From: a virus
Taxonomy: Duplodnaviria > Caudoviricetes
Virus record (IMG/VR): IMGVR_UViG_3300035497_000412
Length of the DNA stretch: 64,000 nucleotides
Reading direction: 5' to 3' (one strand)
Part shown: one piece after another, positions 1 to 64,000 of the stretch
How the letters are laid out: each line of letters begins with the position of its first letter
Position numbering within the stretch: the first letter of the stretch is position 1
Position numbers and translations under genes: made by a program
Notes under the pieces: model-generated
The model's input: the letters and a program-made list of their open reading frames with translations, nothing else
The model's database searches: none
What the model was told of the DNA's origin: nothing

Positions 1-1626
1 ATATAATCCATCTACTTTATTAGCTTCAGCAACTTTAGTATAAAAATCATCAACCTGATTATATTTATAATAATCTAAAGTCATCTAATAAATAATTTCA
101 CGCCAATCATAATCATCTGTAGTATATCTCACTGACTCTTGGACATATTTGCCATATTCTCCAATAAATATATCTGGAAATAATTCCTTATAAGCTTTAG
201 CTTCTTCTTCTGAAACACTAATGGAGGTATATATCTCCGGTTTTGTATCAATAGCGTAACGTGCGTGAATTGGAATATCTGCGCCACTTGCCCCTTCACG
301 AGTTCCCCAAACAGAAAAATCATTCCGCAAATTTGTTAAAGTAGGGTTGTTTTGAAAAGCTGTAATTAAATTATTGTTCTAAAAATTATAAGTAGAAGCT
401 GACGTGTATGCCGCAGGATTGACATAAGTTTCATCTTCATTAAACACAATTGAACTCCAAGTGGTGTTTACATATGTCTACTTCTCTTGGAAAATAAATC
501 TACCATCTAAATCATAAAAATATTCAAAATTAGATAACATATTTTTTATTTTATCTAATATAGAGGTTAAATTTTCTCCAATTGAAGAAATTAGATCCCC
601 AGAATAAGTTAAATCTGTTACCCGATATCCAGCAGTATCACCATATTCAATTTTAGCAATTTTATACAGCATAGTTGGATCTTCACTATCGGGGAAAGTT
701 ACATCTGCCGCAGTTTCATCAAAGCCATCAACTAAATTATAGTATTCAGAACTAGATAAATCCTTTAGTTTAGTTAATGTGCCGTTAATTGAACATTCTG
801 CTTCCCCATTGGTAGTCATATTAACTACATTTTTGCTTGCGCTCTCACATAAGCAATATAAGGTTGAATCACCACGATATTCCAATAGCTCTAATCCATA
901 ATCTTCCAAATCATTAATAATTATATTATGATAAGGTTCATTTCCATATGTATGTAAAGCTTCTCGAATAATGGTTTTAATTGGAATACTTGAAATAGTA
1001 GAATAATCTTCTCTATAATAATAAGTTTGCGCGCTATCATATTCATCGGCGCTTAAAACATACTGAGATTGCCCATTAGTTGGAGTATAATCCTTATTTT
1101 CAATATAATATTTATTTGAAATATATTGAGAAATATCCATTGAGCTTACTTCGGAATAAATTGCGTCATAAGTTTCAATAGTTCCAAAGTCAACAGAAGC
1201 GGGCAATTCACCGCCCAATTCTCCATTCAATAAGCACATCTTATCTTTTCCATTAATTGTAATTGTATAGTTATTAGTAGCAATAGCTGTATTAAAACTA
1301 GTAATAACATAAACCCCTTGTGGGAACCATATAACGTCAGGATAATTATTATTAATAGTGTTTTTAATGCCAATTTCTAATTTAAATTTATGAGTCAAAC
1401 CCCAATAGAAGTCATTAATATTCATTTCTTGCGCAACTAATGTTAAATTACAAGTTCTTCTGACAGTAGAGGTCCCATCAATACTGATAGAACCTCCTGT
1501 CACTCGTCCTTCTATTTGCTCGATAGGATCTTCCGCAAATGTTAAAGAAATTATTCTGGCGAAAATTTCTTTCTATCTATTATTATCTAGTTGTTTTAAA
1601 AAGTCTTTATCGTTCAGAGGATTCAT
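1..1626 (-). CDS. tail-tip/baseplate-region protein, code 15, runs off window start
   Basis: ATG 1626 overlaps the upstream TGA (ATGA). ORF-track pieces 478..1503 and 85..330 are in one frame and end only at TAG. Located after tail genes. Confidence 0.7.
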
Positions 1627-4544
1627 TTATTTCCCTCCTGACTCTTTTTAGCTCTAGTCAATGTTTCAATATAATCATTATAATATTCTAAATAAACTTC
1701 TCTTGCTTCAATAAGCTTATCTGTATACTCTTGGTCTGGAGTGTCATCATCTCCATATGGTAAACATTCTTGCTTCATGGTAGCAACAGAGAGGATATTA
1801 GCAATATTTTCATATTTCTATTTAGCTTTAATCGTGCGCTCGTCCGTTCCTTCAATAATATAATCAATTTCCTGCAACTCATATCCGCAATTTAAGACTA
1901 TTCCGCTTCCAATATATAAAGAATCACATACGAACGGACCTTTTATACTATATTCTTGCTTTTCAGTAATGTCTATTTCATTGTCATTAATATATAGTTT
2001 ATTACTATATTTAACAATATTTTTCAAAAGCGTTAAATCGTTATCTTCAAAAGCATTAATAACAAATTCTGACAATTGATTATAAGTATCTTCTGAAACA
2101 ATTGTTAATCCAGGATTAACTGAGTCATAATAAAACTCAAAAGGACTTACCTCATAATAAATTGTGCCAGAATCATATTTGTTAGCTCTTAAATAAGACA
2201 CTCCCGACTTGATATAATAAGTGCCAAATGGGAAATCTCTTTCAGAGATATCGACTTGCCGCATTCCTCTTGCTTCTTTATTATTTATCGTATAAATATT
2301 TTTGTAATATTTATATAATGGCAAAGTATCCATGTTCTTATTGGATTCATCATAATCTTCTATTGGACGAACCGCGGCCCGCAAGTAATAGAATTTAATA
2401 AAATTGGTTTTAATATTCTAAATTAAATCTAAAATATTTTCTTGACATCCAATAAATTGCTGGGCTGGTATTTCTGTATAATTAACATCAGAAATTTCAC
2501 TAAAGCTACCTTCTTCTATATCATCATAATAACTATAACTTATTGAACCTGTATACTATGCGCCATCTGGAATTTTAATACTAATAATTTCAATATCAGA
2601 AGGAATTGAATATGTTCCAGTTGCTCCTATCATAATCTTTTGTAAAGATTTATCTCTATATAATACTTCTATAACACTACCAGGAATCATATCATTAAAC
2701 GATATAGAAGTTGCATATGAATGCTCTAAAATCTCTCCAGTCTTATAGAGAATATTTCCAGAATATACCTATTGATAAGATTCAGAATCATCATCCCAAA
2801 TTTCTTCCAATACTTCGCGTTCTGCTAAATTCACAGTAGTCCAATGAGATGTGGTATCGGTAATAGTCACATCATCAACCGCAAGCATTCCATAATCACT
2901 TAAACTCGAATAAGAACAATCTGCTATTTCATAAGCAGTGCCAGTAACTGTGTGTAACATTCTATTTAATTTATCTTCTGGAGACATAGAGATATTCATT
3001 AATCTAACTATGTAGTTACCTTCTGCGGGTGACCTAAATAATTTTGGCTTACCATTATTTAACCAATCCAAAACAGTTAATTTAAAGTCTCTTTCTGAAG
3101 CAATATTAAAACCAGTTAAAGCAGTTGTTTTTCCCTTGCCAGAATCAATTTTCGCTTCGTCTTTTACATATTTTTTATAGCCATCTTCAATTTTATCCCA
3201 AACAGAACTAGAGCCGCCCCAAGAAACTTTATTATAAAAATAGTTATCATCTGGATATTTATTATCATATCTTGGAGTAGCTGAACGAGTCATGGTCGAA
3301 AAATCTTCAATCCCTTTATCGAGCATAAATAAATTTTCATCATCCATCCAATAAGAAACAAGTCCTGAAATCGGAAATTCTTTGTACTCAACATTGCCAT
3401 TTCTAAAAATAAAAGGATATTTGCTTCCTATTGTATCGACCTTAGTCTCTAAATAATCTGTTTTAAAAGAAGTTACTTTTGGATTAAATCTTAATTTTAA
3501 TTGCCTTTCTCCATCATATAAGAACATATCTTCAAAATTAACAAAAACTTCATTTGATAAGATTCTATTGGAGAAAAGATTTGCACTATTATATTGCTGA
3601 ACAGCGTAAATATAAGTTTTTCCTTGCTTTACAGTAAAATCTCTTAATAGAGTCCTTGAAGGATACTGATTTTGTAAGGTAAATTTTAACAATTCATCCC
3701 ATTCTTTATAATCGCTATCCTCACAGGCTCTGGTTAAAACATATTTTCCAGAAGTTGGATATTCGTATCCTTTTTCATCAGTATCGCCAACTAACGCAAC
3801 AGTAACATATCCATTATCAAAGTGCATCTCTGCGGTTAGTGTTGCTTGAATATCTGCGTCAATAGTCTGTTTTTGTTTAATTTTATAACGCGGACTAGAA
3901 ACTTCTAAATCGTTTATAGTTTTTACTTTATAAATAATATAATAGCTTTCATTTATTTCCAAATCAGAAAGAAATTCCCAAGTGTCTAAGCTATCATATC
4001 CAACATCTTCTTCGTTATTATGAAGCTAAACTCCACTATCGGCAACAATGTTATTTGAGCTGTCATAAATAATAAACTAATAAGAATATTCTTTCTCTGT
4101 TGTATCTCCATTCTTTTGTGAATAATATCCAGTATAAGAATATTTATGAGTATTAACAGTTCCTGTATTTAAGTTTGCAATATATACATTTGGAGCTGTA
4201 GTATATTTTACAACTCCAACAGTAGAATAATATCCAGGCTCGCCATTTGAAGTATAAGCTAACTAAACTTTATAATATGATCCTGCTTTTAGTTTAGTTA
4301 GATTCGTAACAGTAAAATAAGCTTCATATTTTGAATTAATATCATAAGATGTAGCAGGTAAATCATCTATATAAGTTCCACTCTATACAGTTTTTATTTT
4401 TAATCTAAACCCGTCAATTGAGCTTTTATTCACAGCTTTATTCATAGAAAAAGGAACGGTTAGAACCGTTCCTTTTTCTTCTGAAGTATAAAAGGCGGGA
4501 ATAGTTCCTCCTATAGAAGGAGGATACAATTTCGTCGTCGCCAT
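1623..4544 (-). CDS. ~973-aa tail-tip/structural protein (code 15)
   Basis: MATTKLYPP start with GAGGAG RBS. Pieces 2769..3962 and 1818..2384 are in frame and split by TAG. Ends TGA 1623. Confidence 0.7.
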
Positions 4545-4551
4545 TTTTTAA

Positions 4552-4713
4552 TTACTCCTCTTCAGCCTCTTCGGTTGTCTTGTTTGCATCAACAATAATC
4601 TGCTGAAGAGCACGGAGACAGTCAGTCATCATAAAACTGTCCTCTCCACAAGTATGAACCCCAAGAAGGGTGTTGTAAATACGAGTAAGCATACTCACCT
4701 GATCCTGTGTCAT
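4552..4713 (-). CDS. 53-aa hypothetical protein
   Basis: MTQDQVSMLTRIYNTL...EEAEEE*, GAAAGGAG RBS, TTGACT..TATAAT promoter at ~4748-4776. Confidence 0.7.
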   Translation of the reverse strand: MTQDQVSMLTRIYNTLLGVHTCGEDSFMMTDCLRALQQIIVDANKTTEEAEEE

Positions 4714-4777
4714 AAATAAAATCTCCTTTCCCTCTTATGATGATTAAATTATACCAAAAATTTTTTAAAAAGTCAAA

Positions 4778-7700
4778 TTATAACTTTAAACTTTTTAAAA
4801 TCTCTCTTACACTAATAGTTTTATTATTTCCAAATTCATCTTGTAAATAAAAAACAATATCTCCTTCGTTTTTACAAAAAATACCAGTCATTCCTTCTTC
4901 TGGAGAATCTGAAGAAGACCCTTCTCCATACTATCCAATCCAAATGCCATCAGTATACTGTCTAACACATCCCGCGTCAAATAACCATTTATCTTTATCT
5001 TCTGTACTGGTATAACTACCAGTGCCAAAACGTAAGTAAGGGACATTTATATTATTACGAGATTGCCACCCCAAATGGATTAAAGAAGAATTGCTCGGGC
5101 TAGAGTCGTCTGGGAATTTTTTACCAGCAGAGCTATCAGCAACCAATCCAATACCATTATTTAGGATTTTAACAGTATTAGTTTTCTTACTTGAACTGTT
5201 AGCGCTATAAAAAATTGTGGCATCAGAGCTAAGCTAGGAGTAGTTGTACGGACCACCAATCATAGCTCCCTTAGAATTGCCCCAAAAGCCTGAATTTGTA
5301 TAATCTGATAAGCTAGTTTTGCCAAATCCAATTTCATTGTTAGATAAAACCGAAGAATCAGTTTTAGCCATCCAACTGGTTTGATCTAAATAAATACCAT
5401 TACGGCCATCGTTAAAGCTCTTCTTGCCTAAGCCAAGCTTCTATTCTTTTGTATTTATCTTTAAAAAGCTCCAAGAATTTTCTTCAGCAAAACTTCCACC
5501 AAGATTAACACCATCTGCACTAACATAAGAGCCAAAGCGCACATCATCATCTAATGTAACCTTACCAAAGGCTAAGGCTTTTGCAGCCGCATAACTATTA
5601 AGTTCTTCTTGAGTGTATTCCTCAATTAAACTACTATCAGTTAAATCCCAGTCACGCAATAAGCCACCAACAGATAACGAACCAATACTACCAACAGAAG
5701 CTGAGAGCGTTCCATCAAAAACGCCATTTGTAATATAAACAGTACCATCCCAGCCGACTCTGAAATTGCGCTCAGTTTCTATCTCAGAATCACCAATGCT
5801 CAGAGGAAACTCTCTAGTGCTATCAGGGTCAGCCGCAGAGGATAAAGTAATATATCTATCAGAATTGGCACTCTTTTCATAAGTATAATAAGTTGACTAC
5901 GGATCATATTCTTGAGCTTCAATATAGTCATTATTTCTATATAAATAAAAATAATTTATCTTTCCAAAATAAGTCTTTTCTTGTGAGTTTGCGGCAGTGT
6001 ATCCAGTTATCTTATAGTAAGTCTAATTATTATCATAATTACCTGTAGCTAATTCATAAGTGTAAATAGTAGTAGTAATTGTATATAAATATTCAATTTC
6101 TTCAGAATCTTCTTCTTCATATTTATCTTTTACGAATTGCTCTACCAAGACTGTCTCGTCAACATACTTATATTCCCCGTTTATCTCTTTAATTCGGTCT
6201 ATAGTATGAGAGCTAACTGGCGGCTCATCAAATGTTAAATTTGATTCTATAGTCTCGGTTTTAGTTTGAATAAAATATTTATTTTTAACATATAAATCTT
6301 TATCAATAATAGCTTTATCAAAAAACTTTGGTAAATAATAGATAAGAGACGAGTCAAAATCAGCGCTATTATTAACCCTCTAAAATGTTACTCTCTCATA
6401 ATATTTTCCAGGTTCAAATGTTTCTTCGCTAACACTAACCGCTATATATTTAGATGCCTTTTTATTCATCTTAATATAGCCATCATCTAAATCCATTATC
6501 ATACCATCTTCACTTGATAGCCAATTAGCAGAATAAATCTATGAACTATCACCATCAAAATAAATGCGGCCCTTGCCAGACTTTCCAATAAAACCAGTTC
6601 CGTCATCCTAGAAAGCATAACTCACTGCGCCGTGGTTAAAACCATATAAACCAGTATGAGAACTTAGTGCTTGCTCAGTATCAGCTTTCTTTGACCAATC
6701 TCCAAGCATTACACCACTAAAAGTGTTATCGTTTTCTTTTTTGCCAACGCCTAATGCGGAAGCTAAAATAGTTCCACTATTATCATCAGTTTCTATATCT
6801 TTACCATTCCATTGATTCAATGTAGTAGAAGCGTAGTTATTCTAGTAAACAAAAATCGGCTATGTCCAAACAACATGACCACCACTGCTAAATTGAATTC
6901 CAAATTCTGGGGCATCTTCCACATAACAGGCTAAAGGTTGTAATTTATAAGAAGTGGAAAGTGTTGGAACAAAAGTAGTTAAATTTTCTTCTGTTGAAGT
7001 CTGTGGAATAAAAAGCGTAATTCCAGTAGTATAGGGCTTAGAAATTCCATTTGACGCCGTTCCGTAAAGTACATACGAAGCGCTGGAATAAGAAGGTTCA
7101 CCAATAGAACTATATCTTATTTCAGTTGGGCCAACAATATTAGTATAAATATTATTGGGATCGTAACGTCTTAAAGGAATAGGCTTATAAGCAGTTAATT
7201 CATAATCGCCCCAACCAGTTAAAGTAACTTTTAAAATCCATAAACTATTCATTCTCTTTTGTAAAGTTACATTATTCTATTCATCAAGTTCTCCATTTTC
7301 TGTTAAATGAGTAATATTATTAACATCATTTGTAAAATCTAATTGAACTTGTGAATTATTCATTTTTGTGATTGAAATATACCCTTCACTATCTTCTGTA
7401 ATAGTTTTTATAGGAATTTCATAACGTTCATAATAAATTTCAGAACTATCATATTTGTCATCAGATGTTACTGCAATATATTCATCACCATTATAATAGT
7501 AAATATTTCCAAGAGCGGCTCTGCTATCAAAAGTCTTTTCATTAACTGATACTGTGCTATACTTATATTCATATTTGATATTATCATCATCTACATTCTC
7601 TAAAGCACAATACCATTCCCATTTTATGTCATATCCGCTATTTAAGTTAACAATAGTACCAGAAGAGTCTTGTAGTGTTAAAAACAGTTGCGTCGGCGTA

Positions 7701-9553
7701 TAATCCGCAATTTCATTATCTTTTGTATTAATGAATTTTCCACCGACTACCATAGAGGGAGTGTTTTCATTTACAAATTGTATTGTTAAACGGCAATCTG
7801 TTCCAGAAGAACCAGTATTGCCAAAAAAACATTCTTTAATCCCATAATAAGTAACATTATCTTTTACAACTATACATTGAATTGTATTATTGGTATATGA
7901 AGGATAATAATAAGAATTAATATAATATTGCTATTCACTATTAATACCACCATTATCATTTATATAACGAGTAATTTTATACTAAGAATTATCTTTATCA
8001 TAAGTAACTTCTTCTCCAGTAGATAAAGTAATTGTAGTAGCAGACTCAAATAAAGAAGCTCTGATAGTCGCACCGGTCGCGTCGGCTGGCCGCAGCATCG
8101 TATTTGAAGCAGGAAAAATCCATGTAATGCTTTCTGCTTCTTTTAACGCAGTTGCGGTTGTGTCATCATCAACATCAAAACAACACTAAAAGCTACGACA
8201 TTTATTGCTCTACTTTTGACCAGTATCGCTATCAAGTATAGCATTATTTTCTCCATAAATATAATAATTGCCATACGATTCGTCTTCACAAACAATGGTT
8301 ACAGCAGAAGTTACATTTACAGTAGTTTGATTAACAACTTCCCTTTCATTAGTAAAAGTTAAGATATTACTAGTAATTACAGAGTCATTATATAAAATAA
8401 TAACTTTAATTTGCTCCTAAGCTGCTGTAACATCTGGTTCTAACACATAAGAAAAAGCATTATCTAATTCAACCCTTTCCCAATATACGCCAGAATACTA
8501 GTCAGCAGAAGGCGCTCCAAATTTATATCTATACCAACGAATCTCTGCGCCATCTGGCATTGTATCATCATAAACCTATCCAATAGCTCCATCATCAAAT
8601 TCATGAAGCCATCTTAATTGAATAGTTTTATTATTGCTCTTATTTTCAACTGATTGCGCAGAAGTATAAGTAGAATAATCTAAAGTATAAAGAATAGCTT
8701 GCTCATCAGCAAAATCCTCAATATCATAACCAACACAAATATAAGGATTCCGCACGAATAAGTTAGCGGCTAAATCATTACCCAAAAAATCAGAATGTGA
8801 AATTAATTCTCCATCACTATTGGTAAAACTACCAGGCACTTGATAGAAAAATAATTGCATATTTGTAATTGTGCCCAGATTAGAAATATCAAAAGTTTTT
8901 TCTTGAGTATAATATGTATTAAAATTATAAGGATTGCCATACATATCATTTATTGACAAGTATAAAACGTAATCTTCACTTTCTTCATTTTCTGCTCCTA
9001 TAGTTACATCTGGCCTTGTGTGAATTAATAACTTTAAACCATACTCGCCATTAGTAGTATTCATAGAGCTAAGCCATGAACGGAACTCTGCGGAAATACC
9101 TAATGTATTATAGCTCGTTAATTCTTTATTATTAGTAGTGAAATCATAATTCCAAATTAAGATTTCACTTTTTTCACTATTTGCGGTTAACCCGATCGGG
9201 TCTAACGTATCTAGCACCAAATTAGTAGACGCATCTAATATTGCATCAAATGGAGAGGTATATATAAATGGAGCAGTAGAAGAAGAAACAGACTTACCAG
9301 CAATAAGTTTTTGCTGTGCGTAATCTCCATTTGGAATAGTAACATATACGACATCATTTACTTTATAAGCTGTATCATTAGCATACGCTGTAAATGTTGT
9401 TGATCCATTAGATACAGTGTATTTGCCTTCTTCAGCAGTGCCAACATCAGTAACAGTACACTTAATTGTTGTATCAAAATGAATGCCCTCTAGTTTTTTT
9501 GATACAATAGTATCAACCGCTTGACATATTACATCAGCATAATCTGCCATCAT
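4778..9553 (-). CDS. ~1591-aa tail-tip/spike protein (code 15)
   Basis: Six ORF pieces (ending 8576, 7277, 6860, 6608, 5441, 4931) share one frame and all end at TAG. Ends TAA 4778. Directly follows the tape measure. Confidence 0.7.
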
Positions 9554-9629
9554 ATGCCCTCCTTTTTCTCTATTATCTATCTTATTTTAAAAATGAAACA
9601 TTAATTTTATATGGAATAGACCAAAAATA

Positions 9630-9662
9630 AAAAGGGGCAGTGTAAAAACACTACCCCTTTTT
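9630..9662 (-). terminator. intrinsic terminator after tape measure
   Basis: AAAAGGGG(c/t)AGTG..CACTACCCCTTTT hairpin with T tract. Confidence 0.7.
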
Positions 9663-9663
9663 A

Positions 9664-12600
9664 TTAATTTTTATTTGCGTATTGTGAAGCTTTGTTAATT
9701 AAAGTATTGAAAGCTTCTTCTATTTCATTGCGGTCGGTCGCATTCGGGAACTCAGCTGTAATAGTAACAGTTTGTTCAAGTTGCCCATTACTGGACGAAG
9801 CGGTCGCCGCAGATATCATATTAACCTAATTAGCATACATAGCATTTAAGTCTATCATACTAGCAATTTTACGAACCATATCAACCGTTTCCAGTAGATT
9901 CGTAGTATCTTCAGAATTTAACACTAGCTCTTTTTGATGTAAGAAAGCTAATTTTCCTTCCTCACCCCAAGAACCGGTGTAACCACCCGTATCATAACCA
10001 GAAACTTGGTCTTTCTTAACCCAGCCTAAATCGCCATACTTACCATCAGAAGACTTAATATGGACTCCATAGCTGTTATTATTGAGTTTATCGACAATAA
10101 CACCGTTTTCAACACCAGAATATTTGCTACCAGTTGGATTCTTACCAGAAGAGGTGTAATAGTATTTACCAGTATAAGTAACAGTATCTCCCACTTCTAA
10201 TGTTCCATTTCCACTTCCACTCGCGGAAGAGGAGCTGGAGCCAGAACCAGAATTAGAAGAACCACTTCCGCTTCCAGAAGCACCAGAGTCGCTACCAGTG
10301 GAGGGCGCTGTACTTGAACCAGAAGTGTCAACTCCAGTTTCGCCCTTGATCTGAGAATTGGTTTGCGCCGCCAGCTTTTTATAAGCTTCAATCAGCTTCT
10401 CAATCTCGGCTCTTTGATTAGCATAACCCTAAGTTGCTTTTTGTGTTGCGGTAAGGATATCTCCCATAGCAGGAATAATATCATCAACTAAAGTGTCCTT
10501 TAATTCTTCATTAGCGTTAACGACTTCATCAACTTTTTGTTGTGTTTCATCCAAATCGGTGCCAACCAAATCAGTTAATTCACTAGTCTACTATTGCCAT
10601 GTTGCAATAGCTGAATCAACTTCATTAAGGTAAGCGGTTAACGCATCTTTCCAGTTAAGAGCATCTTCTTGTGATTGTGACATACTAGAATTACCACTTA
10701 AAACGATATTCTAATAAGCTGTAGTCCAAGCATCCTCAACTACTCTAGCATCTTCTTGTGTCGCAATACCATACAAATCTTGATAAGTTTCAATCAGTTG
10801 AGTATATTCCTCAATGACTTTTGCTTTAGCCTCTTCAAAAGCTTCTTCAGATTCATAAGCACCGTTCTAATAATCCTCATACATCTAAGTAAGAGTATCA
10901 TATAGCTCTTGCTGAGTCTAAGCGGCTTTTTCAGCATAATTATTTGCATTTTCAAGTCGCAAATTATACAGATCATTTTCTGCGTCTTCTAAAGCTTGCT
11001 GAGCGTCATCAATTGCATCCTAATCCGCAGTATAAACATAGCCATAATTACCTTCGCTATCTCTAGTTAATCTTACTGTAGATTTAGCATTTTGAGCTTC
11101 TTCAAGAGCTATTTGTGCCTGTAGCTGTTTATATTTAGCTTGCGCAATTTCTAACTCAAGATTACTTAATTCATCTTTCTCCTGAAGTTGTTCAATCTCT
11201 TTAGCAAGAGCTGAATAGCGTTGTTTAGCAGCTTTATTATCCGTTTTGTCTATATCCTGAGAAATAGAGCGTAATAATTTATTAGTTTCATAAATCTAAT
11301 TAGTCTTAGTCAAATATTCATCTTGACGAGTAGAAACTCTATCCATTGAATCAGAGATAGCATCCCAACCTAGCCCGCCAGTCATGGCCTTTTCCATTTC
11401 ACTAGCAGCTTGAGACATTGCATTAGTTAAAATCGCTTGTAAAGCTTCACCCCAAGTTTCAGCATCACTTAGCATCTAATCTAAAGCATTTTCATACTCC
11501 TCAATAGCTTTTTCGTATTGAGTCTAATACATTTCAAGAGCTGCTGCATCAGTTGTTTCAGCTATCAGCTTAGCTAAATTATCGACTTGCTCTTTTGCCA
11601 TAGCCACTTGTGCTTGTGACACTTTATAACTATTTTGAGCTACTGTTGCCTGGCCTTTAAGAATAACATCCATAAGATTGTAATCTTGCTCTTTACCAAG
11701 TAATGACATAATACTAGAATAATGCTCTAATACACTAATCTGATTATCCATGCGGTCAGTGTATTTTTGAATCTTTTCAAGAGCTAAATCGTATGTATCG
11801 CCATAATACTCAACCATAGTATCATCCAAATCTTGTAAAGCACTAAGATTATCAATAATGCCATCATAAGCATCTTGCAATCCTTCAATCCAAGAAGTCT
11901 GAGTAATATTTCCAGCCGCGTATTCCGCATTCAAATCTGCAATCGCGGCCTTGTATTGGTCTAAATATCCACTACTTCTAGTATATAGAGCCACTTCGTT
12001 AGTTAAATAACCGAATCCTTCAACCGCTTTATAAATATCATCTTCCACTTGAGAGAAGTAATATTCAAGAGCTTTTAGATCATTATCATTAACAGTAACT
12101 TTTAGTTCTAGTTTATATGTTAAAATCTGATAATTATTATCTTTTATTTCCTAAACCGCGTCATCAATCTACTCTTGTAAATCTTGAATTAGCTCTTTAG
12201 TCTCATCATACTAACCAATTTTATCAATTAAATCTTCCCAGGCGTCTAATCTATCTTGATATTTTTCAGTAATTTCGCTCTACTCATCTTCAGTGGACGC
12301 CGCATTTAATTCAGCTGTCATTTGATTTTGTAAAGCTTGATACTCTTTCATCAGTGCAGTGTAGTTAGTAATATCACCAGCACTATTATATTGAAGAGTT
12401 TTACCTAAATAAGAAGCAGACTCATCCGCCCATTGTTTATCAACCTTTAGATAATTTTGAGCTTCTTTAGTCTATTGCTGTAATAAGGAAACCTACTGCT
12501 TTAAATTATCATTAATCTTTTGGATATTCTTTAATCGATCTTTACCATAAGCGTTATCCATTGCAGTAGAGAGTTTGGTATAAGCGCGAGTAACATTGTC

Positions 12601-15600
12601 TAAAGAATCTGTTACTTCTTTATAGCGATCGCCTACTTTAGTTTTTGCTTGACGCGAAGCCGCTTTAGAAGATGATCCAGAACTACCAGAGCTTCCACTA
12701 CTTGAACCAGTTGAAACTTTGCCCTTATTCTTACTACTAACATTACCACCGGCAGATTTATGAAAATTACTAAATTTATAAGCAGTAGTAGTAGTTTGTT
12801 TAGTTTCTTCTTCTGTTTCTGTTTTCGGGGTAACTGCCTAGCTATAAGACCAAACATTAGTTCTAATTTGTTTAGGTGTTAATTCATTACCTTCATTAGA
12901 AAGAACATTGTCTATGTTTGGATGGTTAGTGGCAGTAATTTCAGTATCATATGCTACTGCTTCTTTAGTATCATTGCTTTCTGATGTCTAAGACACGGCT
13001 TCAGAATCAATGGCCATATTAGCAACAATTTCGTCGGAAGCGGTTGCAGTTGCTCCTACAGCTTCATCTAGCGCATTTTCCATCGGCGTAACGTCACAAT
13101 CAATGTCAAAACCTGATAGCATACTCTAGATTTTATCGGCTGACTATCCAGATAGCGCCGCAGCTTCAATTAATTTAGTAATAAAACTGTCGTCATTAAC
13201 ATCTATAGTAGCGCCATCAGCTAATCCAGCCATCTGCGCCTTGAAATCGTCTGCTTTATCACCTAATCCATATAAATCGGCTTGCGCATCAATAAAAGAG
13301 TCACGAATTCTCTGAATAGCTGCTTCGTCTCCATCCGCGGCAGCCTAGAGATCATCAGGGTCGATACTACTCATAAAATCTGCGTCAATTAAATCTTCTG
13401 ACGTATCTAATAAGCCAGCTAAACTAGTTTTTAAACTCTTAGCGGTACTAGTTTGAGCTGCTAAAGCTTTATCAGAAGAAGTAGAAGCTTTACGGATATC
13501 TTTTAAAGCATCAGCATAATCATCATAATTATCCGCTAAATCTTCAACAGCATTATTTAAACGCTTATATCTAACAGCTGCGTCGGTTGCTGCCTCAGCA
13601 TCATCAGCCAGACTTTCATATCCTTCTTGACCAGCCTTACCCATCTTTTGAAAAGCTCTAGCCAGTTCTTCAACATCATCAGCTTCTAATCCATTAGCTG
13701 CTGCTTGTTCAGCAGATTTAACTGCTATAGCTAATTCATTTAATGCTTTTGTAGAATCTTTTCCTGTAGCAATAGCCGCATAATAAGCATTAACCTCTTG
13801 TGTTGTATTATCGTATTGAGCTGCTAAATTAAGAAGCCCAGCTGCCAATGCTTCATTATAATTAGCATCAGAAATACCAGCTTCGCTCAATCGAAGCATT
13901 ACAGATTCTAGCTATTCTGTGGTAGTGGCTGCAGTCGCAGCCTAGGTGGCCCATTCTTGTAAAGCCTAATAATTTTCTGAAACGGCATCAGAAGAATTTT
14001 CCCAAGTTTCTACACTATTTTGGACTGCTTCCTAAACCGCATTGGCTGCGTCTTCTGTGATAGAACCTTCTTCTGCCATTTCACGGTATTTAGCAATAGC
14101 TTCTTGAGACATTCCATTAGCAGCTTCAAGAAAATTTAATTGCTCAGTAAAAATATCTGTACCAGCCTAATTAACAACATCTCCATATATGTCTCCTCCG
14201 CTGGGTTTCTTTGCTACAACACCAGTTGAAGTATGATCATAAGCATTTTGATCGGCTAAAGAACTTACAATTGGACTACTATAATTATTAAGTTCTAAAG
14301 ATTGCTATAACTCCTCTTTAGCATTTTTAAAACCATCAACAAATTCTTGAGTGGCCTATACATTTAATGCGTTCTAAAACGCTTCTGCTGAACCAACTAG
14401 CTTATATGTGCCATCAGACATCTTCTCAAAATACGCGCTAGCCCAATCGCCTAATTCAGCATATTTATCAGCATCTAAAGTACTGCCTTGACTTAAACTG
14501 CCTGCGATATCGTAAATATTAGCATAATTCTCCTACGCAGTTGTTAAATCCGTAGTAGCCTGCTGAGCACTTTGTAAAGCGTCTTTTAATCCCTATAATG
14601 CTTCACTAGTAATATCAGTTTCAATGCCAGCATCTTTTAAAACGTCTTGCAAATCATTAAGATTCGCTGTAGACCAATCGATATCAGCAAAAGCTTCTTT
14701 TTCTTCATCAGACAAATTACTAAGGTAATCTTCTAAAGCATCAAATCCTTCTTGTCCACTATACACTAAAGCGTCTTCTAGTAAAGAAGCAATGGCTTTT
14801 TGACCCGTTATAGTAAGGCCTTTAAAGGGATTACTACTGTCTTTAAAAATATTCTAAACGGAATTAAGCATTCCGCTAGTAAAATCATCTAATGCAGTGC
14901 CATAATCTTTTTGAGCCCATGTAAATTTATCTAAATAATCTTCACCTAAAAGGGAAGTTAATCCTTCTTCGTCCGTGTCAAAAAGTTTCTCTAAATATTG
15001 TTCTGCTCCGCCTGCTTTCGTCATATCGGCCTGCATAGTATCAAAATCGTCTTGAGTCATATCCTCAAGATTTCCAGAAGTAATCCAATTCTTAATACCT
15101 TCTGAAATACCCTCTCCAGCATTCTTGTCAAGAGTTGATAAAGCCTTAGAAGCAGCTTCGGCATCGCCGCTTAAAGACTCTAGAGCTTCTGCAGCAGCGA
15201 TTGTAGCAGCTATTGATTCTAAAGTAACTGACTACCTCTCGCCTTCTTCATCAATATAATTAAACTTTCGATTACTATCTGTACCAGTTATAGCATTGCT
15301 AGTATCAAGATTATACTCTATATTAGCAGCAGATTTATATCTTTCCCAAATGTCTTTAACATTTTCGTTATCGGCCTCTGCTGAAGCAGAAACTCCATGT
15401 GTTCCTTCGTTTAGAATTTGAGCTTCGATATCACTATAATTAGCCTAATATTTCTAACCTGCAATAGCTGTAGTAGTTGCATCATATTCATCGCCCAACT
15501 CAGCTGCCGCAATAATCTAAGCTGTATTAGATAAAGCGTCTGAAGTATCTTGTGTAGCGGCGCCTAAAGTGTCAATATCATCTTTATAAGCTAAAATACT

Positions 15601-18600
15601 ATTAACCAACTAGTCCATGTCTCCAGAATAATCTGGGAACATATCTTTAATAGCCTTAGAAAATTCCTCATCAGTAAGACCGGTTAATTGACTAGCGTTG
15701 CTTGCTACTATGCTAGATATATATTCTTTTGACCATCCAGAAGGAAGAGAATTAGTACCGATAGCAGTAGATAAAGACCTCTAAAGATTAGTAGTATCTG
15801 ATTTTACATCGGCGACATCAGCATTAGCATTTCCCATTAATGAAGCATATTCCGCAACAGAAGCTGCCTTTTCAGCATTTTCTATCGCAGCATCAATATC
15901 AGACTAGTCAATAGTCAATGCTCCATCTTCATTTCTATAAACATATTTAGCTAATTCAGGATACTCCTAAATAAGAGCTAATACCTCACTATTAACATCC
16001 TATAAAGCTTCCTTCCATTCTTGAGTGCCCTTAGTACAAGCATTAAGAGTTTCAACAACAGAAGTATAATCATCAAAAGCACTTGACAAAGATTCTGCCG
16101 CAGATTTAGCATCGTCATAGGCGTCAGATAAGTCACTTGCAGTTTCGGCTGCTTTCTTAGCGGCATCCGCATCAGCGTTACAAGCTTTTGTTAATGCGTA
16201 TATAGCAACAATTAAGCCACCAGCGACCAAAATAGCGACTATTCCCCCCATAGCAGTTTTCCAAGTTATCTGCGCTTTTATGTTCTTCCAAACTGTCGCA
16301 GTATTAACTTTAATGGCCGTAGTCATTCCGGCTTCAGCAAGTTCAGCTTGTTTCTCTGCTGTAATTTGTGCTCCAGTAGCTAATACATCACCAGTTTTGA
16401 CATCAATCAACTCTTTTGTGCTCTAAACCTCTTTGTCTGTCAATAAAAGATCAGCTATTTTAGCAACTAAACCTTCTTCACTAGTAGAAGTTACAAATTT
16501 ATAGACATTTCCCAAGTTTGTAAATCCAGTAGTTAGCATGGGAATAGTCATACCAAGAGACATCATAATCTATGTTGTCTTTTCCCAGGTGCTCAAATCA
16601 TCATTAGTAAATGTGTCTTTAATTGAAGACAAGGCATTTAAACCCATTCCAAAAGAAGAAATACTTTGAACAGCTCCCATGGCAGCTGATCCAATAGACT
16701 AATAAACAAGTGTCTATCCTGATATTTTTGCAGCTGCTTCTTTTGCCTAATCCCCAGCCCTTTCAGAAGCATCTCCTGATAATTCTTGTGCTTGTGCATT
16801 TTGTCGAGCTTTATCAATTAATTCGCCTATTTTTGAACTCGCAATTTCTGTTCCACCAGCAAGCGTCTTAATAGCATTATTCTAAGCCTCTGCTGAAGTT
16901 GGTACCTTCTAAAAGGCTTCTATTAATTTATTCTCCGCTTCAGCCAATTGTTCTGGCGTACTACTACTATCTTGTAAAATAGTCTCATAATTATTTAAAG
17001 CAGTAGTAAAATCATCTGTTGACAATCCTGCTTCATTCATTTCATTGGCTAACTTAGCAATAGCTTTTGCTTGATTCTCAGTAGTTTCAGTTTTATCTCC
17101 AATGGAAGCTTGTAATTTTTTAATAGCCGAACTTGTTTGTACAACTTTTTCTGCCGCATCTGATAACCTTCTCTAGAATTTTCCAAACTCTTCAGTAGGA
17201 CCTTTCGTAGCAACTGCTAAATCTTGCAAAGCATCTTGAAGAATCACTGTCGCCGCTATGATATCCTACTGAGTAGAGTTAGTGTCTCTTAATGTATCTA
17301 AATATAACCTCTATGCTTCTTTGGCTGTATTCACTTTCTCGTTATTTTCTTCTAAAATTCCAGAAGCATCCTGAATTAGTGCATTTGCAGTCTTTATAAC
17401 ATCAGTTTTATCATAACTAATAATCGAGTCGCTCTATTCGGTTAAGTTATGCTAAGCCTACACACCATATTTCTGACTCGCCTACTAAGCAGATGCTACA
17501 TAAGCCTATTCAGTTGATTGTGCCATTTTAGCAGCCTATACTGCGGCTTCAGCATAATTATTTGCAATTTTCATCGCTTCTTCTGCTGCAGCTCGTTGCT
17601 CTTTAGTCATACTTTTTGTAGCAGCATCTAAATGTTTCTATAAAGTATAAACAGATTCAAGCTATTGCCTTAAACCTTTGACTTGAGTTGAATCAGCTAT
17701 ATCCTTAGTCATTACCATAGCTAAAGAATAAGCTTCATCTTTAACTTCTTGTAATTCTCTCTATGTTACACCAGAAAAAGTTCTAAAATTATTTAAAGCA
17801 GAATTAATACCTGCCGCCATTTGGTCTTTAAACACAGAAGTTGCAATAAGACCGGCCGCAGCTAATACTCCCTTTAATCCTCCAAGAGAATTAATTAAAG
17901 AAGAAATTCCATCTAAAACTTTAGATATTGTATCATCTACGCCAATAAAGAAATCTTCATCAATTAAACTAGAATAAATTGCTTCAGCAGAAGCAGTAAC
18001 TCTATCTCTGGCAGCTTCCCAAGATTCAGCATAAATATCAGCTTGCTCTTGTAATGAACCGGTGGAACCTTCTGCAGTTGCTAAATTCGTCTAAAATGTA
18101 TCCCAATTTTCCATAAGGGAAATTAGTTGCGTATACTATCTAACCATTTACCCCTTTTCATTTCTAAAAAGGACAGACTATATCTTCTTCTCAAAAAGAG
18201 AAGTCTCCCATTTCGCTCTGGTTAAAGAGCTACGTCTTTCGACTAGTCGTTGAACCTTCTTCAAAAAATTTTAAAGCTTGGCTGCGGATTGTCCATATAT
18301 CTTTAATCTTTTTACCGTACCTTCTGCATTACCAGTTGCCATTAATCAAGTTATTAATTTGGTAATTAAAGCTTTAGGAGTTCCCCGCAATTAGAGAGAT
18401 TTTAAGCGAGCATTAGTTTCAGTTTACCCGCTACGTTTTCAGCTAAGGCGACTTGCTAGTCTTTTGATAAAGTAGACCATTTTGAACCCATTTCATCTAA
18501 AATGGCATCCATTTTTTTCAATTCGCCATTCTAATCTTTAATATTAATTCCGACTTTTTCAAGAGCCTAAGAGTAAGTACCAAGAGTAGTCCCATCGTCT

Positions 18601-21284
18601 AACGTCTCACCCAACTCTAAGTCTTGAATACGTGCAAATAAAGTTTTAACTTAAACATTCTAATAGGTGCGCAACGCCTACTACGTTCTCTAACGAACTG
18701 CTTATACTTTCGTATAAGAATAGACCATATCTTAACCTATGTGGCATAATTAGGTAAAAATTATTTCTTCCGCCATCAGCTTGCGGTTTTACTCCTCTTT
18801 ACGAGGATGGTCGTTGAACTTAAAAAGGTAATATGTCTAAATTAAGAAATTTTCCTTTACGATAAATTAATTCGTAAAGAGGTATATTATATTTTTTACA
18901 ATATTTTCTTTTTCTTTCATCTCTTTCTTGGATTATCTCCAAAGAATTGTGAAAGATTGCTCTTTGTTCAAAGTGTTGTTCTCCTTGAACTTCAACAAAA
19001 CATATTAAATTATTATTGCTATCATAAACTCCAAAATCAAATCTCTACCGTCCTAACTATTCAACTTTAACCTGTTCTTTAAAAGCAATGTTTCTCTCAG
19101 TCAAATAATTAGCTATATAGGTTTCTCCTTTAGATTTCCATCTATCACATTTTGGACAACCTCTAGAAGCCATTAAACTAATCTAGTCAGTTTTAAAAAT
19201 TAAACCGCATTTTAAACATTTGTATGTATTCTTTTCTAACTGCCCATTGTAAGTCAATAGCTAAATTGTATTATAGAACTCAGCATCAATTCTTTCTTGG
19301 ACTTCAGATAATGATAGCATATTTGCTTGTTTAGAGGTTTCACAATATTTACAAGCAAAAGGACTCTATAGACAAGCCTAAATATTTCTTTTAATATCAT
19401 TTCCACAATTTTTATGATAAATTATAACATTGTCTTTATCAATTTTCTTAATTAGATCAAAATCTTCATTATCTTTATATATTTTTTCTAATTTCTAGTA
19501 TTTAGTAAGCCCTTCTTCTTTACAGCATTTATAATTCTTCAAAAAATTATTTGCTGATTTTTTATAATGTTCTTTCCCACAATAACAACATTTTAAACGT
19601 GCTGGATTTGTAATAGCAGAATATTCTAATATTTCTACCTTTTGTTCTGGAAAAGAATTATAAAATCTTTTTAAAAATTCTTCTTTATCAACTCGTTTAG
19701 ACATTTTTCTTTCTCCTTTATTAAGTGCTGATTGTCCATTCTTGATTAGTTAGGTCTATGCCAAACCATATAATCATCCATTTACTTATTTCTACTTTCG
19801 TTCTTAGTTTAATTATAGAAAGAATTTATATTAAACTAAGCAAAATGGCTTTAGGAGTTTCCAGCTTTTAAATTTTTTTATGCCCTTAACTCAAGGCATT
19901 ACCAACTGTATCTGCGCTCTGCCGTGTTTCTGCGACTACAGTAGCCAAAGCAGAAGTCGCATACTCGTAACTTAAACCTACTGTTTGAGCAACTGCCGCG
20001 TATTTTTCAAGACCTTCTGCAATTTCCGCAGAGCTAGAAGCCGTACTAGCGCCTAATGCTGTAATAACATCAGCATAGTATTCTAGCGATTTAGAACCAT
20101 CCTCGAAGTTGTTCCAAATTGCAGTCATCTGCTCTGAAACGGTTTCAGCACTTTCGCCCGTCACATTAGCTAATTTAATAGTCGTTTCAGTACGCTTAGT
20201 GACGTCTTCTCCTTCCAACTTTACATTCTACTTGGCTCGCTACTTCCAAGCACGTTCTCTTATGAACTGCCATCAGCCTTTCGGCAATGGAATAGACTAT
20301 ATCTTACCTAATTGAGTCTCCCTATAACTCTAGGTATTCCCTTTTCGACTCGCTTGAGCCTACTCCCCTTTGACTGGGGATAGTCGTTGAACCTTCTTCA
20401 TTTTTTTTGAAGCTTGGCTGCGGATTGTCCAATCTTTTACCTTTTTACTCTACCCATGGGAATTAGCCGTGGCCATTAAAGTTTGTCTTTAATTTAGTAG
20501 TAAAAGCTCTAAGGATTTCCCCGCAATTAAAGAATTTTTAGGGCAATAATTCATTTTCCTGACAAAATTACATAAAAAAAATTATAAATACTATCCAAGT
20601 TTTTATAATTCTATCTTCACGAAAAAATATTTATTTTCCCTATTGGAAATAAATTAGGGAAGCATCTGTATAATTTGTGGTAGTTGTACTTAACGCTTTA
20701 GCTGCTTTATTTGCCTATTCTGCAAACTCAGCCATCTAATCCGTATTATATCCAGTAACAATACGAATATTATTTAAGGACTCATTTAAATCCTAAGCAT
20801 ATCCATAAGCAGAAGACAAAGAAGACATAAACCCGTGAATGATAGTAGAAGAAATTTGCCATTTTGCAGTATTCTTCAGAGTAACTGCAAAATCAGATAA
20901 TAATGCACTAGTACGTTTAAGAGGAGCTTCTGCTGTAGCAATAGACTGAGCGACCTTTAAAAATGCCTAATCTCCTTCTACTCCAAGAGCCGATAACTTA
21001 TTGGAATACTCTTGTAAAGAAGTCCCAGACTACTTCAAGGACGCATTAAAAGCTGTTAAATCTAGTTTTCCTGTTGAACTATTAAATGCCTATGATAATG
21101 ACTAACTTAATTGCGCCGCTGCAAGTTGCGCTTCTTGTATTTCCTTGGTTATAGGCAATTGCTAACCAGACACTGTTGACCCAGAACTTAATTTATTTAA
21201 ATCATTTACTAAGGTCTAAATTTGCGTTTTAGCCGCACTAGTGTCTGCAGTAAACGCTAGATTAACATTTAACTGTGTACTCAT
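9664..21284 (-). CDS. tape measure protein, ~3225 aa, 4 exons (21284-20637, 20218-19894, 18649-18426, 18144-9664), code 15
   Basis: Ala-rich helical composition. Spliced junctions restore TMP-like motifs DASLIYFQQG|LEG, TVGNA|FKTLFAR, VAG|VRQY. Exon total 9678 nt is divisible by 3. S/G-rich linker and SH3-like GWV segment near the C-terminus. Confidence 0.9.
18145..18425 (-). ncRNA. group I intron TMP-3 (281 nt, no ORF)
   Basis: Core elements AAUUGCGGGGAA, AAUCCGCAGC, GUUCAACGACUA, AAGAUAUAGUC. P1 GCGGGU/GCUCGC, P10 CUAAU/GUUAG, terminal G 18145. Confidence 0.92.
18650..19893 (-). mobile_element. group I intron TMP-2 (1244 nt) with homing endonuclease ORF
   Basis: P1 AUGCCU/GGGCAU. Covarying P7 GACCA/UGGUC. 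ORF inserted between Q and R (P6). Terminal G 18650. Confidence 0.92.
18820..19704 (-). CDS. intron-encoded Zn-finger + Vsr/DUF559-like PD-(D/E)xK endonuclease, 294 aa (code 15)
   Basis: Several CxxC pairs, then KSKGE..RFDFGVYD..VEVQGEQHF. Multiple internal TAG, TAA at 18820, AAAGGAG RBS. Confidence 0.8.
20219..20636 (-). ncRNA. group I intron TMP-1 (418 nt, long AT-rich P1 loop, atypical 5' splice site)
   Basis: Core P/Q/R/S elements at 20290-20530. IGS GCCCUA pairs with exon UAGGG. 3' end AGAAUGUAAAG matches sister introns. Confidence 0.85.
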
Positions 21285-21324
21285 TTACCTACTCCTTTCT
21301 CTCCTTTTATCAAATAAAATAAAA

Positions 21325-21362
21325 AATCGGGCACAAGAAGAATAATCTCTCGTGCCCGATTA
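21325..21362 (-). terminator. intrinsic terminator
   Basis: ATCGGGCAC..GTGCCCGAT hairpin with T tract on the minus strand. Confidence 0.65.
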
Positions 21363-21395
21363 CTCCTATATTTTTTAAAAATATAGTTCATTTAA

Positions 21396-21920
21396 TTATC
21401 CCAACTTGGTTAAAACATCTTTTAGCAAACTCATATTATCAGGGTCTGCTAACTTTTGCTGGATTGAACCAGCATCTAAATCAAGATTGCTATAATCTCT
21501 AGATATTGAATCTAAAATCCCCAGCGCAGAGTTACGATACTTATAGATTTCTGTAATAGAGTCATGCACCGCCGCAATTAGATCACCATATTCATCTCTA
21601 GGGATCACCGCAATAATCTGATTATAAAGTCCAGTCCCAATTAGCAGATCATATAGCTTACAAGGGTCTTCTAACTGCTTCTCTGTAAAGGAAATATTAG
21701 TATAAAAATCTACTACCTCCAAAGCAGTAAAAATATCAATCTTTACTGGATTTATAAAATTGTTATCATCCTGAGACTTATTTACTACGTTAGAAATCAG
21801 CATAAGCTTATCATTAACGGGAAGGTAACATTTTACTTCGATATTCTAATCATTCCAGGTAATAGTCTCAACTTTTTGGTTCTTTGTTAAACCAAGCTTG
21901 GTAAATGAAACTTTAGACAT
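21396..21920 (-). CDS. 174-aa probable tail assembly chaperone (code 15)
   Basis: MSKVSFTKLGL start, one internal TAG, immediately upstream of TMP. TTGACA..TATAAT promoter at ~21953-21981. Confidence 0.6.
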
Positions 21921-21977
21921 AAGTTTCCTCCTTTTACTCTTTTCTTATGGGTATTATAACATAATTTTTTTAGTTTG

Positions 21978-23045
21978 TCAATTAAAATTTGATTTAGAAA
22001 TACTAATACGCATAAATGCCTATCCAGGACTATTTAACATTTTATCAATAATTTCTGAAAATATTTTTGCAGTACTTTTGACATATATACTTCCGTGAGG
22101 ATCATTATATATTAAATATTTCGCTTCACCATAAGACTATCCATTGTATTTAATACCAGTACCCATTAATTCATATAAATACCGTATATGATAAAAATGA
22201 GAAGCTACTGAAATATCTCCTTTATCAATCATATTTAAACCGGCAAAGAAAGCACTTTGTGCAGTTTTATCATCATATCCTAAATCTAATAAGACACCAA
22301 CAATAGAACGATAAATATTACTACTTCCTAAAGATAATGTTGTATGCCCAGTCTACTGTACGAATTCTTTTAATTCCTAGTCCCATGTCATACTATCATA
22401 GTTTTTAGCTGTAAATGTGGCGTCCTTTAATAAATTATAAATCTAAAGCATTTCTGGAGTTGGATTTGATTTTATATCAATTTCATATCCTTTTACATCG
22501 ATCTTACCATCGATTTCTGGCAAATAATATGCTAACATTTTTTTTCCTTCTAAGGTAGTAATGTATCGCTATGATTTAGTTCCAATTTTTTTTAACATTT
22601 TTTGTATATTTTTATCTGATAATGTTTTCTCAGTAAAATCTATAGAAGTTCCTAACTAACCACCAATATTAACTTGTTTTTCATCAAATTCAAATAATTC
22701 ATCAGCAGACATTGATTCATAAACAGCATGAATTACATCAGTTAATTCTTTTTCAAAAACCGTTCCTCCACGACGCTAAAAAAGGTTATTTATATTATAA
22801 TTAGAATTTCTTGATATTCCATAAGACTAAATATTTTCTAAAATTATGCGTATAGTTTCATTTCCTATAGGATCGTTAGAATTATAAACAGCTGCAACAG
22901 ATTTTAATTCCTAAAAAAAATTCTATAATAATTGTGCATTAACATCATCAATATTAGCTTTAAAAGAATATTTATTGACGATACTCTAATGTACCATATT
23001 CATAAAAGATGTAACTTTCATACGATTATTACCGTTATAATACAT
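21978..23045 (-). CDS. 355-aa AT-rich hypothetical protein (code 15, missed by ORF track)
   Basis: ATG 23045 with AAGGAGG RBS, many in-frame TAG, TGA 21978, length divisible by 3. Confidence 0.6.
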
Positions 23046-23079
23046 TTATTTTCCTCCTTTTTCTCAAACTAAAAAAAAT

Positions 23080-23116
23080 AAAAGGGGAGAGATATTTTCT
23101 ATCTCTCCCCTTTCTT
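23080..23116 (-). terminator. intrinsic terminator after major tail gene
   Basis: AAAGGGGAGAGAT..ATCTCTCCCCTTT hairpin. Confidence 0.75.
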
Positions 23117-23123
23117 AAATTAA

Positions 23124-24439
23124 TTACTCAGCAGGACGCTCAGTGGTCATAGTATCGGGATCAACCACAACACCATAATCATCCACAACATCCATAGACT
23201 TAGTTCTCTGACGCTTCAGCTCACTAGAAGCCTCGCCGCCCACGATCTGCAGGGCCGCAAGAACCTTCTTAGTCTTATTGAAACGAGTATAATCAGGGAA
23301 CGCATCCATAGTAAAGGTAAATGTCAATATCTTCCAGTAAGCTCGCTACTGCTTACTGCGTTCTCTTATGAACTGCTTATAGTTTCCTATAATGTTGAGA
23401 CTATATCTTCATCTTATTTAAATAAATAAGAGATTCCCATTTCCACTCACTTGAGTGTACTTCCTTACGGAATAGTCGTTGAACTTTCTTCTAAAAATAA
23501 GTTTTTAGAAGCTTAGCTGCTGATTGCCCAATCTTTATAATTTTCAAACATTCACGCTTGTCATTACTGACTACGTTGTAGTTTATAAAGCTCTAAGGGT
23601 TTTCCAGCAATTAAGGAATTAAACTTCTCGGCTTGTCATCAAGCCGCCAAGCGCATTTGTCCACTTGGATCTCCACTAGGAGCCATAGTAAATGTGAAGT
23701 TAGACTGAATCTTGCAGTTAGGAATCACAAACTCAGCAGGCCAGTCAACACCGTTAGTATCACGGAATGTAGTAGAAGCTTCCAGATAATAGTTACCACC
23801 GAACTTATCAGCAGTAATATCAATCTGCTGGACGCCAGAAGCCTTCTCAGTATAGTAGTCCACCAGAACCACACAGCCATCATAGAACACACTCAGATCA
23901 TCAGTAGCTTTCAGAGTAATGGTCTTATTCTCAACATCCACAGTCTCAGGAATATAAGGTTCAGAACAAACTTCACCATTCTGCATCATCATCACATAGA
24001 TGTAGTCCTCACCATCAGCATCATAAGGGACATTATCAAGGTCAATAGTCACCTCAGACACCAGATAGTCGTCATCACCATAAGAGCCACTAGAGGTCAC
24101 ATGAACATCAGCAGTCTGCTCAATAGTGTGAACTTTAATAGTATTCTCTTCATCAGGCTCAATCAGACCAGCGCCAGACAGCAGCATGAAACCAGCAGGA
24201 GAAATCAGAGCATCCTCCATGGTAAAGGTGATTGTACGCTCACCGTCCCAAGCGATCAGACGGGGGTTACCATTACCACCCTGGGCATACACTGTAGTAG
24301 CAGCACCTTCTAGACTAGAAGTCTTTAAAGTATCAAAATAAATGACAGGCTCGTTCTTATAAAAAATCTTATTGCCGACTTTTTGCGCTGCCTTAGCTTT
24401 CAGCACGACATCGCATACATTACGAACACCATACTTCAT
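23124..24439 (-). CDS. major tail (tube) protein, 325 aa, 2 exons (24439-23663, 23324-23124)
   Basis: Spliced junction GDPS|TFTFTMDAF is in frame. Beta-rich tube-like sequence, high-expression codon bias, position in tail module. Confidence 0.8.
23325..23662 (-). ncRNA. group I intron in major tail gene (338 nt)
   Basis: P1 CCAAGU/GCUUGG, P10 AAAUG/CAUUU, GUUCAACGACUA and AAGAUAUAGUC core, terminal G 23325. Confidence 0.93.
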
Positions 24440-24467
24440 AGTATATATTTTCCTCCTTATTTGTTAA

Positions 24468-25196
24468 TTAATGAATATTTTTCATCCAATTGTCCGGCTT
24501 ATCGTCAGGTTTACCACCAGCCAAACGAGATCGAATATCAATATCCCAATTAATATATAGCGAGTATCTTTCAACTAAATCATATAATTGGTAAAGAGTT
24601 AGATTTAAACAATCTTCCAGAGACATAGAATTTAATCCAACTGTCAAAGTTGATAGATACTAACTAAGTGAGCTTGCGGCCGAGCTTCCTTTTTCTGCGG
24701 CAACTCTTTGCTAACCCCGCATAATTTTCTAAGCTATTCTAGCAGCTTCCTCATTTGCAGGATTAAAACCTTCCTATCCCATAGGTCCAGAGTTAAAACA
24801 GAATATTTCTTTTAATGCACCCTAAAATATATCAAAATTAGTATCATCCAACATAACTGATTCACTATTCTCTTGGCTTAACATAATAGCCCTTGGCGTA
24901 ACTAACATTTTATATTCAGGACATACTAATTTAAAGACTTCCTCTACCGCATTCTTTTTATCTCTTGTCTCTTTCTATGACATTATCGTCATTAATATCT
25001 AAAAATTGGTTGCTTCTGATAGAACTATTTCGTCCTGAGTAAACATAGTTTTATTAACACATAATGTTTGCGCTCCTACGAAAAAAGTCTATTCTCCAAT
25101 TAAAGCAATTTCTTTTATGCGAGGCTAATGAAGAACTATTTTGCATTCTGGAACTGGAATATTAGTTCCAGCCATTAAGGCTAATCGAATATCCAT
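24468..25196 (-). CDS. 242-aa neck/tail-region protein (code 15, missed by ORF track)
   Basis: MDIRLALMAGTNIP start overlapping the upstream TAA, internal TAGs, TAA 24468. Confidence 0.65.
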
Positions 25197-25786
25197 TATT
25201 TTTTGGAATTAAATAAATCATTAAAATCAGCCAAATATTGTTCTTCATTCTGCGGGTTCGGCTAACCCTTTTTATCCTCCTCGCCATGAACTGCGTTATA
25301 CAACAAACACAAACCAGCAAATTCATCAGTTAAAACCATTTGAGTCATTCCAAGAAATTTTAAAGTTCCGATTCCTGTTAAACGCTTATCGTTAAACATT
25401 GTATCAATTTCAGCGGCAATCTTGTAAGGCCGCAATTCAAAATCTCTCATTGGCCACTAATCAAAATGGCAAATAATGTCAAACTCAACAACGTTATCTC
25501 TAAATTCTGGGTTTTTAGCATTTGGAGTAAAATTATCAAAATTTACAATGATATAATTTAATACATTTTTATCAACAACCAACTTAGGAACATTTTTAAT
25601 GTTTTTATTAATAAGACTCAAACTTTGATCTTCTGTCAAATTTGGCTTATCTAAACAATCCTTAGTTGTATAATAAAGCATCTTTTTTAGCCTGTTATTT
25701 TTAAGCATCTTATCAACAATGATACTCATATCTTTTTCAATTGATAAAAAACTAGATTCAGGCCATTGATATTTTTCAATCTTCAC
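25196..25786 (-). CDS. 196-aa probable tail-terminator/neck protein (code 15)
   Basis: Pieces 25457..25786 and 25262..25450 are in frame across TAG. Function inferred from position. Confidence 0.6.
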
Positions 25787-25805
25787 AGCTAATCTCCTTT
25801 AACTC

Positions 25806-26864
25806 TTAAAACAAAGACTCTACCACTATAACTTTTGTATAAGGCCCGTATGATAACTCAAACTGTCCGCTATAAGAGGAAGTCCAAGTGATCGATATTG
25901 TTTTATCTTTAATTGACTCAATCTTTACAGGATATTTTTTATTATCTATAGTCCAAGTACTCTTAATATTACCCTTATATTCAAATGTATAACTCTTTTT
26001 AGGTTTAATAAAGGTTTCACCCTCTATTTTATTATTCACTTTCTCAGAGTTAGGGGCAATTGGCTTAGTGATCAAATTACCAGCCAATACGCCATCATCT
26101 TCAGTTTCATTTGCATAATATTCTTCCGCATTTACTTCCAAAATACCAGGCATGCTTAAAGAGTCAACGGCCTCAACTCGCCAGCAAATATTTGTATCTC
26201 CGTCTTCAATGCCAGTTAAATAAAATTTACTATATCTTTTAAAAAAAGACAAAGTGTCTTTATTCTTAGGCATTAAAATATTTAAACTGAAATTAGGAGT
26301 ATCAACACTGATAGTATGCTTTTGAATATAATTAATCTAAGTCTCTACTGGACCTCTTAATGCGCAATAAGTGCTATGTAATTCTCCATCATCATCCAAC
26401 CACTAAATCTGATAGGAACAACGACGAATATTACATCTAAAAAAAGCTAATTCTGTTAATTCTTGTAAATAACAGAGCCAATAAGTATTTGTACCAAGCC
26501 ATTCAAAAACTGAACCTGGCTAAAAGTTATATTCATATCCTACAGAAAGAATTTTCTCATCATAATCCTATTTAACCTTATCTGGATTAATTAATGCCTT
26601 AACGGGTTCTTTGTCTTCGGCATCCACGCGCACAATTTCTGCGGCTTGGAAAGAAAACCATACTGCATGATCTAAAGAACGGCGTTTATCTTTTATCATT
26701 CTTTCCTACTATAGATTACCGCCATTTTCTAAAAAATGAATAGACTACTTATTTACACCTTCTAAACTTCCCGTTGGATTAAAAGGCTTTTTCCCATAAA
26801 TTCCTAATCTTCCCTACATAAGTCTATACGGATGTTTACTACTTAAATCATACCCGGACGCCAT
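25806..26864 (-). CDS. 352-aa head-closure/neck protein (code 15)
   Basis: ATG 26864 is in frame with 25806..26273 across TAGs. Function from synteny. Confidence 0.6.
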
Positions 26865-27162
26865 GAGAAATCTCCTAAAGCAAACTAATAGATTCAAAAA
26901 CTGTTTTCCTGTATAGTTCAAAACTTATGTCAGGTTTTATTTGTAAGCCTTCAAGCTTACTAAGCATCTATAAAAATTGCGGAGTATCAATAAAAATTTC
27001 ATTCAACCCCGCAATTTCAATAATAACTGTATTTAATTGTCGAACCCAATCTTCTTGATGTTCACGCATTGGAATTAATTTCCAAAGTTGGTTTGTTAAG
27101 CGCTTCACATCTTTATCTAAAATTTCTATCGGAATATCAAAATTATATTTAGTCAATAGCAC
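26848..27162 (-). CDS. 104-aa hypothetical neck-region protein (code 15)
   Basis: ORF 26968..27162 continues through TAG to TGA 26848. Confidence 0.6.
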
Positions 27163-27730
27163 TAGACTCTCTTAAAATTGACCAATTGGAAGAATACATT
27201 CCATCTGTCAATTTTCTCCTTTTATAAAGTCTTTGCATATGAAACTAATCTCTGCGGGACTCCTCTAAAAGAGTCAAAAGTTTAGACAAATGATTTGCTT
27301 GGCTAGTCATTTTAAAATCCGCATTAGTATATTTCATTCTTGTATTCTCGATAGAAGTAACTTGACGCTGAACCCAACTCTATTTCATAATACACGCCAA
27401 GATATTAATTTCTTCTGCGGTTAGCTCTGCCGCAAAATAAGATCGGTCAACTGTAACTTTAGGAATCTATGTTGCGTCTTCTGGATCGATTAAATCTCCC
27501 CAAATTGTACCTAAGATAAAATCATCAGGTAACACATCTGTTTCATCGATTTCTTCAACCTAAACAGTATAATCATAAAGATTTTGCCTAGGAAATTCGA
27601 ACCCTGGAATCGCATCAATTAATAAGTTCTATAAATCTTTAATGGTATCTTCTGGAGTTAACTCCATATACATATCATCGGTAATTTTCTCAAGAAAGCG
27701 ATTATATACAGTAGCAAATAACGTCTACAT
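27149..27730 (-). CDS. 193-aa probable head-tail adaptor (code 15; second codon is TAG)
   Basis: ATG TAG ACG TTA TTT = MQTLFATVYNRFLEKITDD, TAA 27149, follows capsid genes. Confidence 0.65.
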
Positions 27731-27754
27731 CTGTTCTCGCCCCCATTTCAAAAA

Positions 27755-28291
27755 TTATTCAGTAGCAGAATTTACCACTTTATAATTAGTAGTTGTTCTA
27801 CGAGCCGTAGTAGTAGTAGTAGTTGTAGAAGCATCCTCATCATTCTTATCAAGAGCCGCATTAGCAATAGCTGTGCTAACATCAAAGCCAGTCTTTTCCT
27901 TTAAAGCATCTCTTTTAGTGATGTCATTCAAAGGAAGAGAAATCGCATACTTCTTAATTAAATCAATCACACCAACAGGCGCAAAATCTAAGCAGTCCAG
28001 AAAAGCTTCAAGAGAACCGCTAGTCAGCAGCTCAACGATCTGCTCCTCAGACATATAATATTCATTTTCAGTATGAACGTTCAGATTGTTTGTAACAGTC
28101 TCATTCATAATCTGAAGGAAATTAGCCATTAAAGAACGTCCGCCAGCTTGATAAGAAAGCTTTTCCAGCTCGTCATAAGAAATCTTCTTAGACTCACCGG
28201 GCGCAAACTCTCTACGGATACCCAGCTCAGGAATCCGATAAACCACCATGCTAGCGCTTCTATTCTTCACATTATAAGTCTTATTATCCAT
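27755..28291 (-). CDS. 178-aa capsid-associated hypothetical protein
   Basis: Open ORF, AAAGGAG RBS, Thr-rich C-terminus. Confidence 0.7.
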   Translation of the reverse strand: MDNKTYNVKNRSASMVVYRIPELGIRREFAPGESKKISYDELEKLSYQAGGRSLMANFLQIMNETVTNNLNVHTENEYYMSEEQIVELLTSGSLEAFLDCLDFAPVGVIDLIKKYAISLPLNDITKRDALKEKTGFDVSTAIANAALDKNDEDASTTTTTTTARRTTTNYKVVNSATE

Positions 28292-28324
28292 TTAAAAAAT
28301 CTCCTTTATCTCTTAAAAAAAATA

Positions 28325-28358
28325 ACGGGGAGAAGAGAAGCTATTTCTCTTCTCCCCT
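28325..28358 (-). terminator. intrinsic terminator after capsid gene
   Basis: GGGGAGAAGAGAA..TTCTCTTCTCCCC hairpin. Confidence 0.75.
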
Positions 28359-28384
28359 AACAAAAGCCTTATTTAAAAATAAGA

Positions 28385-29494
28385 TTAAGCCTTCACACTT
28401 CCGTCGAGACGACCATCATAGGTAGTGACCTTACCAGTCACACCATCCAGATGCCAAGTGTCAAGATCACCCATCAGGGCGGTATCAACATAAGCACAAA
28501 TGTTGTTGCTCAACATACAAACGACGCCAACCTTCTTATAAACTTGCATCTCACGAGAACGGTCAGCATTAGTAACTTCATCAACTAAAGTGCCACCCTC
28601 GAAAGCAATCTTCACAGGCTTATTATCAGCGCCAGTAGGAATAATCCAAGCATAGCCGGGGTCAATGACCTTGCGACTGTTGGTTTCATCCTCGAAGCCC
28701 TGCTCAAGAATAATGACCTTATTACCCTTGTAGCTAGCAAGACGGCCAGTATTCCACAGCTCAGTCTTCATGGCCTCAGTATAGCGCCAAGCTTCCTGAG
28801 GAATCATCTGCACAGCAAACTCATAAGTGCAATAAATAGTAGGAGTGCCATAAGCAGCAGCAATAGTAATCAGCTTATCAAAAGCAGCTTCATCAAAGCC
28901 AGTGGCAGCAACACGGTTGGCAGGGGGCAGTTGGTTGATAGAAGCTTTCAAGGCAGCGCCAACTTCCTTATAAATCAGCTCATCCATACCCTCCATAATA
29001 ATCTGAGTGACCTCAGCGAAGTCCACACGACCATCAAGGAACTCTTCAAAACCAATCTGAGCGGCGCCACCAATAGCAGAAGTACGGACCTCAAAGGCTT
29101 CCTCGCCCTTGCTCAGCTTAAAAACTTCATAACGACCATTCAGACCAACGCGAGTCACAAACTGCTTAGCACGCTTGTTAGAACCCAGCTTGCGGCGGAA
29201 CAGAGGTTTATCGCCCTGAGCAAAAGTCTTAACCTCAGCAAATTGATCATACTGCTCAACAACCTTCTTGGGCAGCACATCATCCAGAACTTCCTCAATA
29301 ATAGAGAAAATCAGATTCTTATTCTCGCGATACAGAGAAAAAGTACCAGCCAGCTCATTAAACTCCTGGCGCAGAGTCTCATTCAGAGCCTCATAACTAA
29401 GATTCTGACCATTAAAGCTATAAGCAACAGGAGCAGAAGGCTTGGCTTTAGCACACTGCTTTGCTAAAGCAACTAAATTAGATCTATCCAGCAT
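28385..29494 (-). CDS. major capsid protein
   Basis: 369 aa, strongest codon bias in the window, after protease/scaffold and decoration genes, followed by a terminator. Confidence 0.8.
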   Translation of the reverse strand: MLDRSNLVALAKQCAKAKPSAPVAYSFNGQNLSYEALNETLRQEFNELAGTFSLYRENKNLIFSIIEEVLDDVLPKKVVEQYDQFAEVKTFAQGDKPLFRRKLGSNKRAKQFVTRVGLNGRYEVFKLSKGEEAFEVRTSAIGGAAQIGFEEFLDGRVDFAEVTQIIMEGMDELIYKEVGAALKASINQLPPANRVAATGFDEAAFDKLITIAAAYGTPTIYCTYEFAVQMIPQEAWRYTEAMKTELWNTGRLASYKGNKVIILEQGFEDETNSRKVIDPGYAWIIPTGADNKPVKIAFEGGTLVDEVTNADRSREMQVYKKVGVVCMLSNNICAYVDTALMGDLDTWHLDGVTGKVTTYDGRLDGSVKA

Positions 29495-29512
29495 TATTCT
29501 TCTCTCCTTTCA

Positions 29513-30295
29513 TTAAGCAATACGCATAATCTTAACGCCGCGCTGATGGTCAGGCATGGTATAAACCTTAACGACCTGCCAAGTCATCTTATCGTCCTCA
29601 CCAGGCTCAAGAATACCCTTCTCGCCAACCTTCAGAGTATCACCAACAGAGAGACTATCGGCATTAATAGTGTTAGTAGTGAAAATATCGCCCACATTGG
29701 TCTTAAACACGCGGGGCACCATGGTAGTGCCAGCAGGCATTCTCTGGGGCTTGTAAGGACCTTCAATATGGAAAGGATCCTCATTGTAATGGATCTCATA
29801 CATATCAGGACCAGCAGTCACATCATCATACGCATAAGTCTTCTTGGAATCGCCATCACCAATAGAAATCTCAGAATTACCATCAGCGTCAACACCATTG
29901 TAATAACGAGACTGTCTATCCCAAGCAGTATCAAAATCAGCGGTAGGATTACCATCCTTATCCAGACCAAATCCAAAAGGACTATACAGACGCGCCTGAT
30001 AGTCATCCTTCTTCAGAGCAAACTCGCAATCCATCTGCTCTTCACGATACAGTTTAATCTCATTGTAAACGAGCATCCACTCGCCCTTACCAGTAAAGTT
30101 AACTAAGCCAGAAGCATAATCATACTTCACGAACTGGCCTTGCTCCAGAACATCAATATCTGCGGCAGCGGGCAGCTGGGCATAAATCTGAGCAGTTCTT
30201 TGAGCAGACAGATGGTTAGGCTCAACCTGGCCATAGCCATACTCAACATAGCTAGCCTGACTAGTGATATGCTTCTTTAAAAAATCACTAAGCAT
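29513..30295 (-). CDS. head decoration/cement-like protein
   Basis: 260 aa, YGQVEPNHLS start, between scaffold and MCP. Confidence 0.6.
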   Translation of the reverse strand: MLSDFLKKHITSQASYVEYGYGQVEPNHLSAQRTAQIYAQLPAAADIDVLEQGQFVKYDYASGLVNFTGKGEWMLVYNEIKLYREEQMDCEFALKKDDYQARLYSPFGFGLDKDGNPTADFDTAWDRQSRYYNGVDADGNSEISIGDGDSKKTYAYDDVTAGPDMYEIHYNEDPFHIEGPYKPQRMPAGTTMVPRVFKTNVGDIFTTNTINADSLSVGDTLKVGEKGILEPGEDDKMTWQVVKVYTMPDHQRGVKIMRIA

Positions 30296-30319
30296 TTATA
30301 TTTTCCTCCTTAATTATTT

Positions 30320-31900
30320 TTAGTCTAAGTTTTTCGCAACAGATAAAGCTCTCTTAACCCAAGCGGGCATTGCAGAGTCATCATCATCATTCAGGTTAAA
30401 AGTAACAGGAGCTTTTTGCTCAGTCTCTTCGTCAAGACTAAAATTAACCTTATTGCGAACACAGATAATAGAGAGTTTAGCCTCAATATCATCTAAAGAA
30501 TAAGTATCAATATTTGAAACGACATCTTCTTTATCTTCATCGGAAAGCATATAGAAGCTACTAATCATATCTTCCTTTTGCTTGCGCTCGACCTGTTTTT
30601 TAAACTCGGTCAAAGGAGCAATCTAGCTCTCAAGATTCTCTTTTTCAATCTTTAAGGCACTATACTCCTTCTGTAAAGTGGTATACTGTGAACACAGCTC
30701 GACATACTCAGGAATCTCTTCCAGTGAATATTTCTTCTCTTTACAAGTGCATTCATCTAAAGGTTTGCCGCATTGGGGGCAAACTTCTTCTTCATCTGCT
30801 TTCTCTTCGGTTTGTTCATCGCCATCGTTTTCAGTATCTTTACTGCTCTCTGATTTATCTTCAGTTTTCTTCTTATCATCTTCATCAGCTTTGTCCTAAT
30901 TTTTTTTATTAGCATAATAAGCTTCAACATCAGCTTCAGCAAACTGAGGAGCTTCCTCGTTTTTGGAATAGATGCTAGTAATTTCGATAAGAGTATCTTC
31001 TGGAACGAATTCTTCATTCTCACTAAGAGCAAAATTTAAACGATAATATTTGTCTTCGGCATTTTGGTGCAGGACCGCAAACTTCTGTCCTTCTTCTTCA
31101 CAAACGCTATCAATACTATAAGTATCAGCAGGTAGCTTAGTATCAATGTAATTATCAATACTATTCCAAATATTATCACCAACAGAAACAGAATACTTTG
31201 CTAACACTTTCATTCCTCCTTCTTTTAGAATTTCTTTCAGCTCTTTCATCATTGAATAAAGTTCCTACTTAAAACCTTCATCAAGAGAAAATTGAACTGT
31301 CGGAGCAGTAATGTTAGCCCCTTCAAAGCAAGGCTCACACTCTTCTCCTAAGATACAAAGTTTTGAGATAATTGCTTCATTAATAATAAAAAACTAAGGT
31401 TCTTCTTTATTACCGTTTGACCAATCAGCCTATAAAGTTTTTTCATCTAATTCCATAGATTGATTGTTGCCATGTTCAATAATACGCTGGCATTCTGGAT
31501 ATTGCGACGTCCATAGCCATCCCTCAGTCATTAAATATTCATGTTCAACTTCATTATCATCTAAAAAAGTCTAAAACCAAGTTTTCGCATTTAAATCAAC
31601 AAAACCATAAGGCTTTGTAGTATCCTTAACCTCGAATTCGCCATTAGAGATATCAATAATACGATTATGTTCTTCAAAATCTTCTTTTGCTTCATTATAA
31701 AAACCAACAATCGCAGCACCTCTAAGACTTGGCGCCATTTGTTTAGCAACTTCTTTAGTGATAACACTACCATTTCGATTTGGCTCATCGCCCACATAAC
31801 ATACCTTAATGGTACATTTAGAAATTAAGGGGCTGTAATTAGAAGGAGCCACATCAATTAACTCTACTCCAGAAACTGGAATACTAGTATGTTTTGCCAT
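30320..31900 (-). CDS. prohead protease-scaffold fusion, 526 aa (code 15)
   Basis: Three ORF pieces in one frame. PNRNGS, GWLW and QSMEL protease-like motifs, then an acidic/coiled-coil C-terminal region. Confidence 0.75.
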
Positions 31901-31913
31901 TAATTATACCCCC

Positions 31914-33521
31914 TTAGCTCATGCTTTCTTTATTAGCAATTGTTTTTTCACTTTTTTCATCATCCGGCTTTTCAGGTCGTCCACCGCTTTCTGAGGTAGT
32001 TTCAGAAGAAGATTTAGACTGACCTAAAATGTCCTCACTACTCAAAGTAGAACTCATTAAAGGCGGAATCATAATTTCGCTCAAATTCAGAATCTCATTT
32101 TCAAAAACAGCTGTATTTAAGATAAAGCTCTGAGAATGCCCAAGCGCAATTTGCGGCAGCATCTTAGAGCAACCAGATTGAGCTTGCTCTTTATACATCT
32201 TAGAAACTTCTTTATAGTTATATTGCGTGGTTTCCAGCATATGGAAATAAAAACTATACTTTTTACTAACTGACTTTCTTTTTAAAGCCCTGTTATAAAA
32301 AGCACCTATTTGCAATAGTAAATCTCTCATCATAGATTCATCATTTAAAATTGATTTCTCCAATGATAAATTACCATCTGTATTAAATAGATTCTAAGAA
32401 ATACCAAAAGAGTTAAATGCAGCTCTTTCAATTCGCTCTAAGTCATCAGTGCTTGTCGCAGTATTACTATCTGATAAATCGATAGAACTAACATCAGTAA
32501 AAGTAGTTAAAACATCAGTACCGACTGCGTGTTTAAGCATTTCGACAGCATTATTATGAATATCTCTAGCTTCATCAACATCAAAAATTAAATCACCATT
32601 TTTATCTAATGGAAGTGTTTGAACTACAACTTTTAAAAGCTTCTGCATTTGCTTGCGACGGTCCAACTCTTGCGCTTCATCCAAATCTAATAAAGAAGGA
32701 ATTGCTGTAACAAAAGGAGGCGTATCATTACCATTTAAATTAAATTTTATTGAATACTCAGGGTCTAATAAATACCAACCAGAAGTATCAGTATAACGCC
32801 ATTGACCTGGTTCAGTCCTTGTAATATCCTAAGTCAACTTTCCTTGCTTATAAAGCATATACCCTTTCTTAAATTCATTCGGAAAAAGATTCAGAACTTT
32901 CATACGATAATTAATATCACTAAAAGTATCAAAAAACTTCATGTTAAATTCTACTGCTGGATTATCTCCAACATTGTACCTAGAGCGGCAATAGTTAGCT
33001 GGTAATTGCTGGATAACTATTCTATCTTTTGAATCAATTAAGTATCCATAATAACATCCATTTTTAACGACCTCTAGTGCAATTTCTCCGCAAGTTTTTT
33101 TGATATTAGAATTATCTAAATAATTAAGAACCGAAGAAAAATCTTTTAAAATCTTTTCTGTTTTAGCTGTACTATCAAATACATTTGGCTCTACATACCA
33201 ATCATATCTATATAAGAATCCAGTATAATTACACACTCGCTTATAAATACCATTAACATTATAATAATAATTTGAAATAGCTCTAAGTTCAGCAACATCA
33301 TTCCTAGCGAGACAATTTAAAATATAGTTTTTATCTCCAAACTCTCGCCTTGGCCCAGCCTTTTTATAGCTTCCAAGATTTAACACCGCATCATCAAGAG
33401 TTTTAACGCCGACTTTAACACTCTTGTATTCAGTTCCTTCCGCAGAAGAATACTGTCTAAAAGAATTCATGTCAAAACCTTTTTCATGAATTTCTTCAGA
33501 CCTTGTTTTATTTTCGTCCAA
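31914..33521 (-). CDS. portal protein, ~535 aa (code 15)
   Basis: Three ORF pieces in frame across TAG. C-terminal GGRPEK motif, position between terL and protease. Confidence 0.8.
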
Positions 33522-33536
33522 GCACTTTCACCCCCT

Positions 33537-33896
33537 TTACCAATCATAAGCTCGTTTCATTATATAATCATATGATATTAAATTTTCCTCATGATAAGGG
33601 ATTTCTATCAATCTAATATCATGCAGGGCGCAAAATCTTCGCTTTTTATTGTCATTAAATTGTTGTTGATAAAGGCCCTTTTTACCACCAAATTTTGGAC
33701 TAGCTTCATAATGCTATCTTCCTTGATACTCAATTAAAAAATCAAGATTTCCATCATCATCGAAAACAGCAAAATCAAAGCGTAAGGGGCGACCAGATGG
33801 ACTATTCAAACCTGGAAAAATATATTCCTCTTTAAAATTTATATTATTACTTTCAAGTATTTCATGAATTTTAATTTCTCCTCTTGAACTTTTCAT
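33537..33896 (-). CDS. 119-aa free-standing Vsr/DUF559-like nuclease (code 15)
   Basis: SRGE..RFDFAVFD..IEYQGR(TAG=Q)HY..LIEIPY, TAA 33537. Confidence 0.75.
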
Positions 33897-33974
33897 CTTC
33901 GATAAAACCTCCTTACTTATTTATCTAATATTTTTAAAAAATAAGTAAGAAGGATTTTATCTTTTCGTCCACTT

Positions 33975-36900
33975 TTAATTGAAAAAAGCCCATTCTTTTG
34001 CATTAAATTTCTTATGCTTCTTCTTACTATCTTCTTCTTGTTTTATATAATACAATCCATAACACAATGAGGAAAATTTATCTTTTCCGATTCGTTTATT
34101 AGATCGCTTTAAAATAATATTAATACCTTCTGCTTCTTCTTTAAGGTTTAACAACTCTTCTTTTAAAATATCTGTTAAAACAAAAGGCATCAAATAAGAA
34201 TCTCTTTGTTCTGGAGTCATATTCTGACCCAATCTAGTACCCATTAAGCTATTTTTAGCCAATCGTGCTTCGCGCAAGAATTTAATCTTTCCACTTTCAA
34301 TCTAACTTTTAATAGTAGAAAAAGCTTCAGTGTTAACAGGAGCATTTGCTTTCATAATATAAATAGCTTCATCTTCTGTATCATTAGTTCTGAATCTCTT
34401 ATATTCTTGCGTGGCATCATCTTGCGTTCCACCATAAACTCCAAATGGAGGATAATATTCACCACCTCGGTCTTGTGATTTAACCATGTAATCAATAAGA
34501 CCAATGCCCAGGCCGTTTCCGTCTATCACAACTCGTTTTGCCTTATATTGGTAAAATAATTTTTTAATCGTAATAGCCTAATCCTCCATGTGCATATCTT
34601 CATACACAAAGATATTCACTAAATTCTTTATTGAAGAGCCTTGCGGCTATGGTGTTACTTTCAATGCACAAATAACTGTTTGGTCTCCTTTGCGGCCTAC
34701 GTCTACAGATAGTATATAATAAGCCTATGAAGAAGACCTCCCTGAATATTCATATTCAGGCTTTTGTAAAATTCTATTTCTATCAAACTTTTCACCATCA
34801 AAGAAAGCATCCTCAACTGTTCCAGTCCATTTACTTTCCATTTTTCCTTGCGATATTTCGCTAATATCTCTCTGGCTTTCACCAGAAGGTGAGATCATAT
34901 CATCTACATAACGCCACACGAAACCTTTATATGTTTTAATTTTACCACGACAACATTCACCAATATGCGCATGGCTTTTAAGACCGAGCGCACGAGTAGC
35001 AGTTCCAACAGATGGATAAGTTGTAATATACTTTCCATTTAAATCATATTGATTTACCGCTTTAGCTCTTCCATTGTTTTTATAATTCTTAACTTCACCC
35101 AACTCTGAAGAATAAGACCAATAAAAGTTACCGCTTAAAGCTTTAACATCTTTATTTAACTCTTGTAAAATAATCGAATAATTTACTTTAGTAGCTGCGG
35201 AAGCATCGGCCGCAGTCAAATATTCAGCAACTAATTGTTTATCTTTATTAAAGCAAAAAACGTGATTATATTTTCTTAATTCATTTTCTAATGCGTCTTC
35301 TGAAGTAGCCCATTCAAGATTATCTACACAATTATTCAATTTGTTGCCATCAATATGATTAACTTGGTCCTCTTTATCATCTGTCTTTTCAATAAAAGCT
35401 TCTGCTACTAGTCTATGGGCGTAACATCTTTTTTTCTTTCCAGAAGGTAAAGTCAAATTATAAGAAAAATAACCATTTCTTTCATTTACCTGCCCTTTTA
35501 GATATTTGTTAGTGTTTGAATTAAAACATTTTCCGTCTTGTGTGATATAATATGAGGTACTGATATTATCAATAATAATATTTTTCATAATAACAACCTT
35601 TCGTTATTTTTGTAGTATTGCGCTGCTTAACGCTTTGTTAAGTCTTGATCGTTGAACCTTCTCCTTGCGGAGCTTGGCTGCTGATTGTCCAATCCAGTTT
35701 ATTTTTAAAACATTCGTGCGGATAACTGCACTGTAGTTAAACTGGCTCTAAGGAGTTCCCAGCAATTCACAATATTTAAAGAGTACAAAAGTCTATACTC
35801 TCGTTCAAAGGATGCTTCATTAAACGTTGTATCTTTCTTTAATCCCAGAATGAATGATTTAGATTGGAGGCCAGTTACTACTGGTCATTTTTTTTTGATT
35901 TAATGGACTATATCATCATTAACAAATTTCCACTTATAATTATTGCATTTTTTTTGTTTACTTAAACATACAGCACTGATACCTTTTCTATTAGAATTGG
36001 TCTATCTGGCCGCATCAGAAACGCTATCAAATATTTTAATTATTTCATCTTGTTCATTCAACTAAGCAACTCTTTTTTTTCTACCTCTATCTTCTGGAAT
36101 AAAATCTTCTTCCCATTTCCAAATAAAACCTCCGGAAGTTTTCCTTGTCCCATTAGCAACCTCTCGTATTTTAGAAGCTCCTGTAGCTCTTACAGCATCA
36201 GTTAAGCTCTAAAAAGTTTGCAAGTATTCTCCTTGTAGATTATATTGCTTTACTGGTCTTAATATGTGAGCATGGTTTAATCCATTTCCCCATGCGTGTT
36301 GATTATTTTCTGAAGAAGTATTCCATTCTAAATTTTCTAAACGATTATTTTCTTTATCCCCATCTTTATGATTTACGGTTAAATTTTCCATATTTTGAAC
36401 TGGAATAAAATTTTCAGCCACTAATCTATGTCCAGTTATATAGATAGGATTACCATTTAAATATAAATTAAATTCTATATAACCATTCTATTTCTAATTT
36501 CCTTTTATTAATTCCTTGGTAGAGTAGTTTCTTACCTATCCATCATCTGAAATTTCATAATTTAATATTTGATCTTTATAATTAATTCTTTTCCACATAA
36601 ATTTTTACAACTCCTTTCTAAAGTATATAAAAATTATTCTGGAACATGGAATGGAAGTTGTCCATTTTTTTTTGTTAATGCGAAGCGCTTCAGCCAGTGA
36701 TAAAATCTGGCTTACAGGATTACACTCATCATCCTTAGTCTCTACACTTTCTTTTACTCATCATAAAAGCTTAGCACGGGATAAAGTTATCTCTCTTCCC
36801 CCGTTAGCCCAGTTGGCTTGGACACCGCTTTTTCTTGCGTTCACTTCGTTTTAGGCGCACACCACTCTATGCGCCATGTGCCTCCCATAATATAAGCTTC

Positions 36901-38552
36901 ATCTGGTTTAACTATCATTTGAGTTAAAGTTTGAATTAATTTATCATAACTATAAGTATTTTTATAGCCTGCGGTAGTTCCTTTTATTCCACACAGCTCG
37001 CTATTTCTATGTGCGTTCTCTTATGAACTGCTATATATTCCTATATAGAGTAGACTATATCTTCACCTTCAACTTTACTTGTTAAGGGCCTCCCGCTTCG
37101 ACTCGCTTGAGTCTACGTCATTCGACTAGTCGTTGAACCTTCTCCTTGCGGAGCTTGGCTGCTGATTGTCCGTTCTGGACTTCCCAGCAATTCAAGAGGT
37201 TTGCTTTTGCTAATTTCTTAACAATGATACTAATTAAATTAATATAAATTTGACTTTGATTTAATGTTTCAGATTCTTGTGTTGTACCATCCATGCACTA
37301 ACGAGACACGTTCATTAGCAATTATATTGGACTATATCATCAACTATATAAAAATAGCTGTCACGCGCTTCGATCGGTGATAAAATCCGATCTACAAGAT
37401 TACACTCATCATCTTTAGTCTCTACACTTTCTTCTATTCAACATAGAAGCTTAGCACGGGATTCTCTTTTGAAGTTCCCCGTTAGCCCAATTAACTTGGA
37501 CACCCCTTTATCACGGGTTCACGCAATTTTCTTTAGTGATTCACACCACTAAGCCCCCTAATGTCGAGGGATAATAATTTGCTAGAGCATATCTTGGTCA
37601 ACACCAACGCATTCTTCTATAACTCCTGCGTGTTTGCGCAAGCCACGAGAACTCTCTCTAGCTGCAACGTTTTCAATATCTGAACCATTTTTAAGAATAA
37701 TTTTACACTTATCTTTACCCATTTGGGTCTAACCTCGACGCCAGTCTATTTCTCGTTTAAACGCTGGTATCTTAGCACAAATATCATTAACTTTCTCTTG
37801 CAAGATTTGAGAACTTTGTTCTTTTCCTCCAGCAGTAGTAAACTAATGAGACCCTGGATATAAAATTCCTCTAATTAATAAAATCATAACTGAAAGGAAA
37901 GATTTTGAATCTTTATATTCTAATAAGTTCGCAACGCTTATTACGTTCTCCAATGAACTGCTTATATTTTCATATAAGAATAGACTATATCACGCTTTAT
38001 TATGTTAATAAAGCCCTCCTTTTTCGATTTAAGGGGTTCTCACCCGCCGCATTAACTTCGGCCCTACTCCTATTGCTTCTATTTTTATTCCGAGGAAGCT
38101 TTCTCAGGATAGTCGTTGAAGTTTATAAATAAATCATTTATATTACCTGCGGATTCCCATATTAAAGTAACTTAGGGTTCCCGCATTTTAAGAGGTTTGT
38201 CCACAGAGATCATATGAAGCTCTCTGATTTGGCGCAATTCAATTTACGCTCTCGGATATACAGCATAAACATATTTATATCTCATGCCTATTCTTAAAAA
38301 TACCCTCTAATAAAAAAATAAATTAAAGGTTATTTTTATTTCTTTTCCGTCATGATTCTTATAATAAATGCCATCTTCTTTTTCATAAGTTGGCTTGCCA
38401 CCAGTCTACATAAAATCTACGAATAAATCAGGATATTCTCTCCAAAAGGCAAAGTATTGCCGCAAGACAGGCTTAATTGGGAGGATGCGTTCTTCGGAAA
38501 TGCCAATCTTCTTTTTATTGTTATTAATTAATAATAAATCTTCTAACGCCAT
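33975..38552 (-). CDS. terL: terminase large subunit, 597 aa, 6 exons (38552-38246, 37910-37567, 37318-37242, 36979-36869, 35885-35795, 34838-33975), code 15
   Basis: Spliced product has Walker-A-like PRAYSKS, Walker-B GVIEE, motif-C YITTA, REYESKW, and nuclease SVDVG, IDGNGLG, KDKFS. Exon total 1794 nt. Confidence 0.92.
34725..35588 (-). CDS. intron HNH/NUMOD1-type endonuclease fused in frame to terL exon 6 (287 aa in code 11; 537 aa to 33975 in code 15)
   Basis: HRLVAEAF..VNHIDGNKLNN..NLEW plus NUMOD1-like repeats; reads ..SQGKM|ESKWTG into the exon. Confidence 0.85.
   Translation of the reverse strand: MKNIIIDNISTSYYITQDGKCFNSNTNKYLKGQVNERNGYFSYNLTLPSGKKKRCYAHRLVAEAFIEKTDDKEDQVNHIDGNKLNNCVDNLEWATSEDALENELRKYNHVFCFNKDKQLVAEYLTAADASAATKVNYSIILQELNKDVKALSGNFYWSYSSELGEVKNYKNNGRAKAVNQYDLNGKYITTYPSVGTATRALGLKSHAHIGECCRGKIKTYKGFVWRYVDDMISPSGESQRDISEISQGKMESKWTGTVEDAFFDGEKFDRNRILQKPEYEYSGRSSS
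34839..35794 (-). mobile_element. group I intron terL-5 (956 nt) with HNH ORF lacking its own stop
   Basis: P1 GAGUAU/GUACUC, P10 ACUUUU/GAAAGU, covarying P7 GAUCA/UGAUC, terminal G 34839. Confidence 0.92.
35886..36868 (-). mobile_element. group I intron terL-4 (983 nt) with HNH ORF in P8
   Basis: P1 GGCGCAU/GUGCGCC, P10 UGGU/ACCA, AUCCCGUGCUAAGC, GUAGAGACUA and GAUAUAGUC core. Confidence 0.92.
35900..36598 (-). CDS. intron-encoded NUMOD4-HNH-NUMOD1-type homing endonuclease, 232 aa (code 15)
   Basis: MWKRI..YEISDDGQV..HRLVAENF..VNHKDGDKENNRLENLEWNTSSENNQHA, several TAG. The C-terminus overlaps the intron S element. Confidence 0.85.
36980..37241 (-). ncRNA. group I intron terL-3 (262 nt)
   Basis: AAUUGCUGGGAA, AAUCAGCAGC, GUUCAACGACUA, AAGAUAUAGUC core; junction restores YI/TTAG. 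Confidence 0.9.
37319..37566 (-). ncRNA. group I intron terL-2 (248 nt)
   Basis: P1 CCCU/GGGG, P10 CAUUAG/CUAAUG, same core type as terL-4. Confidence 0.92.
37911..38245 (-). ncRNA. group I intron terL-1 (335 nt)
   Basis: P1 GCGU/GCGC, P10 UGAAU/AUUCA, UUCAACGACUA and GAUAUAGUC core; interrupts the Walker-A-like motif. Confidence 0.92.
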
Positions 38553-38554
38553 AA

Positions 38555-39787
38555 TTAATCATCTCTCAACTGAATTGAATAAGTCAATTCATCTTCATCT
38601 TTCCATTTTTCTTCCAATTGTGCTAATTCCTGGAAATCCGCATCCTCTACAATAGAATCTTCACTATTGTAATCAAACAAAGCATCCTCTTCACTTTGTT
38701 CTTTTTCGCCAACTGAGAATACACTCGCTTCTTGAATAGCTTTCTTTTCGTCTTCAATAGCTTTAAGACTATTCTCAATTAACTGCCCAAGACCTTGTTC
38801 ATTTTCAACTAGCTCTCTAAGATAAATCTAATTATCTTGAATAACTCTATCAACCTTATCTTTTGGACTATCAACATAATACCTTGGAATAAAACCATCT
38901 GTTTCACAAAGCGCAACTAACTCTCCAATAGAGTCAATTAATTCAGCTTCCTCGGTTTTATTCTGAGCCGCTGTCCATTTTCCTGATTTCATAAAATTGT
39001 CATAGACTCTTGACATCTTTTGGGCGCCTTCAATATCCCCTAAGTCCAAAAGTTGGTTAGCTTTTAGACTAGATTTACACGCAAGCTTTAACGTATTAAT
39101 ATCACCTGCGGTTTGAATATCATAAGACGCCATCATTTCCTAGAACAATTGTTCTAGCTAAACCCACTCTTCAGGCTTATATAATTTACCCCATTTAATG
39201 CGCAAATAGTTGCGGTCCTCATCAGTTAAATCAATATTGGAATCCGCAGTATCACCAATATTTTCTAACTCTCGCTCGGACGCATAATTCTCTTGCGGAT
39301 CGGGTTCATCTTCATATACCGGTTGCGCAAGATCCTCAGTCGGCATGGAAAAAGTTGCCTTCTATATTACTTCTGTAATCTGCGCTGCATCATATCCCTG
39401 ACGCTTCATCGCCTGTTCTATTTTATTATTTGCTAGCTATTGGAGAAACTCGTTATCTTTCCAACGATAATCCTTAAATTGCTTCAACTTCATTTTTGAA
39501 ACATAGCGACCAATAATGGTTGTTCCACCTACTTTAGAACGGTCTTTTCCATAAGTAGCTAAAAGTTTATTCCATTCATCTGGAATATAGGGGACGTCTA
39601 TCTCTTGTAATATCCATAAGTAGGTATCAGGGTCCCAGTTATCAACGTGCATTGTTAAACACTTTTTACACTAGGTCATTTTTCCTTCATTGGGATACTT
39701 TTCCAAATTATTAGAAGTATAAAATTCGCTCCCACGCATAGTTTTACGACATTTTTCGCAATAATAAGTCATATTATTATCTGTCAT
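38555..39787 (-). CDS. 410-aa protein with N-terminal CxxC..CxxC, candidate terminase small subunit (code 15)
   Basis: Three ORF pieces in one frame, directly upstream of terL. Function from position only. Confidence 0.6.
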
Positions 39788-39802
39788 AGATTAGCCCTCC
39801 TT

Positions 39803-40852
39803 TTACTAAGTTTTCTTATTCCTACATTCTTTACAAATACTATAATATCCGTCTCTACTAGTTTTATTTTTACTAAAATATTTATTATGAGCTAATTTAA
39901 TCTTGCCGCATCTGCTGCATTTCTTATATTTGCCGCGTTTAACTTCCTGATAATACCAATTTAAGTATTCGTCTTCAGCCTCAGCCGCAATTATCTTTGG
40001 AATTTTATTTCTCCATAAGCTGGAAATATATTCTGCACTATGTTTAATTCCAAATTCTACCTGAATTGCCACTTGGATATCCATATTCTGCATTCCATCG
40101 ATTTTATATTCAACAATTCGCTCGTATAAAGGATAATCTTTCAAAGCCTTATCACTTACTTTATCAAAATCATTGATTAAATACCAAGTGTCACCATCAA
40201 AATAATCCCAACTATCTTCCTTTAACTTCGCATAATTACACAAGATAGCTGAACAGACTTTCGGATCCATGAGAGAAACACCTTTGGGAATTGGAAAGCC
40301 GTCTTCATCAAATTCCATTGTCTCATCCTCCAAGCGCACATAGTTCTTTGAGCGCACAATCTTATTAGGAACAATAGGTTTGCGGTAAGCAGCTTTAATT
40401 AAATACTGTTCTCTGTGCATATCAATTAAAGTTTTCTTAATAATATAAGCTTCTCTACCTTCTGAGACTTTCTGTAGTTGAGTCCATTTATCGATCGCGT
40501 CTTGCAGCTGCCGCAAAGGCTCAATTTCTTCCAAATCCTTCTTAGTGATTTTAACCTTTGGCTGGAAAATAATTTGTTTATCATTGGAAATTAAATTGTA
40601 AATCCCATCTTCGCCATTTTCCAGTTGAGACACTAAACCCTCAAAAGAAGTTTCTCTCTTGTTCACAGTCATCATTCTATTTTCAGTAAGAATTTTCTTT
40701 TGTTTCTTTTCTTGTTTTTCCATACATAAAATTAAATAATCAGCTAAAACTTCTAAATACTTCTCTGTTGGATTTGGGGTTTCTGCTAAAATCTACTTGA
40801 CTAGCTCATTTCTATCTTCAGGATTCTCTAAAGAATAATCAAGTTTTATCAC
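39803..40852 (-). CDS. 349-aa putative DNA-binding/transcription regulator with C-terminal Zn finger (code 15)
   Basis: GTG 40852, one internal TAG near the start, ends TAG TAA. HTH-like segment plus CSRC..CKEC. Promoter TTGACA..TATAAT at ~40883-40911. Confidence 0.6.
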
Positions 40853-40882
40853 TTATTTTTTCACCTCCAGTCATTAATAATA

Positions 40883-40958
40883 TTATACTAAAAATTTTTC
40901 GTTTTGTCAAATTCGACCAAAAATTTTTGTTGACTTTTTAAAAAATTTTTTGTATAAT
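40883..40958. promoter_or_regulatory. divergent sigma-A-type promoter pair at the strand switch
   Basis: Minus TTGACA-17-TATAAT (40911-40883) and plus TTGACT-17-TATAAT (40930-40958). Confidence 0.7.
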
Positions 40959-41069
40959 ATTTATAGAAAAAAGAGAGAAAAAAACATGAGGGGGCGCATA
41001 ATTTTTTCTCTCTAATAATAATAAATATAAGAGTTCTGTTAAAAAACAAATAGTAGGTAGGTTTTTACT

Positions 41070-41747
41070 ATGGAAGATGTAAAAAATTATACAAAAAAAT
41101 GGAAAGCCGCAATCTCTAAATCTATACGACCAACTAATATTCCTAGACTGGCTATTGTCCAAGTGGGAGAAGATGAAGGGTCTAATTGCTACGCAAAAGG
41201 AATTATCAAGGATTGCGTTGAAGTCGGAGTAAAATATTTCTGGCTAAAATTTAGTGCAAATATTACTAAATCTGAATTTATGGATGCTATTGTTAAATGT
41301 AGGAGTCTTTATGATAAGATTATTGTAATGGAACCACTACCGGCGCATATCCAAATTAAGGAAATTCAGAATGATATTTCCATTTCTACTCCAGAAGCAA
41401 TTGTGAGATATTTGGAAGATAGCGGCTGGGAAATTTCTGGAAAAAACATTTTGGTTATTGGGCGCGGCAATACGGTCGGTAGGCCACTCGCGCAATTGCT
41501 AACAGATAAAGATGCTACTGTGACACTGGCGCATTCTAAGAGTAGAGATATTATCGGACTGGCGAGTAAGGCTGATTTGGTTATTACTGCTGTTGGAAAA
41601 AAGAATTTTTTAGACTGCGCGCAAATTGAATGCCCTGTTATTGATGTAAATGGCGAGTGTTATAATACCGAGGGTAAAGAAATTATTAAAAATATTGGGC
41701 TACTTACTAGATGTATGCTACTGGAGAAATTGGAGGAAGAGAAATAA
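41070..41747 (+). CDS. folD: shortened FolD-like methylene-THF dehydrogenase/cyclohydrolase
   Basis: PRLAIVQVGED, PLPAHI, GKNILVIGRGNTVGRPLAQLL, ATVTLAHS, ADLVITAVG, VIDV motifs. Confidence 0.85.
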   Translation: MEDVKNYTKKWKAAISKSIRPTNIPRLAIVQVGEDEGSNCYAKGIIKDCVEVGVKYFWLKFSANITKSEFMDAIVKCRSLYDKIIVMEPLPAHIQIKEIQNDISISTPEAIVRYLEDSGWEISGKNILVIGRGNTVGRPLAQLLTDKDATVTLAHSKSRDIIGLASKADLVITAVGKKNFLDCAQIECPVIDVNGECYNTEGKEIIKNIGLLTRCMLLEKLEEEK

Positions 41748-42010
41748 TGAAGTTAATTGCACAGAATGCTGTTCGTAAGGTTGATAATCTGGGTAGAGTT
41801 GTGCTACCCAAGGGACTGAGAAACCAATACACAATTAAGGAAGGCGATGAGCTGGACGCCTTTGTTCTGGTGGATGGTGATAATGAATATATTTGTTTCC
41901 AAGTTCAGGGAGAGAAGCGAGTCGATCCTAAGTATGCGGCTGCTATTGAGGTCCTGAAGGAACTGGAATGTGAAGTGCCTGAAGTCTTGGCAGCGAAGAC
42001 GGGAGACTAA
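41747..42010 (+). CDS. AbrB/SpoVT-family DNA-binding protein
   Basis: VRKVDNLGRVVLPKGLR..IKEGDEL signature. Confidence 0.88.
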   Translation: MKLIAQNAVRKVDNLGRVVLPKGLRNQYTIKEGDELDAFVLVDGDNEYICFQVQGEKRVDPKYAAAIEVLKELECEVPEVLAAKTGD

Positions 42011-42544
42011 AAGGGACATAGTAAATTTTTAAAAGAAAAGAGGAAAATGGAATAGGGACGGAAAAATCCTAAATAAGGTTCCGTGTTTTGGAATTTAAAA
42101 TGGGTTTAGGATTTTTTATTGGGCAGAGCGAAGCAAAAAACAAAAATTAAAAAAATTTTTTCCCGAAACTATGCCCCCTATTTTTTTCTCCTTTGCTCTA
42201 CTGCTGGAAAAAATTGCGAGGTCTATTGTCACCTCTCTGGCGCTGGTCAGTCACGACGACACAGGCACCCCTCCCTGCGGCTACACAACGAAGCACTTCA
42301 TCGGCTCGCTGATGGCCAAAGCGAGCCGACTTTGGTAATTAAAAAAAGTATACAAACTTTTACACAATTTTTTGTGCATTTTACCAATTGACTTTTTCTC
42401 CCGGAAGTAGAGTAACACTTTGTAAAATAAATTTAATATTTTTAACCAGTTAATTTGGTAATTATTTTTAATCCTCTATTAATAATTACCAAATTATTTT
42501 TTTGCTCAATCTTTTCCTCTCTAACCCTCCTAAAAACTCCGAGG

Positions 42545-42915
42545 GCAGTATTAGTTAGTTATAACTAACCAACTAATTTAATTAACTCTCTTGAAAATTA
42601 ATTTCAGTTAGTTATCACTAACCAAATACCCTTTTCCAAAAGATGGCAGAAAGCATTTAGTTCTTTGCCTACACCCCCAACCTGCGCGAGTAGCCTAGCA
42701 CTAGGACACTAAGCAGCAGGCAAGCGCGCAACGACAGAGAGAGAGCAAGAGATGCACAGAGCGTTAGTTAGTACTAACCAACTAATGGTCTTCGTCAACG
42801 ACTGCTAAAAACGCTAGCTTTAGCACTTTAAAGCGTTAAAGTAAATTAGTACTAACAACCAGTCAAATGGAAGAATCTACCAAAATCCTTAAACCTTTCG
42901 TCAAAATGACGAAAA
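42545..42915. repeat. non-coding island of palindromic motifs
   Basis: GTTAG..CTAAC boxes, TTTAGCACTTTAAAGCGTTAAA, TGACGAA boxes. Confidence 0.7.
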
Positions 42916-43028
42916 TAAGAAAATTCTAAAATTAGGTCTTGATAAACGCGCTATCTTGTGATATACTAACCATAGTAAGAGAAAGAAAGATCCTCAAGGG
43001 GTTAGGTAAAAAGAAAGAGGTAAGCATT

Positions 43029-43214
43029 ATGAAGACTATGGCACACGTTATCGAGAGAGATATCTTTGGTACTAATGTAACTGCTAACTATTGGGCAGAA
43101 GTCATTCACACCTACACTACCCATTCTCCTAGTGGACTAAGAGAAATGATTGAACTGAGTAATGGTAAAAAGATGAAGGCTGACGCTGCGGAGGCTATTG
43201 TCTATGTGTTCTAA
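43029..43214 (+). CDS. 61-aa hypothetical early protein
   Basis: AAAGAGG RBS, upstream promoter. Confidence 0.65.
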   Translation: MKTMAHVIERDIFGTNVTANYWAEVIHTYTTHSPSGLREMIELSNGKKMKADAAEAIVYVF

Positions 43215-43619
43215 CCCCCCAGCCAGCCAAGGCCAATAGAGCCGATAGAGAGAAAGTGAACAATAGATAGAAAGAGCAAGGCTTGCACAACAGAGAGGAG
43301 TGCAAGCCTTATACACAATACAGAGAGATAGAAAGACAGAGAGCACAGAGCGAGAGAGACAAGGATAGCATGAGTTAGTTAGTACTAACCAACTAACACA
43401 ATTCTTTGTTCTATTGGATAAAGAAGGCAATAATAATAATAATTGTAAAAGATTTGATAAGCTTATTACATTATAAGAAAGAGATAAAGAATACTGGAAC
43501 AGAACTAAAAGAAGAATGAGATGTGGTTCTAGCATTAGAATGGGTGTTAGTAAATAAGATGGGCTATTACTATTAGGTATAATAAAAAAAAAGATAGCTA
43601 CCGCGCACGGATGCTACAC

Positions 43620-43860
43620 ACCCTGCTTTAACGCTTTAAGGCACTAAAGCAGAAAAGTTTAGAAGTTCATCACTTTGCACCATAACAGTTTAAATCCCTA
43701 AAGCTGCACAATATTAAATTAATAGTTGACAAATAATGTAATTATTTAAAGTGTTACCGCAAACGAATGATATTGGTCCTAACTTTAGCGTTTTAAAGTG
43801 CTAAAGTAAAATTTAGCGCACTTCAACGCTTTAAACTTTAATGTGCTAAATCCTAAAATT
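43620..43860. repeat. octamer-periodic palindrome island
   Basis: Multiple TTTA(A/G)C(A/G)CTTTAAAG(T/C)G(T/C)TAAA variants. Confidence 0.7.
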
Positions 43861-43978
43861 AGTTATGTTGCATAAAAACTAATCTAACGAATTGTGCAAC
43901 TTATTTTCAAAAAATCTTGACAAATGGAAAATAAAGCGTTATACTATAGTTGAAAATAAAAAGAAAGAGGTCTTAAAA

Positions 43979-44197
43979 ATGATGATGTACATTGTAACCC
44001 ATGTTTGCGATGAGGAGTACGGAAACACTGAAAACGTAGCAGTATTTGCTACCCGCGATCAAGCTAACGCTTTTGTGAACGCTCATAACTCCACCTATCA
44101 CGCATGGTTCATGGAGCAGAACGAAACCCGTCCTACTTTGAATGTAGAGGAATGGGAAGTCGGAACGGACGTTTGGGAAGAAATAATTGGAGATTAA
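43979..44197 (+). CDS. small hypothetical early protein
   Basis: Promoter 43917, RBS, YIVTH..NVAVFATR..A..F motif also seen in 52404. Confidence 0.7.
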   Translation: MMMYIVTHVCDEEYGNTENVAVFATRDQANAFVNAHNSTYHAWFMEQNETRPTLNVEEWEVGTDVWEEIIGD

Positions 44198-44413
44198 AAA
44201 TCTCCAATTATTTTTATAACAGTACTTTAACACATTAAATTTTAAAAGTCGCAATGTGCAAAAACTAGGGTTTTATTTTACCCCTAGTCTTTTATCAATA
44301 GGCTTAAAAAAAATACAGAGAATTTTCAAAAAAACCTTGACAAACAACTTATAGTATGATATATTATACTCGTAAAGGATAAGAAATAAAAACCTGAAAG
44401 AGGTTGAAATATT

Positions 44414-44899
44414 ATGAAGTATGAAGTTTCGATGGTTCGTAGAGGGCAAGAAGTTAATTACTTTTTGCAGAGATCTTGGTCTGATGGTTATGATTATGAT
44501 CTTCATACTATGACGGTAGAAGCCAATGATTTTGTGGAAGCAGAGAATTTGGCATTGGTAGAAAATCCTGGTTATACGGTTGTTCATTCTGAAATTTGGA
44601 TGAGCGAAGCAGAAAAGGTTGAAGCCGAAAAAAGAGTAGAAGAATACCATGAAGTACGGAGAAAAGAACGGGAAGAAAGAATTAACCAGCAGAAAGAAAA
44701 AGAACAAGCTAAGAAAATAGCAAAAGAAACTGAAAAAGCTATTAAAAAAGGTATGACCTTAGAAGAATATCAAGCAGACAAAAAGAAGAAAGCAAAGATC
44801 GCTCGTTACAAAAGAGAAGTTCGCCAAATGGAAGAACAGATTGCAGAGCTTGAAAAGCAAATTGCGTATAAGAAAAATTGGCTTGCTGAAAATGCCTAA
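44414..44899 (+). CDS. 161-aa coiled-coil hypothetical protein
   Basis: Promoter 44337, RBS, terminator ~44903-44940. Confidence 0.75.
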   Translation: MKYEVSMVRRGQEVNYFLQRSWSDGYDYDLHTMTVEANDFVEAENLALVENPGYTVVHSEIWMSEAEKVEAEKRVEEYHEVRRKEREERINQQKEKEQAKKIAKETEKAIKKGMTLEEYQADKKKKAKIARYKREVRQMEEQIAELEKQIAYKKNWLAENA

Positions 44900-45009
44900 A
44901 CTTTAAATTCCCCTTGAAGAATCTTTTAAGGGGAATTTAAAAAAACTCTTGACAATTTTTAAAAAATTTGATATAATAATTACAGGAATCAGGAAGGGAA
45001 TTGATAAAT

Positions 45010-45189
45010 ATGAAAACTGTAAATATTATCCTTACCCCAAATCAAGCTCAATTCTTATTCATCCTTGAAGATTCGATCCCCTGTTTTATCTATCAGGGCG
45101 ATTATACAGGAGAATGGGTAATTAAATACAGAAAAGAAGATGAAGAAACTGTAAATAAGATTTTTAAAAATATTTTAGGAAAATCTTAA
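45010..45189 (+). CDS. small hypothetical protein
   Basis: Promoter 44949, RBS cassette. Confidence 0.6.
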   Translation: MKTVNIILTPNQAQFLFILEDSIPCFIYQGDYTGEWVIKYRKEDEETVNKIFKNILGKS

Positions 45190-45240
45190 AAAACCTATTG
45201 ACAAATTAAATCGTATCTGCTATAATAAAGACAGTTAAAA

Positions 45241-45369
45241 GAGGTAGGCCAAGGTAGACAAAGTAGACGCAAGTCGAACTAAGACTACAAGGTAAGAATA
45301 AGATCGGATAAGAGAGATTGAGATGCGGCAAAGCCACTAGATGCTTAAAGCCACTTATCGCCTACCTTA
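45241..45369 (+). ncRNA. structured 5' leader/ncRNA, copy A
   Basis: Homologous to 48561-48693; closing helix AGGUAGGC/GCCUACCU. Confidence 0.65.
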
Positions 45370-45389
45370 AAAGAAAGGAATTGATAATT

Positions 45390-45689
45390 ATGAAAATCTA
45401 TGAAGTTTTTACCGCCGATTCTACGAACAGTGACCGTAACCAAGAAGTATGCGCCTATGTTGCATCTAAAGAAATTGCAGGAAATTATATCCGCGCTAAT
45501 CTCGTTGAAATTTATAACGTCCACAAGAAAAGTCCTTTGTGGAATCATGGAATTGATATCCTCTGGTGCGCAGATTGGACAGAAAAGGAATTCCCCGGTT
45601 TTATCCCCGATCTTGTGTACGCGGGGAAAGACAGCCACGGATTAAAAGTCACCATGTTTTTTAAGGAAATTGACGTAATCGAAAAGTAA
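45390..45689 (+). CDS. 99-aa hypothetical protein
   Basis: AGAAAGGAATTGATAATT-ATG cassette. Confidence 0.7.
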   Translation: MKIYEVFTADSTNSDRNQEVCAYVASKEIAGNYIRANLVEIYNVHKKSPLWNHGIDILWCADWTEKEFPGFIPDLVYAGKDSHGLKVTMFFKEIDVIEK

Positions 45690-45751
45690 CAATTAAGAGT
45701 TCTTCCCTTGGATAATGTTTTCAAGGGAAGAACTAAGTTAGAAAGGTATTA

Positions 45752-46120
45752 ATGACTATGAAAATTTTATACATGGCTGATGATGGTGAAGAATTCGAAA
45801 CCGAAGAAGAATGTAAAGAACACGAAGAAGCAATGAGAGTAAAAGATGAATTTAATTCTCGTATGAGACTTTATGACGCAAAAATGAATAGATTTGACCC
45901 TGATATTGAAGATATTGAACTTGAACAAATTACATACGCTTATTTTGCGGATGAAGAAACCTTCAACTATTTCAATGACTTTTTTAATGAGAACGGTTTG
46001 TTTTCTCCAAAAGATGATGGATGTAGTTTTTCTAGTGGACATAGTTTCATGTGGGATGGTAATGGCAAATGTTGGGTATCTGTTAATGATTTCATTAACG
46101 AGCTTATGAATCATCTTTAA
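45752..46120 (+). CDS. acidic hypothetical protein, paralog of 52636
   Basis: ADDG.EF...EECK.HE motif shared. Confidence 0.75.
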   Translation: MTMKILYMADDGEEFETEEECKEHEEAMRVKDEFNSRMRLYDAKMNRFDPDIEDIELEQITYAYFADEETFNYFNDFFNENGLFSPKDDGCSFSSGHSFMWDGNGKCWVSVNDFINELMNHL

Positions 46121-46219
46121 AATGAAAATTTGAAAAACTTGTAAAATCCAAAAGAAGCTCTAGTAAAGAAATTGCGGCCGCCCCCTAAAATTCTTTACTA
46201 GGGCTTTAGTAAATTTTTA

Positions 46220-46625
46220 TTTTGTGCATTTTGACGAATTTAGCGCTTTAAAGCGCTACACTTTAACACTTTAAAGCATTTTCTAGTAAATATTTTTTAC
46301 TTTAACACATTAAAGCTTTAAACTTTAACACATTAAAGCTTTAAACTTTAACAGTTTAAAGCAGTGCCCGGGCGCCAAGGAATGATGCGCCCGGATTTTA
46401 CACTTTAAAGCATTAAAGCAAATTTTATTTACTAGGCAATACTTCAACACGCTAAAGCGCTAAATCCCTAAAGTTTACTTTAATACTTTAAAATATTAAA
46501 GCGAAGTTAGTTCAGACTAATTGTAGTTAGTTGCCGCTAACGGACCCCACTTTGGCACTTTAAAACATTAAAGCAAAAAAAGTTTTAAAGTTTAACGCAT
46601 TAAAGCGTAACAGTTTAAATCCTAA
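46220..46625. repeat. octamer-periodic palindrome island with 27-nt GC hairpin
   Basis: Tandem ACTTTAACACATTAAAGCTTTAA; hairpin 46368-46394; partly duplicated at 47718-47815. Confidence 0.75.
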
Positions 46626-46721
46626 AACTAAAAAAGTTGAGAAAATTTTAAAATGACTATTGACAAATCGATAATATGTGATATAATGAATACAGAAATT
46701 AAGAAAAGGAAGGTGCGTCAC

Positions 46722-47006
46722 ATGAAACGCTCTGAAATGGAAAAACTGGTTGTCCTGCTGCTGAAACACAACATCCCCTTTGAACTTGGTGTTCAGTATT
46801 ATGAGAACGCTTTGCAAGTGTTCTATCCCTCTAAGACTAACCCCGTGTGTGATGTGGTTTGCAATCCTTATTCCATCGGTTTTGATAAGGGGCTGTTGGA
46901 GATGAAGGGCCTTGTTCCTTTTGATGATGATGAAGTCGAGGGGTATCTGGATGCAGAAGAAATTCTGGTTCGGATCGAATGTCACTATTTGGCACACAAA
47001 AATTAA
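46722..47006 (+). CDS. 94-aa hypothetical protein
   Basis: Promoter 46660, RBS, GLLEM.GL..VEGYL motif. Confidence 0.75.
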   Translation: MKRSEMEKLVVLLLKHNIPFELGVQYYENALQVFYPSKTNPVCDVVCNPYSIGFDKGLLEMKGLVPFDDDEVEGYLDAEEILVRIECHYLAHKN

Positions 47007-47065
47007 TTTCAAAAAAGGCTTGACAAAAGCCTAAATAAGGCTTATAATGGCCATAGGAACAAACG

Positions 47066-47135
47066 AGGGGTCAAGGCGGATACGCCAGATAAGAGTAGAA
47101 CAGGATGAGACGTTTAAAGCCCTCTACCACCCCAC
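47066..47135 (+). ncRNA. structured leader, short copy C
   Basis: CAAGGCGGAUACGCC..GAUAAG..UUAAAGCC, closing GGGGU/ACCCC. Confidence 0.45.
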
Positions 47136-47161
47136 CAGAAGAAAGAAAGGAATTGATAATT

Positions 47162-47455
47162 ATGATGATCGATGCTAGAGAGGCCAGAGCAATGACTTTT
47201 GCCGCCATTGAAAACCAGAAGAAGAATGAAAAGCTTGCGGCTGAGCAGTGGATCGACAGCAAAATTGCTAGTCTGGTGACAGAGGACGCAAACAAGGGCA
47301 ATGGTTCAACCACCGTTTATGTACCTGATGACGCTGGAGTAAAGGCCAATATTGTTAAGCAGATTCTTTCTGAATATGGTTACACGGTTAAGGTCACTAC
47401 AAAGGAGTATAACCGCAAGCCTGCCACATTCATTACTATCACTTGGAATTACTAA
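47162..47455 (+). CDS. 97-aa hypothetical protein
   Basis: RBS cassette; terminator AAACCCCTGG..CCAGGGGTTT at 47460-47485. Confidence 0.75.
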   Translation: MMIDAREARAMTFAAIENQKKNEKLAAEQWIDSKIASLVTEDANKGNGSTTVYVPDDAGVKANIVKQILSEYGYTVKVTTKEYNRKPATFITITWNY

Positions 47456-47486
47456 ATGGAAACCCCTGGAGCACCAGGGGTTTTCT

Positions 47487-47960
47487 TTGTGCAATTTGAC
47501 GAATTTAGTGCTTTAAAGTGTTGAATTCGTCAAATTGCACAACACTTTAGCACTTTAAAGCATTGTATTGGGCCGGCCGCCAAGGACTGGTGCGGCCGGA
47601 CTTTAGCGCTTTAAAGCGTTAAAGCGATTTTTTACGTAGTTCGGCACTTTAGCGCTTTAAAGTGTTAAATCACGAAACTATATCTTCTACAATACTTCAA
47701 TGCTTTAAAGTATTGAAGTTAGTCATCGCTAACGGACCCCACTTTAACACTTTAAAGTGTTAAAGCAAAAAAGTTCGCCGCTTTAAAGTTTTAAAGTGTA
47801 ATGCTTTAAATCCTGAAAGTGGCAGTTAGTCTATACTAACTGCACAATTTGGCCGCTCCATCTTTGTGCAATTCGACAACGTAGAAAAACTTAACCGTTT
47901 TTTGTATAATTTGACGATGTAGAAAAATCTACTCGTTTTCTACTCGTCTTTTGTGCAACT
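47487..47960. repeat. octamer-periodic palindrome island with 27-nt GC hairpin
   Basis: Perfect 24-bp palindrome CTTTAACACTTTAAAGTGTTAAAG at 47742-47765; hairpin 47573-47599. Confidence 0.75.
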
Positions 47961-48051
47961 TTTTTTGAGATAATGTTTGACTTTTGAATATCCCTGTGAT
48001 ATCATGATAATAGGAATTGAACCTAAACAATTTAATAAAGGGGTGCTATCT

Positions 48052-48513
48052 ATGAAAAAGATGCTATGCTTTGACCTTGATGGAACGATCGTTGACTTCT
48101 ACGGTGTGGAAAACTGGCTTGCGATGCTAAAACAAGAAAATCCTGCTCCGTACGAAATCGCTGAACCGCTTTATGACATGGATAAGCTAAATGCTATTTT
48201 AGACAAGCTTGTAAAGATCGGCTGGGAAGTACGTGTAATTACATGGCTTGCAAAAAATAGCTCTAAGCCCTACAAAGACGCCACGCGAAAAGCAAAAAGG
48301 GAATGGCTGGAAAAGTACCATTTTCCCTACGAACATTTCCACGGCGTAATGTATGGGGCAACCAAAGCGGATAGCGTACGCAAATACCTATCTAATGACG
48401 ATATCGCGATTCTGATAGATGACAATGCGAAAGTTAGAAGTGGGTGGACTTTAGGTGCGACAATTGACCCAAGTGACGGAAAGTTACTTGAAAAACTTTT
48501 TTCACTAATTTGA
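48052..48513 (+). CDS. HAD-superfamily phosphatase (5'-nucleotidase-like)
   Basis: FDLDGT motif I, VIT motif II, K, and LIDDN motif IV. Confidence 0.85.
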   Translation: MKKMLCFDLDGTIVDFYGVENWLAMLKQENPAPYEIAEPLYDMDKLNAILDKLVKIGWEVRVITWLAKNSSKPYKDATRKAKREWLEKYHFPYEHFHGVMYGATKADSVRKYLSNDDIAILIDDNAKVRSGWTLGATIDPSDGKLLEKLFSLI

Positions 48514-48560
48514 AAAAAAGGGGGTTGACAAATCCAAAAATAAGGCTTATAATGGCTACA

Positions 48561-48693
48561 GTGATAAGGCCAAGGCGGACAAAGTAAGCGAAAAGCCGAA
48601 ATAAGAACGCAAGGTAAGAACAAGATCGGATAAGTAAGAATGAAACGCGGCAAAGCCACTAGATAACTTAACGCCACTTGTCGCCCTTTATCA
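48561..48693 (+). ncRNA. structured 5' leader/ncRNA, copy B
   Basis: Aligns with 45241-45369 with compensatory changes. Confidence 0.65.
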
Positions 48694-48716
48694 ACGCAAA
48701 GAAAGGACTTGATACC

Positions 48717-49508
48717 ATGAATTTAAACCAGTTAAACATCGATCGCCGCCGCCACTACATTTTAATGGTAGATACTGAGACTGCCAATTCTCAAGATGAG
48801 AATGGTAAGGTTTGCCCTTATTCCGCGCTTGTCTATGACTTTGGATGTGCGGTCGTAGACAAGCAAGGTAATGTATACTACACTTTCAGCGCCATCAACA
48901 AGGACATTTTTATCGGTGAGCGTGACCTAATGCGTTCCGCGCACTATGCCCGGAAAATTCCCCGTTATCTAGACGATATCCAGAGCGGCAAGCGCCAGTT
49001 AATGAGTTGGGCAGATATTAAGCTCAATGTTTGGGCTATTATGGCAGCTTTTGGAATCGACACCGTTTGCGCGCACAACGCCCGGTTCGATTATTATGCC
49101 ATTCTTGCTACTGAGCGTTATATCTCTAAGTCCTATGACCGTTATTTTTTCCCATTTGGGACTATTTGGTGGGATACGCTCAAGATGAGCCGCGATGTTA
49201 TCCACAAACAACCAACTTATAAGGCTTTTTGTGAAAGTAATGGGTACATTACCAAAACTGGCCAGTGTTCCGCAACAGCACAGAACCTTTTCCGTTTTAT
49301 TTCCCATGAAAACGACTTTGAAGAAAGCCATACCGGGTTAGAGGACGTTCTGATTGAAAAGGATATTCTTGCCTATTGTTTCCGCCAGCATAAGCCGATG
49401 CGAAAAACCCTTTGGCAAGATGTGGAATTGACCGATCGGCAAATTGAAATCCTGCTGGAGCGGCAATGGGAATTTATCCCAACTTTCAATAAAAAGAACC
49501 TTTTCTAA
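48717..49508 (+). CDS. DEDDh 3'-5' exonuclease
   Basis: VDTET, AHNARFD, WWDT, HTGLED motifs. Confidence 0.88.
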   Translation: MNLNQLNIDRRRHYILMVDTETANSQDENGKVCPYSALVYDFGCAVVDKQGNVYYTFSAINKDIFIGERDLMRSAHYARKIPRYLDDIQSGKRQLMSWADIKLNVWAIMAAFGIDTVCAHNARFDYYAILATERYISKSYDRYFFPFGTIWWDTLKMSRDVIHKQPTYKAFCESNGYITKTGQCSATAQNLFRFISHENDFEESHTGLEDVLIEKDILAYCFRQHKPMRKTLWQDVELTDRQIEILLERQWEFIPTFNKKNLF

Positions 49509-49670
49509 AAAAATAGTTGACTTTCTCTTGTGAGTATGATATACTCTAAGAGTGGAAAGGCTCACAAGAGAAAATCACCACTACACTTAATATCTACGGA
49601 AAAACCCGTTGATATAAAACATTTTTAAAGGCAAGGAAAAGCCTAAAAAAACCAGAAAGGAATTGTTACT

Positions 49671-50072
49671 ATGGCTACTATGAAGATTACTAAGCGCGAT
49701 TATTTTACCACCCTGTCCACCCTCGTTCATGAGAGCGACTTCCCCCATGTCGTAGGTGATAAGGAAATCACCTACGAGCAGATGGTTGAGTTTATCAGCC
49801 ACGAGATTGAGCTTTTGAACCGCAAGAATGCCGCGGATAGCTCCAAGGGGCTAACCGCTAAGCAGATCGCCCGGCAGGAAGTCATGAATGCGATGCTGAC
49901 CCGGATGACTTTTGACAAGCCGTATTTGGTTTCTGATATTATCAAGACTTTCCCCGAATGCGAGGGCAAGAGTACCAGTGAAGTTTCCCGAATGCTCCAT
50001 GATTTGGTAAAGGCTGGTATTGTTGAACGCATTGAGGAAAAGCGCAAGGCGTATTTCATTCGCCGGGCCTAA
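49671..50072 (+). CDS. winged-helix DNA-binding protein, paralog of 53715
   Basis: STSEVSRMLHDLVKAGIVERIEEKRKAYF wHTH-like C-terminus. Confidence 0.75.
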   Translation: MATMKITKRDYFTTLSTLVHESDFPHVVGDKEITYEQMVEFISHEIELLNRKNAADSSKGLTAKQIARQEVMNAMLTRMTFDKPYLVSDIIKTFPECEGKSTSEVSRMLHDLVKAGIVERIEEKRKAYFIRRA

Positions 50073-50136
50073 TTCTCCAAAATTTGGGAAGGGGGATATC
50101 CCCCTTCCCAAAGCCCCATAAAAAGGAGGTCCAAAA

Positions 50137-50493
50137 GTGAGTGAACAAATTGACACCATGCGTAAACTTGGATGGACTGAAGAAGAAATTGCCGACGTCT
50201 TAAAAAGTGATAAGGCTATTGATAAAGGTGCAAAGCTTTTTGAACTGGATGCTGAACACGAAAAAGCTAGTAAAGACGCGCGAAAGCTAGGACAGCGCAG
50301 AACGCCCACGGTTTACGACTTTTCCAAACGAGAACGCAAAAAGGATACTGATAAAGGCGATTTAATTGCGGCGGTGGTCACTGGATTGCAAGCGGCTGGA
50401 GCTAAAACGACCATTACTAATCCTGAGCGCGAAATTGAATTGGAATATAATGGGCGAAAATTTAAAATCGTGTTGAGCGCTCCGCGTAAGTAA
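50137..50493 (+). CDS. hypothetical protein, paralog of 54163
   Basis: KLG.T.EE..D..K.D..ID.G and RERK motifs shared. Confidence 0.75.
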   Translation: MSEQIDTMRKLGWTEEEIADVLKSDKAIDKGAKLFELDAEHEKASKDARKLGQRRTPTVYDFSKRERKKDTDKGDLIAAVVTGLQAAGAKTTITNPEREIELEYNGRKFKIVLSAPRK

Positions 50494-50529
50494 CACAAAA
50501 GGGAAGAAATGGAAAATGCCATTTCTTCC

Positions 50530-50930
50530 CTTTTCGTCATTTTAATGAATTCAACACTTTAATGTGTTGAATTTTGTTATTTTTCACAAAACAGATCGGT
50601 GTCAAGTTGGAATATTACACAAAAATTAGCTCATTTTGGGCTGTTTTTTTATGCAATTTGCACAAAAAATTTAGCACTTTAAACTGTTAAAGCGCAGCAT
50701 AATGACGAATTTAACACTTTAGCGCTTTAAAACGCGACACTTTCACAGTTTAAAGCGTTGAATCGGCCGCTGGGGAATGAGGCGGCCGAAATTTCCATTA
50801 TATCACCCCTCCCGCCTTTTGTCAATAGGCAAATTGCACAAAGATTGTGCCACTTAGAATCCCGAATTCGTCACTTTGCACAAAGAAAAATTCATAGCTA
50901 AAATTTTGTGCATTTTGCCATTGATTTCTG
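50530..50930. repeat. palindrome island plus antisense promoter/27-nt hairpin unit
   Basis: Hairpin 50763-50789; minus TTGACA(50825)-17-TATAAT(50802). Confidence 0.7.
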
Positions 50931-51063
50931 GAATATATAGTGATATAATAAACTCATCAAATGAAAGAGAGGTAAATTAATTACACTAAATGAAAATTCC
51001 CTATTGACTTTTGCTAAAAATTTTGTTATAATAATTACAGGAATTAAGAAAGGAGATACCCAA

Positions 51064-51324
51064 ATGAAAAATGTATCTGAAATGACTCTGGAGGAACTGA
51101 AAGCACTAACTGAAGAAATTGAAACCCGCAGAGCTGTACTTCACGAGGAACAGAAATATATTGCCGCTTGGAAGAATGCTATAAGCGCTTTGCATGACTT
51201 CCTTGATGAGTATGGGGTATTCTACATGACCATTAATGGTGGTGATTACCAGTTTGACGCAAGTGATGTTGAAATGTGGATGTCAACCCCCGGCACGATG
51301 GAAATCAATATTGAAAACGATTAA
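51064..51324 (+). CDS. 86-aa hypothetical protein
   Basis: Promoter 51005, AGAAAGGAG RBS. Confidence 0.7.
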   Translation: MKNVSEMTLEELKALTEEIETRRAVLHEEQKYIAAWKNAISALHDFLDEYGVFYMTINGGDYQFDASDVEMWMSTPGTMEINIEND

Positions 51325-51342
51325 AAAAAGGAGCTGATAAAT

Positions 51343-51501
51343 ATGCCTACTCACATTATTATTGCTAGTATGATTTGCATTGCTGGTGTTTCCGTTCGCA
51401 TTGTCGCAGAAGCGTCTCAGCGGAAACCGAACCTTGCAAAGCTCCTATGGAGCGCCGCCGAAATGATTTCTTTAGTTTGTATTTTCCGATTCTATCTGTA
51501 A
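51343..51501 (+). CDS. 52-aa small membrane protein
   Basis: MPTHIIIASMICIAG, AAGGAG RBS; below ORF-track cutoff. Confidence 0.55.
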   Translation: MPTHIIIASMICIAGVSVRIVAEASQRKPNLAKLLWSAAEMISLVCIFRFYL

Positions 51502-51522
51502 AAAAAAAGGATTTGATTGTTT

Positions 51523-51993
51523 ATGAAATTTTTGATTGTATTTATTATCCTGTCCATTGTAAACGTGACATTCTCTACTGTCCGCTCTATTGTAACAATC
51601 AAGGGTGGAAAGCTAGTAGCAAGCTTTATCTCTGGCGGCTACTTTGCTTTTTACAATATCATGTTGATTTACACTGTGGCAGATTTTCCCATGTGGCAGA
51701 AATGTGTAATTACATTTGCGTGTAATGTGGTTGGTGTATTCATTGTAAAATGGATTGAAGAAAAAATGCGAAAAGACAAGCTGTGGCGTGTGGAAACTAC
51801 TGTTCCAGCTAGTCAAGGCGAATCCCTAGCGGAAACTGCAAAAGAAAAGGACTTATCTTTCAACTACATTAATATTCAGAAGTATTGGATTTTCAACTTC
51901 TATTGCCCTACTCAGAAAGAGAGTTCAGAAGTAAAAGAAATGCTTAAAGGCTATGACGCAAAATATTTTGTCTCTGAAACGAAAATTCTTTAA
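51523..51993 (+). CDS. membrane protein, DUF2179/YebE-like N-terminus
   Basis: Three hydrophobic segments, NV.FSTVRSI.T.KG.K..A pattern. Confidence 0.65.
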   Translation: MKFLIVFIILSIVNVTFSTVRSIVTIKGGKLVASFISGGYFAFYNIMLIYTVADFPMWQKCVITFACNVVGVFIVKWIEEKMRKDKLWRVETTVPASQGESLAETAKEKDLSFNYINIQKYWIFNFYCPTQKESSEVKEMLKGYDAKYFVSETKIL

Positions 51994-52060
51994 AAAGGTA
52001 TTGACATTTTAATTCTCGTCTGCTATAATAACTGTAGTAAATGAAAGAAAGGTGATTCAA

Positions 52061-52318
52061 ATGAAAATGATTATTGATAGGGGCTATAATGGGTATCATA
52101 TTCCCGATGAAGTTCTTCATTGGGAACTTCCTCCTGATGCAGAAAATGAACACCGCACCGACCCACGTTTTATTGAATGGGTGAAAACACATAAAAATAA
52201 TACTGGCCTTGCAGTTGTAGAAATTCCTGATAATGCTACTGATTGGGAACTAGAAGATTATGATGGACGAGAGAGCATTATTGCGGTTGTGGATGGAAAA
52301 ATTATTCACATTGGCTAA
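52061..52318 (+). CDS. hypothetical phage protein
   Basis: RTDP..I..V and VVEIPD..WELEDYDG.E motif; promoter 52001. Confidence 0.75.
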   Translation: MKMIIDRGYNGYHIPDEVLHWELPPDAENEHRTDPRFIEWVKTHKNNTGLAVVEIPDNATDWELEDYDGRESIIAVVDGKIIHIG

Positions 52319-52403
52319 AAAATCTATTGACAAACCCTCCTCTTTATGATATACTAAAGACGTAAAGAGGAGGAAGAAACCTCAAAGAAAGCTGGTAATA
52401 AAA

Positions 52404-52601
52404 ATGAAAGTTTATTTGGTAAATGAAACTAATTACAACTATAGCCCTGAACCGATTTTGGAAAACGTTGCCATGTTTTCTACTAAAGAAAAGGCTAACG
52501 CATACGTTTCTAAATATTATGTTTGCGGCGATGATGGAGTATGGCATTCACCTTATGACCGATGTGTAGAATCCAGCATTGAAGAATGGAATGTTAATTA
52601 A
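52404..52601 (+). CDS. 65-aa hypothetical protein
   Basis: Promoter 52327; similar to 43979 product. Confidence 0.7.
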   Translation: MKVYLVNETNYNYSPEPILENVAMFSTKEKANAYVSKYYVCGDDGVWHSPYDRCVESSIEEWNVN

Positions 52602-52635
52602 ACACTAAATTGTTAAAAGAAAGGAATTGGTAAAA

Positions 52636-53007
52636 ATGAAAGAGGTAAAATATTGGATTGCAGATGATGGAAAGCGCTTTGATTCTCTAGAGGAATGCAA
52701 AGTTTATGAGGAAAATCTAGAAAAAATGTTAAAAAATTTTAATGAGCTTGTTCGAATGTACGATTCAGAAATGAAACGTCATTATTTTGAAAATGAAGAT
52801 GACCTTGAGGATGTGCGCTATTTATGGGTTGCTAATGAAACAGGCTTTGGATTATTTAATAAACTTGACCTTGTATCGCCTTCACCTAGAGACTGCGGTT
52901 ATGAATTTACTGGTGAACATTGGTTTATTTGGGATGATACAACGGAAACTTGGCGTACCTTTGAAGAAGTCATTAATAAACTTGAACAGATTAAAAAGAC
53001 TCTTTAA
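52636..53007 (+). CDS. hypothetical protein, paralog of 45752
   Basis: ADDGKRF..EECK.YE motif. Confidence 0.75.
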   Translation: MKEVKYWIADDGKRFDSLEECKVYEENLEKMLKNFNELVRMYDSEMKRHYFENEDDLEDVRYLWVANETGFGLFNKLDLVSPSPRDCGYEFTGEHWFIWDDTTETWRTFEEVINKLEQIKKTL

Positions 53008-53128
53008 GTCTTTAAGAGAAAGGAATTGATAAAAATGTGGGGCTTGCGCGACCCCACATTTTTTTAGTAAATTTTTGTTTTCAGCAAATTGTACGAATTT
53101 TCAAATGAAAATTTGGTTATTTTGCCTA

Positions 53129-53222
53129 TTGACAAATCCTATCAAGTGTGTTAAAATGACCGACCGCTGAGGTGCGCAGCGGTCGGAAATTCCATTATAC
53201 CACCTCCAGCCAATTTTGTCAA
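53129..53222. promoter_or_regulatory. convergent promoter pair flanking a 27-nt GC hairpin
   Basis: Plus TTGACA-17-TAAAAT, hairpin 53160-53186, minus TTGACA-17-TATAAT. Confidence 0.75.
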
Positions 53223-53319
53223 TCGTCAAATTGCACAAAAATTTTTGCACTAAGACTCCCGAAATTCCATTTTTTTTACTATGGCCGCAAATCTTTGTGC
53301 AAAATGACGGAAAAGTTTT

Positions 53320-53665
53320 TCTTGATTTCTAAGGTAAGCTGTGCTATACTATAATTGTCCCAAGGGGGAAGGAAAAAACGGCGGACAGCGACAGTTACCC
53401 CGATCTCCAAAAGGACAAGAAAAAAATTTGAAAAATCTCTTGACAAGCCCAACAACGTGTGATACAATAAAGGCGTAAACAAGAGATGGAGCAGAAAACC
53501 TCAAAACAATGAACCTTGAAAATTCAAAAAAAACTCTTGACAAACCCTTCAATCGATGATATAATAAGAATACAAGATAAGGGAAAGCAAGTCAAGCGCA
53601 AGGTTAAAAAATCTCGCAAAGTTCTAAAAAAACTCTTGACAAGCTGAACCGAATCTGGTATAATA
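53320..53665 (+). promoter_or_regulatory. four tandem sigma-A-type promoters with no ORF between them
   Basis: -35/-10 pairs starting ~53322, 53440, 53537, 53636. Confidence 0.7.
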
Positions 53666-53714
53666 AATTTACAAAGAGGAAGGACACCTCACAAACCAGA
53701 AAGGAATTGATACT

Positions 53715-54104
53715 ATGACTACCACCAAGACTACCAAGCGCGACTACTTCACCACCCTGCTGAACAACACTGATGTTCTGGCAAACCTGTCTCTGCCCGA
53801 GGGCATGACCGCAGAAAGCATGACTGCTTTCATCGCTCATGAGATTGAGCTGCTGGATAAGAAGAATGCTACCGAGCGCAAGGCGTCTCCTATCCAGATT
53901 GCCAACGAGGAAACCAAGAACGCAATGATTGAGTTCATGGCCCTTGACAAGCCCTATCTTATCAGTGAACTGATTAAGGAGTGCCCGGCCTGTGAAGGTA
54001 TGGCTACTTCCAAGGTTTCCCGACTGGCTCATGACCTTGTAAAGGCTGGCATCGTGGAGCGGATTGAGGAAAAGCGTAAGGCGTATTTCATTCGTCGGGC
54101 CTAA
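53715..54104 (+). CDS. winged-helix DNA-binding protein, paralog of 49671
   Basis: Identical last 24 aa HDLVKAGIVERIEEKRKAYFIRRA. Confidence 0.75.
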   Translation: MTTTKTTKRDYFTTLLNNTDVLANLSLPEGMTAESMTAFIAHEIELLDKKNATERKASPIQIANEETKNAMIEFMALDKPYLISELIKECPACEGMATSKVSRLAHDLVKAGIVERIEEKRKAYFIRRA

Positions 54105-54162
54105 TTCCAGAAATAGGAAGGGGCGCAAAGCCCCTTCCTAAATCCATTAGAGAGGTGAACAC

Positions 54163-54549
54163 ATGGCACAGAACAAAGAACAAGAACTAATGGAAAAACT
54201 TGGATGTACTCTAGAAGAGGCCCAAGACATTATTAAAACAGATAGTGAAATTGACCACGGCAAAAGAGTTTATTTTGACCTATCCCCGGAACAAGAAAAA
54301 ATTGCAAAGAAGTTTATTAACTCCAGAGAACACCGTAAAAAGCCCATGACTTTTGATAACAAGCCAAGAGAGCGCAAAGCAAACGCCACAAAAGGGGGAT
54401 TAATCGCGGAAATCGCAACTTTTTTGGAACAAAACAGCCAATTTTCCATTGAAAACGTGGAAATTGTAAACAAAGAAAAGCTAATTACCTTTTCTATTGG
54501 CGGACAATCTTATAAACTTGACCTAATTCAGTCAAGAACTAAGAAATAA
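54163..54549 (+). CDS. hypothetical protein, paralog of 50137
   Basis: Shared motifs, same gene order. Confidence 0.75.
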   Translation: MAQNKEQELMEKLGCTLEEAQDIIKTDSEIDHGKRVYFDLSPEQEKIAKKFINSREHRKKPMTFDNKPRERKANATKGGLIAEIATFLEQNSQFSIENVEIVNKEKLITFSIGGQSYKLDLIQSRTKK

Positions 54550-54609
54550 TTGCGGTTTTGGCAGTTTTTTCCTTAAAAACTGCCAATTTTCTATGGAAAA
54601 GGTGATAAA

Positions 54610-54984
54610 ATGGACGAAATTTCAGCAACTATTAAGGCAAAGGCAAAGGGTAAAGAATTCTATTATGTCGGACACTACATTTCTAAAGAAGGAAAATATG
54701 TTTTAAAGCCCGGCACTACAAACGACCTAAAACGCCGACGACAGGAACACAATAGAGCCTATCACAAAACCCCAAATTTTCCCATGGATGATAAAAGCTC
54801 TTTTGAATACGATTGGTTTATTCCTCTTTCTAAATATAATACGCTGCGCGTAGAGGATAGAATGAAGGAGAAATTTCAAGCCGAAAGATTTGGAGTTTAT
54901 GTAAATAATGACCGCTTTGTCTTTGATGAAAAGCCCGAATTTGTGGAAATTACTGTAAAAAGAATTTATAAGATTGCCCTTTAA
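54610..54984 (+). CDS. GIY-YIG-like small nuclease
   Basis: FYYVG..YVLKPGTTNDLKRR.QEH pattern. Confidence 0.55.
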   Translation: MDEISATIKAKAKGKEFYYVGHYISKEGKYVLKPGTTNDLKRRRQEHNRAYHKTPNFPMDDKSSFEYDWFIPLSKYNTLRVEDRMKEKFQAERFGVYVNNDRFVFDEKPEFVEITVKRIYKIAL

Positions 54985-55055
54985 CGAGGGCAATCTTTTT
55001 TTCGTCAAATTGCACAAATACAAAAATTAGGGTGAAAATTTGTGCAATTTACCTA

Positions 55056-55131
55056 TTGACTTTTTGGGCCGGGCGTAGACTGATGTCACGCCCGGAATTT
55101 TCATTATACCACTGGCCCCGCATTTTGTCAA
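55056..55131 (-). promoter_or_regulatory. antisense promoter plus 27-nt GC hairpin
   Basis: Hairpin 55069-55095; minus TTGACA-17-TATAAT. Confidence 0.7.
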
Positions 55132-55261
55132 TAGGCAATTTGCACAAAAATTTTTTTATTTAAAATCCCGATTTGTGCATTTCAACGAAGAAAAAAACTA
55201 TTGACATTCTATGAAGACTGTGATATACTTTAGGTAGAGTAAAGGAAAGGAGATATCAAAA

Positions 55262-55600
55262 ATGATGATGTCACTACTTGGTTTTATTATTGTTGCGATT
55301 CTTATGTCTATTACCGGAGGGGCTTTTATCTCTATGATTATTCTTGCTAATACTAAGATTAGCGGTTGGAAAGAAGTGGTTATAGGTATTATCTTATCTA
55401 TAGCTATTGGATGTGCTATTTCTGGAATGTTTGTTCTTGGAACAAAGATAAATGCAGATTCTTGGAATAATGGTAATTGCTATAATTGTAATACCCAATG
55501 GGAATTAGTAAACGTTCAGAAAATGCGTAGCACTACACATTATTATTACAGCTGTCCAAATTGTGGTGAAGTTATTGATTTAACTCAAAAACCTTATTGA
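55262..55600 (+). CDS. two-TM protein with C-terminal Zn ribbon
   Basis: Hydrophobic N-terminal half; CYNC..CPNC. Confidence 0.75.
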   Translation: MMMSLLGFIIVAILMSITGGAFISMIILANTKISGWKEVVIGIILSIAIGCAISGMFVLGTKINADSWNNGNCYNCNTQWELVNVQKMRSTTHYYYSCPNCGEVIDLTQKPY

Positions 55601-55657
55601 CAAATGACTTAAACCATGTTACAATAATTACAGAAGTGAAGAAAGAGGTTGATTCTA

Positions 55658-55993
55658 ATGTTTGAAGTGTCTTGGTCTGGTGGGTATCCAAGTCTTTGCT
55701 GTGGCGAATGGACAATTATTAAAAATGGAGTAGATGTGTCTGATAAAATTCCTAAAGCATACCGTCATGACAGTATGAATACTTGGGGACTTTATCAACG
55801 CTGGTGTATCAATATGGGAGATTGGGAGGAATACGAAGAAACTTATGAAGATGGGCTGGAAGAAAAAGAATGGATTACGTGTAACAGGAATTGGATTAAA
55901 GAATTTTGTGATAACGAGGAAGAAATGATTGAATTGTATTGGGCGATTTCGCAAGAAGATTGGAGAGGTGGTTCTTGTGGAGGGTGCATTTGA
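55658..55993 (+). CDS. Cys-motif hypothetical protein
   Basis: YPSLCCG..SCGGCI. Confidence 0.75.
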   Translation: MFEVSWSGGYPSLCCGEWTIIKNGVDVSDKIPKAYRHDSMNTWGLYQRWCINMGDWEEYEETYEDGLEEKEWITCNRNWIKEFCDNEEEMIELYWAISQEDWRGGSCGGCI

Positions 55994-56114
55994 AAAAAAT
56001 CTCTTTAAATTTGAGAAAAGTCTTGACAACCATTAGATTCTATGTTATAATAATTACAGAAGTTAAGGGAACGATGGTAAACCCTTAATAATAAAAGAAA
56101 GGAATTGATAATTT

Positions 56115-56375
56115 ATGAACGTTGAAGAACTTGTTAGCGCACTTATTGCTATTGCAGAGGAAAAAGAACAGGACGAAGAAAAAGAACGAGAAGAAGCCGA
56201 ACGTAAAGACTGGAATGAATTAGTACAAGCCATGGAAAAATATCTTAACAGTTGGGGAAATATTTTAATTCAAGATATTGACACTGGGGTAATAATGGAT
56301 GAATTTTTAATTGAATCTTATGGTGAGAATGTAGAAGAACCTGGAATTATTAAAGTTTGGAATCCTAAACGCTAA
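56115..56375 (+). CDS. 86-aa acidic hypothetical protein
   Basis: RBS cassette, promoter 56023. Confidence 0.7.
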   Translation: MNVEELVSALIAIAEEKEQDEEKEREEAERKDWNELVQAMEKYLNSWGNILIQDIDTGVIMDEFLIESYGENVEEPGIIKVWNPKR

Positions 56376-56414
56376 AAAAAAAAGAATTTTTAAATAGAAA
56401 GGAATTGATAATTT

Positions 56415-56624
56415 ATGTGGGCTTTACTTAGTTGGGTTGATGGTTTTGGTGCTGATACATGGGTAAGGGGAATTTTTCCAACGAGAGAAGAAGCTGAATC
56501 TCATGCAGAGGAAAGCGATGGTTTAAAAGAATTTGATTTTGGTTTAGTTAATTTTGATATTTATCATTGTGAAAGAATTGGAAAAGCATGGTGGGAAGAG
56601 GAAGAAGAGGAGGAAGAAGCATAA
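56415..56624 (+). CDS. 69-aa protein with poly-Glu tail
   Basis: RBS cassette. Confidence 0.7.
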   Translation: MWALLSWVDGFGADTWVRGIFPTREEAESHAEESDGLKEFDFGLVNFDIYHCERIGKAWWEEEEEEEEA

Positions 56625-56725
56625 AAAAAATAAAACTTTATCTTGACAAATTCTCCTCTTGGTGCTATAATAATAACATCAAGAGGGGAAGAACCCCAAA
56701 AGAAAAATGAAAGGAATTGATAAAA

Positions 56726-56932
56726 ATGACGGCTTGGGAATTGAATATTGAGGGTGAAACAACTCTTGTTGAGACAAGAGAAATGGCTTTTGATACTTTA
56801 ATGAAAATCCAAAGATGGTTGTTTGAAACGCATGATACTTTTTATGATGCCGTAGATATTACAATTAGAGAAATTGAAATTTTTTCTAACGCAGAAGCCG
56901 CTTATAAAAATTTTTGTGGAGTAGGAGATTGA
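56726..56932 (+). CDS. small hypothetical protein
   Basis: Promoter 56643, RBS cassette, terminator ~56940-56970. Confidence 0.7.
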   Translation: MTAWELNIEGETTLVETREMAFDTLMKIQRWLFETHDTFYDAVDITIREIEIFSNAEAAYKNFCGVGD

Positions 56933-57007
56933 TAAAAAAAGGAGGCTAATTGCGGCCTCCTTTCTTTTTTACCAAAAATCTTATAAAATTTTTGTGCAAT
57001 TTGACTA

Positions 57008-57103
57008 TTGACAAATGACTAGAAAGGTGGTATAATTGCGCCGGCCCTTGACTAGCGTGCGGGCCGGAAATTCCATTATACCACAGCTTCAGAAAAAAGT
57101 CAA
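57008..57103. promoter_or_regulatory. convergent promoter pair flanking a 27-nt GC hairpin
   Basis: Plus TTGACA-17-TATAAT, hairpin 57041-57067, minus TTGACT-17-TATAAT. Confidence 0.75.
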
Positions 57104-58083
57104 TTGGCAATTTATACAAAACTTTGTTTTTAAAAAATCCTAAAATTGTGGAATTTGACTATTGACATTGGGACTGGACTATGGTATACTAGAAGGGGTA
57201 CTAGACTCGCCGGTCCGAGCACCAGTGCGCTGGACCGATCTTCTATCCAAACCCCCATATGCGAATTTTTTGCTCAATCTAGGACCATATGCCATTTTTT
57301 TCCTCAATCCCGAAAACCCGATCGGTTCTTCCAATATTTTCCCAACTTTTCTCCCTCCACTCCGCCCAGCCCAACCGATCGGCCCTCATATGAAAAAATT
57401 CTGCTCAATCTAGGCTTTCTCTCCGACTTCCCTTGCTCTTCGCTAGCTAAGCTAGGACTAGCTAGAACCCTAATCATTTTGATTTTGCGAACAACTTTCC
57501 AATCTCAAGATTTTTTCAACAAAAATCGTGGCAAATTTACTTGACTTTTTATAATATATATGTTATAATTAAAAAAAAGAAAAAATTACCGATCGGCCCC
57601 TAAAACACACTTACCCTCTTTCCAAACTTCCGATCGGGTACCAGACTTCTTTCCTTTCCAAAAGGTAGAATAAAAAGGAAAATTATGGAAAGCCGCAACC
57701 CTCTTCTCCCGCTCGGCTTCCTGTTCTTTTTTCTTCTGGAATAGTCGATTCCAAAAGGCCAACAAAAAAAAAGAAGACAACAGTACTCTTGCGGCAACCC
57801 CATTTTACCGATCGGCACAAGACCTTTCTCATCCTTTCAAAAATAAGGAGAAAAAATTTCAGACGCCGTTTGAAAATATGGCACCTGGGCTAAGCTAGAA
57901 TTAGCTGTAGGCTAATTGCTTTATCTTTTCCGAACACGAATCCATTTTAAAATTTTACGAGGCAAATTCACCTCAATTCTATATAAAAACACCGATCGGC
58001 CCCTAATCGCGCCCAATTATATTGACAATTATATAAAAATATATTATAATATATATAGAAAATAAGAAAAGGAATTGATCCAA

Positions 58084-58383
58084 ATGGAGAAAGAATCAGA
58101 GGGCTAGATTTTGATGTCCACCGCAACTTGAGTCACAGAAATTAATGAAGGCTTCACTTATAAAGATAAAAACGCGGCATACAAATCTCTGGACATTATT
58201 CAATAGTCTATCTTAGATTTTATCCATTTAATGGAAAACCGCGGCCCAATCAATTTCCTTTATATGAACCTTGAAAATTTTACATGGCCTCCCGCAGAAT
58301 CCCAGTGTACGAACATCTGCAAAATACCATTATTTGGGAATAAGCTAAAATCGTTTAAAATTAGCTTCGAAAATTTCAGGTAA
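58084..58383 (+). pseudogene. ORF with two TAG and one in-frame TGA (58129)
   Basis: Promoter 58022 and RBS cassette; frame otherwise open to TAA 58383. Confidence 0.4.
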
Positions 58384-58684
58384 AATACTAAAATCGACTT
58401 CTTGTCCATGAGAGAAAAAGTTTTAGTCGTAGAAGCTTCAATTTTATGGTTTTCACAATAAATTTTTTTGAACCTCTCTTCTCAAAATTTTCTGTCCCAA
58501 GAGCATAAGAGAAAAAAGGAGAAATGGGGGGCGGCAGCTCGTCTCGGAGATCGCATTAACGAAAAAATTTTTGTCTCTTTGGACAAATGTGAAAATTTAC
58601 TAGAGAAGTATTTTTATACATAATAGAAAGTAACAAGCGGGGGGGGTCTAGGCGCTTCGCGCCACCTTACTAAAGCAAGTTGAT

Positions 58685-58745
58685 AGGATTTATATATAGG
58701 ATATATAATGAGCGAAGCGAATTATATATCCTATATATAAATCCT
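58685..58745. repeat. perfect 25-bp inverted repeat with GCGAAGC-containing loop
   Basis: AGGATTTATATATAGGATATATAAT-gagcgaagcga-reverse complement. Confidence 0.9.
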
Positions 58746-59134
58746 TAATAGGAAATGGGAATAAAATCTCGTAGGGGTTTTGGCGCCAAAAGGCAAAGGA
58801 TTTTCGGATGAAATTTTCAAACGTTCCTTGCCGATTTTTCAAATGAGATTTTATATTGGGTCCCATACCCCATTTTCCAAAAGAGAAAAGAAGAAAGATT
58901 AATTGCGCCCGGCCGCAAACTACTTTTCCAAAACTAGGAAGTAACCCGCTCAAATTTCCCTTCTCTCTCTCCTTTTGGAGGGAGAATTTTTTTTTATTAA
59001 GATTTTGTCCCTAATTTTATATACTTTTAGGGACAAAAAATTTTTTACTAAAATTTGTCCCTACAAAAAATTTTTTAATCATTAGGACAAAATTTGTTCA
59101 CCCATTATTTTTAAAATTTATATATAGTGAGGAG

Positions 59135-59282
59135 ATGAAACTAAAGATTGTCAAATTAAAATTAGAATAACCGTAGAACAAAAAGATAAAATAATCTAGT
59201 TATTGTGAATAGCACAATACTAAAGTAAGTAAATTTATTAAAACCGCTCGTGAAAGAGCTATGAATGAGGAGAATAAATAAA
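59135..59282 (+). pseudogene. frameshifted RHH-like paralog of 60134
   Basis: KDCQIKIRITVEQKDKII, then frame change, YCEQHNTKVSKFIK. Confidence 0.6.
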
Positions 59283-59285
59283 TAA

Positions 59286-59456
59286 ATGAAAAATGATTTT
59301 GTAGTATATACTAAAAGATTAGCCAATAAGTTACATGAAGAAGGTTTTAGAATTATTGGTACTGGAATCGATAATAAAAAGCCTTGGTTTAATGTATATT
59401 ATTTTGAAGACACCCCTCAACTAAGAGAAGCTGTTCAACGGTTAAGTAAAAAGTAA
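59286..59456 (+). CDS. 56-aa DUF5659-like protein
   Basis: VYTKRLA..L...GF.I..NKKP.FNVYYFE pattern; paralog of 60341. Confidence 0.65.
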   Translation: MKNDFVVYTKRLANKLHEEGFRIIGTGIDNKKPWFNVYYFEDTPQLREAVQRLSKK

Positions 59457-59493
59457 AAACTAAAAGACAGATAAACGGAGGTAGAAATACAAA

Positions 59494-60030
59494 ATGGGCA
59501 ATTATCAACAAGCCCCAAAATTATACTATAATAAATCAGAAAAAGAAAAAGGCAAAGAAAAAGGATTTACTTATAGAAGTATAGATTTTGAAAAGGCTTT
59601 AATGAATGGATGCAGCAACTTAGCAGAATTAAAATATATGCTATTCTTAACTGGAAATATTGGAGATGGTTCTTTTAGGGTTTCAGAAGCTACCTTAAAA
59701 GAAAGAACAGGTTTAAGCAACAGCTCCATTTCTAGAGCTAGGAAGTCTCTAGAAGCAAAAGGATGGATTACTTGCGTTGAAGGAGTAAGTATTACTGTTA
59801 ATTGTGCTGCGATTTTGGGTAGTCAAGTTGATACCCCATCAAATATGGGTAATCAGGTTGACACCCCACAGGGTAGTCAAGTTGATACCCCAGAGGGGTG
59901 TCAGGTTGACACCCATAATAATATAATAAATATACCAATAAATAAGAATAATTTGAATCCTCCTTCGGAGTCTTCAAATTATTCTAGAACCGCGCCCCCA
60001 GAAGAAGAGAAATCAGTATTCATATTTTGA
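59494..60030 (+). CDS. HTH replication-initiator-like protein with four internal iterons
   Basis: HTH ERTGLSNSSISRARKSLEAKGWI; G(S/N/C)QVDT x4; Asn-rich linker. Confidence 0.7.
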   Translation: MGNYQQAPKLYYNKSEKEKGKEKGFTYRSIDFEKALMNGCSNLAELKYMLFLTGNIGDGSFRVSEATLKERTGLSNSSISRARKSLEAKGWITCVEGVSITVNCAAILGSQVDTPSNMGNQVDTPQGSQVDTPEGCQVDTHNNIINIPINKNNLNPPSESSNYSRTAPPEEEKSVFIF

Positions 60031-60133
60031 AAAGATAGGGTAGTCAACTTGACTACCCTTAAAAGCCGATCGGCCGCAAACTCTTCTCTCTTACTTTTGG
60101 AATAAAAAATTTTTTAAAGGAGATAAAAATTAA

Positions 60134-60283
60134 ATGAAAGAAAATAAAGATTGTCAAATTAAATTTAGACTGACCGCAGAACAAAAGGATAAAATTACCG
60201 AATATTGCAAAAAGCATGATATTAAAATTAGTGAATTTATTAGAAGCGCTTGTGAAAAAATTATGGACCAAGAGAAGCATTAA
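60134..60283 (+). CDS. 49-aa ribbon-helix-helix (CopG/MobC-like) protein
   Basis: QIKFRLTAEQKDKI..ISEFIR. Confidence 0.7.
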   Translation: MKENKDCQIKFRLTAEQKDKITEYCKKHDIKISEFIRSACEKIMDQEKH

Positions 60284-60340
60284 CCCATTACTTCTACTTT
60301 TGGAATGAAAAATCTATTTGTCAAAGGAGTCAAAAATCAG

Positions 60341-60511
60341 ATGAAAGAAAAAATTGTTTATATGCCTTGGATTGCTTGTGAATTAAGAAGACGAGGCTTC
60401 CCTATCGTTAGAGTTGAAGTGAATCCGCATAAGCCTTAGTTTGATTGCTATGTTTTTGAAGCAACTGAAGAGTTTCTTGCGGCATTCACTAATATTGCCA
60501 ATAAAAACTAA
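60341..60511 (+). CDS. 56-aa DUF5659-like protein (code 15)
   Basis: NPHKP(TAG=Q)FDCYVFE; same length as paralog 59286. Confidence 0.65.
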
Positions 60512-60532
60512 TCAGGAGGTTTTCAGTATATT

Positions 60533-61045
60533 ATGTCAGATCATCAGAATGGTAGAAAAGCGCCGTAGTTAAAATTTGATGTTGCAAAAGATAATGGAAA
60601 TAATTATTATGAAATTCCACAAAAAACTGCGGATATTGTTTTTAAAAAATTAGGAAATAGTTCAGCCCAATTAAGAATTATGCTAGTCCTCATTGGGACT
60701 AAACCAGGCTTTGCTATTAGTGAGCAATGGATATTGGAAAGAACTGGATTAAAACACGCTTCTTATATTAATGCAAGAAGAGATCTTTGCGAAATGGGTT
60801 GGCTTACATTAGACCCATCTAAAACTATTACAGTTAATTTTTCCGTAATACATGGAGAAAAAGGTAATACCACATTACCTAAAGAAAAATCATCAAATGA
60901 AAAAGGTAATACCACATTACCTAAGATAGGTAATACCACATTACCTAAGATAGGTAATACCACATTACCTATAATAAATAATAATACAACAGATAAAATA
61001 ATAGATAATAGAGAGCCGGAATCTGCGTCAATATTTGTATTCTGA
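60533..61045 (+). CDS. second HTH initiator-like protein with four internal iterons (code 15)
   Basis: AGGAGG RBS, AP(TAG)L versus paralog APKL, GNTTLP x4. Confidence 0.7.
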
Positions 61046-61376
61046 ATCATAAGAAAAAGAAGAATTAAGATAAACAAAAAGAATCTATTGAAGATTGCGC
61101 TTTTGGAATATAATAGGTAATGTCATATTACCTATTATAAGAGGGTAAGGATGACGATGACGTAGAAAAAAATGTCATCATACCACATAAACCGATCGGC
61201 AGATCTCATTTTCTATTTCCCCATATTATTCTAACAATTTTTCTTTGAAATTTTATATTATCCCAATAATAGCTCCTCTCTTCTTAAATATTTAACTCCC
61301 TCCCCTATCTCCTTTCTTGACTTTTATATAAAATTTTATTATAATATACTTACAAAAAACAAGAAAGGATCATCCC

Positions 61377-61688
61377 ATGATTATCAACACAACTTCCCTT
61401 TACGAACTAGTCCAAAATGGCGCAACTCGAGACGAGCTACAAAACCTTTTCCAAGAAAACCTTGAAGACGCCTTTTGGCGCAAGCGCATTGAAACAAACG
61501 CTTCTAATAGAGACGAAGATGGAGAGCGTCTTTTCAATAATATCTCAGTCTTCATCAATAAATACTACCCAGAGGCTAGAGAAATTATTTCTACTCAAAA
61601 TCCAGAAAACTTTACTAAAACCCTCGACCTACTTCTTCCTCTAATTATAGAATTTTTAGAAAGGTTGCGGGAAGTAAAAAATCTGTAA
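61377..61688 (+). CDS. hypothetical protein, related to 62252
   Basis: Promoter 61317, RBS. Confidence 0.7.
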   Translation: MIINTTSLYELVQNGATRDELQNLFQENLEDAFWRKRIETNASNRDEDGERLFNNISVFINKYYPEAREIISTQNPENFTKTLDLLLPLIIEFLERLREVKNL

Positions 61689-61950
61689 TAAAATTTCTTG
61701 GACATTAACTATTAATGACACAAAAAGAAAGCTCTATATATATTGGATATAGTAATTTTATTCAAAATCTGTAAAATATACCCAAATTTTGTTTTTTATT
61801 ACAAATATCCGTTAAAAATTAAAATTTTTAACCTTCTTTCTTTTTAGGACTCCCCTGAAGCCAACCTCCTCCCTCTTCAGGAGAGTCCTAATTTTTTTAT
61901 CTCTTTCAATTTTTCTAAAATTTTATAATAAAAAAAAAAGGAGAACCCCC

Positions 61951-62193
61951 ATGACAGCACTTATTCAACTAGAATGGTCCTTTCCAAATGGAACGGAAAT
62001 TTTTTACAGCTACATGGCCATAAATAACGTGAAGAATCGCGCAGAAGCTGTTTCGACTGTAGAAAATACCTATTCTAAAGATATGAATATAATTTCCATC
62101 AAAGCCTATCTTATCTCTTATGAATTTTGCCCTCTTACCAAAGACATTTTCGCAGAAATTCTATCAAGGGCCGCAATTAAAGATTTCTCTTGA
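61951..62193 (+). CDS. 80-aa hypothetical protein
   Basis: AAGGAG RBS. Confidence 0.65.
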   Translation: MTALIQLEWSFPNGTEIFYSYMAINNVKNRAEAVSTVENTYSKDMNIISIKAYLISYEFCPLTKDIFAEILSRAAIKDFS

Positions 62194-62251
62194 CTTTTAC
62201 AAAAAAATATTATATAATATACTTACAAAAATAAGAAAGAAGGAAACATAT

Positions 62252-62605
62252 ATGTTTGACATTCTACAGGCTCTCAAGGATGGACAGTCCGCCGATGATA
62301 TCGCAGCCTCTTTCACTACTGCGCTGAATGAAGCCATTAGTACTTACAATAAGGAACAGGAAGAGACTCAAAAGAAGACCCAAAAGCTTCTGGAAAAGAA
62401 TGAAGCCGCTTGGAAGATTTATACTTCTATCATCAACTACTATGAAACCTATTATCCAAATTATGGTATCACTACAGCTGAGTATGTTGACAAGATTGAT
62501 AAGGATTCCTTGACAAAGATTGTAATCTCTACTCTAGAAATTCCATCTTTTGACGATATCCTAAAGCTTGACGATATCCTAGAGCTTTTTGAGAAGGTCT
62601 TTTGA
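62252..62605 (+). CDS. hypothetical protein
   Basis: Promoter 62190, RBS, terminator after stop. Confidence 0.7.
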   Translation: MFDILQALKDGQSADDIAASFTTALNEAISTYNKEQEETQKKTQKLLEKNEAAWKIYTSIINYYETYYPNYGITTAEYVDKIDKDSLTKIVISTLEIPSFDDILKLDDILELFEKVF

Positions 62606-62672
62606 CCTTCTCTTTTTTTTTGAAAATATAAAAAAATATGGTATAATAAAAGAAAAAAGGAGATAAATTTTT

Positions 62673-62903
62673 ATGAAAGAACGCTTTACTGCCATTTGCG
62701 CAATTACCTTTTTTGACCCCGATGCAAATACCGCAAAGGAATACATTGTCCTTACCAACGTCGGTTCATTCCAAGAAGCAATGGAACAGATTGAAGAATA
62801 TTATGGCAATGACCTTGCCGCAGTAAACATTACACTAGCTCCCGATCGTTTTTATAACATTACCAAGGAGCAATACAATACTATTATTGATGCAACTATT
62901 TAA
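62673..62903 (+). CDS. 76-aa hypothetical protein
   Basis: AAGGAG RBS; SF.EAM.QIEEYYG motif. Confidence 0.7.
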   Translation: MKERFTAICAITFFDPDANTAKEYIVLTNVGSFQEAMEQIEEYYGNDLAAVNITLAPDRFYNITKEQYNTIIDATI

Positions 62904-63022
62904 GTCCTAAATCCCCATTTGGACTCTTTATACTAATATTATAGAATATTTTTTTAGAAAAATCAACTAAAGGAGAAAATTATTATTCTTAGCTTTAATT
63001 TACTAAAACAAAAGGAGATAAA

Positions 63023-63175
63023 ATGGGCTTAATTCTTGCTATTGGACTTGTGATTTGCCTAATGGTAAATATTTACTTTTGCGCTATTGGAACTCAAAGC
63101 TCTTGGTCTTCTACCCTATTTTTTGCTGTTGCTCTAATAGTAGAATGCGGACGCCAATTTTTTACAAAAAAGTAA
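63023..63175 (+). CDS. 50-aa small membrane protein
   Basis: AAGGAG RBS, two hydrophobic stretches. Confidence 0.55.
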   Translation: MGLILAIGLVICLMVNIYFCAIGTQSSWSSTLFFAVALIVECGRQFFTKK

Positions 63176-63286
63176 AATTTTATACTTTTAAAGATAGCTT
63201 TTTCTAAAGCTATCTTTTTTTTTGATTTTTTATAAAAATAATTATATAATATATATAACAAAAGATAAAGAAAGGAAGTAACAATT

Positions 63287-63451
63287 ATGAAGTGGTATGA
63301 AGCAGCTAAATATCTTGAGGAAACATATGATACAGTGGTTGATTACGATCAAGAGTATTTCATTTGCCCAGAATGTCAAGAGCCTATCTATTTTGATGAC
63401 TATCCAGAGGTCCCCGATGAGTATTGTCCCATCTGCGAATGCCCATGGTGA
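63287..63451 (+). CDS. 54-aa Zn-ribbon protein
   Basis: CPEC..CPIC, promoter 63222. Confidence 0.7.
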   Translation: MKWYEAAKYLEETYDTVVDYDQEYFICPECQEPIYFDDYPEVPDEYCPICECPW

Positions 63452-63509
63452 TTTTTATACTTAGCAGATATCGTTCCAATTCAAGATAATTAATTTATGA
63501 TAAAAGGAG

Positions 63510-63992
63510 TTGATATCTATAATTGCTAAAATTATTGTTATTATCTTTATCGCTATGAACGCATATGCAATTTACAGAACAATCAAAAGCAATAAAAAGA
63601 AAAATGATAGCTTTGACGGTATTGTATTGACATATGAAGACTTCTTAAATTTTTATTCACTAAATCCTAACCGATGGCATTTGGAACCATATAATGTTAC
63701 AGTTATTAAAACTATGAATCCTTATGGTATTGGGAATGTATACTACCATGTAAAATTTAAAACCGCTATAGACGCCGCGAGATATAGGAAATTTTACTCT
63801 AATAAGGAAGAAAGAGATAGACAAATTGAACGGAACAAAAAGAATGCGGCCTTCCTAAATTTAATGCAAGAAGATATCAATGCCGCAAGAAAGCGAGCTA
63901 GCGAAGAAATCGCAACTGCTGCTACTATTAGCGAAAGACTAATCAAAGAAACAATTGACCAGCAAATTAATAATGCGCTTAGTCGTTTATAA
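63510..63992 (+). CDS. membrane-anchored coiled-coil hypothetical protein
   Basis: N-terminal TM segment, AAAGGAG RBS. Confidence 0.7.
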   Translation: MISIIAKIIVIIFIAMNAYAIYRTIKSNKKKNDSFDGIVLTYEDFLNFYSLNPNRWHLEPYNVTVIKTMNPYGIGNVYYHVKFKTAIDAARYRKFYSNKEERDRQIERNKKNAAFLNLMQEDINAARKRASEEIATAATISERLIKETIDQQINNALSRL

Positions 63993-64000
63993 AAGGAAGT

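Follow-up and report, generated by a model that had tools for sequence, protein, structure and literature searches.

Three late genes in twelve pieces

The minus strand of the window (the whole 64,000-nt stretch of DNA that was analysed) contains three genes that nine group I introns divide into 12 pieces, over a span from position 38245 to position 18145. The number of introns, the three morphogenesis genes and the outer ends are the same as those claimed in a preliminary description of this DNA, and all features given below are on this strand. The terL gene consists of six exons (307, 344, 77, 111, 91 and 864 nt), the tail tube gene of two, and the tape measure gene (TMP) of four. The spliced products are a TerL of 597 aa, a tube protein of 325 aa and a tape measure protein of 3225 aa, with zero stops under code 15. 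TAG codons number 10 in TerL and 78 in the tape measure, and a codon count over the spliced tube gene gave none. Thus the earlier claim that both splicing and TAG readthrough are needed stands for TerL and the tape measure and does not extend to the tube.

Exon 1 of terL (38246–38552) ends with PRA and the first base of a Tyr codon, and was delimited by tblastn against the intron-less terL of L003 and of phage E3. Exons 2 (37567–37910), 3 (37242–37318), 4 (36869–36979) and 5 (35795–35885) were placed by alignment to intron-less terL together with the junction residues, and the recomputed lengths of the three shortest exons (77, 91 and 111 nt) equal those claimed before. Exon 6 (33975–34838, including the stop codon) encodes the nuclease domain, with a weak Terminase_6C match, and is 57% identical to L003 and 74% identical to L006 and L026. 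Between these exons lie intron 1 (i1; 37911–38245, 335 nt), which is inserted within the Walker A-like block PRA|YSKS, intron 2 (i2; 37319–37566, 248 nt), intron 3 (i3; 36980–37241, 262 nt) at QIY|ITTAG, intron 4 (i4; 35886–36868, 983 nt) and intron 5 (i5; 34839–35794, 956 nt), the first three of which contain no ORF. The tail tube gene is made up of exon 1 (23663–24439, 777 nt; phrog_2729), which was aligned by tblastn to the contiguous ORF of L004, and exon 2 (23124–23324, 201 nt including the stop codon), aligned likewise to a contiguous ORF of a relative. They are separated by an ORF-less intron of 338 nt (23325–23662). A Foldseek search with the structure model of L054, a homolog of the tube protein, hit tail tube proteins (E 3e-9). 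Exon 1 of TMP (20637–21284, 648 nt) ends with YFQQG, in which QQG is conserved in 60 of 60 relatives, and is followed by exon 2 (19894–20218, 325 nt; PhageMin_Tail PF10145, E 1.7e-17), exon 3 (18426–18649, 224 nt), which was placed by alignment to relatives, and exon 4 (9664–18144, 8481 nt including the stop codon), which holds 65 TAG codons. Its introns are TMP i1 (20219–20636, 418 nt), TMP i2 (18650–19893, 1244 nt) and TMP i3 (18145–18425, 281 nt), and TMP i1 and TMP i3 contain no ORF.

The junctions agree with relatives in which the same genes are contiguous. Residues 1–597 of spliced TerL are 75.5% identical from end to end to the contiguous TerL of L006 and L026, and all five terL junction peptides are identical to those of the closest intron-less relative, L006, or differ by conservative changes (IIP|LMNVSR at the i2 junction is identical). 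At the tube junction, GDPS|TFTFTMDAFPDY is the same as the consensus sequence of 26 relatives, and the three TMP junctions match the residues of relatives. Hence the earlier statement that removal of the introns restores frame and motifs is confirmed, and the spliced products are collinear with intron-less terL, TMP and tube homologs.

Ribozyme cores and endonuclease genes of the introns

A search with the Rfam group I model RF00028 over 24 kb, the kind of check proposed in the preliminary description, gave matches on the minus strand and bore out the introns unevenly. Five of the nine reached the gathering score (67.7–101.9 bits): terL i1 (69.6 bits, 37961–38255), terL i3 (101.9 bits, E 1e-25, 37031–37251), the tube intron (83.5 bits, 23376–23717), TMP i1 (67.7 bits, 20272–20590) and TMP i3 (90.8 bits, 18154–18455). 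Three gave sub-threshold, partial matches, namely terL i2 (26.8 bits, 37315–37576), terL i5 (35.3 bits at 35615–35777 for the P3–P7 5′ half of the core, and 19.4 bits at 34870–35117 for the 3′ part) and TMP i2 (29.0 bits for the 3′ part, 18701–18834). No RF00028 match to terL i4 was present in the 24-kb search, and this intron was recognised through its paralogue i2, with 78% identity over 165 nt. The introns fall into two sequence families, one with seven members that are of the common phage type, and a second consisting of terL i2 and i4. The cores are 74–85% identical to introns of Staphylococcus, Bacillus AR9/PBS1, Lak and other phages.

As claimed before, core elements and a terminal G are present throughout: each of the nine introns contains the two P7 strands, a P1 helix of 4–8 bp and the terminal G, and the splice-site U is paired with G in eight, TMP i1 being the exception. 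The P1 pairings include GCGU/GCGC in terL i1, UCCCU/GGGGG in terL i2, GGCGCAU/GUGCGCC (7 bp) in terL i4, CCAAGU/GCUUGG in the tube intron, AUGCCU/GGGCAU in TMP i2 and AGCGGGU/GCUCGCU (7 bp) in TMP i3, and P1 of terL i5 is 8 bp long. A P10 pairing is found in terL i4 (4 bp), terL i5 (6 bp), TMP i2 (4 bp) and TMP i3 (GUUAG/CUAAU). P7 is GACUA/UAGUC in seven introns, and the compensatory changes to GACCA/UGGUC in TMP i2 and to GAUCA/UGAUC in terL i5 are as first reported. Moreover, RNAalifold on ten family members found compensatory changes in 19 of 30 pairs, covering P6, P7.1, P7.2 and P8. These features suggest that all nine introns splice.

Endonuclease genes are present in three of the nine introns, each with a Shine-Dalgarno sequence of its own; the other six are too short for such a gene, in line with the earlier count of six ORF-less introns. 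In terL i4, an HNH homing endonuclease gene (35900–36598; 232 aa, six TAG; Pfam HNH_3, NUMOD1 and NUMOD4; phrog_59, E 1.4e-36) is preceded by GAAAGGAG and lies between the two P7 strands, which are at 36745 and 35914, so placed that its last codons overlap the 3′ strand. The HNH ORF of terL i5 (34902–35588; about 229 aa, no TAG; Pfam HNH_3 and NUMOD1; phrog_59, E 7e-32) also lies between the P7 strands, has no stop of its own and continues in-frame into exon 6 (open frame 33975–35588), and its product is 32% identical to that of i4. The endonuclease of TMP i2 (18820–19704; 294 aa, seven TAG), whose ORF is located upstream of J6/7, combines a zinc ribbon with a Vsr/DUF2726-like nuclease (phrog_559, E 1e-38; phrog_9084; phrog_7140; weak Pfam matches to DUF723, Zn_ribbon_8 and DUF2726). 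A free-standing gene for a Vsr-like homing endonuclease (33537–33896; 119 aa; phrog_9084, E 1.3e-28) is located between terL and the portal gene, and its product shares 35% identity with the C-terminus of the TMP i2 enzyme.

Distribution of the introns and their likely origin

The introns are patchily distributed. Of 21 relatives, 19 have an uninterrupted terL gene, the other two (L022 and L024) having three introns partly at other sites, and the TMP N-terminus is contiguous in 58 of 60. L022 carries the terL i5 intron at the corresponding position (67% over 949 nt), and TMP i2 and i3 recur, among the relatives compared, only in L075 and L076. TMP i2 is there at the same site and about 80–81% identical over its full length; TMP i3 is 82% identical in L075, and in L076 it contains an added 283-aa ORF whose DNA resembles the HNH genes of the window. 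Because identity between phages is higher in the shared introns (80–82%) than in the flanking exons (56–74%), and one of them occurs with and without an HNH gene, the pattern is that of mobile selfish elements.

The host phage is an uncultured, TAG-recoded, phAss-1-related siphovirus of gut Firmicutes, and we consider it very likely that nine mobile group I introns colonised its late morphogenesis operon as selfish, tolerated passengers and not as a timing device tied to recoding. Each intron would fold into a ribozyme within the late transcript, its internal guide sequence pairing with the end of the upstream exon to form P1. Free guanosine would then attack after the last base of this exon, and the freed exon end would attack after the terminal G of the intron. 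The joined exons would be the mRNAs for the 597-aa TerL, the 325-aa tube protein and the 3225-aa tape measure, and TerL and the tape measure would be translated only when TAG is read as an amino acid. Because the introns would splice, the phage could tolerate them. The two I-HmuI-like HNH enzymes and the Vsr-like enzyme presumably cut intron-less alleles of co-infecting relatives, into which the intron is then copied, and the six gene-less introns may be stripped forms of the same elements. All nine introns of the window are in late genes, an observation that counts against an absence of regulation, and late splicing, or a need for factors in vivo, has been shown for some phage introns (PMC11878797).

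The preliminary description had proposed that splicing and TAG readthrough form a double gate which delays or licenses virion assembly. Such a gate would fit TerL and the tape measure, which need both steps (10 and 78 TAG codons; five and three introns), as well as the TAG codons in two of the three intron endonuclease genes, and GTP-dependent splicing has been discussed as a possible switch (PMC11878797). However, introns and recoding are uncoupled, because the three-intron terL genes of L022 and L024 contain zero TAG; thirteen TAG-recoded relatives have an intron-less terL, and the tube gene is split by an intron and lacks TAG. Together with the sporadic occurrence of the introns and their greater similarity between phages than that of the host exons, this makes the gate very improbable, and the claim was not upheld. 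It was also suggested that the introns are kept since splitting conserved motifs shields the DNA from CRISPR spacers or rival homing endonucleases. Once inserted, an intron destroys the site that its own endonuclease recognises, and the resulting immunity to the cognate enzyme is textbook homing biology. In 12-residue windows of TerL conservation, the sites of i1, i3 and i5 rank at the 100th, 88th and 98th percentile, but those of i2 and i4 are in average regions (68th and 46th), so that the earlier claim of insertion into conserved motifs holds for three of the five terL sites. Homing endonucleases target conserved sites anyway, and thus this pattern is expected without any defence benefit; the case for evasion of CRISPR is weak a priori, since no more than a few dozen bases gain protection from nine insertion points, and the introns add about 5 kb of conserved, targetable DNA. 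We therefore regard shielding as improbable.

Two further explanations concern the state of the DNA itself. In TMP i1, the base at −1 of the 5′ splice site is A, not U, opposite the guide G, the guide sequence GCCCUA lies 93 nt downstream of the splice site, and the P1 loop exceeds that of the other eight introns by ∼85 nt. The Gly codon at this site is GGT in 57 of 60 relatives, GGC in three and GGA in none. These features, and the lack of a P10 pairing in TMP i1, would be explained if part of the set has decayed, with TMP i1 no longer splicing properly and the contig being a defective variant or carrying a consensus error at the splice site. Against decay, the core scores 67.7 bits, the guide still pairs with five exon bases at a position homologous to that of TMP i3, and all four TMP exons are intact over 3225 codons. 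TMP i1 may splice poorly, or the −1 base may be an assembly error, and decay as an account of the set is unlikely. That intron-like sequences of other phages were stitched into the contig during assembly has almost no probability: no point in its support was found among these data, the nine inserts all restore the frame exactly, the guide sequences match their own flanking exons, and the same introns recur at these sites in independent contigs.

Comparison with known systems

Introns encoding I-HmuI and I-HmuII are located in the DNA polymerase genes of Bacillus phages SPO1 and SP82, and nicking and marker exclusion have been shown for them. The present phage is similar in having an HNH and NUMOD-type endonuclease encoded within a group I intron that interrupts an essential gene, with a Pfam I-HmuI_NUMOD-like match below the curated cut-off; the host gene is different from DNA polymerase, and the role of the endonuclease here is putative. 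The phage phAss-1, of the ‘Caudoviricetes code 15 clade’, reads TAG as Gln in TerL, the tape measure and other late genes (PMC10607447), and shares with this phage a tape measure of about 3150–3200 aa, a human gut source and a host that is probably a member of Clostridia (PMC10607447). The TerL proteins of the two phages share about 41% identity over the C-terminal exon. Unlike here, the terL and tube genes of phAss-1 are contiguous, no Rfam intron was found in the terL-region loci L002 and L003, and introns are without mention in the phAss-1 paper (PMC10607447).

Gut phages with late-gene stop-codon recoding and very dense group I introns in core genes are known from the crAss-like Zeta and Delta groups, which have up to 14 introns per genome, an MCP gene broken into five parts and a recoded PolB broken into four (Yutin et al. 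2021, PMC7886860). In contrast, the present phage has a long tail of the siphovirus type, is a relative of phAss-1, Enterococcus EF1/H1 and Geobacillus E3 and does not belong to Crassvirales. The genes that are split in it are terL (into six fragments), tube and tape measure, and no inteins were seen. Jug phages of Bacteroides, also from the gut, carry 18.5 group I introns per genome on average, with splicing supported by metatranscriptome reads, and their terL is split into two to three fragments; however, they are huge, use the standard code and have introns mostly of about 206 nt (PMC12363816), whereas here TAG is recoded and three introns of ∼1 kb bear endonucleases. Several phage IA type introns in one structural or packaging gene, with short internal exons, also occur in Staphylococcus phage Twort, whose tail tube gene orf142 has three introns, and in Bastillevirinae, which have terL and polymerase introns, some of those in terL with HNH or Vsr-like (phrog_559) endonucleases (PMC11878797). 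The intron cores are similar at the DNA level. In these phages the code is the standard one, no gene has more than three introns, and both splicing and exon skipping have been demonstrated by experiment (PMC11878797), whereas splicing here is predicted from sequence. Thus the intron type was already described in gut phages, namely crAss-like Zeta and Jug, as well as in Twort and Bastille-type phages.

Splice junctions and identities of the split genes

Removal of nine inserts, numbered here 5′ to 3′ within each gene, joins the coding sequences of three minus-strand genes: the large terminase gene terL (exons 38552-38246, 37910-37567, 37318-37242, 36979-36869, 35885-35795 and 34838-33975), the putative tail tube gene (24439-23663 and 23324-23124) and the tape measure protein (TMP) gene (21284-20637, 20218-19894, 18649-18426 and 18144-9664). 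Junctions were placed by tblastn together with P1/P10 pairing and the rule that U precedes a group I intron and G ends it. The intron-less references from public records were terL of Geobacillus E3, phAss-1 and contig MT836163 (L003) and the tube and tape measure genes of MT835936 (L004), and the IMG/VR comparison set comprised 21 terL and 60 tape measure loci. The spliced frames are open under code 15, giving 597 (TerL), 325 (tube) and 3225 (tape measure) residues, and the long minus-strand frames of the window are open only when TAG codes for an amino acid. The outermost intron bases, 38245 and 18145, are exactly the limits proposed in the preliminary description, and the short terL exons it had listed were found as 77, 111 and 91 nt.

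Residues 1-597 of spliced TerL align with the contiguous TerL of two IMG/VR relatives (L006 and L026) at 75.5% identity. The junction peptides are PRA/YSKSF, IIP/LMNVSRQCMDGT, QIY/ITTAGYKNTYSY, GGTWR/IPV and REY/ESKW (slash, junction), and L006 agrees at all five, with identical residues or conservative changes. The tube junction, GDPS/TFTFTMDAFPDY, is the consensus of 26 relatives. Those of the tape measure gene are YFQQG/LEGED, GNAF/KTLFARIQD and NVAG/VRQYTQLI; QQG at the first is kept in 60 of 60 relatives, and the second and third peptides recur in intron-less relatives in identical or almost identical form. Hence the claim that removal restores the frame holds at all nine junctions, with open products and peptides matching homologs, and each spliced product is collinear with its homologs, a point on which the preliminary description had made its proposal depend. 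Two other in-frame sites were rejected, a 3′ site of terL i2 at 37313, where L006 reads LMNVSR, and a 5′ site of terL i5 at 35790, where L006 reads REYESKW; the P1 helix GAGAGUAU/GUACUCUU also led to this choice. Inteins were rejected because every frame of the inserts is interrupted by stops and the inserts contain ribozyme cores.

TerL shares 37-57% identity with its counterparts in Geobacillus E3, Enterococcus H1 and L003. The L003 protein matches phrog_2 (E 2.8e-24), and the Terminase_6C match in terL exon 6 is just under the cut-off. A sequence search of an intron-less TerL homolog against solved structures gave no match, so the naming of the Walker A and motif III blocks follows from motif reading, by which PRA/YSKS may be taken as the Walker A block. 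The tape measure gene is identified by PF10145 (PhageMin_Tail, E 1.7e-17 in exon 2), by its length and by its position downstream of the tube gene; its 3225-aa product is collinear with a 2971-aa contiguous ORF of L004. The split gene at 23124-24439 lies two genes upstream, ahead of chaperone-like genes. A predicted model of its 77%-identical intron-less homolog in the relative L054 (mean pLDDT 65) found its best matches in the solved tail tube proteins 8xkn, 9jgh, YSD1 and Chi, with Foldseek E-values of 3e-9 to 1e-4 and TM scores of 0.27-0.52. Homolog model and synteny together suggest a tail tube protein, with moderate confidence because the model is weak.

Ribozyme features of the nine inserts

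The Rfam covariance model RF00028, which describes the catalytic core (P3-P9), matches nine minus-strand stretches between 18154 and 38255 of the window. Five introns exceed its gathering score of 50 bits (101.9, 90.8, 83.5, 69.6 and 67.7 bits), and four matches are weak or partial (35.3, 29.0, 26.8 and 19.4 bits). Two of these, at 35.3 and 19.4 bits, are halves of a single intron, terL i5, whose core is interrupted by an endonuclease gene placed between the P7 strands; the other two belong to TMP i2 (29.0 bits) and terL i2 (26.8 bits). These low scores reflect a core split by an ORF or a divergent family. terL i4 was recognised only through terL i2 (78% identity over 165 nt). Rfam missed it because, as in terL i5, an endonuclease gene splits the core, and its J8/7-P7 strand at 35914 overlaps the final codons of its HNH gene.

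Both P7 strands, which form the guanosine-binding site, are present and complementary in all nine introns. Seven carry GACUA/UAGUC, and the deviating pairs GACCA/UGGUC (TMP i2) and GAUCA/UGAUC (terL i5) are fully compensated, so that the compensatory P7 changes described earlier are real, as is the terminal G, found at the 3′ end in 9/9. Moreover, each intron has a guide sequence and a 4-8 bp P1 helix. In eight of them a U before the 5′ splice site is paired to the guide G (TMP i1 has A) and the guide lies 9-15 nt inside the intron; a P10 of 4-6 bp was found in four. Intron cores are 74-85% identical to introns of Staphylococcus, Bacillus AR9/PBS1, Lak and other phages. On these grounds we regard the nine inserts as confirmed group I introns, with splicing predicted from sequence.

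RNAalifold was run on ten introns, half of them from the window and half from relatives. Of 30 pairs, 19 showed compensatory changes; these fall in P6, in P8 and in two hairpins that follow P7. The MAFFT alignment used (>400 columns) is poor in its 5′ third, and the outermost helix of the fold, between columns 209-216 and 398-407, is probably an artefact. In the cmscan alignments, whose model is not subgroup-specific, an insert of 20-60 nt follows the 5′ strand of P7. The two covarying hairpins lie at this insert, where subgroup IA has P7.1/P7.2 between P7 and P3′, and may correspond to these helices. A 3′ module that starts with CAGUUCAUAAGAGAACG or a close variant is common to five introns (37960, 37030, 23375, 20269 and 18700, minus strand) and also occurs in introns of the relatives L022, L024 and L076; it continues into a hairpin with a covarying stem and a conserved UAGCGA/UUGCG loop, and ends near the terminal G.

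TMP i1 is irregular. Only the junction GGA/...G/TTG preserves the invariant QQG/L, and for this reason the base before the intron (20637, minus strand) has to be A; other in-frame sites were rejected, as each loses this invariant of the relatives. In intron-less relatives the Gly codon at this position is GGT in 57 of 60, GGC in 3 and GGA in none. The guide GCCCUA pairs with UAGGG, its G standing opposite the A, and occupies the place that corresponds by homology to the TMP i3 guide. It lies 93 nt from the splice site, with about 85 nt of AT-rich sequence in between (within 20545-20636), compared with 9-15 nt in the rest of the set. A brute-force search for a P1 helix with a U.G pair in TMP i1 yielded only many short AT-rich helices. 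This leaves three readings: a splice site that tolerates A, an impaired intron, or a wrong base.

Homing elements or a control layer

Three introns carry endonuclease genes on the minus strand, each preceded by a Shine-Dalgarno sequence of its own. Those of terL i4 (232 aa, 6 TAG) and terL i5 (about 229 aa, no TAG) encode HNH endonucleases with NUMOD domains; HNH_3 and NUMOD1 score above Pfam cut-offs in both and NUMOD4 also in i4, phrog_59 matches them with E 1e-36 (i4) and 7e-32 (i5), and the two proteins are 32% identical. TMP i2 contains a 294-aa ORF with 7 TAG codons, zinc-ribbon and Vsr-like (phrog_559, E 1e-38), which matches Pfam DUF2726 below cut-off. The C-terminus of this protein is 35% identical to a free-standing 119-aa Vsr-like protein with 1 TAG, encoded on the same strand between terL and the portal gene (33537-33896; phrog_9084, E 1e-28). 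Since the profiles cover the nuclease domain, both are predicted to be Vsr/PD-(D/E)XK-like homing endonucleases. The other six introns are ORF-less, as had been described, and at 248-418 nt they are too short for an endonuclease gene. The HNH ORF of terL i5 has no stop of its own, and its frame runs through the intron 3′ end into exon 6 (33975-35588), so that unspliced RNA would encode a 537-aa fusion of HNH and the TerL nuclease. In L022 the orthologous ORF (2355-3086) ends at a stop of its own; we set the fusion aside as a functional feature, and it looks incidental.

The introns are unevenly distributed among relatives. terL is contiguous in 19 of 21, the closest relative included. In each of the remaining two, L022 and L024, the gene carries three introns by Rfam; some are at other sites than those of the window, and one shares both site and homology with terL i5. 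Tape measure introns occur in only two of 60 relatives, L075 and L076, and these are the counterparts of TMP i2 and i3, 80-82% identical to them, compared with 56-74% for the flanking exons. In L076 the ortholog of TMP i3 contains a 283-aa ORF (8641-9492) whose DNA resembles the HNH genes of the window; it is absent from the window and L075, so the same intron is known with and without an endonuclease gene. In L076 the tube gene, too, contains an intron, at a site different from that in the window. In a further relative, L021, sequences similar to TMP i3, terL i3 and terL i4, intron- and HNH-like (7539-8643), lie just upstream of a contiguous terL and suggest an intron in the preceding gene. 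Judged from this comparison, the introns are best read as homing elements that come and go and not as a conserved regulatory design.

The preliminary description had also proposed that splicing and TAG readthrough might form a double gate on virion assembly, and that fragmented motifs may evade CRISPR or rival endonucleases. Its structural part, introns and genes restored by splicing, is supported; the adaptive part is not. Insertion into conserved terL motifs, part of the same argument, is true of i1, i5 and i3 (100th, 98th and 88th conservation percentile), with i1 within PRA/YSKS and i3 before TTAG, and not of i2 and i4 (68th and 46th); homing endonucleases are in any case expected to prefer conserved sites. 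Recoding also speaks against the joint gate, which is improbable. TAG codons number 10 in terL, 78 in the tape measure gene and none in the tube gene (23124-24439), which nevertheless has an intron; 13 relatives with 4-12 TAG codons in terL have no terL intron, and L022 and L024, with three introns each, have no TAG in terL. No association of intron presence with recoding is visible in the in-frame TAG counts. No tRNA genes were detected in the window (1-64000), though the late genes need TAG read-through. There is a reading in which splicing is a real control layer: production of TerL and tape measure would hinge on ordered, GTP-sensitive splicing, and this would determine when virions assemble or in what yield. 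It draws on the micro-exons (77, 111 and 91 nt), which lie between the homologous intron pairs i2/i4 and i3/i5, and on the non-canonical splice site of TMP i1 (A at −1), and we consider it very improbable.

Use of the introns and comparison with known systems

Gene callers give more than a dozen fragments for these three genes, and the exon coordinates make the TerL, tube and tape measure proteins available at full length for phylogenies of the code-15 phage clade and for predicting hosts there. An intron with and without its endonuclease gene offers natural pairs for study of the homing cycle, terL alleles with and without introns are available at 75% protein identity, and TMP i1 provides a naturally occurring case of A in place of U at the 5′ splice site. 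The introns do not reveal a new mechanism.

Multi-intron phage genes and the combination of introns with recoding are already known. The Twort tube gene has three group I introns and terL of Bastille-type phages contains two or three, with skipping of exons (PMC11878797), cluster J mycobacteriophages carry group I introns in capsid and tail genes (PMC3706429), and Jug phages have a mean of 18.5 introns per genome with metatranscriptome support (PMC12363816). Moreover, crAss-like Zeta and Delta phages combine introns with stop-codon recoding (PMC7886860), and Borges et al. described a recoded intron endonuclease. The paper on phAss-1, the nearest named relative, makes no mention of introns, and terL and tube of phAss-1 are contiguous. 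What is notable here is the load, nine introns in 20 kb with five in terL. Whereas Twort and Bastille-type genes have three and the crAss Zeta MCP four, the five introns in one phage gene are at or above the top of these published cases, and they extend a known pattern to a code-15 siphovirus clade in which introns were previously unreported.

Follow-up and report, generated by a model that had tools for sequence, protein, structure and literature searches.

Homing endonuclease genes are expected to pass through a cycle of invasion, fixation, decay and loss. In fungal mitochondria, group I intron ORFs of the LAGLIDADG and GIY-YIG families are found fused in frame to the upstream exon, and degenerate organellar intron endonucleases can keep a second role, for example as maturases. 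HNH proteins such as HK97 gp74 reportedly assist the terminase of cos phages (Kala et al. 2014). The HNH nicking enzymes I-HmuI and I-HmuII of the Bacillus phages SPO1 and SP82 are encoded within phage group I introns, as is the ORF described here. Group I introns in which the endonuclease ORF overlaps the intron core are depicted in Fig. 2b of Hausner, Hafez and Edgell 2014 (PMC3984707). In Bacillus phages of the Bastillevirinae, the terL gene is interrupted by several group I introns that carry HNH or NUMOD endonucleases, and the nuclease genes overlap conserved intron elements (PMC11878797).

The window (the whole stretch of 64,000 nucleotides of viral DNA that was analysed) carries on its minus strand a terL gene of six exons, split by five introns, in a gut phage that reads TAG as Gln. 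The fifth intron holds an endonuclease ORF that has lost its stop codon and continues into the exon for the terminase nuclease domain.

The terL gene and its fifth intron

The exon and intron boundaries were set by three intronless TerL genes together with P1, P10 and the terminal G of the intron. The following features are relevant here:

35795..35885, minus strand: terL exon 5 (TGLQSKSFILGLKKDTTFNEASFEREY), aligned with residues 274-304 of intronless TerL
34839..35794, minus strand: group I intron 5 of terL, 956 nt, recognised by a partial match to Rfam RF00028, P1, P10 and the terminal G
35780..35786, minus strand: internal guide sequence GUACUCU, placed by its pairing with the end of exon 5 in P1
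35646..35650, minus strand: 5' strand of P7, GAUCA, pairing with UGAUC at 34897-34893
34893..34901, minus strand: J8/7 and 3' strand of P7 (GAUAUGAUC), located by eye; the ORF reads D-M-I here
33975..34838, minus strand: terL exon 6, encoding the whole RNase H-like nuclease domain of TerL

Exon 6 contains four in-frame TAG codons and ends at the TAA of 33977-33975. It is 41% identical to residues 305-591 of the TerL of Enterococcus phage H1 (tblastn, E 1e-63), and its fold matches include the nuclease domains of RB49 gp17, G20c TerL and T4 gp17; the Pfam family Terminase_6C scored 20.8 bits, slightly below the cut-off of 22.6. The exon 5/exon 6 junction (FEREY/ESKWTG) agrees with all three intronless TerL proteins, those of Enterococcus phage H1, phAss-1 and MT836163. 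Every terL exon, and not only exon 6 with its four codons, needs TAG to be read as Gln, and the exons align with their homologues through the TAG codons. The minus-strand late genes are long only under code 15 (one ORF of 2827 aa has 65 TAG codons), and phAss-1, a relative, is filed under 'code 15 clade'. ARAGORN found no tRNA genes, and thus no suppressor tRNA(CUA), in the 64-kb window, which is not the whole phage. The sole match in a megablast of the terL region against a phage collection was a 79-nt stretch of intron core in a Xanthomonas phage.

Exon 5 ends with the U at the 5' splice site, which lies opposite a G in P1 (AGAGUAU/GUACUCU) and forms the U.G pair. The guide covaries with the exon end among relatives, where GUAUUCU is accompanied by GAGAAUAU. 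The same is seen for P7, which has three versions with that of the window included (the others being GACUA/UAGUC and GAACA/UGUUC), and for P10, where the exon start GAAAGU pairs with ACUUUU immediately 5' of the guide and relatives have GAAUCU with AGAUUU. The 3' end of the intron is AAAAAUG, with the terminal G present. Judged by these pairings, the ribozymes are intact. The RF00028 match (35615-35777, model positions 47-158, 35.3 bits, E 4.6e-6) remains below the gathering score of 50 because the ribozyme core is split by the 750-nt ORF, which separates its 5' half from its 3' half. A metatranscriptome contig from one gut run joins 37909 to 38245, which corresponds to the removal of terL intron 1. 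Only one public run contains any of the stretch, an RNA library available as contigs; it covers 36.9-38.6 kb and none of 33.9-36.9 kb.

The stop-less endonuclease ORF

The ORF starts at the ATG at 35588 and is defined by the following elements:

35597..35602, minus strand: Shine-Dalgarno-like GAAAGG, 8 nt upstream of the ATG (GAAAGGTTGTTATTATG, kept in relatives)
34839..35588, minus strand: intron-encoded part of the ORF, 250 codons, with HNH_3 and NUMOD1 (Pfam) and a match to I-HmuI
34848..34850, minus strand: CAA (Gln247), where relatives have the endonuclease TAA stop (comparison with L005, L021 and L022)
34725..34727, minus strand: first TAG of exon 6, read as a stop by the standard code and as Gln288 by code 15

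A sequence-only reading had claimed that this HNH ORF has its own RBS, lacks TAG and any stop, and enters the nuclease exon in frame. All of this was confirmed: behind the GAAAGG there is no TAA, TGA or TAG in the 250 intron codons, the last of these (ATG, 34841-34839) ends on the terminal G of the intron, and exon 6 opens at 34838 with GAAAGT (E S K W), yielding the junction GKM/ESKW ahead of the nuclease motifs SVDVG and IDGNG located in exon 6. The two product lengths also proved correct, namely 287 aa under the standard code (code 11), ending at the TAG of 34727-34725, and 537 aa under code 15, in which the four TAG codons are read and translation ends at the TAA of 33977-33975. The absence of TAG from the endonuclease itself was rejected as meaningful, as it has few Gln codons and TAG is present in relatives.

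The intron-encoded part consists of I-HmuI-like N-terminal DNA-binding strands, an HNH motif with a degenerate helix (HNH_3, 34.3 bits, cut-off 24.8), NUMOD1 (32.0 bits, cut-off 22.8) and a tail encoded by the ribozyme core, in which the final ~20 codons double as J8/7, P7' and P9 strands. AlphaFold2 modelled residues 1-230 with a pLDDT of ~90 and the chimera as two well-folded modules with a linker of ~30 residues, the junction peptide (231-260) being predicted as disordered. According to this model, a chimera of the degenerate HNH-NUMOD protein with the TerL nuclease is physically plausible.

The assembly error that had been raised as a possible objection was ruled out, since the same junction is shared by five contigs retrieved from as many samples (four from JGI and one a Logan run, 99.8-100% identity). 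One database protein, P0002, is identical to that of the window through residue 246 and ends there. It lies on a single JGI contig of 155,986 bp, against seven contigs with the stop-less form, and its stop codon was derived from the protein record and not seen as DNA. P0002 is what could be cited for a sequencing or assembly artefact or a misplaced splice site. The recurrence of the junction speaks against the former, and the latter conflicts with splice sites that are fixed by intronless homologues and by the covarying P1, P7 and P10; such an explanation is thus extremely improbable.

The ORF is read as an I-HmuI-type HNH/NUMOD homing endonuclease gene nested in terL group I intron 5. A ribosome that starts from its RBS on intron-retaining RNA would cross the splice site into exon 6. 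Such a ribosome would end only at the terL stop, after 537 aa if TAG is Gln, and normal TerL would still be made by splicing. As the excised intron carries an ORF without any stop, a properly terminated product would come only from unspliced RNA. We infer from the arrangement of the reading frame that the junction of intron 5 and exon 6 is translated. An intron-internal promoter could not be named: a sigma-70 scan of 33.8-36.1 kb gave 9 sites compared to 10.3 in shuffled sequence, so these are no commoner than in the shuffles. A hairpin over the endonuclease RBS (-9.4 kcal/mol) was dropped for the same reason, being no better than in shuffles (z -1.1).

Loss of the HNH helix and loss of the stop

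The HNH helix of the window copy reads LEWATSEDALE, where SED is followed by a gap of four residues and ALE, compared to SENQKHA in relatives. The lack of the terminal ENxxH that had been noted against the terL-4 endonuclease is therefore genuine: the four missing residues hold the N and H of this motif in the terL-4 endonuclease and in ~90% of relatives (N kept in 116 of 123 clusters, H in 109). The general-base His (H78, NHIDGN) and the structural Asn are retained, and NHIDGNKLNN...NLEW aligns with D74-H75...N87 of I-HmuI. What is missing is the Asn/His of the metal-binding helix (N96 in I-HmuI, ENxxH in the family), and endonuclease activity has probably been lost in the window copy.

Alternatively, the protein could be an ordinary active homing endonuclease with a variant site (Asp at the position of I-HmuI Asn96), to which the TerL extension is irrelevant baggage. 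I-HmuI itself has an Asn (N99) at the position of the family's conserved His and uses N96 as metal ligand, so an enzyme without the His could still be active. The retained H78 and structural Asn would suit an active enzyme, and so would the low dN/dS described below. Nevertheless, the deletion takes away two residues that most of the 123 clusters conserve (the N in 116, the H in 109), and the strict coupling of stop loss to motif loss described next would stay unexplained if the motif did not matter. We regard this explanation as unlikely.

Relatives of the endonuclease were examined in 123 clusters (61-75% identity). Nearly all of them end within the 3' core of the intron, at 240-251 aa, and most same-site relatives have a TAA a few codons ahead of the 3' splice site. 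In the DNA of L005, L021 and L022 this TAA lies 7-9 nt from the splice site (TCG TAA), where the window has ATATCG CAA GGAAAAATG/GAA, with 9 nt between the CAA and the splice site. Relatives with a stop before the 3' splice site had been named as evidence against the fused frame; most relatives, and P0002, do have one, but the stop-less frame is kept in four clusters besides that of the window. Six of the 123 clusters are stop-less and five of these read in frame. The sixth, L020, reads through out of frame (300 aa), and stop loss thus occurs without fusion. A junction-spanning search of proteins of 157-503 aa retrieved only the window's cluster and P0044, and a search for longer proteins added three further fusions. 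Stop loss is rare, with five in-frame clusters among thousands of relatives. A scan of IMG/VR with the endonuclease protein found no relative, and a scan of metagenome contigs with the alignment of the window and L011 yielded just two loci, both of them truncated ahead of the 3' end. Relatives of 240-243 aa ending in SES or SEN were considered as a separate early-stop class, which was rejected on DNA evidence: L020, L021 and L022 are code-11 calls truncated where a TAG stands for the Q of ESQRD. A true early TAA is present in L019.

Of the 17 clusters whose N/H motif is degenerate, 6 have lost the stop, as against none of the 106 whose motif is intact (Fisher p 3e-6; p 2e-5 with the two sisters counted once). 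A phylogenetic sign test of fusion against motif loss had too few independent pairs to reach significance. Stop loss, seen only in copies with a degenerate metal-binding helix, is read as one step late in the life of a fixed homing endonuclease. We tentatively prefer the explanation that goes with this reading, although it may well prove wrong: the window copy would be a late-stage homing endonuclease gene and the chimera a tolerated by-product, presumably without function, and no designed isoform. The in-frame count goes against this, as does the sharing of features between sisters discussed below. However, the count is weak, because five of six (p 0.02 against one in three by chance; p 0.045 for four of five origins) comes from a detection that favours in-frame forms.

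Possible selection on the fused frame

The closest relative of the window copy is L011 (sisters with support of 96), although their phages differ by 20-40% in core proteins. The L011 fusion (532 aa) is found in a phage without any in-frame TAG and is read with the standard code; the fusion is therefore independent of the genetic code. The isoform had been thought to depend on the code. Formally this is true (287 versus 537 aa), but it is probably no biological switch: TAG codons occur in terL, in the neighbouring terL-4 endonuclease (six) and in relatives of the terL-5 endonuclease, from which it follows that these genes are translated with TAG recoded. The standard-code L011 fusion points the same way.

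A comparison of the two stop-less sisters over codons 1-229 yields a dN of 0.14, a dS of 1.7 and a dN/dS of 0.08. The terminal branches of the window and of L011 each have a dN/dS of ~0.1, at or below the 0.2-0.3 usual in the family; the branch values are rough, as dS is saturated. Constraint is strongest in the DNA-binding segments (NUMOD 0.08, middle segment 0.05). Both sisters share the derived tail CGCAAG(G)AAAAATG, and in L011 a +1 and a -1 indel together leave the frame intact. An endonuclease part free of signs of decay, a shared tail and a restored frame are not what a mere by-product would lead one to expect. The junction peptide behaves differently (dS 0.19, dN/dS 1.4): it is constrained as RNA and not as protein, which speaks for a by-product.

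If selection acts on the protein in the stop-less lineages, the chimera is the sole stable form available to it. The chimera may itself be selected, with the DNA-binding modules (N-terminal strands and NUMOD1 helix-turn-helix) kept after the HNH site had degenerated, so as to work tethered to the TerL nuclease. It could serve as a site-directed nuclease in homing or in the initiation of packaging, or it could regulate how terL is expressed or spliced. Such selection would account for the constraint in both sisters, their common tail and the compensated indels of L011. The five in-frame clusters out of six, the loss of a conserved N or H from the HNH helix in every stop-less cluster, the occurrence of the fusion in a standard-code phage and the two folded modules with their linker agree with it as well. 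On the other hand, in-frame clusters are rare, a stop-bearing twin exists in P0002, and the read-through of L020 is out of frame. The fused L014 branch has a raised dN/dS (0.26-0.8 versus 0.11-0.17 in its stop-bearing sister, again rough estimates), and L020 shows the T-to-C change as well, which means that part of the shared tail could reflect homoplasy. We hold a selected chimera to be a real possibility, but a doubtful one. The suggestion of the sequence-only reading that the endonuclease could retarget the terminase nuclease is likewise a minority possibility.

A more specific proposal is a domain swap, in which the endonuclease modules would deliver the RNase H-like nuclease of TerL, acquired by read-through of the 3' splice site, to a specific DNA site and their own HNH would be given up, for the purpose of intron homing or the first packaging cut. 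It would explain why stop loss occurs only with motif loss, why the frame is kept by compensating indels and why the DNA-binding parts are constrained. Even so, we think it improbable.

Comparison with known systems

The thousands of copies at one terL site make single steps of the homing endonuclease cycle visible. One such step is the loss of the catalytic helix, tightly linked to the loss of the stop codon, and the resulting chimera with a host nuclease domain persists in at least one pair of diverged phages. A chimera that is only tolerated would mark dying endonucleases. Under selection, it would show in nature how a selfish DNA-binding module can gain a nuclease domain from its host via intron read-through, with a bearing on the origin of new site-specific nucleases. 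There is also a warning for annotation: code-11 callers truncate such ORFs at TAG, and those that use code 15 return a 530-aa 'HNH-terminase'.

I-HmuI (PDB 1U3E) is the best match of the window ORF in both sequence (E 1e-9) and fold (E 6e-10), and its parts follow one another in the same way (N-terminal DNA-binding strands, HNH, C-terminal NUMOD-like helix-turn-helix). I-HmuI, however, ends at a stop of its own, and its D74/H75/N87/N96 site is intact. The window copy lacks the N96 equivalent, the family His and the stop, and enters the downstream exon. As in the ORFs that overlap an intron core in PMC3984707, its 3' end doubles as J8/7, P7' and P9, with low dS and a covarying P7; reading across the 3' splice site is a feature of the window that the parts of that paper on such ORFs do not mention. 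The terL genes of the Bastillevirinae have two or three introns and the standard code, compared to five introns and TAG as Gln in the window, and the terms 'in frame', 'fused' and 'downstream exon' are absent from the text of PMC11878797. HK97 gp74 is a separate, catalytically active HNH protein that acts in trans, whereas the HNH part in the window is predicted to be fused to the TerL nuclease itself. The organellar fusions resemble that of the window in being translational fusions of exon and intron that arise only from unspliced RNA. In those, fusion to the upstream exon is the rule and other endonuclease families are involved; in the window, the fusion is to the downstream exon and represents a rare variant.

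Exons and introns of terL

Aligned to TerL of Enterococcus phage H1 (591 aa, encoded without introns), terL falls into six exons.

Exons of terL, as aligned to H1 TerL
about 38528-38247, minus strand, exon 1
37908-37567, minus strand, exon 2
37318-37241, minus strand, exon 3
36978-36871, minus strand, exon 4
35885-35795, minus strand, exon 5
34838-33975, minus strand, exon 6, with the whole TerL nuclease domain

Between the exons, Rfam finds group I introns (two matches above threshold, one weak and one partial), and the partial match (35615-35777) belongs to intron 5. The exon 5/6 junction is fixed because the TerL proteins of phAss-1 and MT836163, both intronless, read uninterrupted across ...REY/ES.W.... 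In a gut metatranscriptome contig, 37909 is joined directly to 38245 (minus strand). The 335 nt left out correspond to terL intron 1 (Rfam match 37961-38255), and the join falls at the exon 1/2 boundary that homologues predict. A single contig shows this junction; its RNA library may include DNA as well, and the run covers 36.9-38.6 kb of the window.

35794-34839, minus strand, terL intron 5 (group I), recognized by P1, P10, terminal G and P7

The P1 of intron 5 measures 7 bp, with the U before the 5' splice site paired to G, and P10 forms between the guide region and the opening six bases of exon 6. The final base of the intron is G. P7 reads GAUCA/UGAUC in the window and GACUA/UAGUC or GAACA/UGUUC in relatives, while P1 and P10 covary with the exons. 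It follows that the ribozymes, those of stop-less lineages included, are under selection.

The stop-less endonuclease frame

35588, minus strand, start of the endonuclease ORF, with GAAAGG upstream

The ORF of intron 5 comprises HNH_3 and NUMOD1 domains, and I-HmuI is its best match both by sequence and by fold. It is placed between the 5' and 3' core halves of the ribozyme, and its final ~20 codons (DDMISPSGESQRDISEISQGKM) double as J8/7, P7' and P9 hairpins. The sequence-only reading had described a stop-less intron ORF in frame with the TerL nuclease exon, and this is borne out: the 250 intron codons contain no TAA, TGA or TAG, the last one (ATG) ends on the terminal G of the intron, and the frame crosses into exon 6. 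The predicted product has, as had been stated, 287 aa under the standard code (code 11) and 537 aa with TAG as Gln (code 15). The former is recorded on the seven contigs read. Against an assembly error, the same junction is found in five retrieved contigs (four JGI samples and one Logan run; 99.8-100% identity to the window), and an artefact is barely credible. Loss of the stop, the reading frame across the junction and both product lengths are established.

AlphaFold2 (72-row alignment) predicts two confident modules with a disordered stretch, residues 231-260, between them. As the excised intron carries no stop for the ORF, proper termination requires RNA in which intron and exon 6 have not been separated.

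At 34839-34850 of the window (minus strand), the derived tail AAGGAAAAATG puts an ATG on the final three bases of the intron. This ATG is in frame with exon 6 and lies just behind AAGGA, at a short spacing (3 nt). In principle, translation of unspliced RNA could begin here and yield a free TerL nuclease domain. Other fused relatives have no intron-end ATG.

The late genes depend on TAG as Gln:

about 1 to 43 kb, minus strand, late genes, which form long ORFs under code 15 only

Under code 15, one late ORF of the window has 2827 aa with 65 TAG codons. The nearest named relatives of the terminase are found in Enterococcus Schiekvirus-like phages, SPbeta-type Bacillus phages and the gut phage phAss-1, which is classed under 'code 15 clade'. 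No tRNA genes were found within the 64-kb window. The endonuclease of the neighbouring intron also contains TAG codons:

35900-36598, minus strand, terL intron 4 endonuclease, with HNH_3, NUMOD1 and NUMOD4, an intact ENNQH and six in-frame TAG

It stops directly after the P7' strand (...DDIVH, then stop) and, as only a reading of TAG as Gln allows it to be made, this selfish gene has adopted the recoded late code of the phage. A code-dependent isoform had been proposed for intron 5. The two code-dependent lengths stand, but the idea of a switch is weak, since terL cannot be made without TAG as Gln, the adjoining intron 4 endonuclease holds six TAG codons, and a sister fusion (in the relative L011) exists independently of the genetic code.

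Relatives with and without a stop

The endonuclease family is very large (3711 matches of similar length). By the sequence-only reading, a stop before the 3' splice site in relatives would count against the fusion; nearly all of the best 120 matches do terminate at 240-251 aa, inside the intron 3' core, but four relatives are fused in frame. Three were found by a search for longer proteins, P0123 (532 aa), P0124 (538 aa) and P0125 (532 aa). The fourth, P0044 from the first search, runs for 318 aa to the contig end. All four lie at the same terL site, each with the terminal G of the intron just before GAA. A junction-restricted search among proteins of 157-503 aa gave no further fusion. In the P0044 locus (L004, 2441-2488), the fused ORF departs from TerL sequence directly after VDVGRKG and ends 15 codons on, as if another intron interrupted the nuclease exon in that phage; the contig stops there.

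At this terL site the stop-bearing relative L005 has ...ATATCG TAA GATAGTG/GAATCG (slash: splice site), versus ...ATATCG CAA GGAAAAATG/GAAAGT in the window. The window has therefore lost the usual TAA, and its tail length preserves the exon frame. The locus L020 (P0083) shows the same TAA-to-CAA change with a 7-nt tail, giving out-of-frame read-through to 300 aa. P0002, a protein record from one 155,986-bp JGI contig, matches the window's endonuclease exactly through residue 246 and then ends, which suggests a stop/no-stop polymorphism (CAA versus TAA) within one phage species.

In the three relatives checked (L020, L021 and L022), seemingly early stops (...SES ends) are products of code-11 gene calling, which breaks off at the TAG encoding Q in the tail ESQRD; this codon lies inside the ribozyme P9 region (equivalent to window 34870-34872). 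About 21 of the 123 examined clusters end at this position. Under code 15, L021 and L022 extend to the usual TAA. Code-11 gene callers thus underreport the endonuclease by about 8 aa, and that of L020 by 63 aa.

In a tree of the 123 clusters, fusions have at least four origins, and the window and P0123 are sisters (support 96). The locus of P0123 (L011; JGI 3300043006, 42,974-bp contig) has gene order and 60-80% protein identity in common with the window across the terL-to-capsid block; neighbouring core proteins of the two phages are 20-40% different. Both have the derived tail CGCAAG(G)AAAAATG. Compared to the window, L011 carries a +1 indel in the loop of a P9 hairpin, offset by a -1 indel four codons further on, so that the frame is preserved. 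The L011 phage has no in-frame TAG across seven late genes, and its 532-aa fusion therefore exists under the standard code. With up to 10 in-frame TAG per gene in L005 and in L014, another fused relative, TAG recoding varies among close relatives.

Loss of the catalytic motif, selection and precedents

In the ENxxH helix of the family, N aligns with N96, the metal ligand of I-HmuI, and H with I-HmuI N99. N is retained in 116 of the 123 clusters and H in 109. All six stop-less clusters are without N, H or both.

HNH helix of the stop-less clusters
Window: SED----ALE
P0123: EESQSQ
P0124: ENRQQT
P0125: SASDAM
P0044: ENQQRA
P0083: four-residue deletion taking out N

Stop loss is found in 6 of 17 clusters with a degenerate motif versus 0 of 106 with an intact one (p 3e-6; 2e-5 with sisters counted once), rough values as the rows are mutually related and 21 ends are known from protein calls, not DNA. 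That the intron 5 ORF encodes an ordinary, still-active endonuclease is unlikely.

Between the window and L011, codons 1-229 give a dN of 0.14, a dS of 1.7 and a dN/dS of 0.08. For the ribozyme-overlapping part, dS is 0.19 and dN/dS 1.4; the constraint here is on the RNA, not on the protein. In a three-point decomposition with eight outgroups, both terminal branches are near 0.1, versus 0.2-0.3 for ordinary pairs within the family and 0.26-0.8 for the fused L014 branch, which looks relaxed; dS is saturated, so that the branch figures are coarse.

We tentatively read the chimera as a tolerated by-product, formed after the catalytic helix and then the stop were lost. The stop would be maintained only as long as the free endonuclease is of use; with the catalytic helix gone, it would be free to go too. 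This fits the rarity of stop loss, the stop-bearing twin P0002, the out-of-frame L020 and the relaxed L014 branch. A somewhat less likely reading is that the chimera itself is selected: the window/L011 protein would still be strongly selected without a stop, and the chimera would be the form that selection sees. Such selection would fit the low dN/dS of this clade, its shared tail with indels that compensate each other, and the fact that in-frame cases are in excess.

In organelles, fusions of intron ORFs to the upstream exon are known. A phage intron ORF reading in frame into the downstream exon was not found in the portion of the literature covered by a limited search. Multiple introns within one terL are already known (PMC11878797). 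Overlap between an endonuclease ORF and the ribozyme core of its group I intron is also known (PMC3984707), and the intron 5 ORF resembles such cases in that its last ~20 codons lie in the core.

Follow-up and report, generated by a model that had tools for sequence, protein, structure and literature searches.

The nut and put sites occupy the repressor-controlled early operon in lambdoid phages. The put RNA, from a phage of Proteobacteria, is portable, is built of two simple stem-loops measuring about 70 nt, and depends on no phage-encoded protein. Here we describe a leader RNA of an uncultured gut phage, in which one shared folded leader stands at the head of three early genes. As in the case of HK022 put, it is a promoter-proximal structured RNA of the type seen in temperate-phage early transcripts, without sequence likeness to put. 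The 5' UTR motifs recognised by the anti-CRISPR-associated proteins Aca2 and Aca1 are one or two short hairpins mimicking the DNA operator; the binding protein is encoded in the operon itself, and the motifs serve in tuning early expression (bioRxiv 10.64898/2026.07.27.740549). The present leader resembles these motifs in being conserved, structured and located just downstream of the transcription start in an early operon under repressor control, with some 20 nt left to the first start codon, but, at 130 nt, it forms a three-way junction, and a protein gene co-occurring with it was not found. Orphan and translational riboswitches share with the leader the location in the 5' UTR, the multi-helix junction, the invariant internal-loop bases, the GNRA-capped peripheral arm and the occasional tandem arrangement. 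Unlike these riboswitches, however, the leader family carries no recognisable expression platform, shows no metabolic theme downstream, and is confined to mobile elements among those sampled.

By covariance-model scan of the window, the whole 64,000-nt stretch of phage DNA analysed, exactly three copies of the leader (c1, c2 and c3) were identified. The copies, their promoters and the genes served are listed below.

45198-45226, + strand, promoter of c1 (TTGACA, 17 nt, TATAAT; 12/12 match; TG ahead of the -10)
45242-45367, + strand, leader copy c1, full form (model R1, 144.5 bits, E 1e-33)
45374-45689, + strand, RBS (AAAGGA) and 99-aa ORF after c1 (ATG at 45390), no known family
47020-47048, + strand, promoter of c2 (TTGACA, 17 nt, TATAAT; 12/12 match)
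47067-47133, + strand, leader copy c2, minimal form (model R1, 46.6 bits, E 1.9e-9; model R2, 55.9 bits, E 1e-12)
47146-47455, + strand, RBS and 97-aa ORF after c2 (ATG at 47162), weak matches to phrog_5321 and phrog_8208 (function unknown)
48525-48553, + strand, promoter of c3 (TTGACA, 17 nt, TATAAT; 12/12 match)
48563-48690, + strand, leader copy c3, full form (model R1, 127.5 bits)
48702-49508, + strand, RBS and 263-aa DnaQ-like 3'-5' exonuclease after c3 (ATG at 48717; phrog_20187, phrog_192)

The span of c1 was measured from its outer P1 pair, A45242-U45367. The alignment of c1 with c3 proposed in the initial annotation was confirmed over the full length at 75% identity, and the 25-mer CAAGGTAAGAAYAAGATCGGATAAG common to both occurs twice in the window against 0.00 occurrences expected by chance. 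An identical copy of the c3 sequence was present in two other samples. The same annotation had taken c2 for a shortened copy; this held when model R1, seeded with c1, c3 and three metagenomic relatives and with c2 left out, recovered c2 well ahead of the next best window match (14.9 bits). The proposed location of all copies between a promoter and the RBS of unrelated genes was also borne out. All three promoters are of the consensus sigma-70 type, the 5' ends of the copies lie 3-14 nt downstream of the expected start sites and the 3' ends 19-23 nt upstream of the ATG, and no mutual relationship was detected among the 99-aa ORF, the 97-aa ORF and the DnaQ-like exonuclease.

The fold of the family, about 80-135 nt in size, is a three-way junction, and this assignment is strongly supported. 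P1 is the closing helix, and only four bases (AUAA) are left unpaired at the junction. The elements below were taken from the helix map and, where indicated, the alignment.

45242-45249 with 45360-45367, + strand, P1 of c1
45250-45291, + strand, P2 arm of c1 (junction pair C45250-G45291; stem 45254-45257 with 45285-45288)
A45260-U45280 with tandem G-A and AGUA/GAA S-turn, + strand, upper part of the c1 P2 arm (alignment and helix map)
45266-45275, + strand, P2a hairpin of c1 with GCAA (GNRA) loop
45296-45359, + strand, P3 arm of c1 (alignment and helix map)
G45296-C45359 and 45298-45302 with 45354-45358, + strand, P3 of c1 (A45297 bulged)
G45306-G45307 with C45351-C45352, + strand, P3a of c1
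45309-45312 with 45344-45347, + strand, P3b of c1, followed by a purine-rich internal loop (GAGAUUGAGAU / UAGAU)
45325-45337, + strand, P4 hairpin of c1
47067-47071 with 47129-47133, + strand, P1 of c2
C47072-G47088 and 47075-47078 with 47083-47086, + strand, P2 of c2 (GAUA cap)
G47093-C47128 and 47095-47099 with 47123-47127, + strand, P3 of c2
47103-47104 with 47120-47121, + strand, P3a of c2
47106-47109 with 47113-47116, + strand, P3b of c2 (two G-U pairs, 3-nt closing loop)
GAUAAGGC with GCC(CU)UUAUC, + strand, P1 of c3 (2-nt bulge)
C48571-G48613 and 48575-48577 with 48608-48610, + strand, P2 of c3
48588-48589 with 48595-48596, + strand, P2a of c3
G48618-C48682 and 48620-48624 with 48677-48681, + strand, P3 of c3
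48631-48634 with 48667-48670, + strand, P3b of c3
48647-48659, + strand, P4 of c3

In the family fold, the P2 arm contains the tandem G-A, the AGUA/GAA S-turn and the GNRA cap. GGAUAAG and UUAANGCC are near-invariant in the arm composed of P3, P3a, P3b and P4, in which GAGAUUGAGAU and UAGAU are also found. The closing stem, the inner stem and the GAC-GCAA-GUC hairpin of the initial annotation correspond to P1, P2 and P2a, while P3, P3a, P3b and P4 had been overlooked. Copy c2 keeps the core but has neither P2 extension nor P4 arm, and this joint absence fits an arrangement in which the peripheral arms touch around the conserved core. The S-turn tip of P2 is absent in three relatives (L042, L043 and L047) as well as in c2. 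A CsrA-site reading of the invariant GGA was rejected, since the partner of its GG is an invariant CC, and covariation is seen at the adjoining pair, 92-180.

The initial annotation was to be abandoned if homologs showed no significant covariation or if a known Rfam family was hit. Covariation was strong, with a score of 0.540 as compared with 0.159 in shuffles, none of the 500 shuffles scoring as high; among 45 distinct sequences, themselves 86% paired, double-sided change was observed at 30 of the 35 pairs. The score fell to 0.10 or less upon sliding the pairing partners. P3 was the best-covarying helix (ATAAG/CTTAT, ACAAG/CTTGT, GTAGA/TCTAC). Mutual information picked pair 12-73, with GC in 23, CG in 17 and no unpaired case, pair 78-186, formed by four types of pair and likewise never unpaired, and pair 22-62; these were missing from the model used for making the alignment, and are thus free of fitting bias. 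By independent alignment with MAFFT and RNAalifold, P1, P2, P3, P3a and P3b were recovered, with compensatory change at 13 of the 20 pairs.

With respect to known families, no copy reached the gathering score of any of the 4227 models of Rfam 15, and at this threshold the whole window gave only four group I introns, all away from the leaders. At E<=10, the copies within region 45150-48800 remained unmatched except for RT-2 in c3 (15.4 bits against a gathering score of 40); among ten homolog loci, again only RT-2 was detected, in L029 (20.7 bits). The RT-2 motif is RF03077, an RNA of unknown function (Weinberg et al. 2017, PMC5737381). Over about the first 40 positions of the RT-2 model, the P2 arm of the family can be aligned base by base, the hairpin concerned being GGnc-AGAC-AAAGUA-[GNRA hairpin]-GAAAU-AG-gnCC; the weak matches in c3 and L029 both coincide with this place. 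The alignment covers the first 60 or so positions and an unstructured A/U-rich 3' tail, skipping the pseudoknot domain. RT-2 (222 positions) differs from the leader in that its pseudoknotted 3' domain has no counterpart in the leader family and the conserved P3-P3a-P3b-P4 core is absent from RT-2; moreover, the matches score half of the gathering value, and no reverse transcriptase gene adjoins the leaders. Apart from this sub-threshold partial match, the scan agrees with the initial annotation in finding no known riboswitch or ribozyme. Phage_pRNA of the phi29 type was not matched in the window, and the leader is part of an mRNA, not a free-standing RNA. The tip of P2 has the layout AGUA-stem-GNRA-stem-GAA, which resembles that of the sarcin-ricin loop or loop E (bulged-G) module of rRNA, helix 95 of 23S rRNA; this likeness concerns one dispensable module, not the whole leader. 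Mimicry of the rRNA GTPase centre, to which CAGGAUG and UUUAAAG in c2 might point, was considered and set aside, as the topology appears to differ. Description of the family was not found by literature search. The conserved 18-mers were absent from the first 200 supplementary files of one survey, among whose unnamed candidates the family may be included (Fremin & Bhatt 2021). Both the Rfam scan and the covariation test leave standing the proposal of a novel structured RNA: the leader family is new and previously uncatalogued in current Rfam.

More than 60 relatives were collected with the covariance model from human-gut metagenome contigs, metagenome-assembled genomes of Oscillospiraceae and Acutalibacteraceae, and 38 IMG/VR viral contigs. 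The carriers are phages and integrating elements of gut Clostridia (Oscillospirales), and among the genomes sampled the occurrence is confined to mobile elements. No match was obtained for the leader and its surrounding 6 kb against 50,697 phage records (blastn and megablast), in a strict 24-mer scan of IMG/VR, or, beyond the known members, in class-wide and phylum-wide genome samples (150 each, 22 candidates scored per genome). L021, from a looser IMG/VR scan, was discarded as a chance match lacking P1 and P2. Every relative has upstream a promoter, often flanked by inverted repeats, and downstream an RBS; relatives open the operator-controlled early operon of integrating phage-like elements, and the RNA begins 5-40 nt after the strong promoter and usually ends 10-35 nt ahead of the start codon. 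In L041, L055 and L081, however, 112-137 nt separate the RNA from the next start codon, indicating that closeness to the RBS is not required and that closeness to the 5' end is steadier. At least seven unrelated kinds of first gene follow the leader, namely a protein of about 91 aa with a coiled coil, one of about 107 aa starting MKYNLSKIM, proteins of 101 and 55 aa, and the 99-aa ORF, 97-aa ORF and exonuclease of the window; small unknown ORFs, exonuclease, SprT-like, ArdC-like and HNH proteins are encoded downstream within the family. The common downstream proteins are 'hypothetical' or show weak likeness to Gp157/DUF7307 or, at the C terminus, to proteins of the RecE / lambda-exonuclease family (Pfam, NCBIfam, cluster names and Atlas). 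Movement of the leader between unrelated genes is shown by these data. Tandem copies, known among sensor and regulator RNAs, occur in L074 and L096.

Our best reading, to which we give slightly less than an even chance, is that of a portable, cis-acting 5' leader using a host-supplied factor. The sense-strand site between promoter and RBS in more than 60 relatives fits a cis-acting leader, and from this position cis action is favoured over a ribozyme or a decoy. The leader would be transcribed as the 5' end of the mRNA, bind a protein or small molecule supplied by the host, and act on its own transcript, setting how well the first early message is translated or how long it lasts. The phage may have acquired the module from its host's temperate elements, installing it before three early genes. 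No protein family is common to the ORFs of the window, itself part of the phage genome, and the 38 RNA-bearing loci; the leader is missing from the whole contigs of five near-complete phage relatives (133-148 kb); a search ahead of the exonuclease gene at 20 IMG/VR loci likewise gave no copy; and a 70% identical exonuclease gene, that of L024, is preceded by a short plain leader only. The lack of a shared protein family, the leaderless relatives and the plain leader of L024 point to a host-supplied partner. Being mobile between unrelated genes, with no travelling partner gene in the sequence examined, the leader probably plugs into conserved machinery or chemistry of the host. Against this cis-acting reading, no terminator was found between RNA and ORF, nor any conserved anti-SD, the best duplexes between element and SD being weak (-3 to -13 kcal/mol) and falling in differing columns; in minimum-energy folds, the SD is mostly unpaired. 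A partner encoded by the phage could also lie in the part of its genome beyond the window. This well-supported and structurally rich family stands where early gene expression begins in gut phages and in integrating phage-like elements, whose Oscillospirales hosts are hard to culture and poorly understood. The partner, once found, would reveal how such elements time or protect their first messages, and the leader could also serve as a portable part for expression in Clostridia or provide a new RNA for ligand sensing.

That the leader forms the aptamer of a riboswitch of a new kind, or of a sensor of the host state, is regarded as unlikely. A conserved structured candidate aptamer is indeed located in the 5' UTR, but neither terminator/antiterminator nor consistent SD-sequestering pairing was found. 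If it were a riboswitch, phages, satellites and integrating elements would gate their first genes after entry or induction in response to a host metabolite or second messenger.

Processive antitermination as by HK022 put, in which the nascent leader binds RNA polymerase and terminators or pause hairpins are read through, is rather unlikely. The position is that of a put-type site, with promoter closeness steadier than RBS closeness at the head of the repressor-controlled early operon of temperate elements; any downstream gene suits the leader, and no element-encoded partner was found; put, too, requires none. In most relatives the first gene is followed by strong GC hairpins, but in the sense direction these lack a U-tract, hairpin 1 has the form of a terminator for the opposite strand, and no sense-strand intrinsic terminator was seen within the operons of the relatives. 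Furthermore, the c2 unit is a single gene followed by a canonical intrinsic terminator near 47460-47490 and 500 nt of non-coding repeats, where read-through would have no visible purpose, and the leader exceeds the two-hairpin put RNAs in size and complexity.

We consider rather improbable a passive 5' stabiliser, the compact fold of which would block RNase J1 or the entry of RNase Y and so prolong the life of early mRNAs. The location at the transcript 5' end, the tightly stacked helices of the three-way junction, the tandem copies in two elements and the irrelevance of the downstream gene agree with it. Known 5'-end blocks include Bacillus stabilisers and flaviviral xrRNAs, and RNase J1 is a 5'-to-3' exonuclease; the known Bacillus 5' stem-loops need to be placed no more than a few nt from the end, but the single-stranded 5' tail of the leader ranges from about 3 to about 40 nt. 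Across the family, neither a pseudoknot at the 5' end nor conservation of the 5' flank was found, and a simple roadblock would call for fewer invariant unpaired bases.

An abundant early RNA, once made or once released from the mRNA by cutting, could also titrate in trans a host protein, such as a defence nuclease or a binder of sarcin-ricin-like tips. Transcription from the strongest early promoters, several copies in the phage genome with tandem copies elsewhere, restriction to mobile elements among those sampled, and the sarcin-ricin-like layout of the P2 tip suit such a decoy; the leader is, however, always in sense and directly before an ORF, with no case of a free-standing unit closed by a terminator of its own, and c2 retains the core without the S-turn tip, so that we regard this role as improbable.

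Small ribozymes are common among phage genomes, and the complex conserved fold with invariant unpaired bases might suggest self-cleavage for trimming the 5' end of early mRNAs. This is very improbable: ribozyme families of Rfam 15 (hammerhead, twister, twister-sister, pistol, hatchet, HDV-like and hairpin cores) remained unmatched even at E<=10, and the four-base junction has no core sequence of hammerhead, twister, pistol or hatchet.

A repeat acting at the DNA level, as an operator or a site of recombination, or a piece of coding sequence, to which a TTG-started ORF (45318-45689) formally overlapping the 3' part of c1 might point, is scarcely credible, being contradicted by the pairing-preserving compensatory changes, by indel lengths that are not multiples of three, by the loss of whole arms in c2, and by G-U pairs specific to a single strand. 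G-U pairs are common in the family, pair 99-171 being G-U in 25 of 44 sequences; as these would read C-A on the opposite strand, the strand that folds is the sense strand.

At 42-64 kb the window contains a phage early region. Its + strand has about 25 consensus sigma-70 promoters, and in most cases 16-20 nt separate the promoter from a common RBS of the AAGAAAGGAATTGATA type. Three of these promoters differ from the rest, with long leaders in place of this spacing, and each long leader contains a copy of one structured RNA (c1 and c3, full form; c2, minimal form):

45198-45226, + strand, c1 promoter, leader of about 147 nt
45242-45367, + strand, c1, full leader copy
47020-47048, + strand, c2 promoter, leader of about 97 nt
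47067-47133, + strand, c2, cut-down leader copy
48525-48553, + strand, c3 promoter, leader of about 148 nt
48563-48690, + strand, c3, full leader copy

Aligned end to end, c1 and c3 were 75% identical, and a 25-mer that they share occurred twice in the window against 0.00 expected. A covariance model of the leader RNA, R1, was seeded with c1, c3 and three relatives; it detected c2, not among its seeds, at 46.6 bits. As the next-best match in the window scored 14.9 bits, the window holds exactly three copies. The genes behind them are mutually unrelated: a 99-aa ORF follows c1 and a 97-aa ORF follows c2, neither of any known family, and c3 precedes the gene of a 263-aa DnaQ-like exonuclease. 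The initial annotation, which had described three copies, one of them shortened, each lying between a promoter and the RBS of an unrelated gene, was thus confirmed. The c3 locus was found identical in two other samples.

The relatives that seeded R1 came from a degenerate pattern of the features common to c1, c2 and c3, which matched 9 contigs from metagenomes and 3 from MAGs (Oscillospiraceae, Acutalibacteraceae, Clostridia); all matches are about 102 nt long and have the layout of the window copies. R1 was positive in 7 of 151 Oscillospiraceae and 3 of 151 Acutalibacteraceae genomes sampled, and a looser pattern followed by a second model, R2, gave 40 matches across 38 IMG/VR contigs. Class-wide and phylum-wide genome samples gave no further matches in a search of limited sensitivity. 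Relatives of the exonuclease gene come without the RNA: it was found neither at 20 IMG/VR loci with such a gene (46-57% identity) nor on L024, a contig with a 70%-identical exonuclease and only a short plain leader ahead of the gene.

Fold statistics were obtained from a model-based alignment of 45 distinct sequences. Paired cells amounted to 86.3% versus 62% in shuffles, and both sides changed in 30 of 35 pairs. The covariation score was 0.540 versus 0.159 for shuffled alignments (0 of 500 as high), and fell to 0.10 or less once pairing partners were slid. Mutual information detected three pairs of alignment columns, 12-73 (G-C in 23, C-G in 17, unpaired in none), 78-186 (four pair types, unpaired in none) and 22-62 (G-C in 32, A-U in 7); all are absent from the model and therefore not a product of fitting. 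Model-free MAFFT and RNAalifold returned helices P1, P2, P3, P3a and P3b. The folding strand is the sense strand, since G-U pairs are frequent. The helix covariation noted initially among the copies thus extends to homologs, and the existence of a real structured RNA family is virtually certain.

The RNA forms a three-way junction closed by P1, with AUAA as the sole unpaired junction bases. The P2 arm consists of a junction pair, an AA bulge, a 4-bp stem, tandem G-A, one Watson-Crick pair, an AGUA/GAA S-turn, a short stem and a GNRA loop. P3 is 6 bp with a bulged A, followed by a small loop; P3a is an invariant GG/CC with a covarying adjoining pair, followed by a 1x3 loop; P3b is UAAG/CUUA, replaced in some members by UACG/CGUA, UGCG/CGCA or GAUG/CGUC. 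Beyond P3b lies the GAGAUUGAGAU / UAGAU loop, which is near-invariant, and then P4, a variable hairpin next to which a GA...GA signature would be compatible with a kink-turn. Since the P2 extension and the P4 arm are jointly missing from c2, which keeps all core helices through compensating changes, contact between the two peripheral arms around the conserved core is suggested. In one subfamily (loci L086, L049, L085, L091 and L102), the transcript starts with CAGUUCAAGGGAACA and UCCC(U) follows P1 directly, so that a putative outer helix GGGA/UCCC can form, lengthening P1.

Over the whole window, Rfam 15 matched only four group I introns, all away from the leader copies and above gathering threshold (70-102 bits):

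18154-18455, - strand, group I intron
23376-23717, - strand, group I intron
37031-37251, - strand, group I intron
37961-38255, - strand, group I intron

At permissive thresholds the leader copies gave a single sub-threshold match, to RT-2 (RF03077, function unknown; PMC5737381), whose 5' hairpin aligns with the P2 arm but of which nothing else aligns. The sole database likeness of the leader RNA is this modular one. Similar DNA was absent from the phage database, and the GenBank phage records carrying it were solely unannotated 'Bacteriophage sp.' entries from human faeces. No published description was found in the literature, and large microbiome screens may include the RNA as a candidate left unnamed. 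With no Rfam 15 family and strong covariation, its original reading as an unrecognised structured leader RNA is upheld; the RNA constitutes a new family of structured 5' leader RNAs, themselves a known kind.

In all relatives a strong promoter lies upstream and an RBS downstream, and inverted repeats usually flank the promoter. The commonest first genes encode an 89-93-aa coiled-coil protein (phrog_6244) or a 107-113-aa protein with an MKYNLSKIM start; other relatives have a different small ORF. Further genes encode SprT-like, ArdC-like and ribbon-helix-helix proteins, an HNH nuclease and a replisome organiser. The leader-bearing elements encode an integrase or serine recombinase, and contig L052 also a large terminase; the relatives are therefore integrating phage-like elements. 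Many are merely 11-15 kb, and two carry tandem leader copies. L052 (11,026 bp, IMG/VR) and about 12 siblings of 7.7-44.5 kb, most of 11-15 kb, share an integrase, large terminase, HNH nuclease and leader-led early operon; these sizes and gene sets point to phage satellites, not full prophages. Locus L074 carries two complete copies of the RNA separated by 6 nt (3340-3592, -), and L096 a partial internal duplication (9090-9289, -), real or an assembly artefact.

Position and orientation argue for a leader acting in cis, which would control translation or stability by binding a metabolite or protein of the host. A host-supplied partner is suggested because no protein family is common to the window ORFs and those of the 38 RNA-bearing loci, the phage's relatives lack the RNA, and at least seven unrelated genes are served. 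No expression platform was visible, neither terminator nor conserved anti-SD being found, and three relatives have over 110 nt between the RNA and the start codon; on these results together we favour the cis-acting leader tentatively, at somewhat under even chances. Its closest precedent in function comes from phage anti-CRISPR operons, whose 5' UTRs contain hairpins bound by Aca1 and Aca2; these hairpins are far simpler and bind a protein from the same operon. Antitermination of the put type is unlikely, and a passive 5' stabiliser slightly more so. Of the other roles initially proposed, a trans-acting decoy is improbable and a ribozyme very improbable.

Most RNA-bearing elements carry a second conserved non-coding element 3' of the first gene, without Rfam match:

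L026, 6567-6686, - strand, second conserved element
L043, 1072-1194, - strand, second conserved element
L074, 2929-3048, - strand, second conserved element
L040, 1930-2080, strand not marked, second conserved element
L047, 1929-2052, strand not marked, second conserved element
L090, 1627-1758, strand not marked, second conserved element
L098, 912-1043, strand not marked, second conserved element

Its hairpin 1 (loop CCGACCAAAGC) reads as an opposite-strand intrinsic terminator; hairpin 2 (stem 10-13 bp, loop (A)TTATA(G/A)C, no U-tract) ends 10-25 nt upstream of the next RBS. At locus L041 both hairpins sit between leader RNA and first gene. A 12-bp hairpin (loop GATAATGTTTT) occupies the corresponding position downstream of the c1 gene in the window, at 45699-45733. 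Minus-strand consensus promoters at 57103, 55131, 53222 and 50825 are each followed directly by a GC-rich hairpin of the GGAA(A)TTTCCGGCC type, and these units may encode small antisense RNAs; similar hairpins occur at 46365-46400 and 47570-47600. Two non-coding islands dense in TTTAAAG-centred palindromes (CACTTTAAAGC and variants), at 46200-46620 and 47500-47830, separate the leader-bearing transcription units.

Follow-up and report, generated by a model that had tools for sequence, protein, structure and literature searches.

A recurrent 27-nt hairpin with gene-less backward promoters in the early region of gut and rumen phages, a possible transcription insulator

The early region of a TAG-recoded Firmicutes siphophage and of its relatives harbors a family of GC hairpins, in which the hairpin is the constant part and a backward-pointing promoter is optional, yet always antisense and gene-less. 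These elements may act as transcription insulators, curbing the read-through of host polymerase from one block of early genes into the next, a reading preferred here tentatively, with a probability that falls somewhat short of even.

The hairpins and their promoters

The window corresponds to the whole stretch of DNA analysed, 64,000 nt of the viral record IMGVR_UViG_3300035497_000412. An earlier note on this DNA had listed six 27-nt elements of the form YCG-N21-CGR, all of which were confirmed, with 7-10 perfect outer pairs, and a 28-nt variant at 57210, which was found to be a further 27-nt repeat (57211-57237) in a CG..CG register that is frequent among relatives. Seven such 27-mers occur between 46.0 and 57.3 kb, against a mean of 0.01 and a maximum of 1 in 300 Markov resamples. 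An eighth copy, at 42302-42328, had been overlooked. The cores of 7-13 nt described in the note were amended for the copy at 55069, which has an 8-bp stem and an 11-nt core. Predicted folding energies ranged from -15 to -20 kcal/mol. The copies are as follows, no strand being assigned to them:

42302-42328: 27-nt hairpin (8+11+8) at the left edge of the early region, without adjacent promoter
46368-46394: 27-nt hairpin without adjacent promoter, within a CTTTAA/TTTAAAG repeat array
47573-47599: 27-nt hairpin without adjacent promoter, within a CTTTAA/TTTAAAG-type array
50763-50789: 27-nt hairpin with a backward promoter only
53160-53186: 27-nt hairpin with a 10-bp stem, flanked by facing promoters
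55069-55095: 27-nt hairpin with a backward promoter and a -35-only half
57041-57067: 27-nt hairpin flanked by facing promoters
57211-57237: terminal 27-nt hairpin variant, bounding the early region on the right; relatives have counterparts

The terminal variant lies 20 nt past a forward promoter (57162-57190) and is followed by a conserved CCCATATG motif. As the note had stated, four hairpins are placed 7 nt past the -10 box of a minus-strand promoter scoring 11-12 of 12 (-10 ends at 50797, 53194, 55103 and 57075), and these promoters are gene-less, no RBS-led ORF start being present within 300 nt of any of the four. Two hairpins additionally have a plus-strand promoter pointing at them from 2 and 4 nt away (53157 and 57036), whose predicted start falls within the left arm. 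The note had supposed that both strands would initiate at the hairpin; the facing promoters do exist, but they are only 36-39 nt apart and overlap, and overlapping promoters should exclude each other. Its proposal that leftward RNAs end at bidirectional terminators fits three of the four modules, which present a good minus-strand U-tract, but not the fourth, whose terminator at 54970-54997 is poor on that strand. The neighboring signals, all predicted, are:

50497-50534, no strand: bidirectional terminator at the end of the upstream gene block, where a backward RNA of ~295 nt is predicted to stop
50797-50825, minus strand: backward sigma-A promoter (12/12) with extended -10, antisense
53031-53063, no strand: bidirectional terminator upstream of the 53160 module
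53129-53157, plus strand: forward promoter facing the hairpin, its -10 ending 2 nt before it
53194-53222, minus strand: backward promoter (12/12)
54970-54997, plus strand: sense terminator upstream of the 55069 module
55039-55061, plus strand: '-35 only' half, a TTGTGCAA box upstream plus TTGAC, without a -10, 7 nt before the hairpin
55103-55131, minus strand: backward promoter (12/12)
56938-56963, no strand: bidirectional terminator upstream of the 57041 module
57008-57036, plus strand: forward promoter facing the hairpin, its -10 ending 4 nt before it
57075-57103, minus strand: backward promoter (11/12)

Conservation and layout in related phages

Conservation of length and covariation among related phages, on which the note had staked its family, was clearly found. 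A promoter-led search recovered 63 loci in related phages, nearly all of them with a GC hairpin that begins 7-8 nt past the -10 and whose length has its mode at 27 nt; arm positions 2-7 are paired in 96-100% of 76 non-redundant copies. The carriers are uncultured phages of gut and rumen that together make up a large family. When opposition to the local gene direction was the sole criterion, 90 of 149 non-redundant promoters bore a hairpin, the axis of which lay 20.5-22 nt beyond the -10 in 71 of these 90; position 7 after the -10 was T in 84% of hairpin promoters versus A in 79% of the others.

The backward promoters combine a perfect -35, an extended -10, a GG discriminator (~78%) and a pyrimidine start, and are antisense to genes in every mapped genome. 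They are present in 46 of the 76 non-redundant copies and missing in 30, and their -10 stands 7-8 nt from the stem, the forward one 2-5 nt. The length of the hairpin is fixed whatever its promoter content, and one loop lineage was found in both full-promoter and -35-only forms. The 11-nt loop carries a polar S-G-N-N-Y-G motif, for which base counts were taken from the axis-registered alignment, the MAFFT alignment mis-registering some rows; off-register loop pairing was not enriched. The stems contain 36% CG and 33% GG/CC steps, versus 17% and 62% in terminators of the same phages. Pairing is strand-neutral (10 G-T to 10 A-C, with equal MFE on both strands), and as a test of RNA against DNA the G-U versus A-C ratio is powerless, control terminators giving 29:21. 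Hairpins without a backward promoter are followed by more sense-strand T (4.27 vs 3.07 of 8, p=0.001), a difference partly confounded by the T-run also complementing the A-run after TTGAC; moreover, p-values are optimistic because the genomes are related.

A reduced form of the element was detected in the cultured Enterococcus phage VRE9_2. BLASTN of one module against GenBank phages returned weak promoter matches only, a stricter facing-promoter pattern had no match in IMG/VR, and a narrow, low-sensitivity pattern retrieved from GTDB one 5-kb phage-like contig in a MAG, with no sign of a host element. The layout was missing in the stretches read of the distant relatives AM1 and FADO.

The elements recur 5-16 times per phage genome and are restricted to one early region of 12-17 kb, a confinement seen in five genomes with zero control hits, and they mark the early region across a large, little-studied gut and rumen phage clade. 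This region holds ~25 near-consensus host promoters in one direction over ~15 kb, while backward promoters number only 3-6 per genome. The spacing of the elements is even, with a mean CV of 0.26 versus 0.69 for random promoter clusters, in element lists chosen by the author from feature maps. They divide the region into blocks, mostly of 1-9 sense promoters each, and usually occupy the block end, often with an ordinary terminator no more than 150 nt upstream. In one lineage, an element follows nearly every gene.

Insulation and its alternatives

In the insulator proposed from this arrangement, the GC hairpin at the block end, usually behind an ordinary terminator, would fold equally well from either strand. 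In a first mode, the strong gene-less backward promoter, with its start flush with the hairpin, would load host RNA polymerase, which would be slow to start (pyrimidine start, GC-rich first 30 nt) or would pause after hairpin synthesis, colliding head-on with read-through polymerases either at the hairpin or at the adjacent upstream terminator. In a second mode, in which the backward -10 has been lost, the longer U-tract would make the hairpin a plain sense-strand pause or terminator. Since the forward promoter, if present, would start inside the left arm, its RNA would escape the hairpin, following the logic of the PeSL cassettes of T4-type phages. Stem-loops with weak U-tracts are known to pause polymerase from both sides, and head-on collision blocks read-through with an efficiency that increases under heavy traffic (bioRxiv 10.1101/2022.10.23.513370); PeSL stem-loops also terminate upstream early transcripts (PMC2839356). 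A minor idea of the note, an RNAP trap based on fixed spacing, came near to this insulator. However, a pause site or terminator needs no fixed 27-nt length, 11-nt motif loop or CG steps, the -35-only halves and promoter-less copies (three in the window) are left unexplained, and good terminators already close many blocks.

Unlikely, though with several points in its favor, is that the backward promoters produce cis-antisense RNAs which damp the upstream early genes and resist RppH and RNase J1 by means of a protective 5' hairpin. Pairing sets in at the predicted +1/+2, with no more than one base left unpaired, and B. subtilis RppH requires at least two unpaired 5' bases and favors G at position 2 (PMC3997798). 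The promoters are always antisense, their even spacing would cover the whole region, and the RNA could reach the upstream gene, since 59 of 84 lack a detected minus-strand terminator within 600 nt. However, the 30 of 76 hairpins without a backward promoter look equally intact, and in the window three of the four RNAs would end at bidirectional terminators before any gene. Moreover, the pyrimidine start suggests low output, and neither the fixed length nor the loop motif would be required.

It is rather improbable that the hairpin acts as DNA, either as a cruciform or as a fold in displaced single strands, and is recognized by a phage protein, for instance a co-located winged-helix protein, so that the sites would mark checkpoints in first-entering or terminally repeated DNA. 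Two candidate binding proteins are encoded in the window:

49671-50072, plus strand: winged-helix gene, copy 1, candidate binding protein only
53715-54104, plus strand: winged-helix gene, copy 2, candidate binding protein only

Action as DNA would agree with the strand-neutral pairing, the length kept regardless of promoters, the variant hairpins at both edges of the early region and the CG-step bias, such a preference being better suited to DNA stacking or CG recognition than to RNA stacking. In addition, 8 of 8 genomes with canonical elements encode 2-3 copies of the winged-helix family, which is missing from the two distant relatives with degraded hairpins; however, this co-occurrence tracks clade, and the powerless G-U test lends the DNA form no help. 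A stem of only 8 bp and a loop of 11 nt would disfavor a cruciform, the ~0.73 kb spacing of one lineage implies no fixed physical length, and promoter geometry and the U-tract difference are features of transcription. Because Tsamsa-like relatives have short terminal repeats, a long one here is unsupported by analogy. The winged-helix protein gave ADAR1 Z-alpha as its top VIA match (Z 10.1, with an rmsd of 1.4 over 63 residues), level with Zur and PerR. The residues diagnostic of Z-alpha are Asn/Tyr in helix 3 and Pro-Pro/Trp in the wing; these are missing in the family, whose consensus judged by eye is S/R and R-K/Y, and no Z-alpha sequence match was obtained in Pfam or PDB. Z-DNA was discarded, the alternating runs averaging 5.7 nt and being too short. 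A partner protein (54163) had only unnamed viral look-alikes. The winged-helix neighbour by itself comprises more than 7,000 clusters, in keeping with the large size of the phage clade. In the fullest form of this explanation, similarly improbable, the 27-nt CG hairpin would be a purpose-built structure read as DNA, or as RNA of ~30-35 nt, by the multi-copy winged-helix proteins, which together with host polymerase parked on the backward promoters would create evenly spaced checkpoints along first-entering DNA. Such a device, if true, would be a control system without a described counterpart.

The backward promoters are very unlikely to be non-productive sinks that sequester host sigma-A polymerase and starve host genes. 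A perfect -35, extended -10, GG discriminator and pyrimidine start together mark binding rather than firing, as such a design would demand; however, a sink needs no antisense orientation, even spacing or palindrome, and 3-6 backward promoters stand next to ~25 strong sense ones.

The main idea of the note, a family of small hairpin RNAs acting in trans, be it as CsrA sponge, crRNA mimic, antitoxin or guide, is highly improbable. Strong gene-less promoters, a stable 5' hairpin and variable loops would suit it, and the facing-promoter class has a short U-run after the stem that could yield an RNA of ~35 nt, but the tests for GGA, loop targets, RNA body, toxins and Rfam families all went against it. 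The three GGA cores that the note had reported are present, but on the plus strand, opposite to the minus strand that would be transcribed from the backward promoters, and two of these three copies lack a backward promoter. GGA shows no enrichment in the loops of either strand (13 observed vs 11.1 expected, and 10 vs 10.0). A CsrA/RsmA sponge would carry several GGA motifs in loops of its transcribed strand, but GGA occurs in 5 of 46 backward-RNA loops against 7.2 expected. Loops matched their own loci no better than shuffles did (7.74 vs 7.60). No conserved RNA body emerges, because a terminator within 600 nt was detected for few backward transcripts (25 of 84), at distances of 66-616 nt; besides, the backward promoter is lacking from 30 of the 76 non-redundant hairpins. 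As for an antitoxin, the converging genes are not small hydrophobic toxins, encoding hydrophilic proteins of 68-124 aa with a maximum 19-residue hydropathy of 1.21. The Rfam search proposed in the note left the element unmatched: at the gathering score only four group I introns were found, hits in 42-58.5 kb were at chance level, and no CRISPR repeat family appeared among matches to E=1.

Least credible of all is a dedicated recombination function, with attC-like sites or PeSL hot spots shuffling early-gene cassettes. Inter-element gene order does vary among relatives, one 1.3-kb cassette is deleted between two elements, one copy is chimeric, and in one lineage almost every gene is followed by an element. 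However, tyrosine, serine and Y1 recombinases were found in none of five complete genomes (PF00589, PF00239 and PF01797; controls positive), 38 of 43 indel breaks fall at promoter repeats in general, the 21 of 43 indels near an element equal the expectation from a 28% promoter share at either of two ends, and the conserved extrahelical base is absent.

Relation to known systems

If the insulator reading is right, polymerase collision would have been made into a reusable part of ~70 bp, in which the sole job of a promoter is to supply an opposing polymerase, and collision termination would reach beyond convergent gene pairs. It would also explain how ~25 maximal tandem promoters coexist without loss of block control, and would offer a compact insulator for Firmicutes. 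No description of antisense promoter-hairpins in phage early regions was found in the literature.

Type I antitoxins, as cis-antisense RNAs of Firmicutes, provide one comparison. The elements share with these RNAs, and with the 5'-terminal stem-loop stabilisers of Firmicutes (PMC3997798), a hairpin flush with the predicted start and a convergent non-coding transcript. Unlike the cis-antisense RNAs, they present no hydrophobic toxin and no conserved body, many copies are promoter-less, and the overlap mostly comprises only the shared terminator. Frpo of the F plasmid (PMC9849209) likewise places inverted -35/-10 boxes around a hairpin in an early-expressed region; however, the flanks here do not covary, many elements carry boxes on a single flank, and the DNA that a tailed phage injects is double-stranded. 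A long single-strand stem of the Frpo type was rejected, flank identity being 0.50 within a module versus 0.51 between modules, and the -35/-10 boxes pair across the module through their shared consensus only.

Closer are the collision-driven bidirectional terminators (Wang, Ju, Liu and colleagues, bioRxiv 10.1101/2022.10.23.513370), with which the elements have in common a two-way stem-loop, weak U-tracts, converging promoters and heavy polymerase traffic. Those terminators lie between convergent genes, whereas here there is no gene on the antisense side, and a dedicated gene-less promoter that abuts the hairpin would supply the opposing polymerase.

The PeSL of the T4-type phages RB49 and phi1 (Arbiol et al. 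2010, PMC2839356) are likewise intergenic cassettes repeated in a variable early region, each joining a consensus host promoter, an AT-rich upstream tract and a stem-loop, which in one subclass is placed just past the -10; PeSL repeats also shuffle cassettes. However, PeSL promoters face a downstream gene with its Shine-Dalgarno site, as only the forward subclass does here, the backward promoters being gene-less. Their stems are G-run/C-run terminators, whereas those described here are CG-rich, with 33% GG/CC steps versus 62% in control terminators. Unlike PeSL, the elements keep to a constant span of 27 nt with a loop of 11 nt, and the hairpin attracts no excess of breakpoints. The elements may best be read as a new variant of the T4 PeSL cassettes, in which a hairpin and a counter-promoter would together form an insulator.

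Hairpin elements in the window and in related phages

The six 27-nt GC hairpins of the early region described in the earlier note were borne out when the window sequence was re-examined, and its supposed 28-nt variant at 57210 proved to be a seventh 27-mer (57211-57237). Seven such repeats lie within 46-57.3 kb, against 0.01 expected by chance, and a sequence search of the window added one more:

42302-42328, eighth hairpin element

Predicted folding energies of the elements are -15 to -21 kcal/mol for the RNA of either strand and -8 to -13 kcal/mol for the DNA. Two loops (46376-46386 and 47581-47591) resemble the phage's own ribosome-binding sequence (AAGGAATTGAT), a likeness that is not general in the family.

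IMG/VR was scanned with the backward promoter, a gene-less minus-strand sigma-A promoter antisense to the early genes, plus just three stem bases, yielding 63 loci on ~53 contigs, many of 100-200 kb. A GC hairpin, most commonly of 27 nt, was found immediately downstream of nearly every match, and the neighboring early genes were the same set (winged-helix and partner cassettes, HAD-like, exonuclease, membrane protein, and T5orf172). Over all strong promoters of these loci, the hairpin score was bimodal, and the 27-nt length was observed in 47 of 100 backward-type and 32 of 56 forward-type hairpins. When 76 non-redundant copies were aligned by their axis of symmetry, pairing at arm positions 2-7 was 96-100%, vs. 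40-77% expected from column composition; since only copies with six or more of 8 pairs had been admitted to this set, the evidence is the covariation, not the pairing percentage. The arm covariation previously noted in the window thus held in related phages. Read on the sense strand, the loop has a polar motif (S12 G13 N N Y16 G17), and copies retrieved in five genomes with a promoter-free pattern were confined to the early region. Among distant relatives, facing promoter pairs flank degraded GC hairpins in phAss-1, and antisense promoters accompany short GC hairpins in VRE9_2.

Genome setting and neighboring motifs

The window comes from a large tailed phage in which TAG is read as glutamine, with open frames covering 83% of it under code 15 vs. 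52% under code 11. TAG is a sense codon in the late genes (1-40852), occurring 65 times in a 2827-aa ORF (9664-18147). These genes (phage sigma factor, intron-split terminase, portal) run leftward from 40.85 kb; two of the four group I introns (18154, 23376, 37031, 37961) adjoin HNH ORFs in the terminase region, and no tRNA was found in the window. A FolD-like gene with both THF dehydrogenase/cyclohydrolase domains (41070-41747) diverges from the sigma gene, and an AbrB-like gene lies at 41747. The plus-strand small-gene region (~42.9 to 57 kb) holds ~25 near-consensus host promoters, and replication-initiator-like genes come next. Two of these HTH genes (59494-60059 and 60512-61140) carry different internal repeats, GGGTAGTCAAGTTGA-type and a 24-nt GGTAATACCACATTACC-type tandem, which in both resemble lambda O iterons and mark two candidate origins. 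By portal comparison, the nearest named relatives are phAss-1 (40%), for which a clostridial host was predicted (PMC10607447), and the Enterococcus EF1/VRE9 phages (31%), which share sigma-terminase synteny with the window phage.

Ten TGACGAA (Spo0A-box-like) sites occur at 42797-55007, many within a TTGTGCAATTTGAC motif, and TGNCGAA counts are high in the early regions of some relatives and low in others. Partly palindromic CTTTAACAC/TTTAAAG arrays (42800, 43620-43850, 46240-46620, 47500-47810, 50550-50757), which recall the CCTAAAG repeats of T7, surround three hairpins; dense arrays were seen in no other genome represented in the loci compared. Eight CCGATCGG palindromes (57318-61199) occupy the gene-poor stretch past the last hairpin; in relatives, motifs of this kind come after the terminal hairpin. 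Three related untranslated leaders between promoter and gene (45240-45360, 47060-47140, 48560-48690) share the blocks GGCCAAGG..GATAAG..GCGGCAAAGCCACTAGA, possibly constituting a structured leader or small-RNA family.

Promoters around the hairpin and a proposed polymerase collision

The hairpin is the constant part of the module; on either side there may be a complete promoter pointing toward it, a "-35 only" half (a TTGAC box without a -10), or neither. Backward promoters are always oriented against the genes, and their GGAAWTT discriminator places a pyrimidine at the position occupied by A in sense promoters. A hairpin was found at 90 of 149 promoters selected by direction alone, and in 71 of these 90 the hairpin axis falls 20.5-22 nt beyond the -10. 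Forward promoters lie 2-5 nt from the stem, and therefore the start would fall inside the arm; the -10 boxes of facing promoters are 36-39 nt apart in 20/21 cases. Some promoters have a TTGTGCAA box, possibly an operator or UP element, 15-16 nt upstream of the -35 (e.g., 53238, 55039-55049, 56992). Among module promoters, about half of the backward and 40% of the forward ones have this box, vs. 8% of other promoters, and it is retained in "-35 only" halves.

The sense-strand T-run is longer in copies without a backward promoter. Element spacing is even, at ~2 kb in six genomes and ~0.73 kb in a relative's locus, L058 (1436-12335), where one of 16 elements follows almost every gene. Elements frequently lie downstream of an ordinary terminator, and in this class the backward -10 most often lies 42-46 nt from the terminator stem (17/38).

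The constant hairpin, antisense promoters, T-run, spacing, and terminator features together suggest that transcription is controlled where gene blocks meet. Polymerase arriving from either direction pauses at a stem-loop with weak U-tracts, and read-through is stopped by head-on collision, assisted by dense traffic (bioRxiv 10.1101/2022.10.23.513370). The opposing polymerase would here be supplied by the backward promoter at the hairpin. Judged by usual polymerase footprint sizes, a polymerase bound to that promoter at 42-46 nt would abut one transcribing the terminator U-tract. It is tentatively proposed, at slightly under an even chance and with all activity predicted from sequence, that hairpin and counter-promoter act at block boundaries via polymerase collision.

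Collision leaves the fixed length, the loop motif, a CG-step bias, and the "-35 only" halves unaccounted for, which keeps alive two other explanations, namely a 5′-protected antisense RNA from the backward promoter and a protein-bound DNA structure at the hairpin. The multi-copy winged-helix gene (copies at 49671 and 53715) encodes a candidate binding protein with a confident predicted fold (pLDDT 84.5), whose best structural match, Z-alpha, was tied with ordinary regulators; the Z-alpha residues are missing from it. Its co-occurrence with canonical elements in 8/8 genomes, and absence from two distant ones, is a clade-confounded lead only.

The observation in the earlier note was confirmed, and its interpretation was partly supported: its idea of an RNAP trap with fixed spacing is close to the collision proposal, and its small-RNA interpretations were not supported. 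For a sponge or guide, GGA, proposed as a CsrA-type core, was not enriched and lies on the strand opposite to the backward transcripts; the loops showed no targets in their own loci, and the predicted RNAs had no conserved length. No toxin-like gene was found for an antitoxin. Recombination sites were disfavored, as no recombinase was found in five complete genomes and breakpoints track promoter repeats, not hairpins, and single-stranded promoters because module flanks do not covary.

Comparison with known systems

The closest working likeness of the module is a PeSL cassette (PMC2839356) combined with a collision terminator. However, the module lacks the gene-facing promoter that defines the former and the convergent gene pair that defines the latter, and it is treated here as a novel form of promoter/stem-loop cassette that belongs to neither class. 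Many sense promoters carry a terminator-like hairpin centered on the -35 box (47013-47032 and 48513-48535 in the window; 19113-25558 in the VRE9_2 locus L104; also another relative's locus, L103). These hairpins are very regular in VRE9_2 and phAss-1, and such promoters are a true PeSL subclass.
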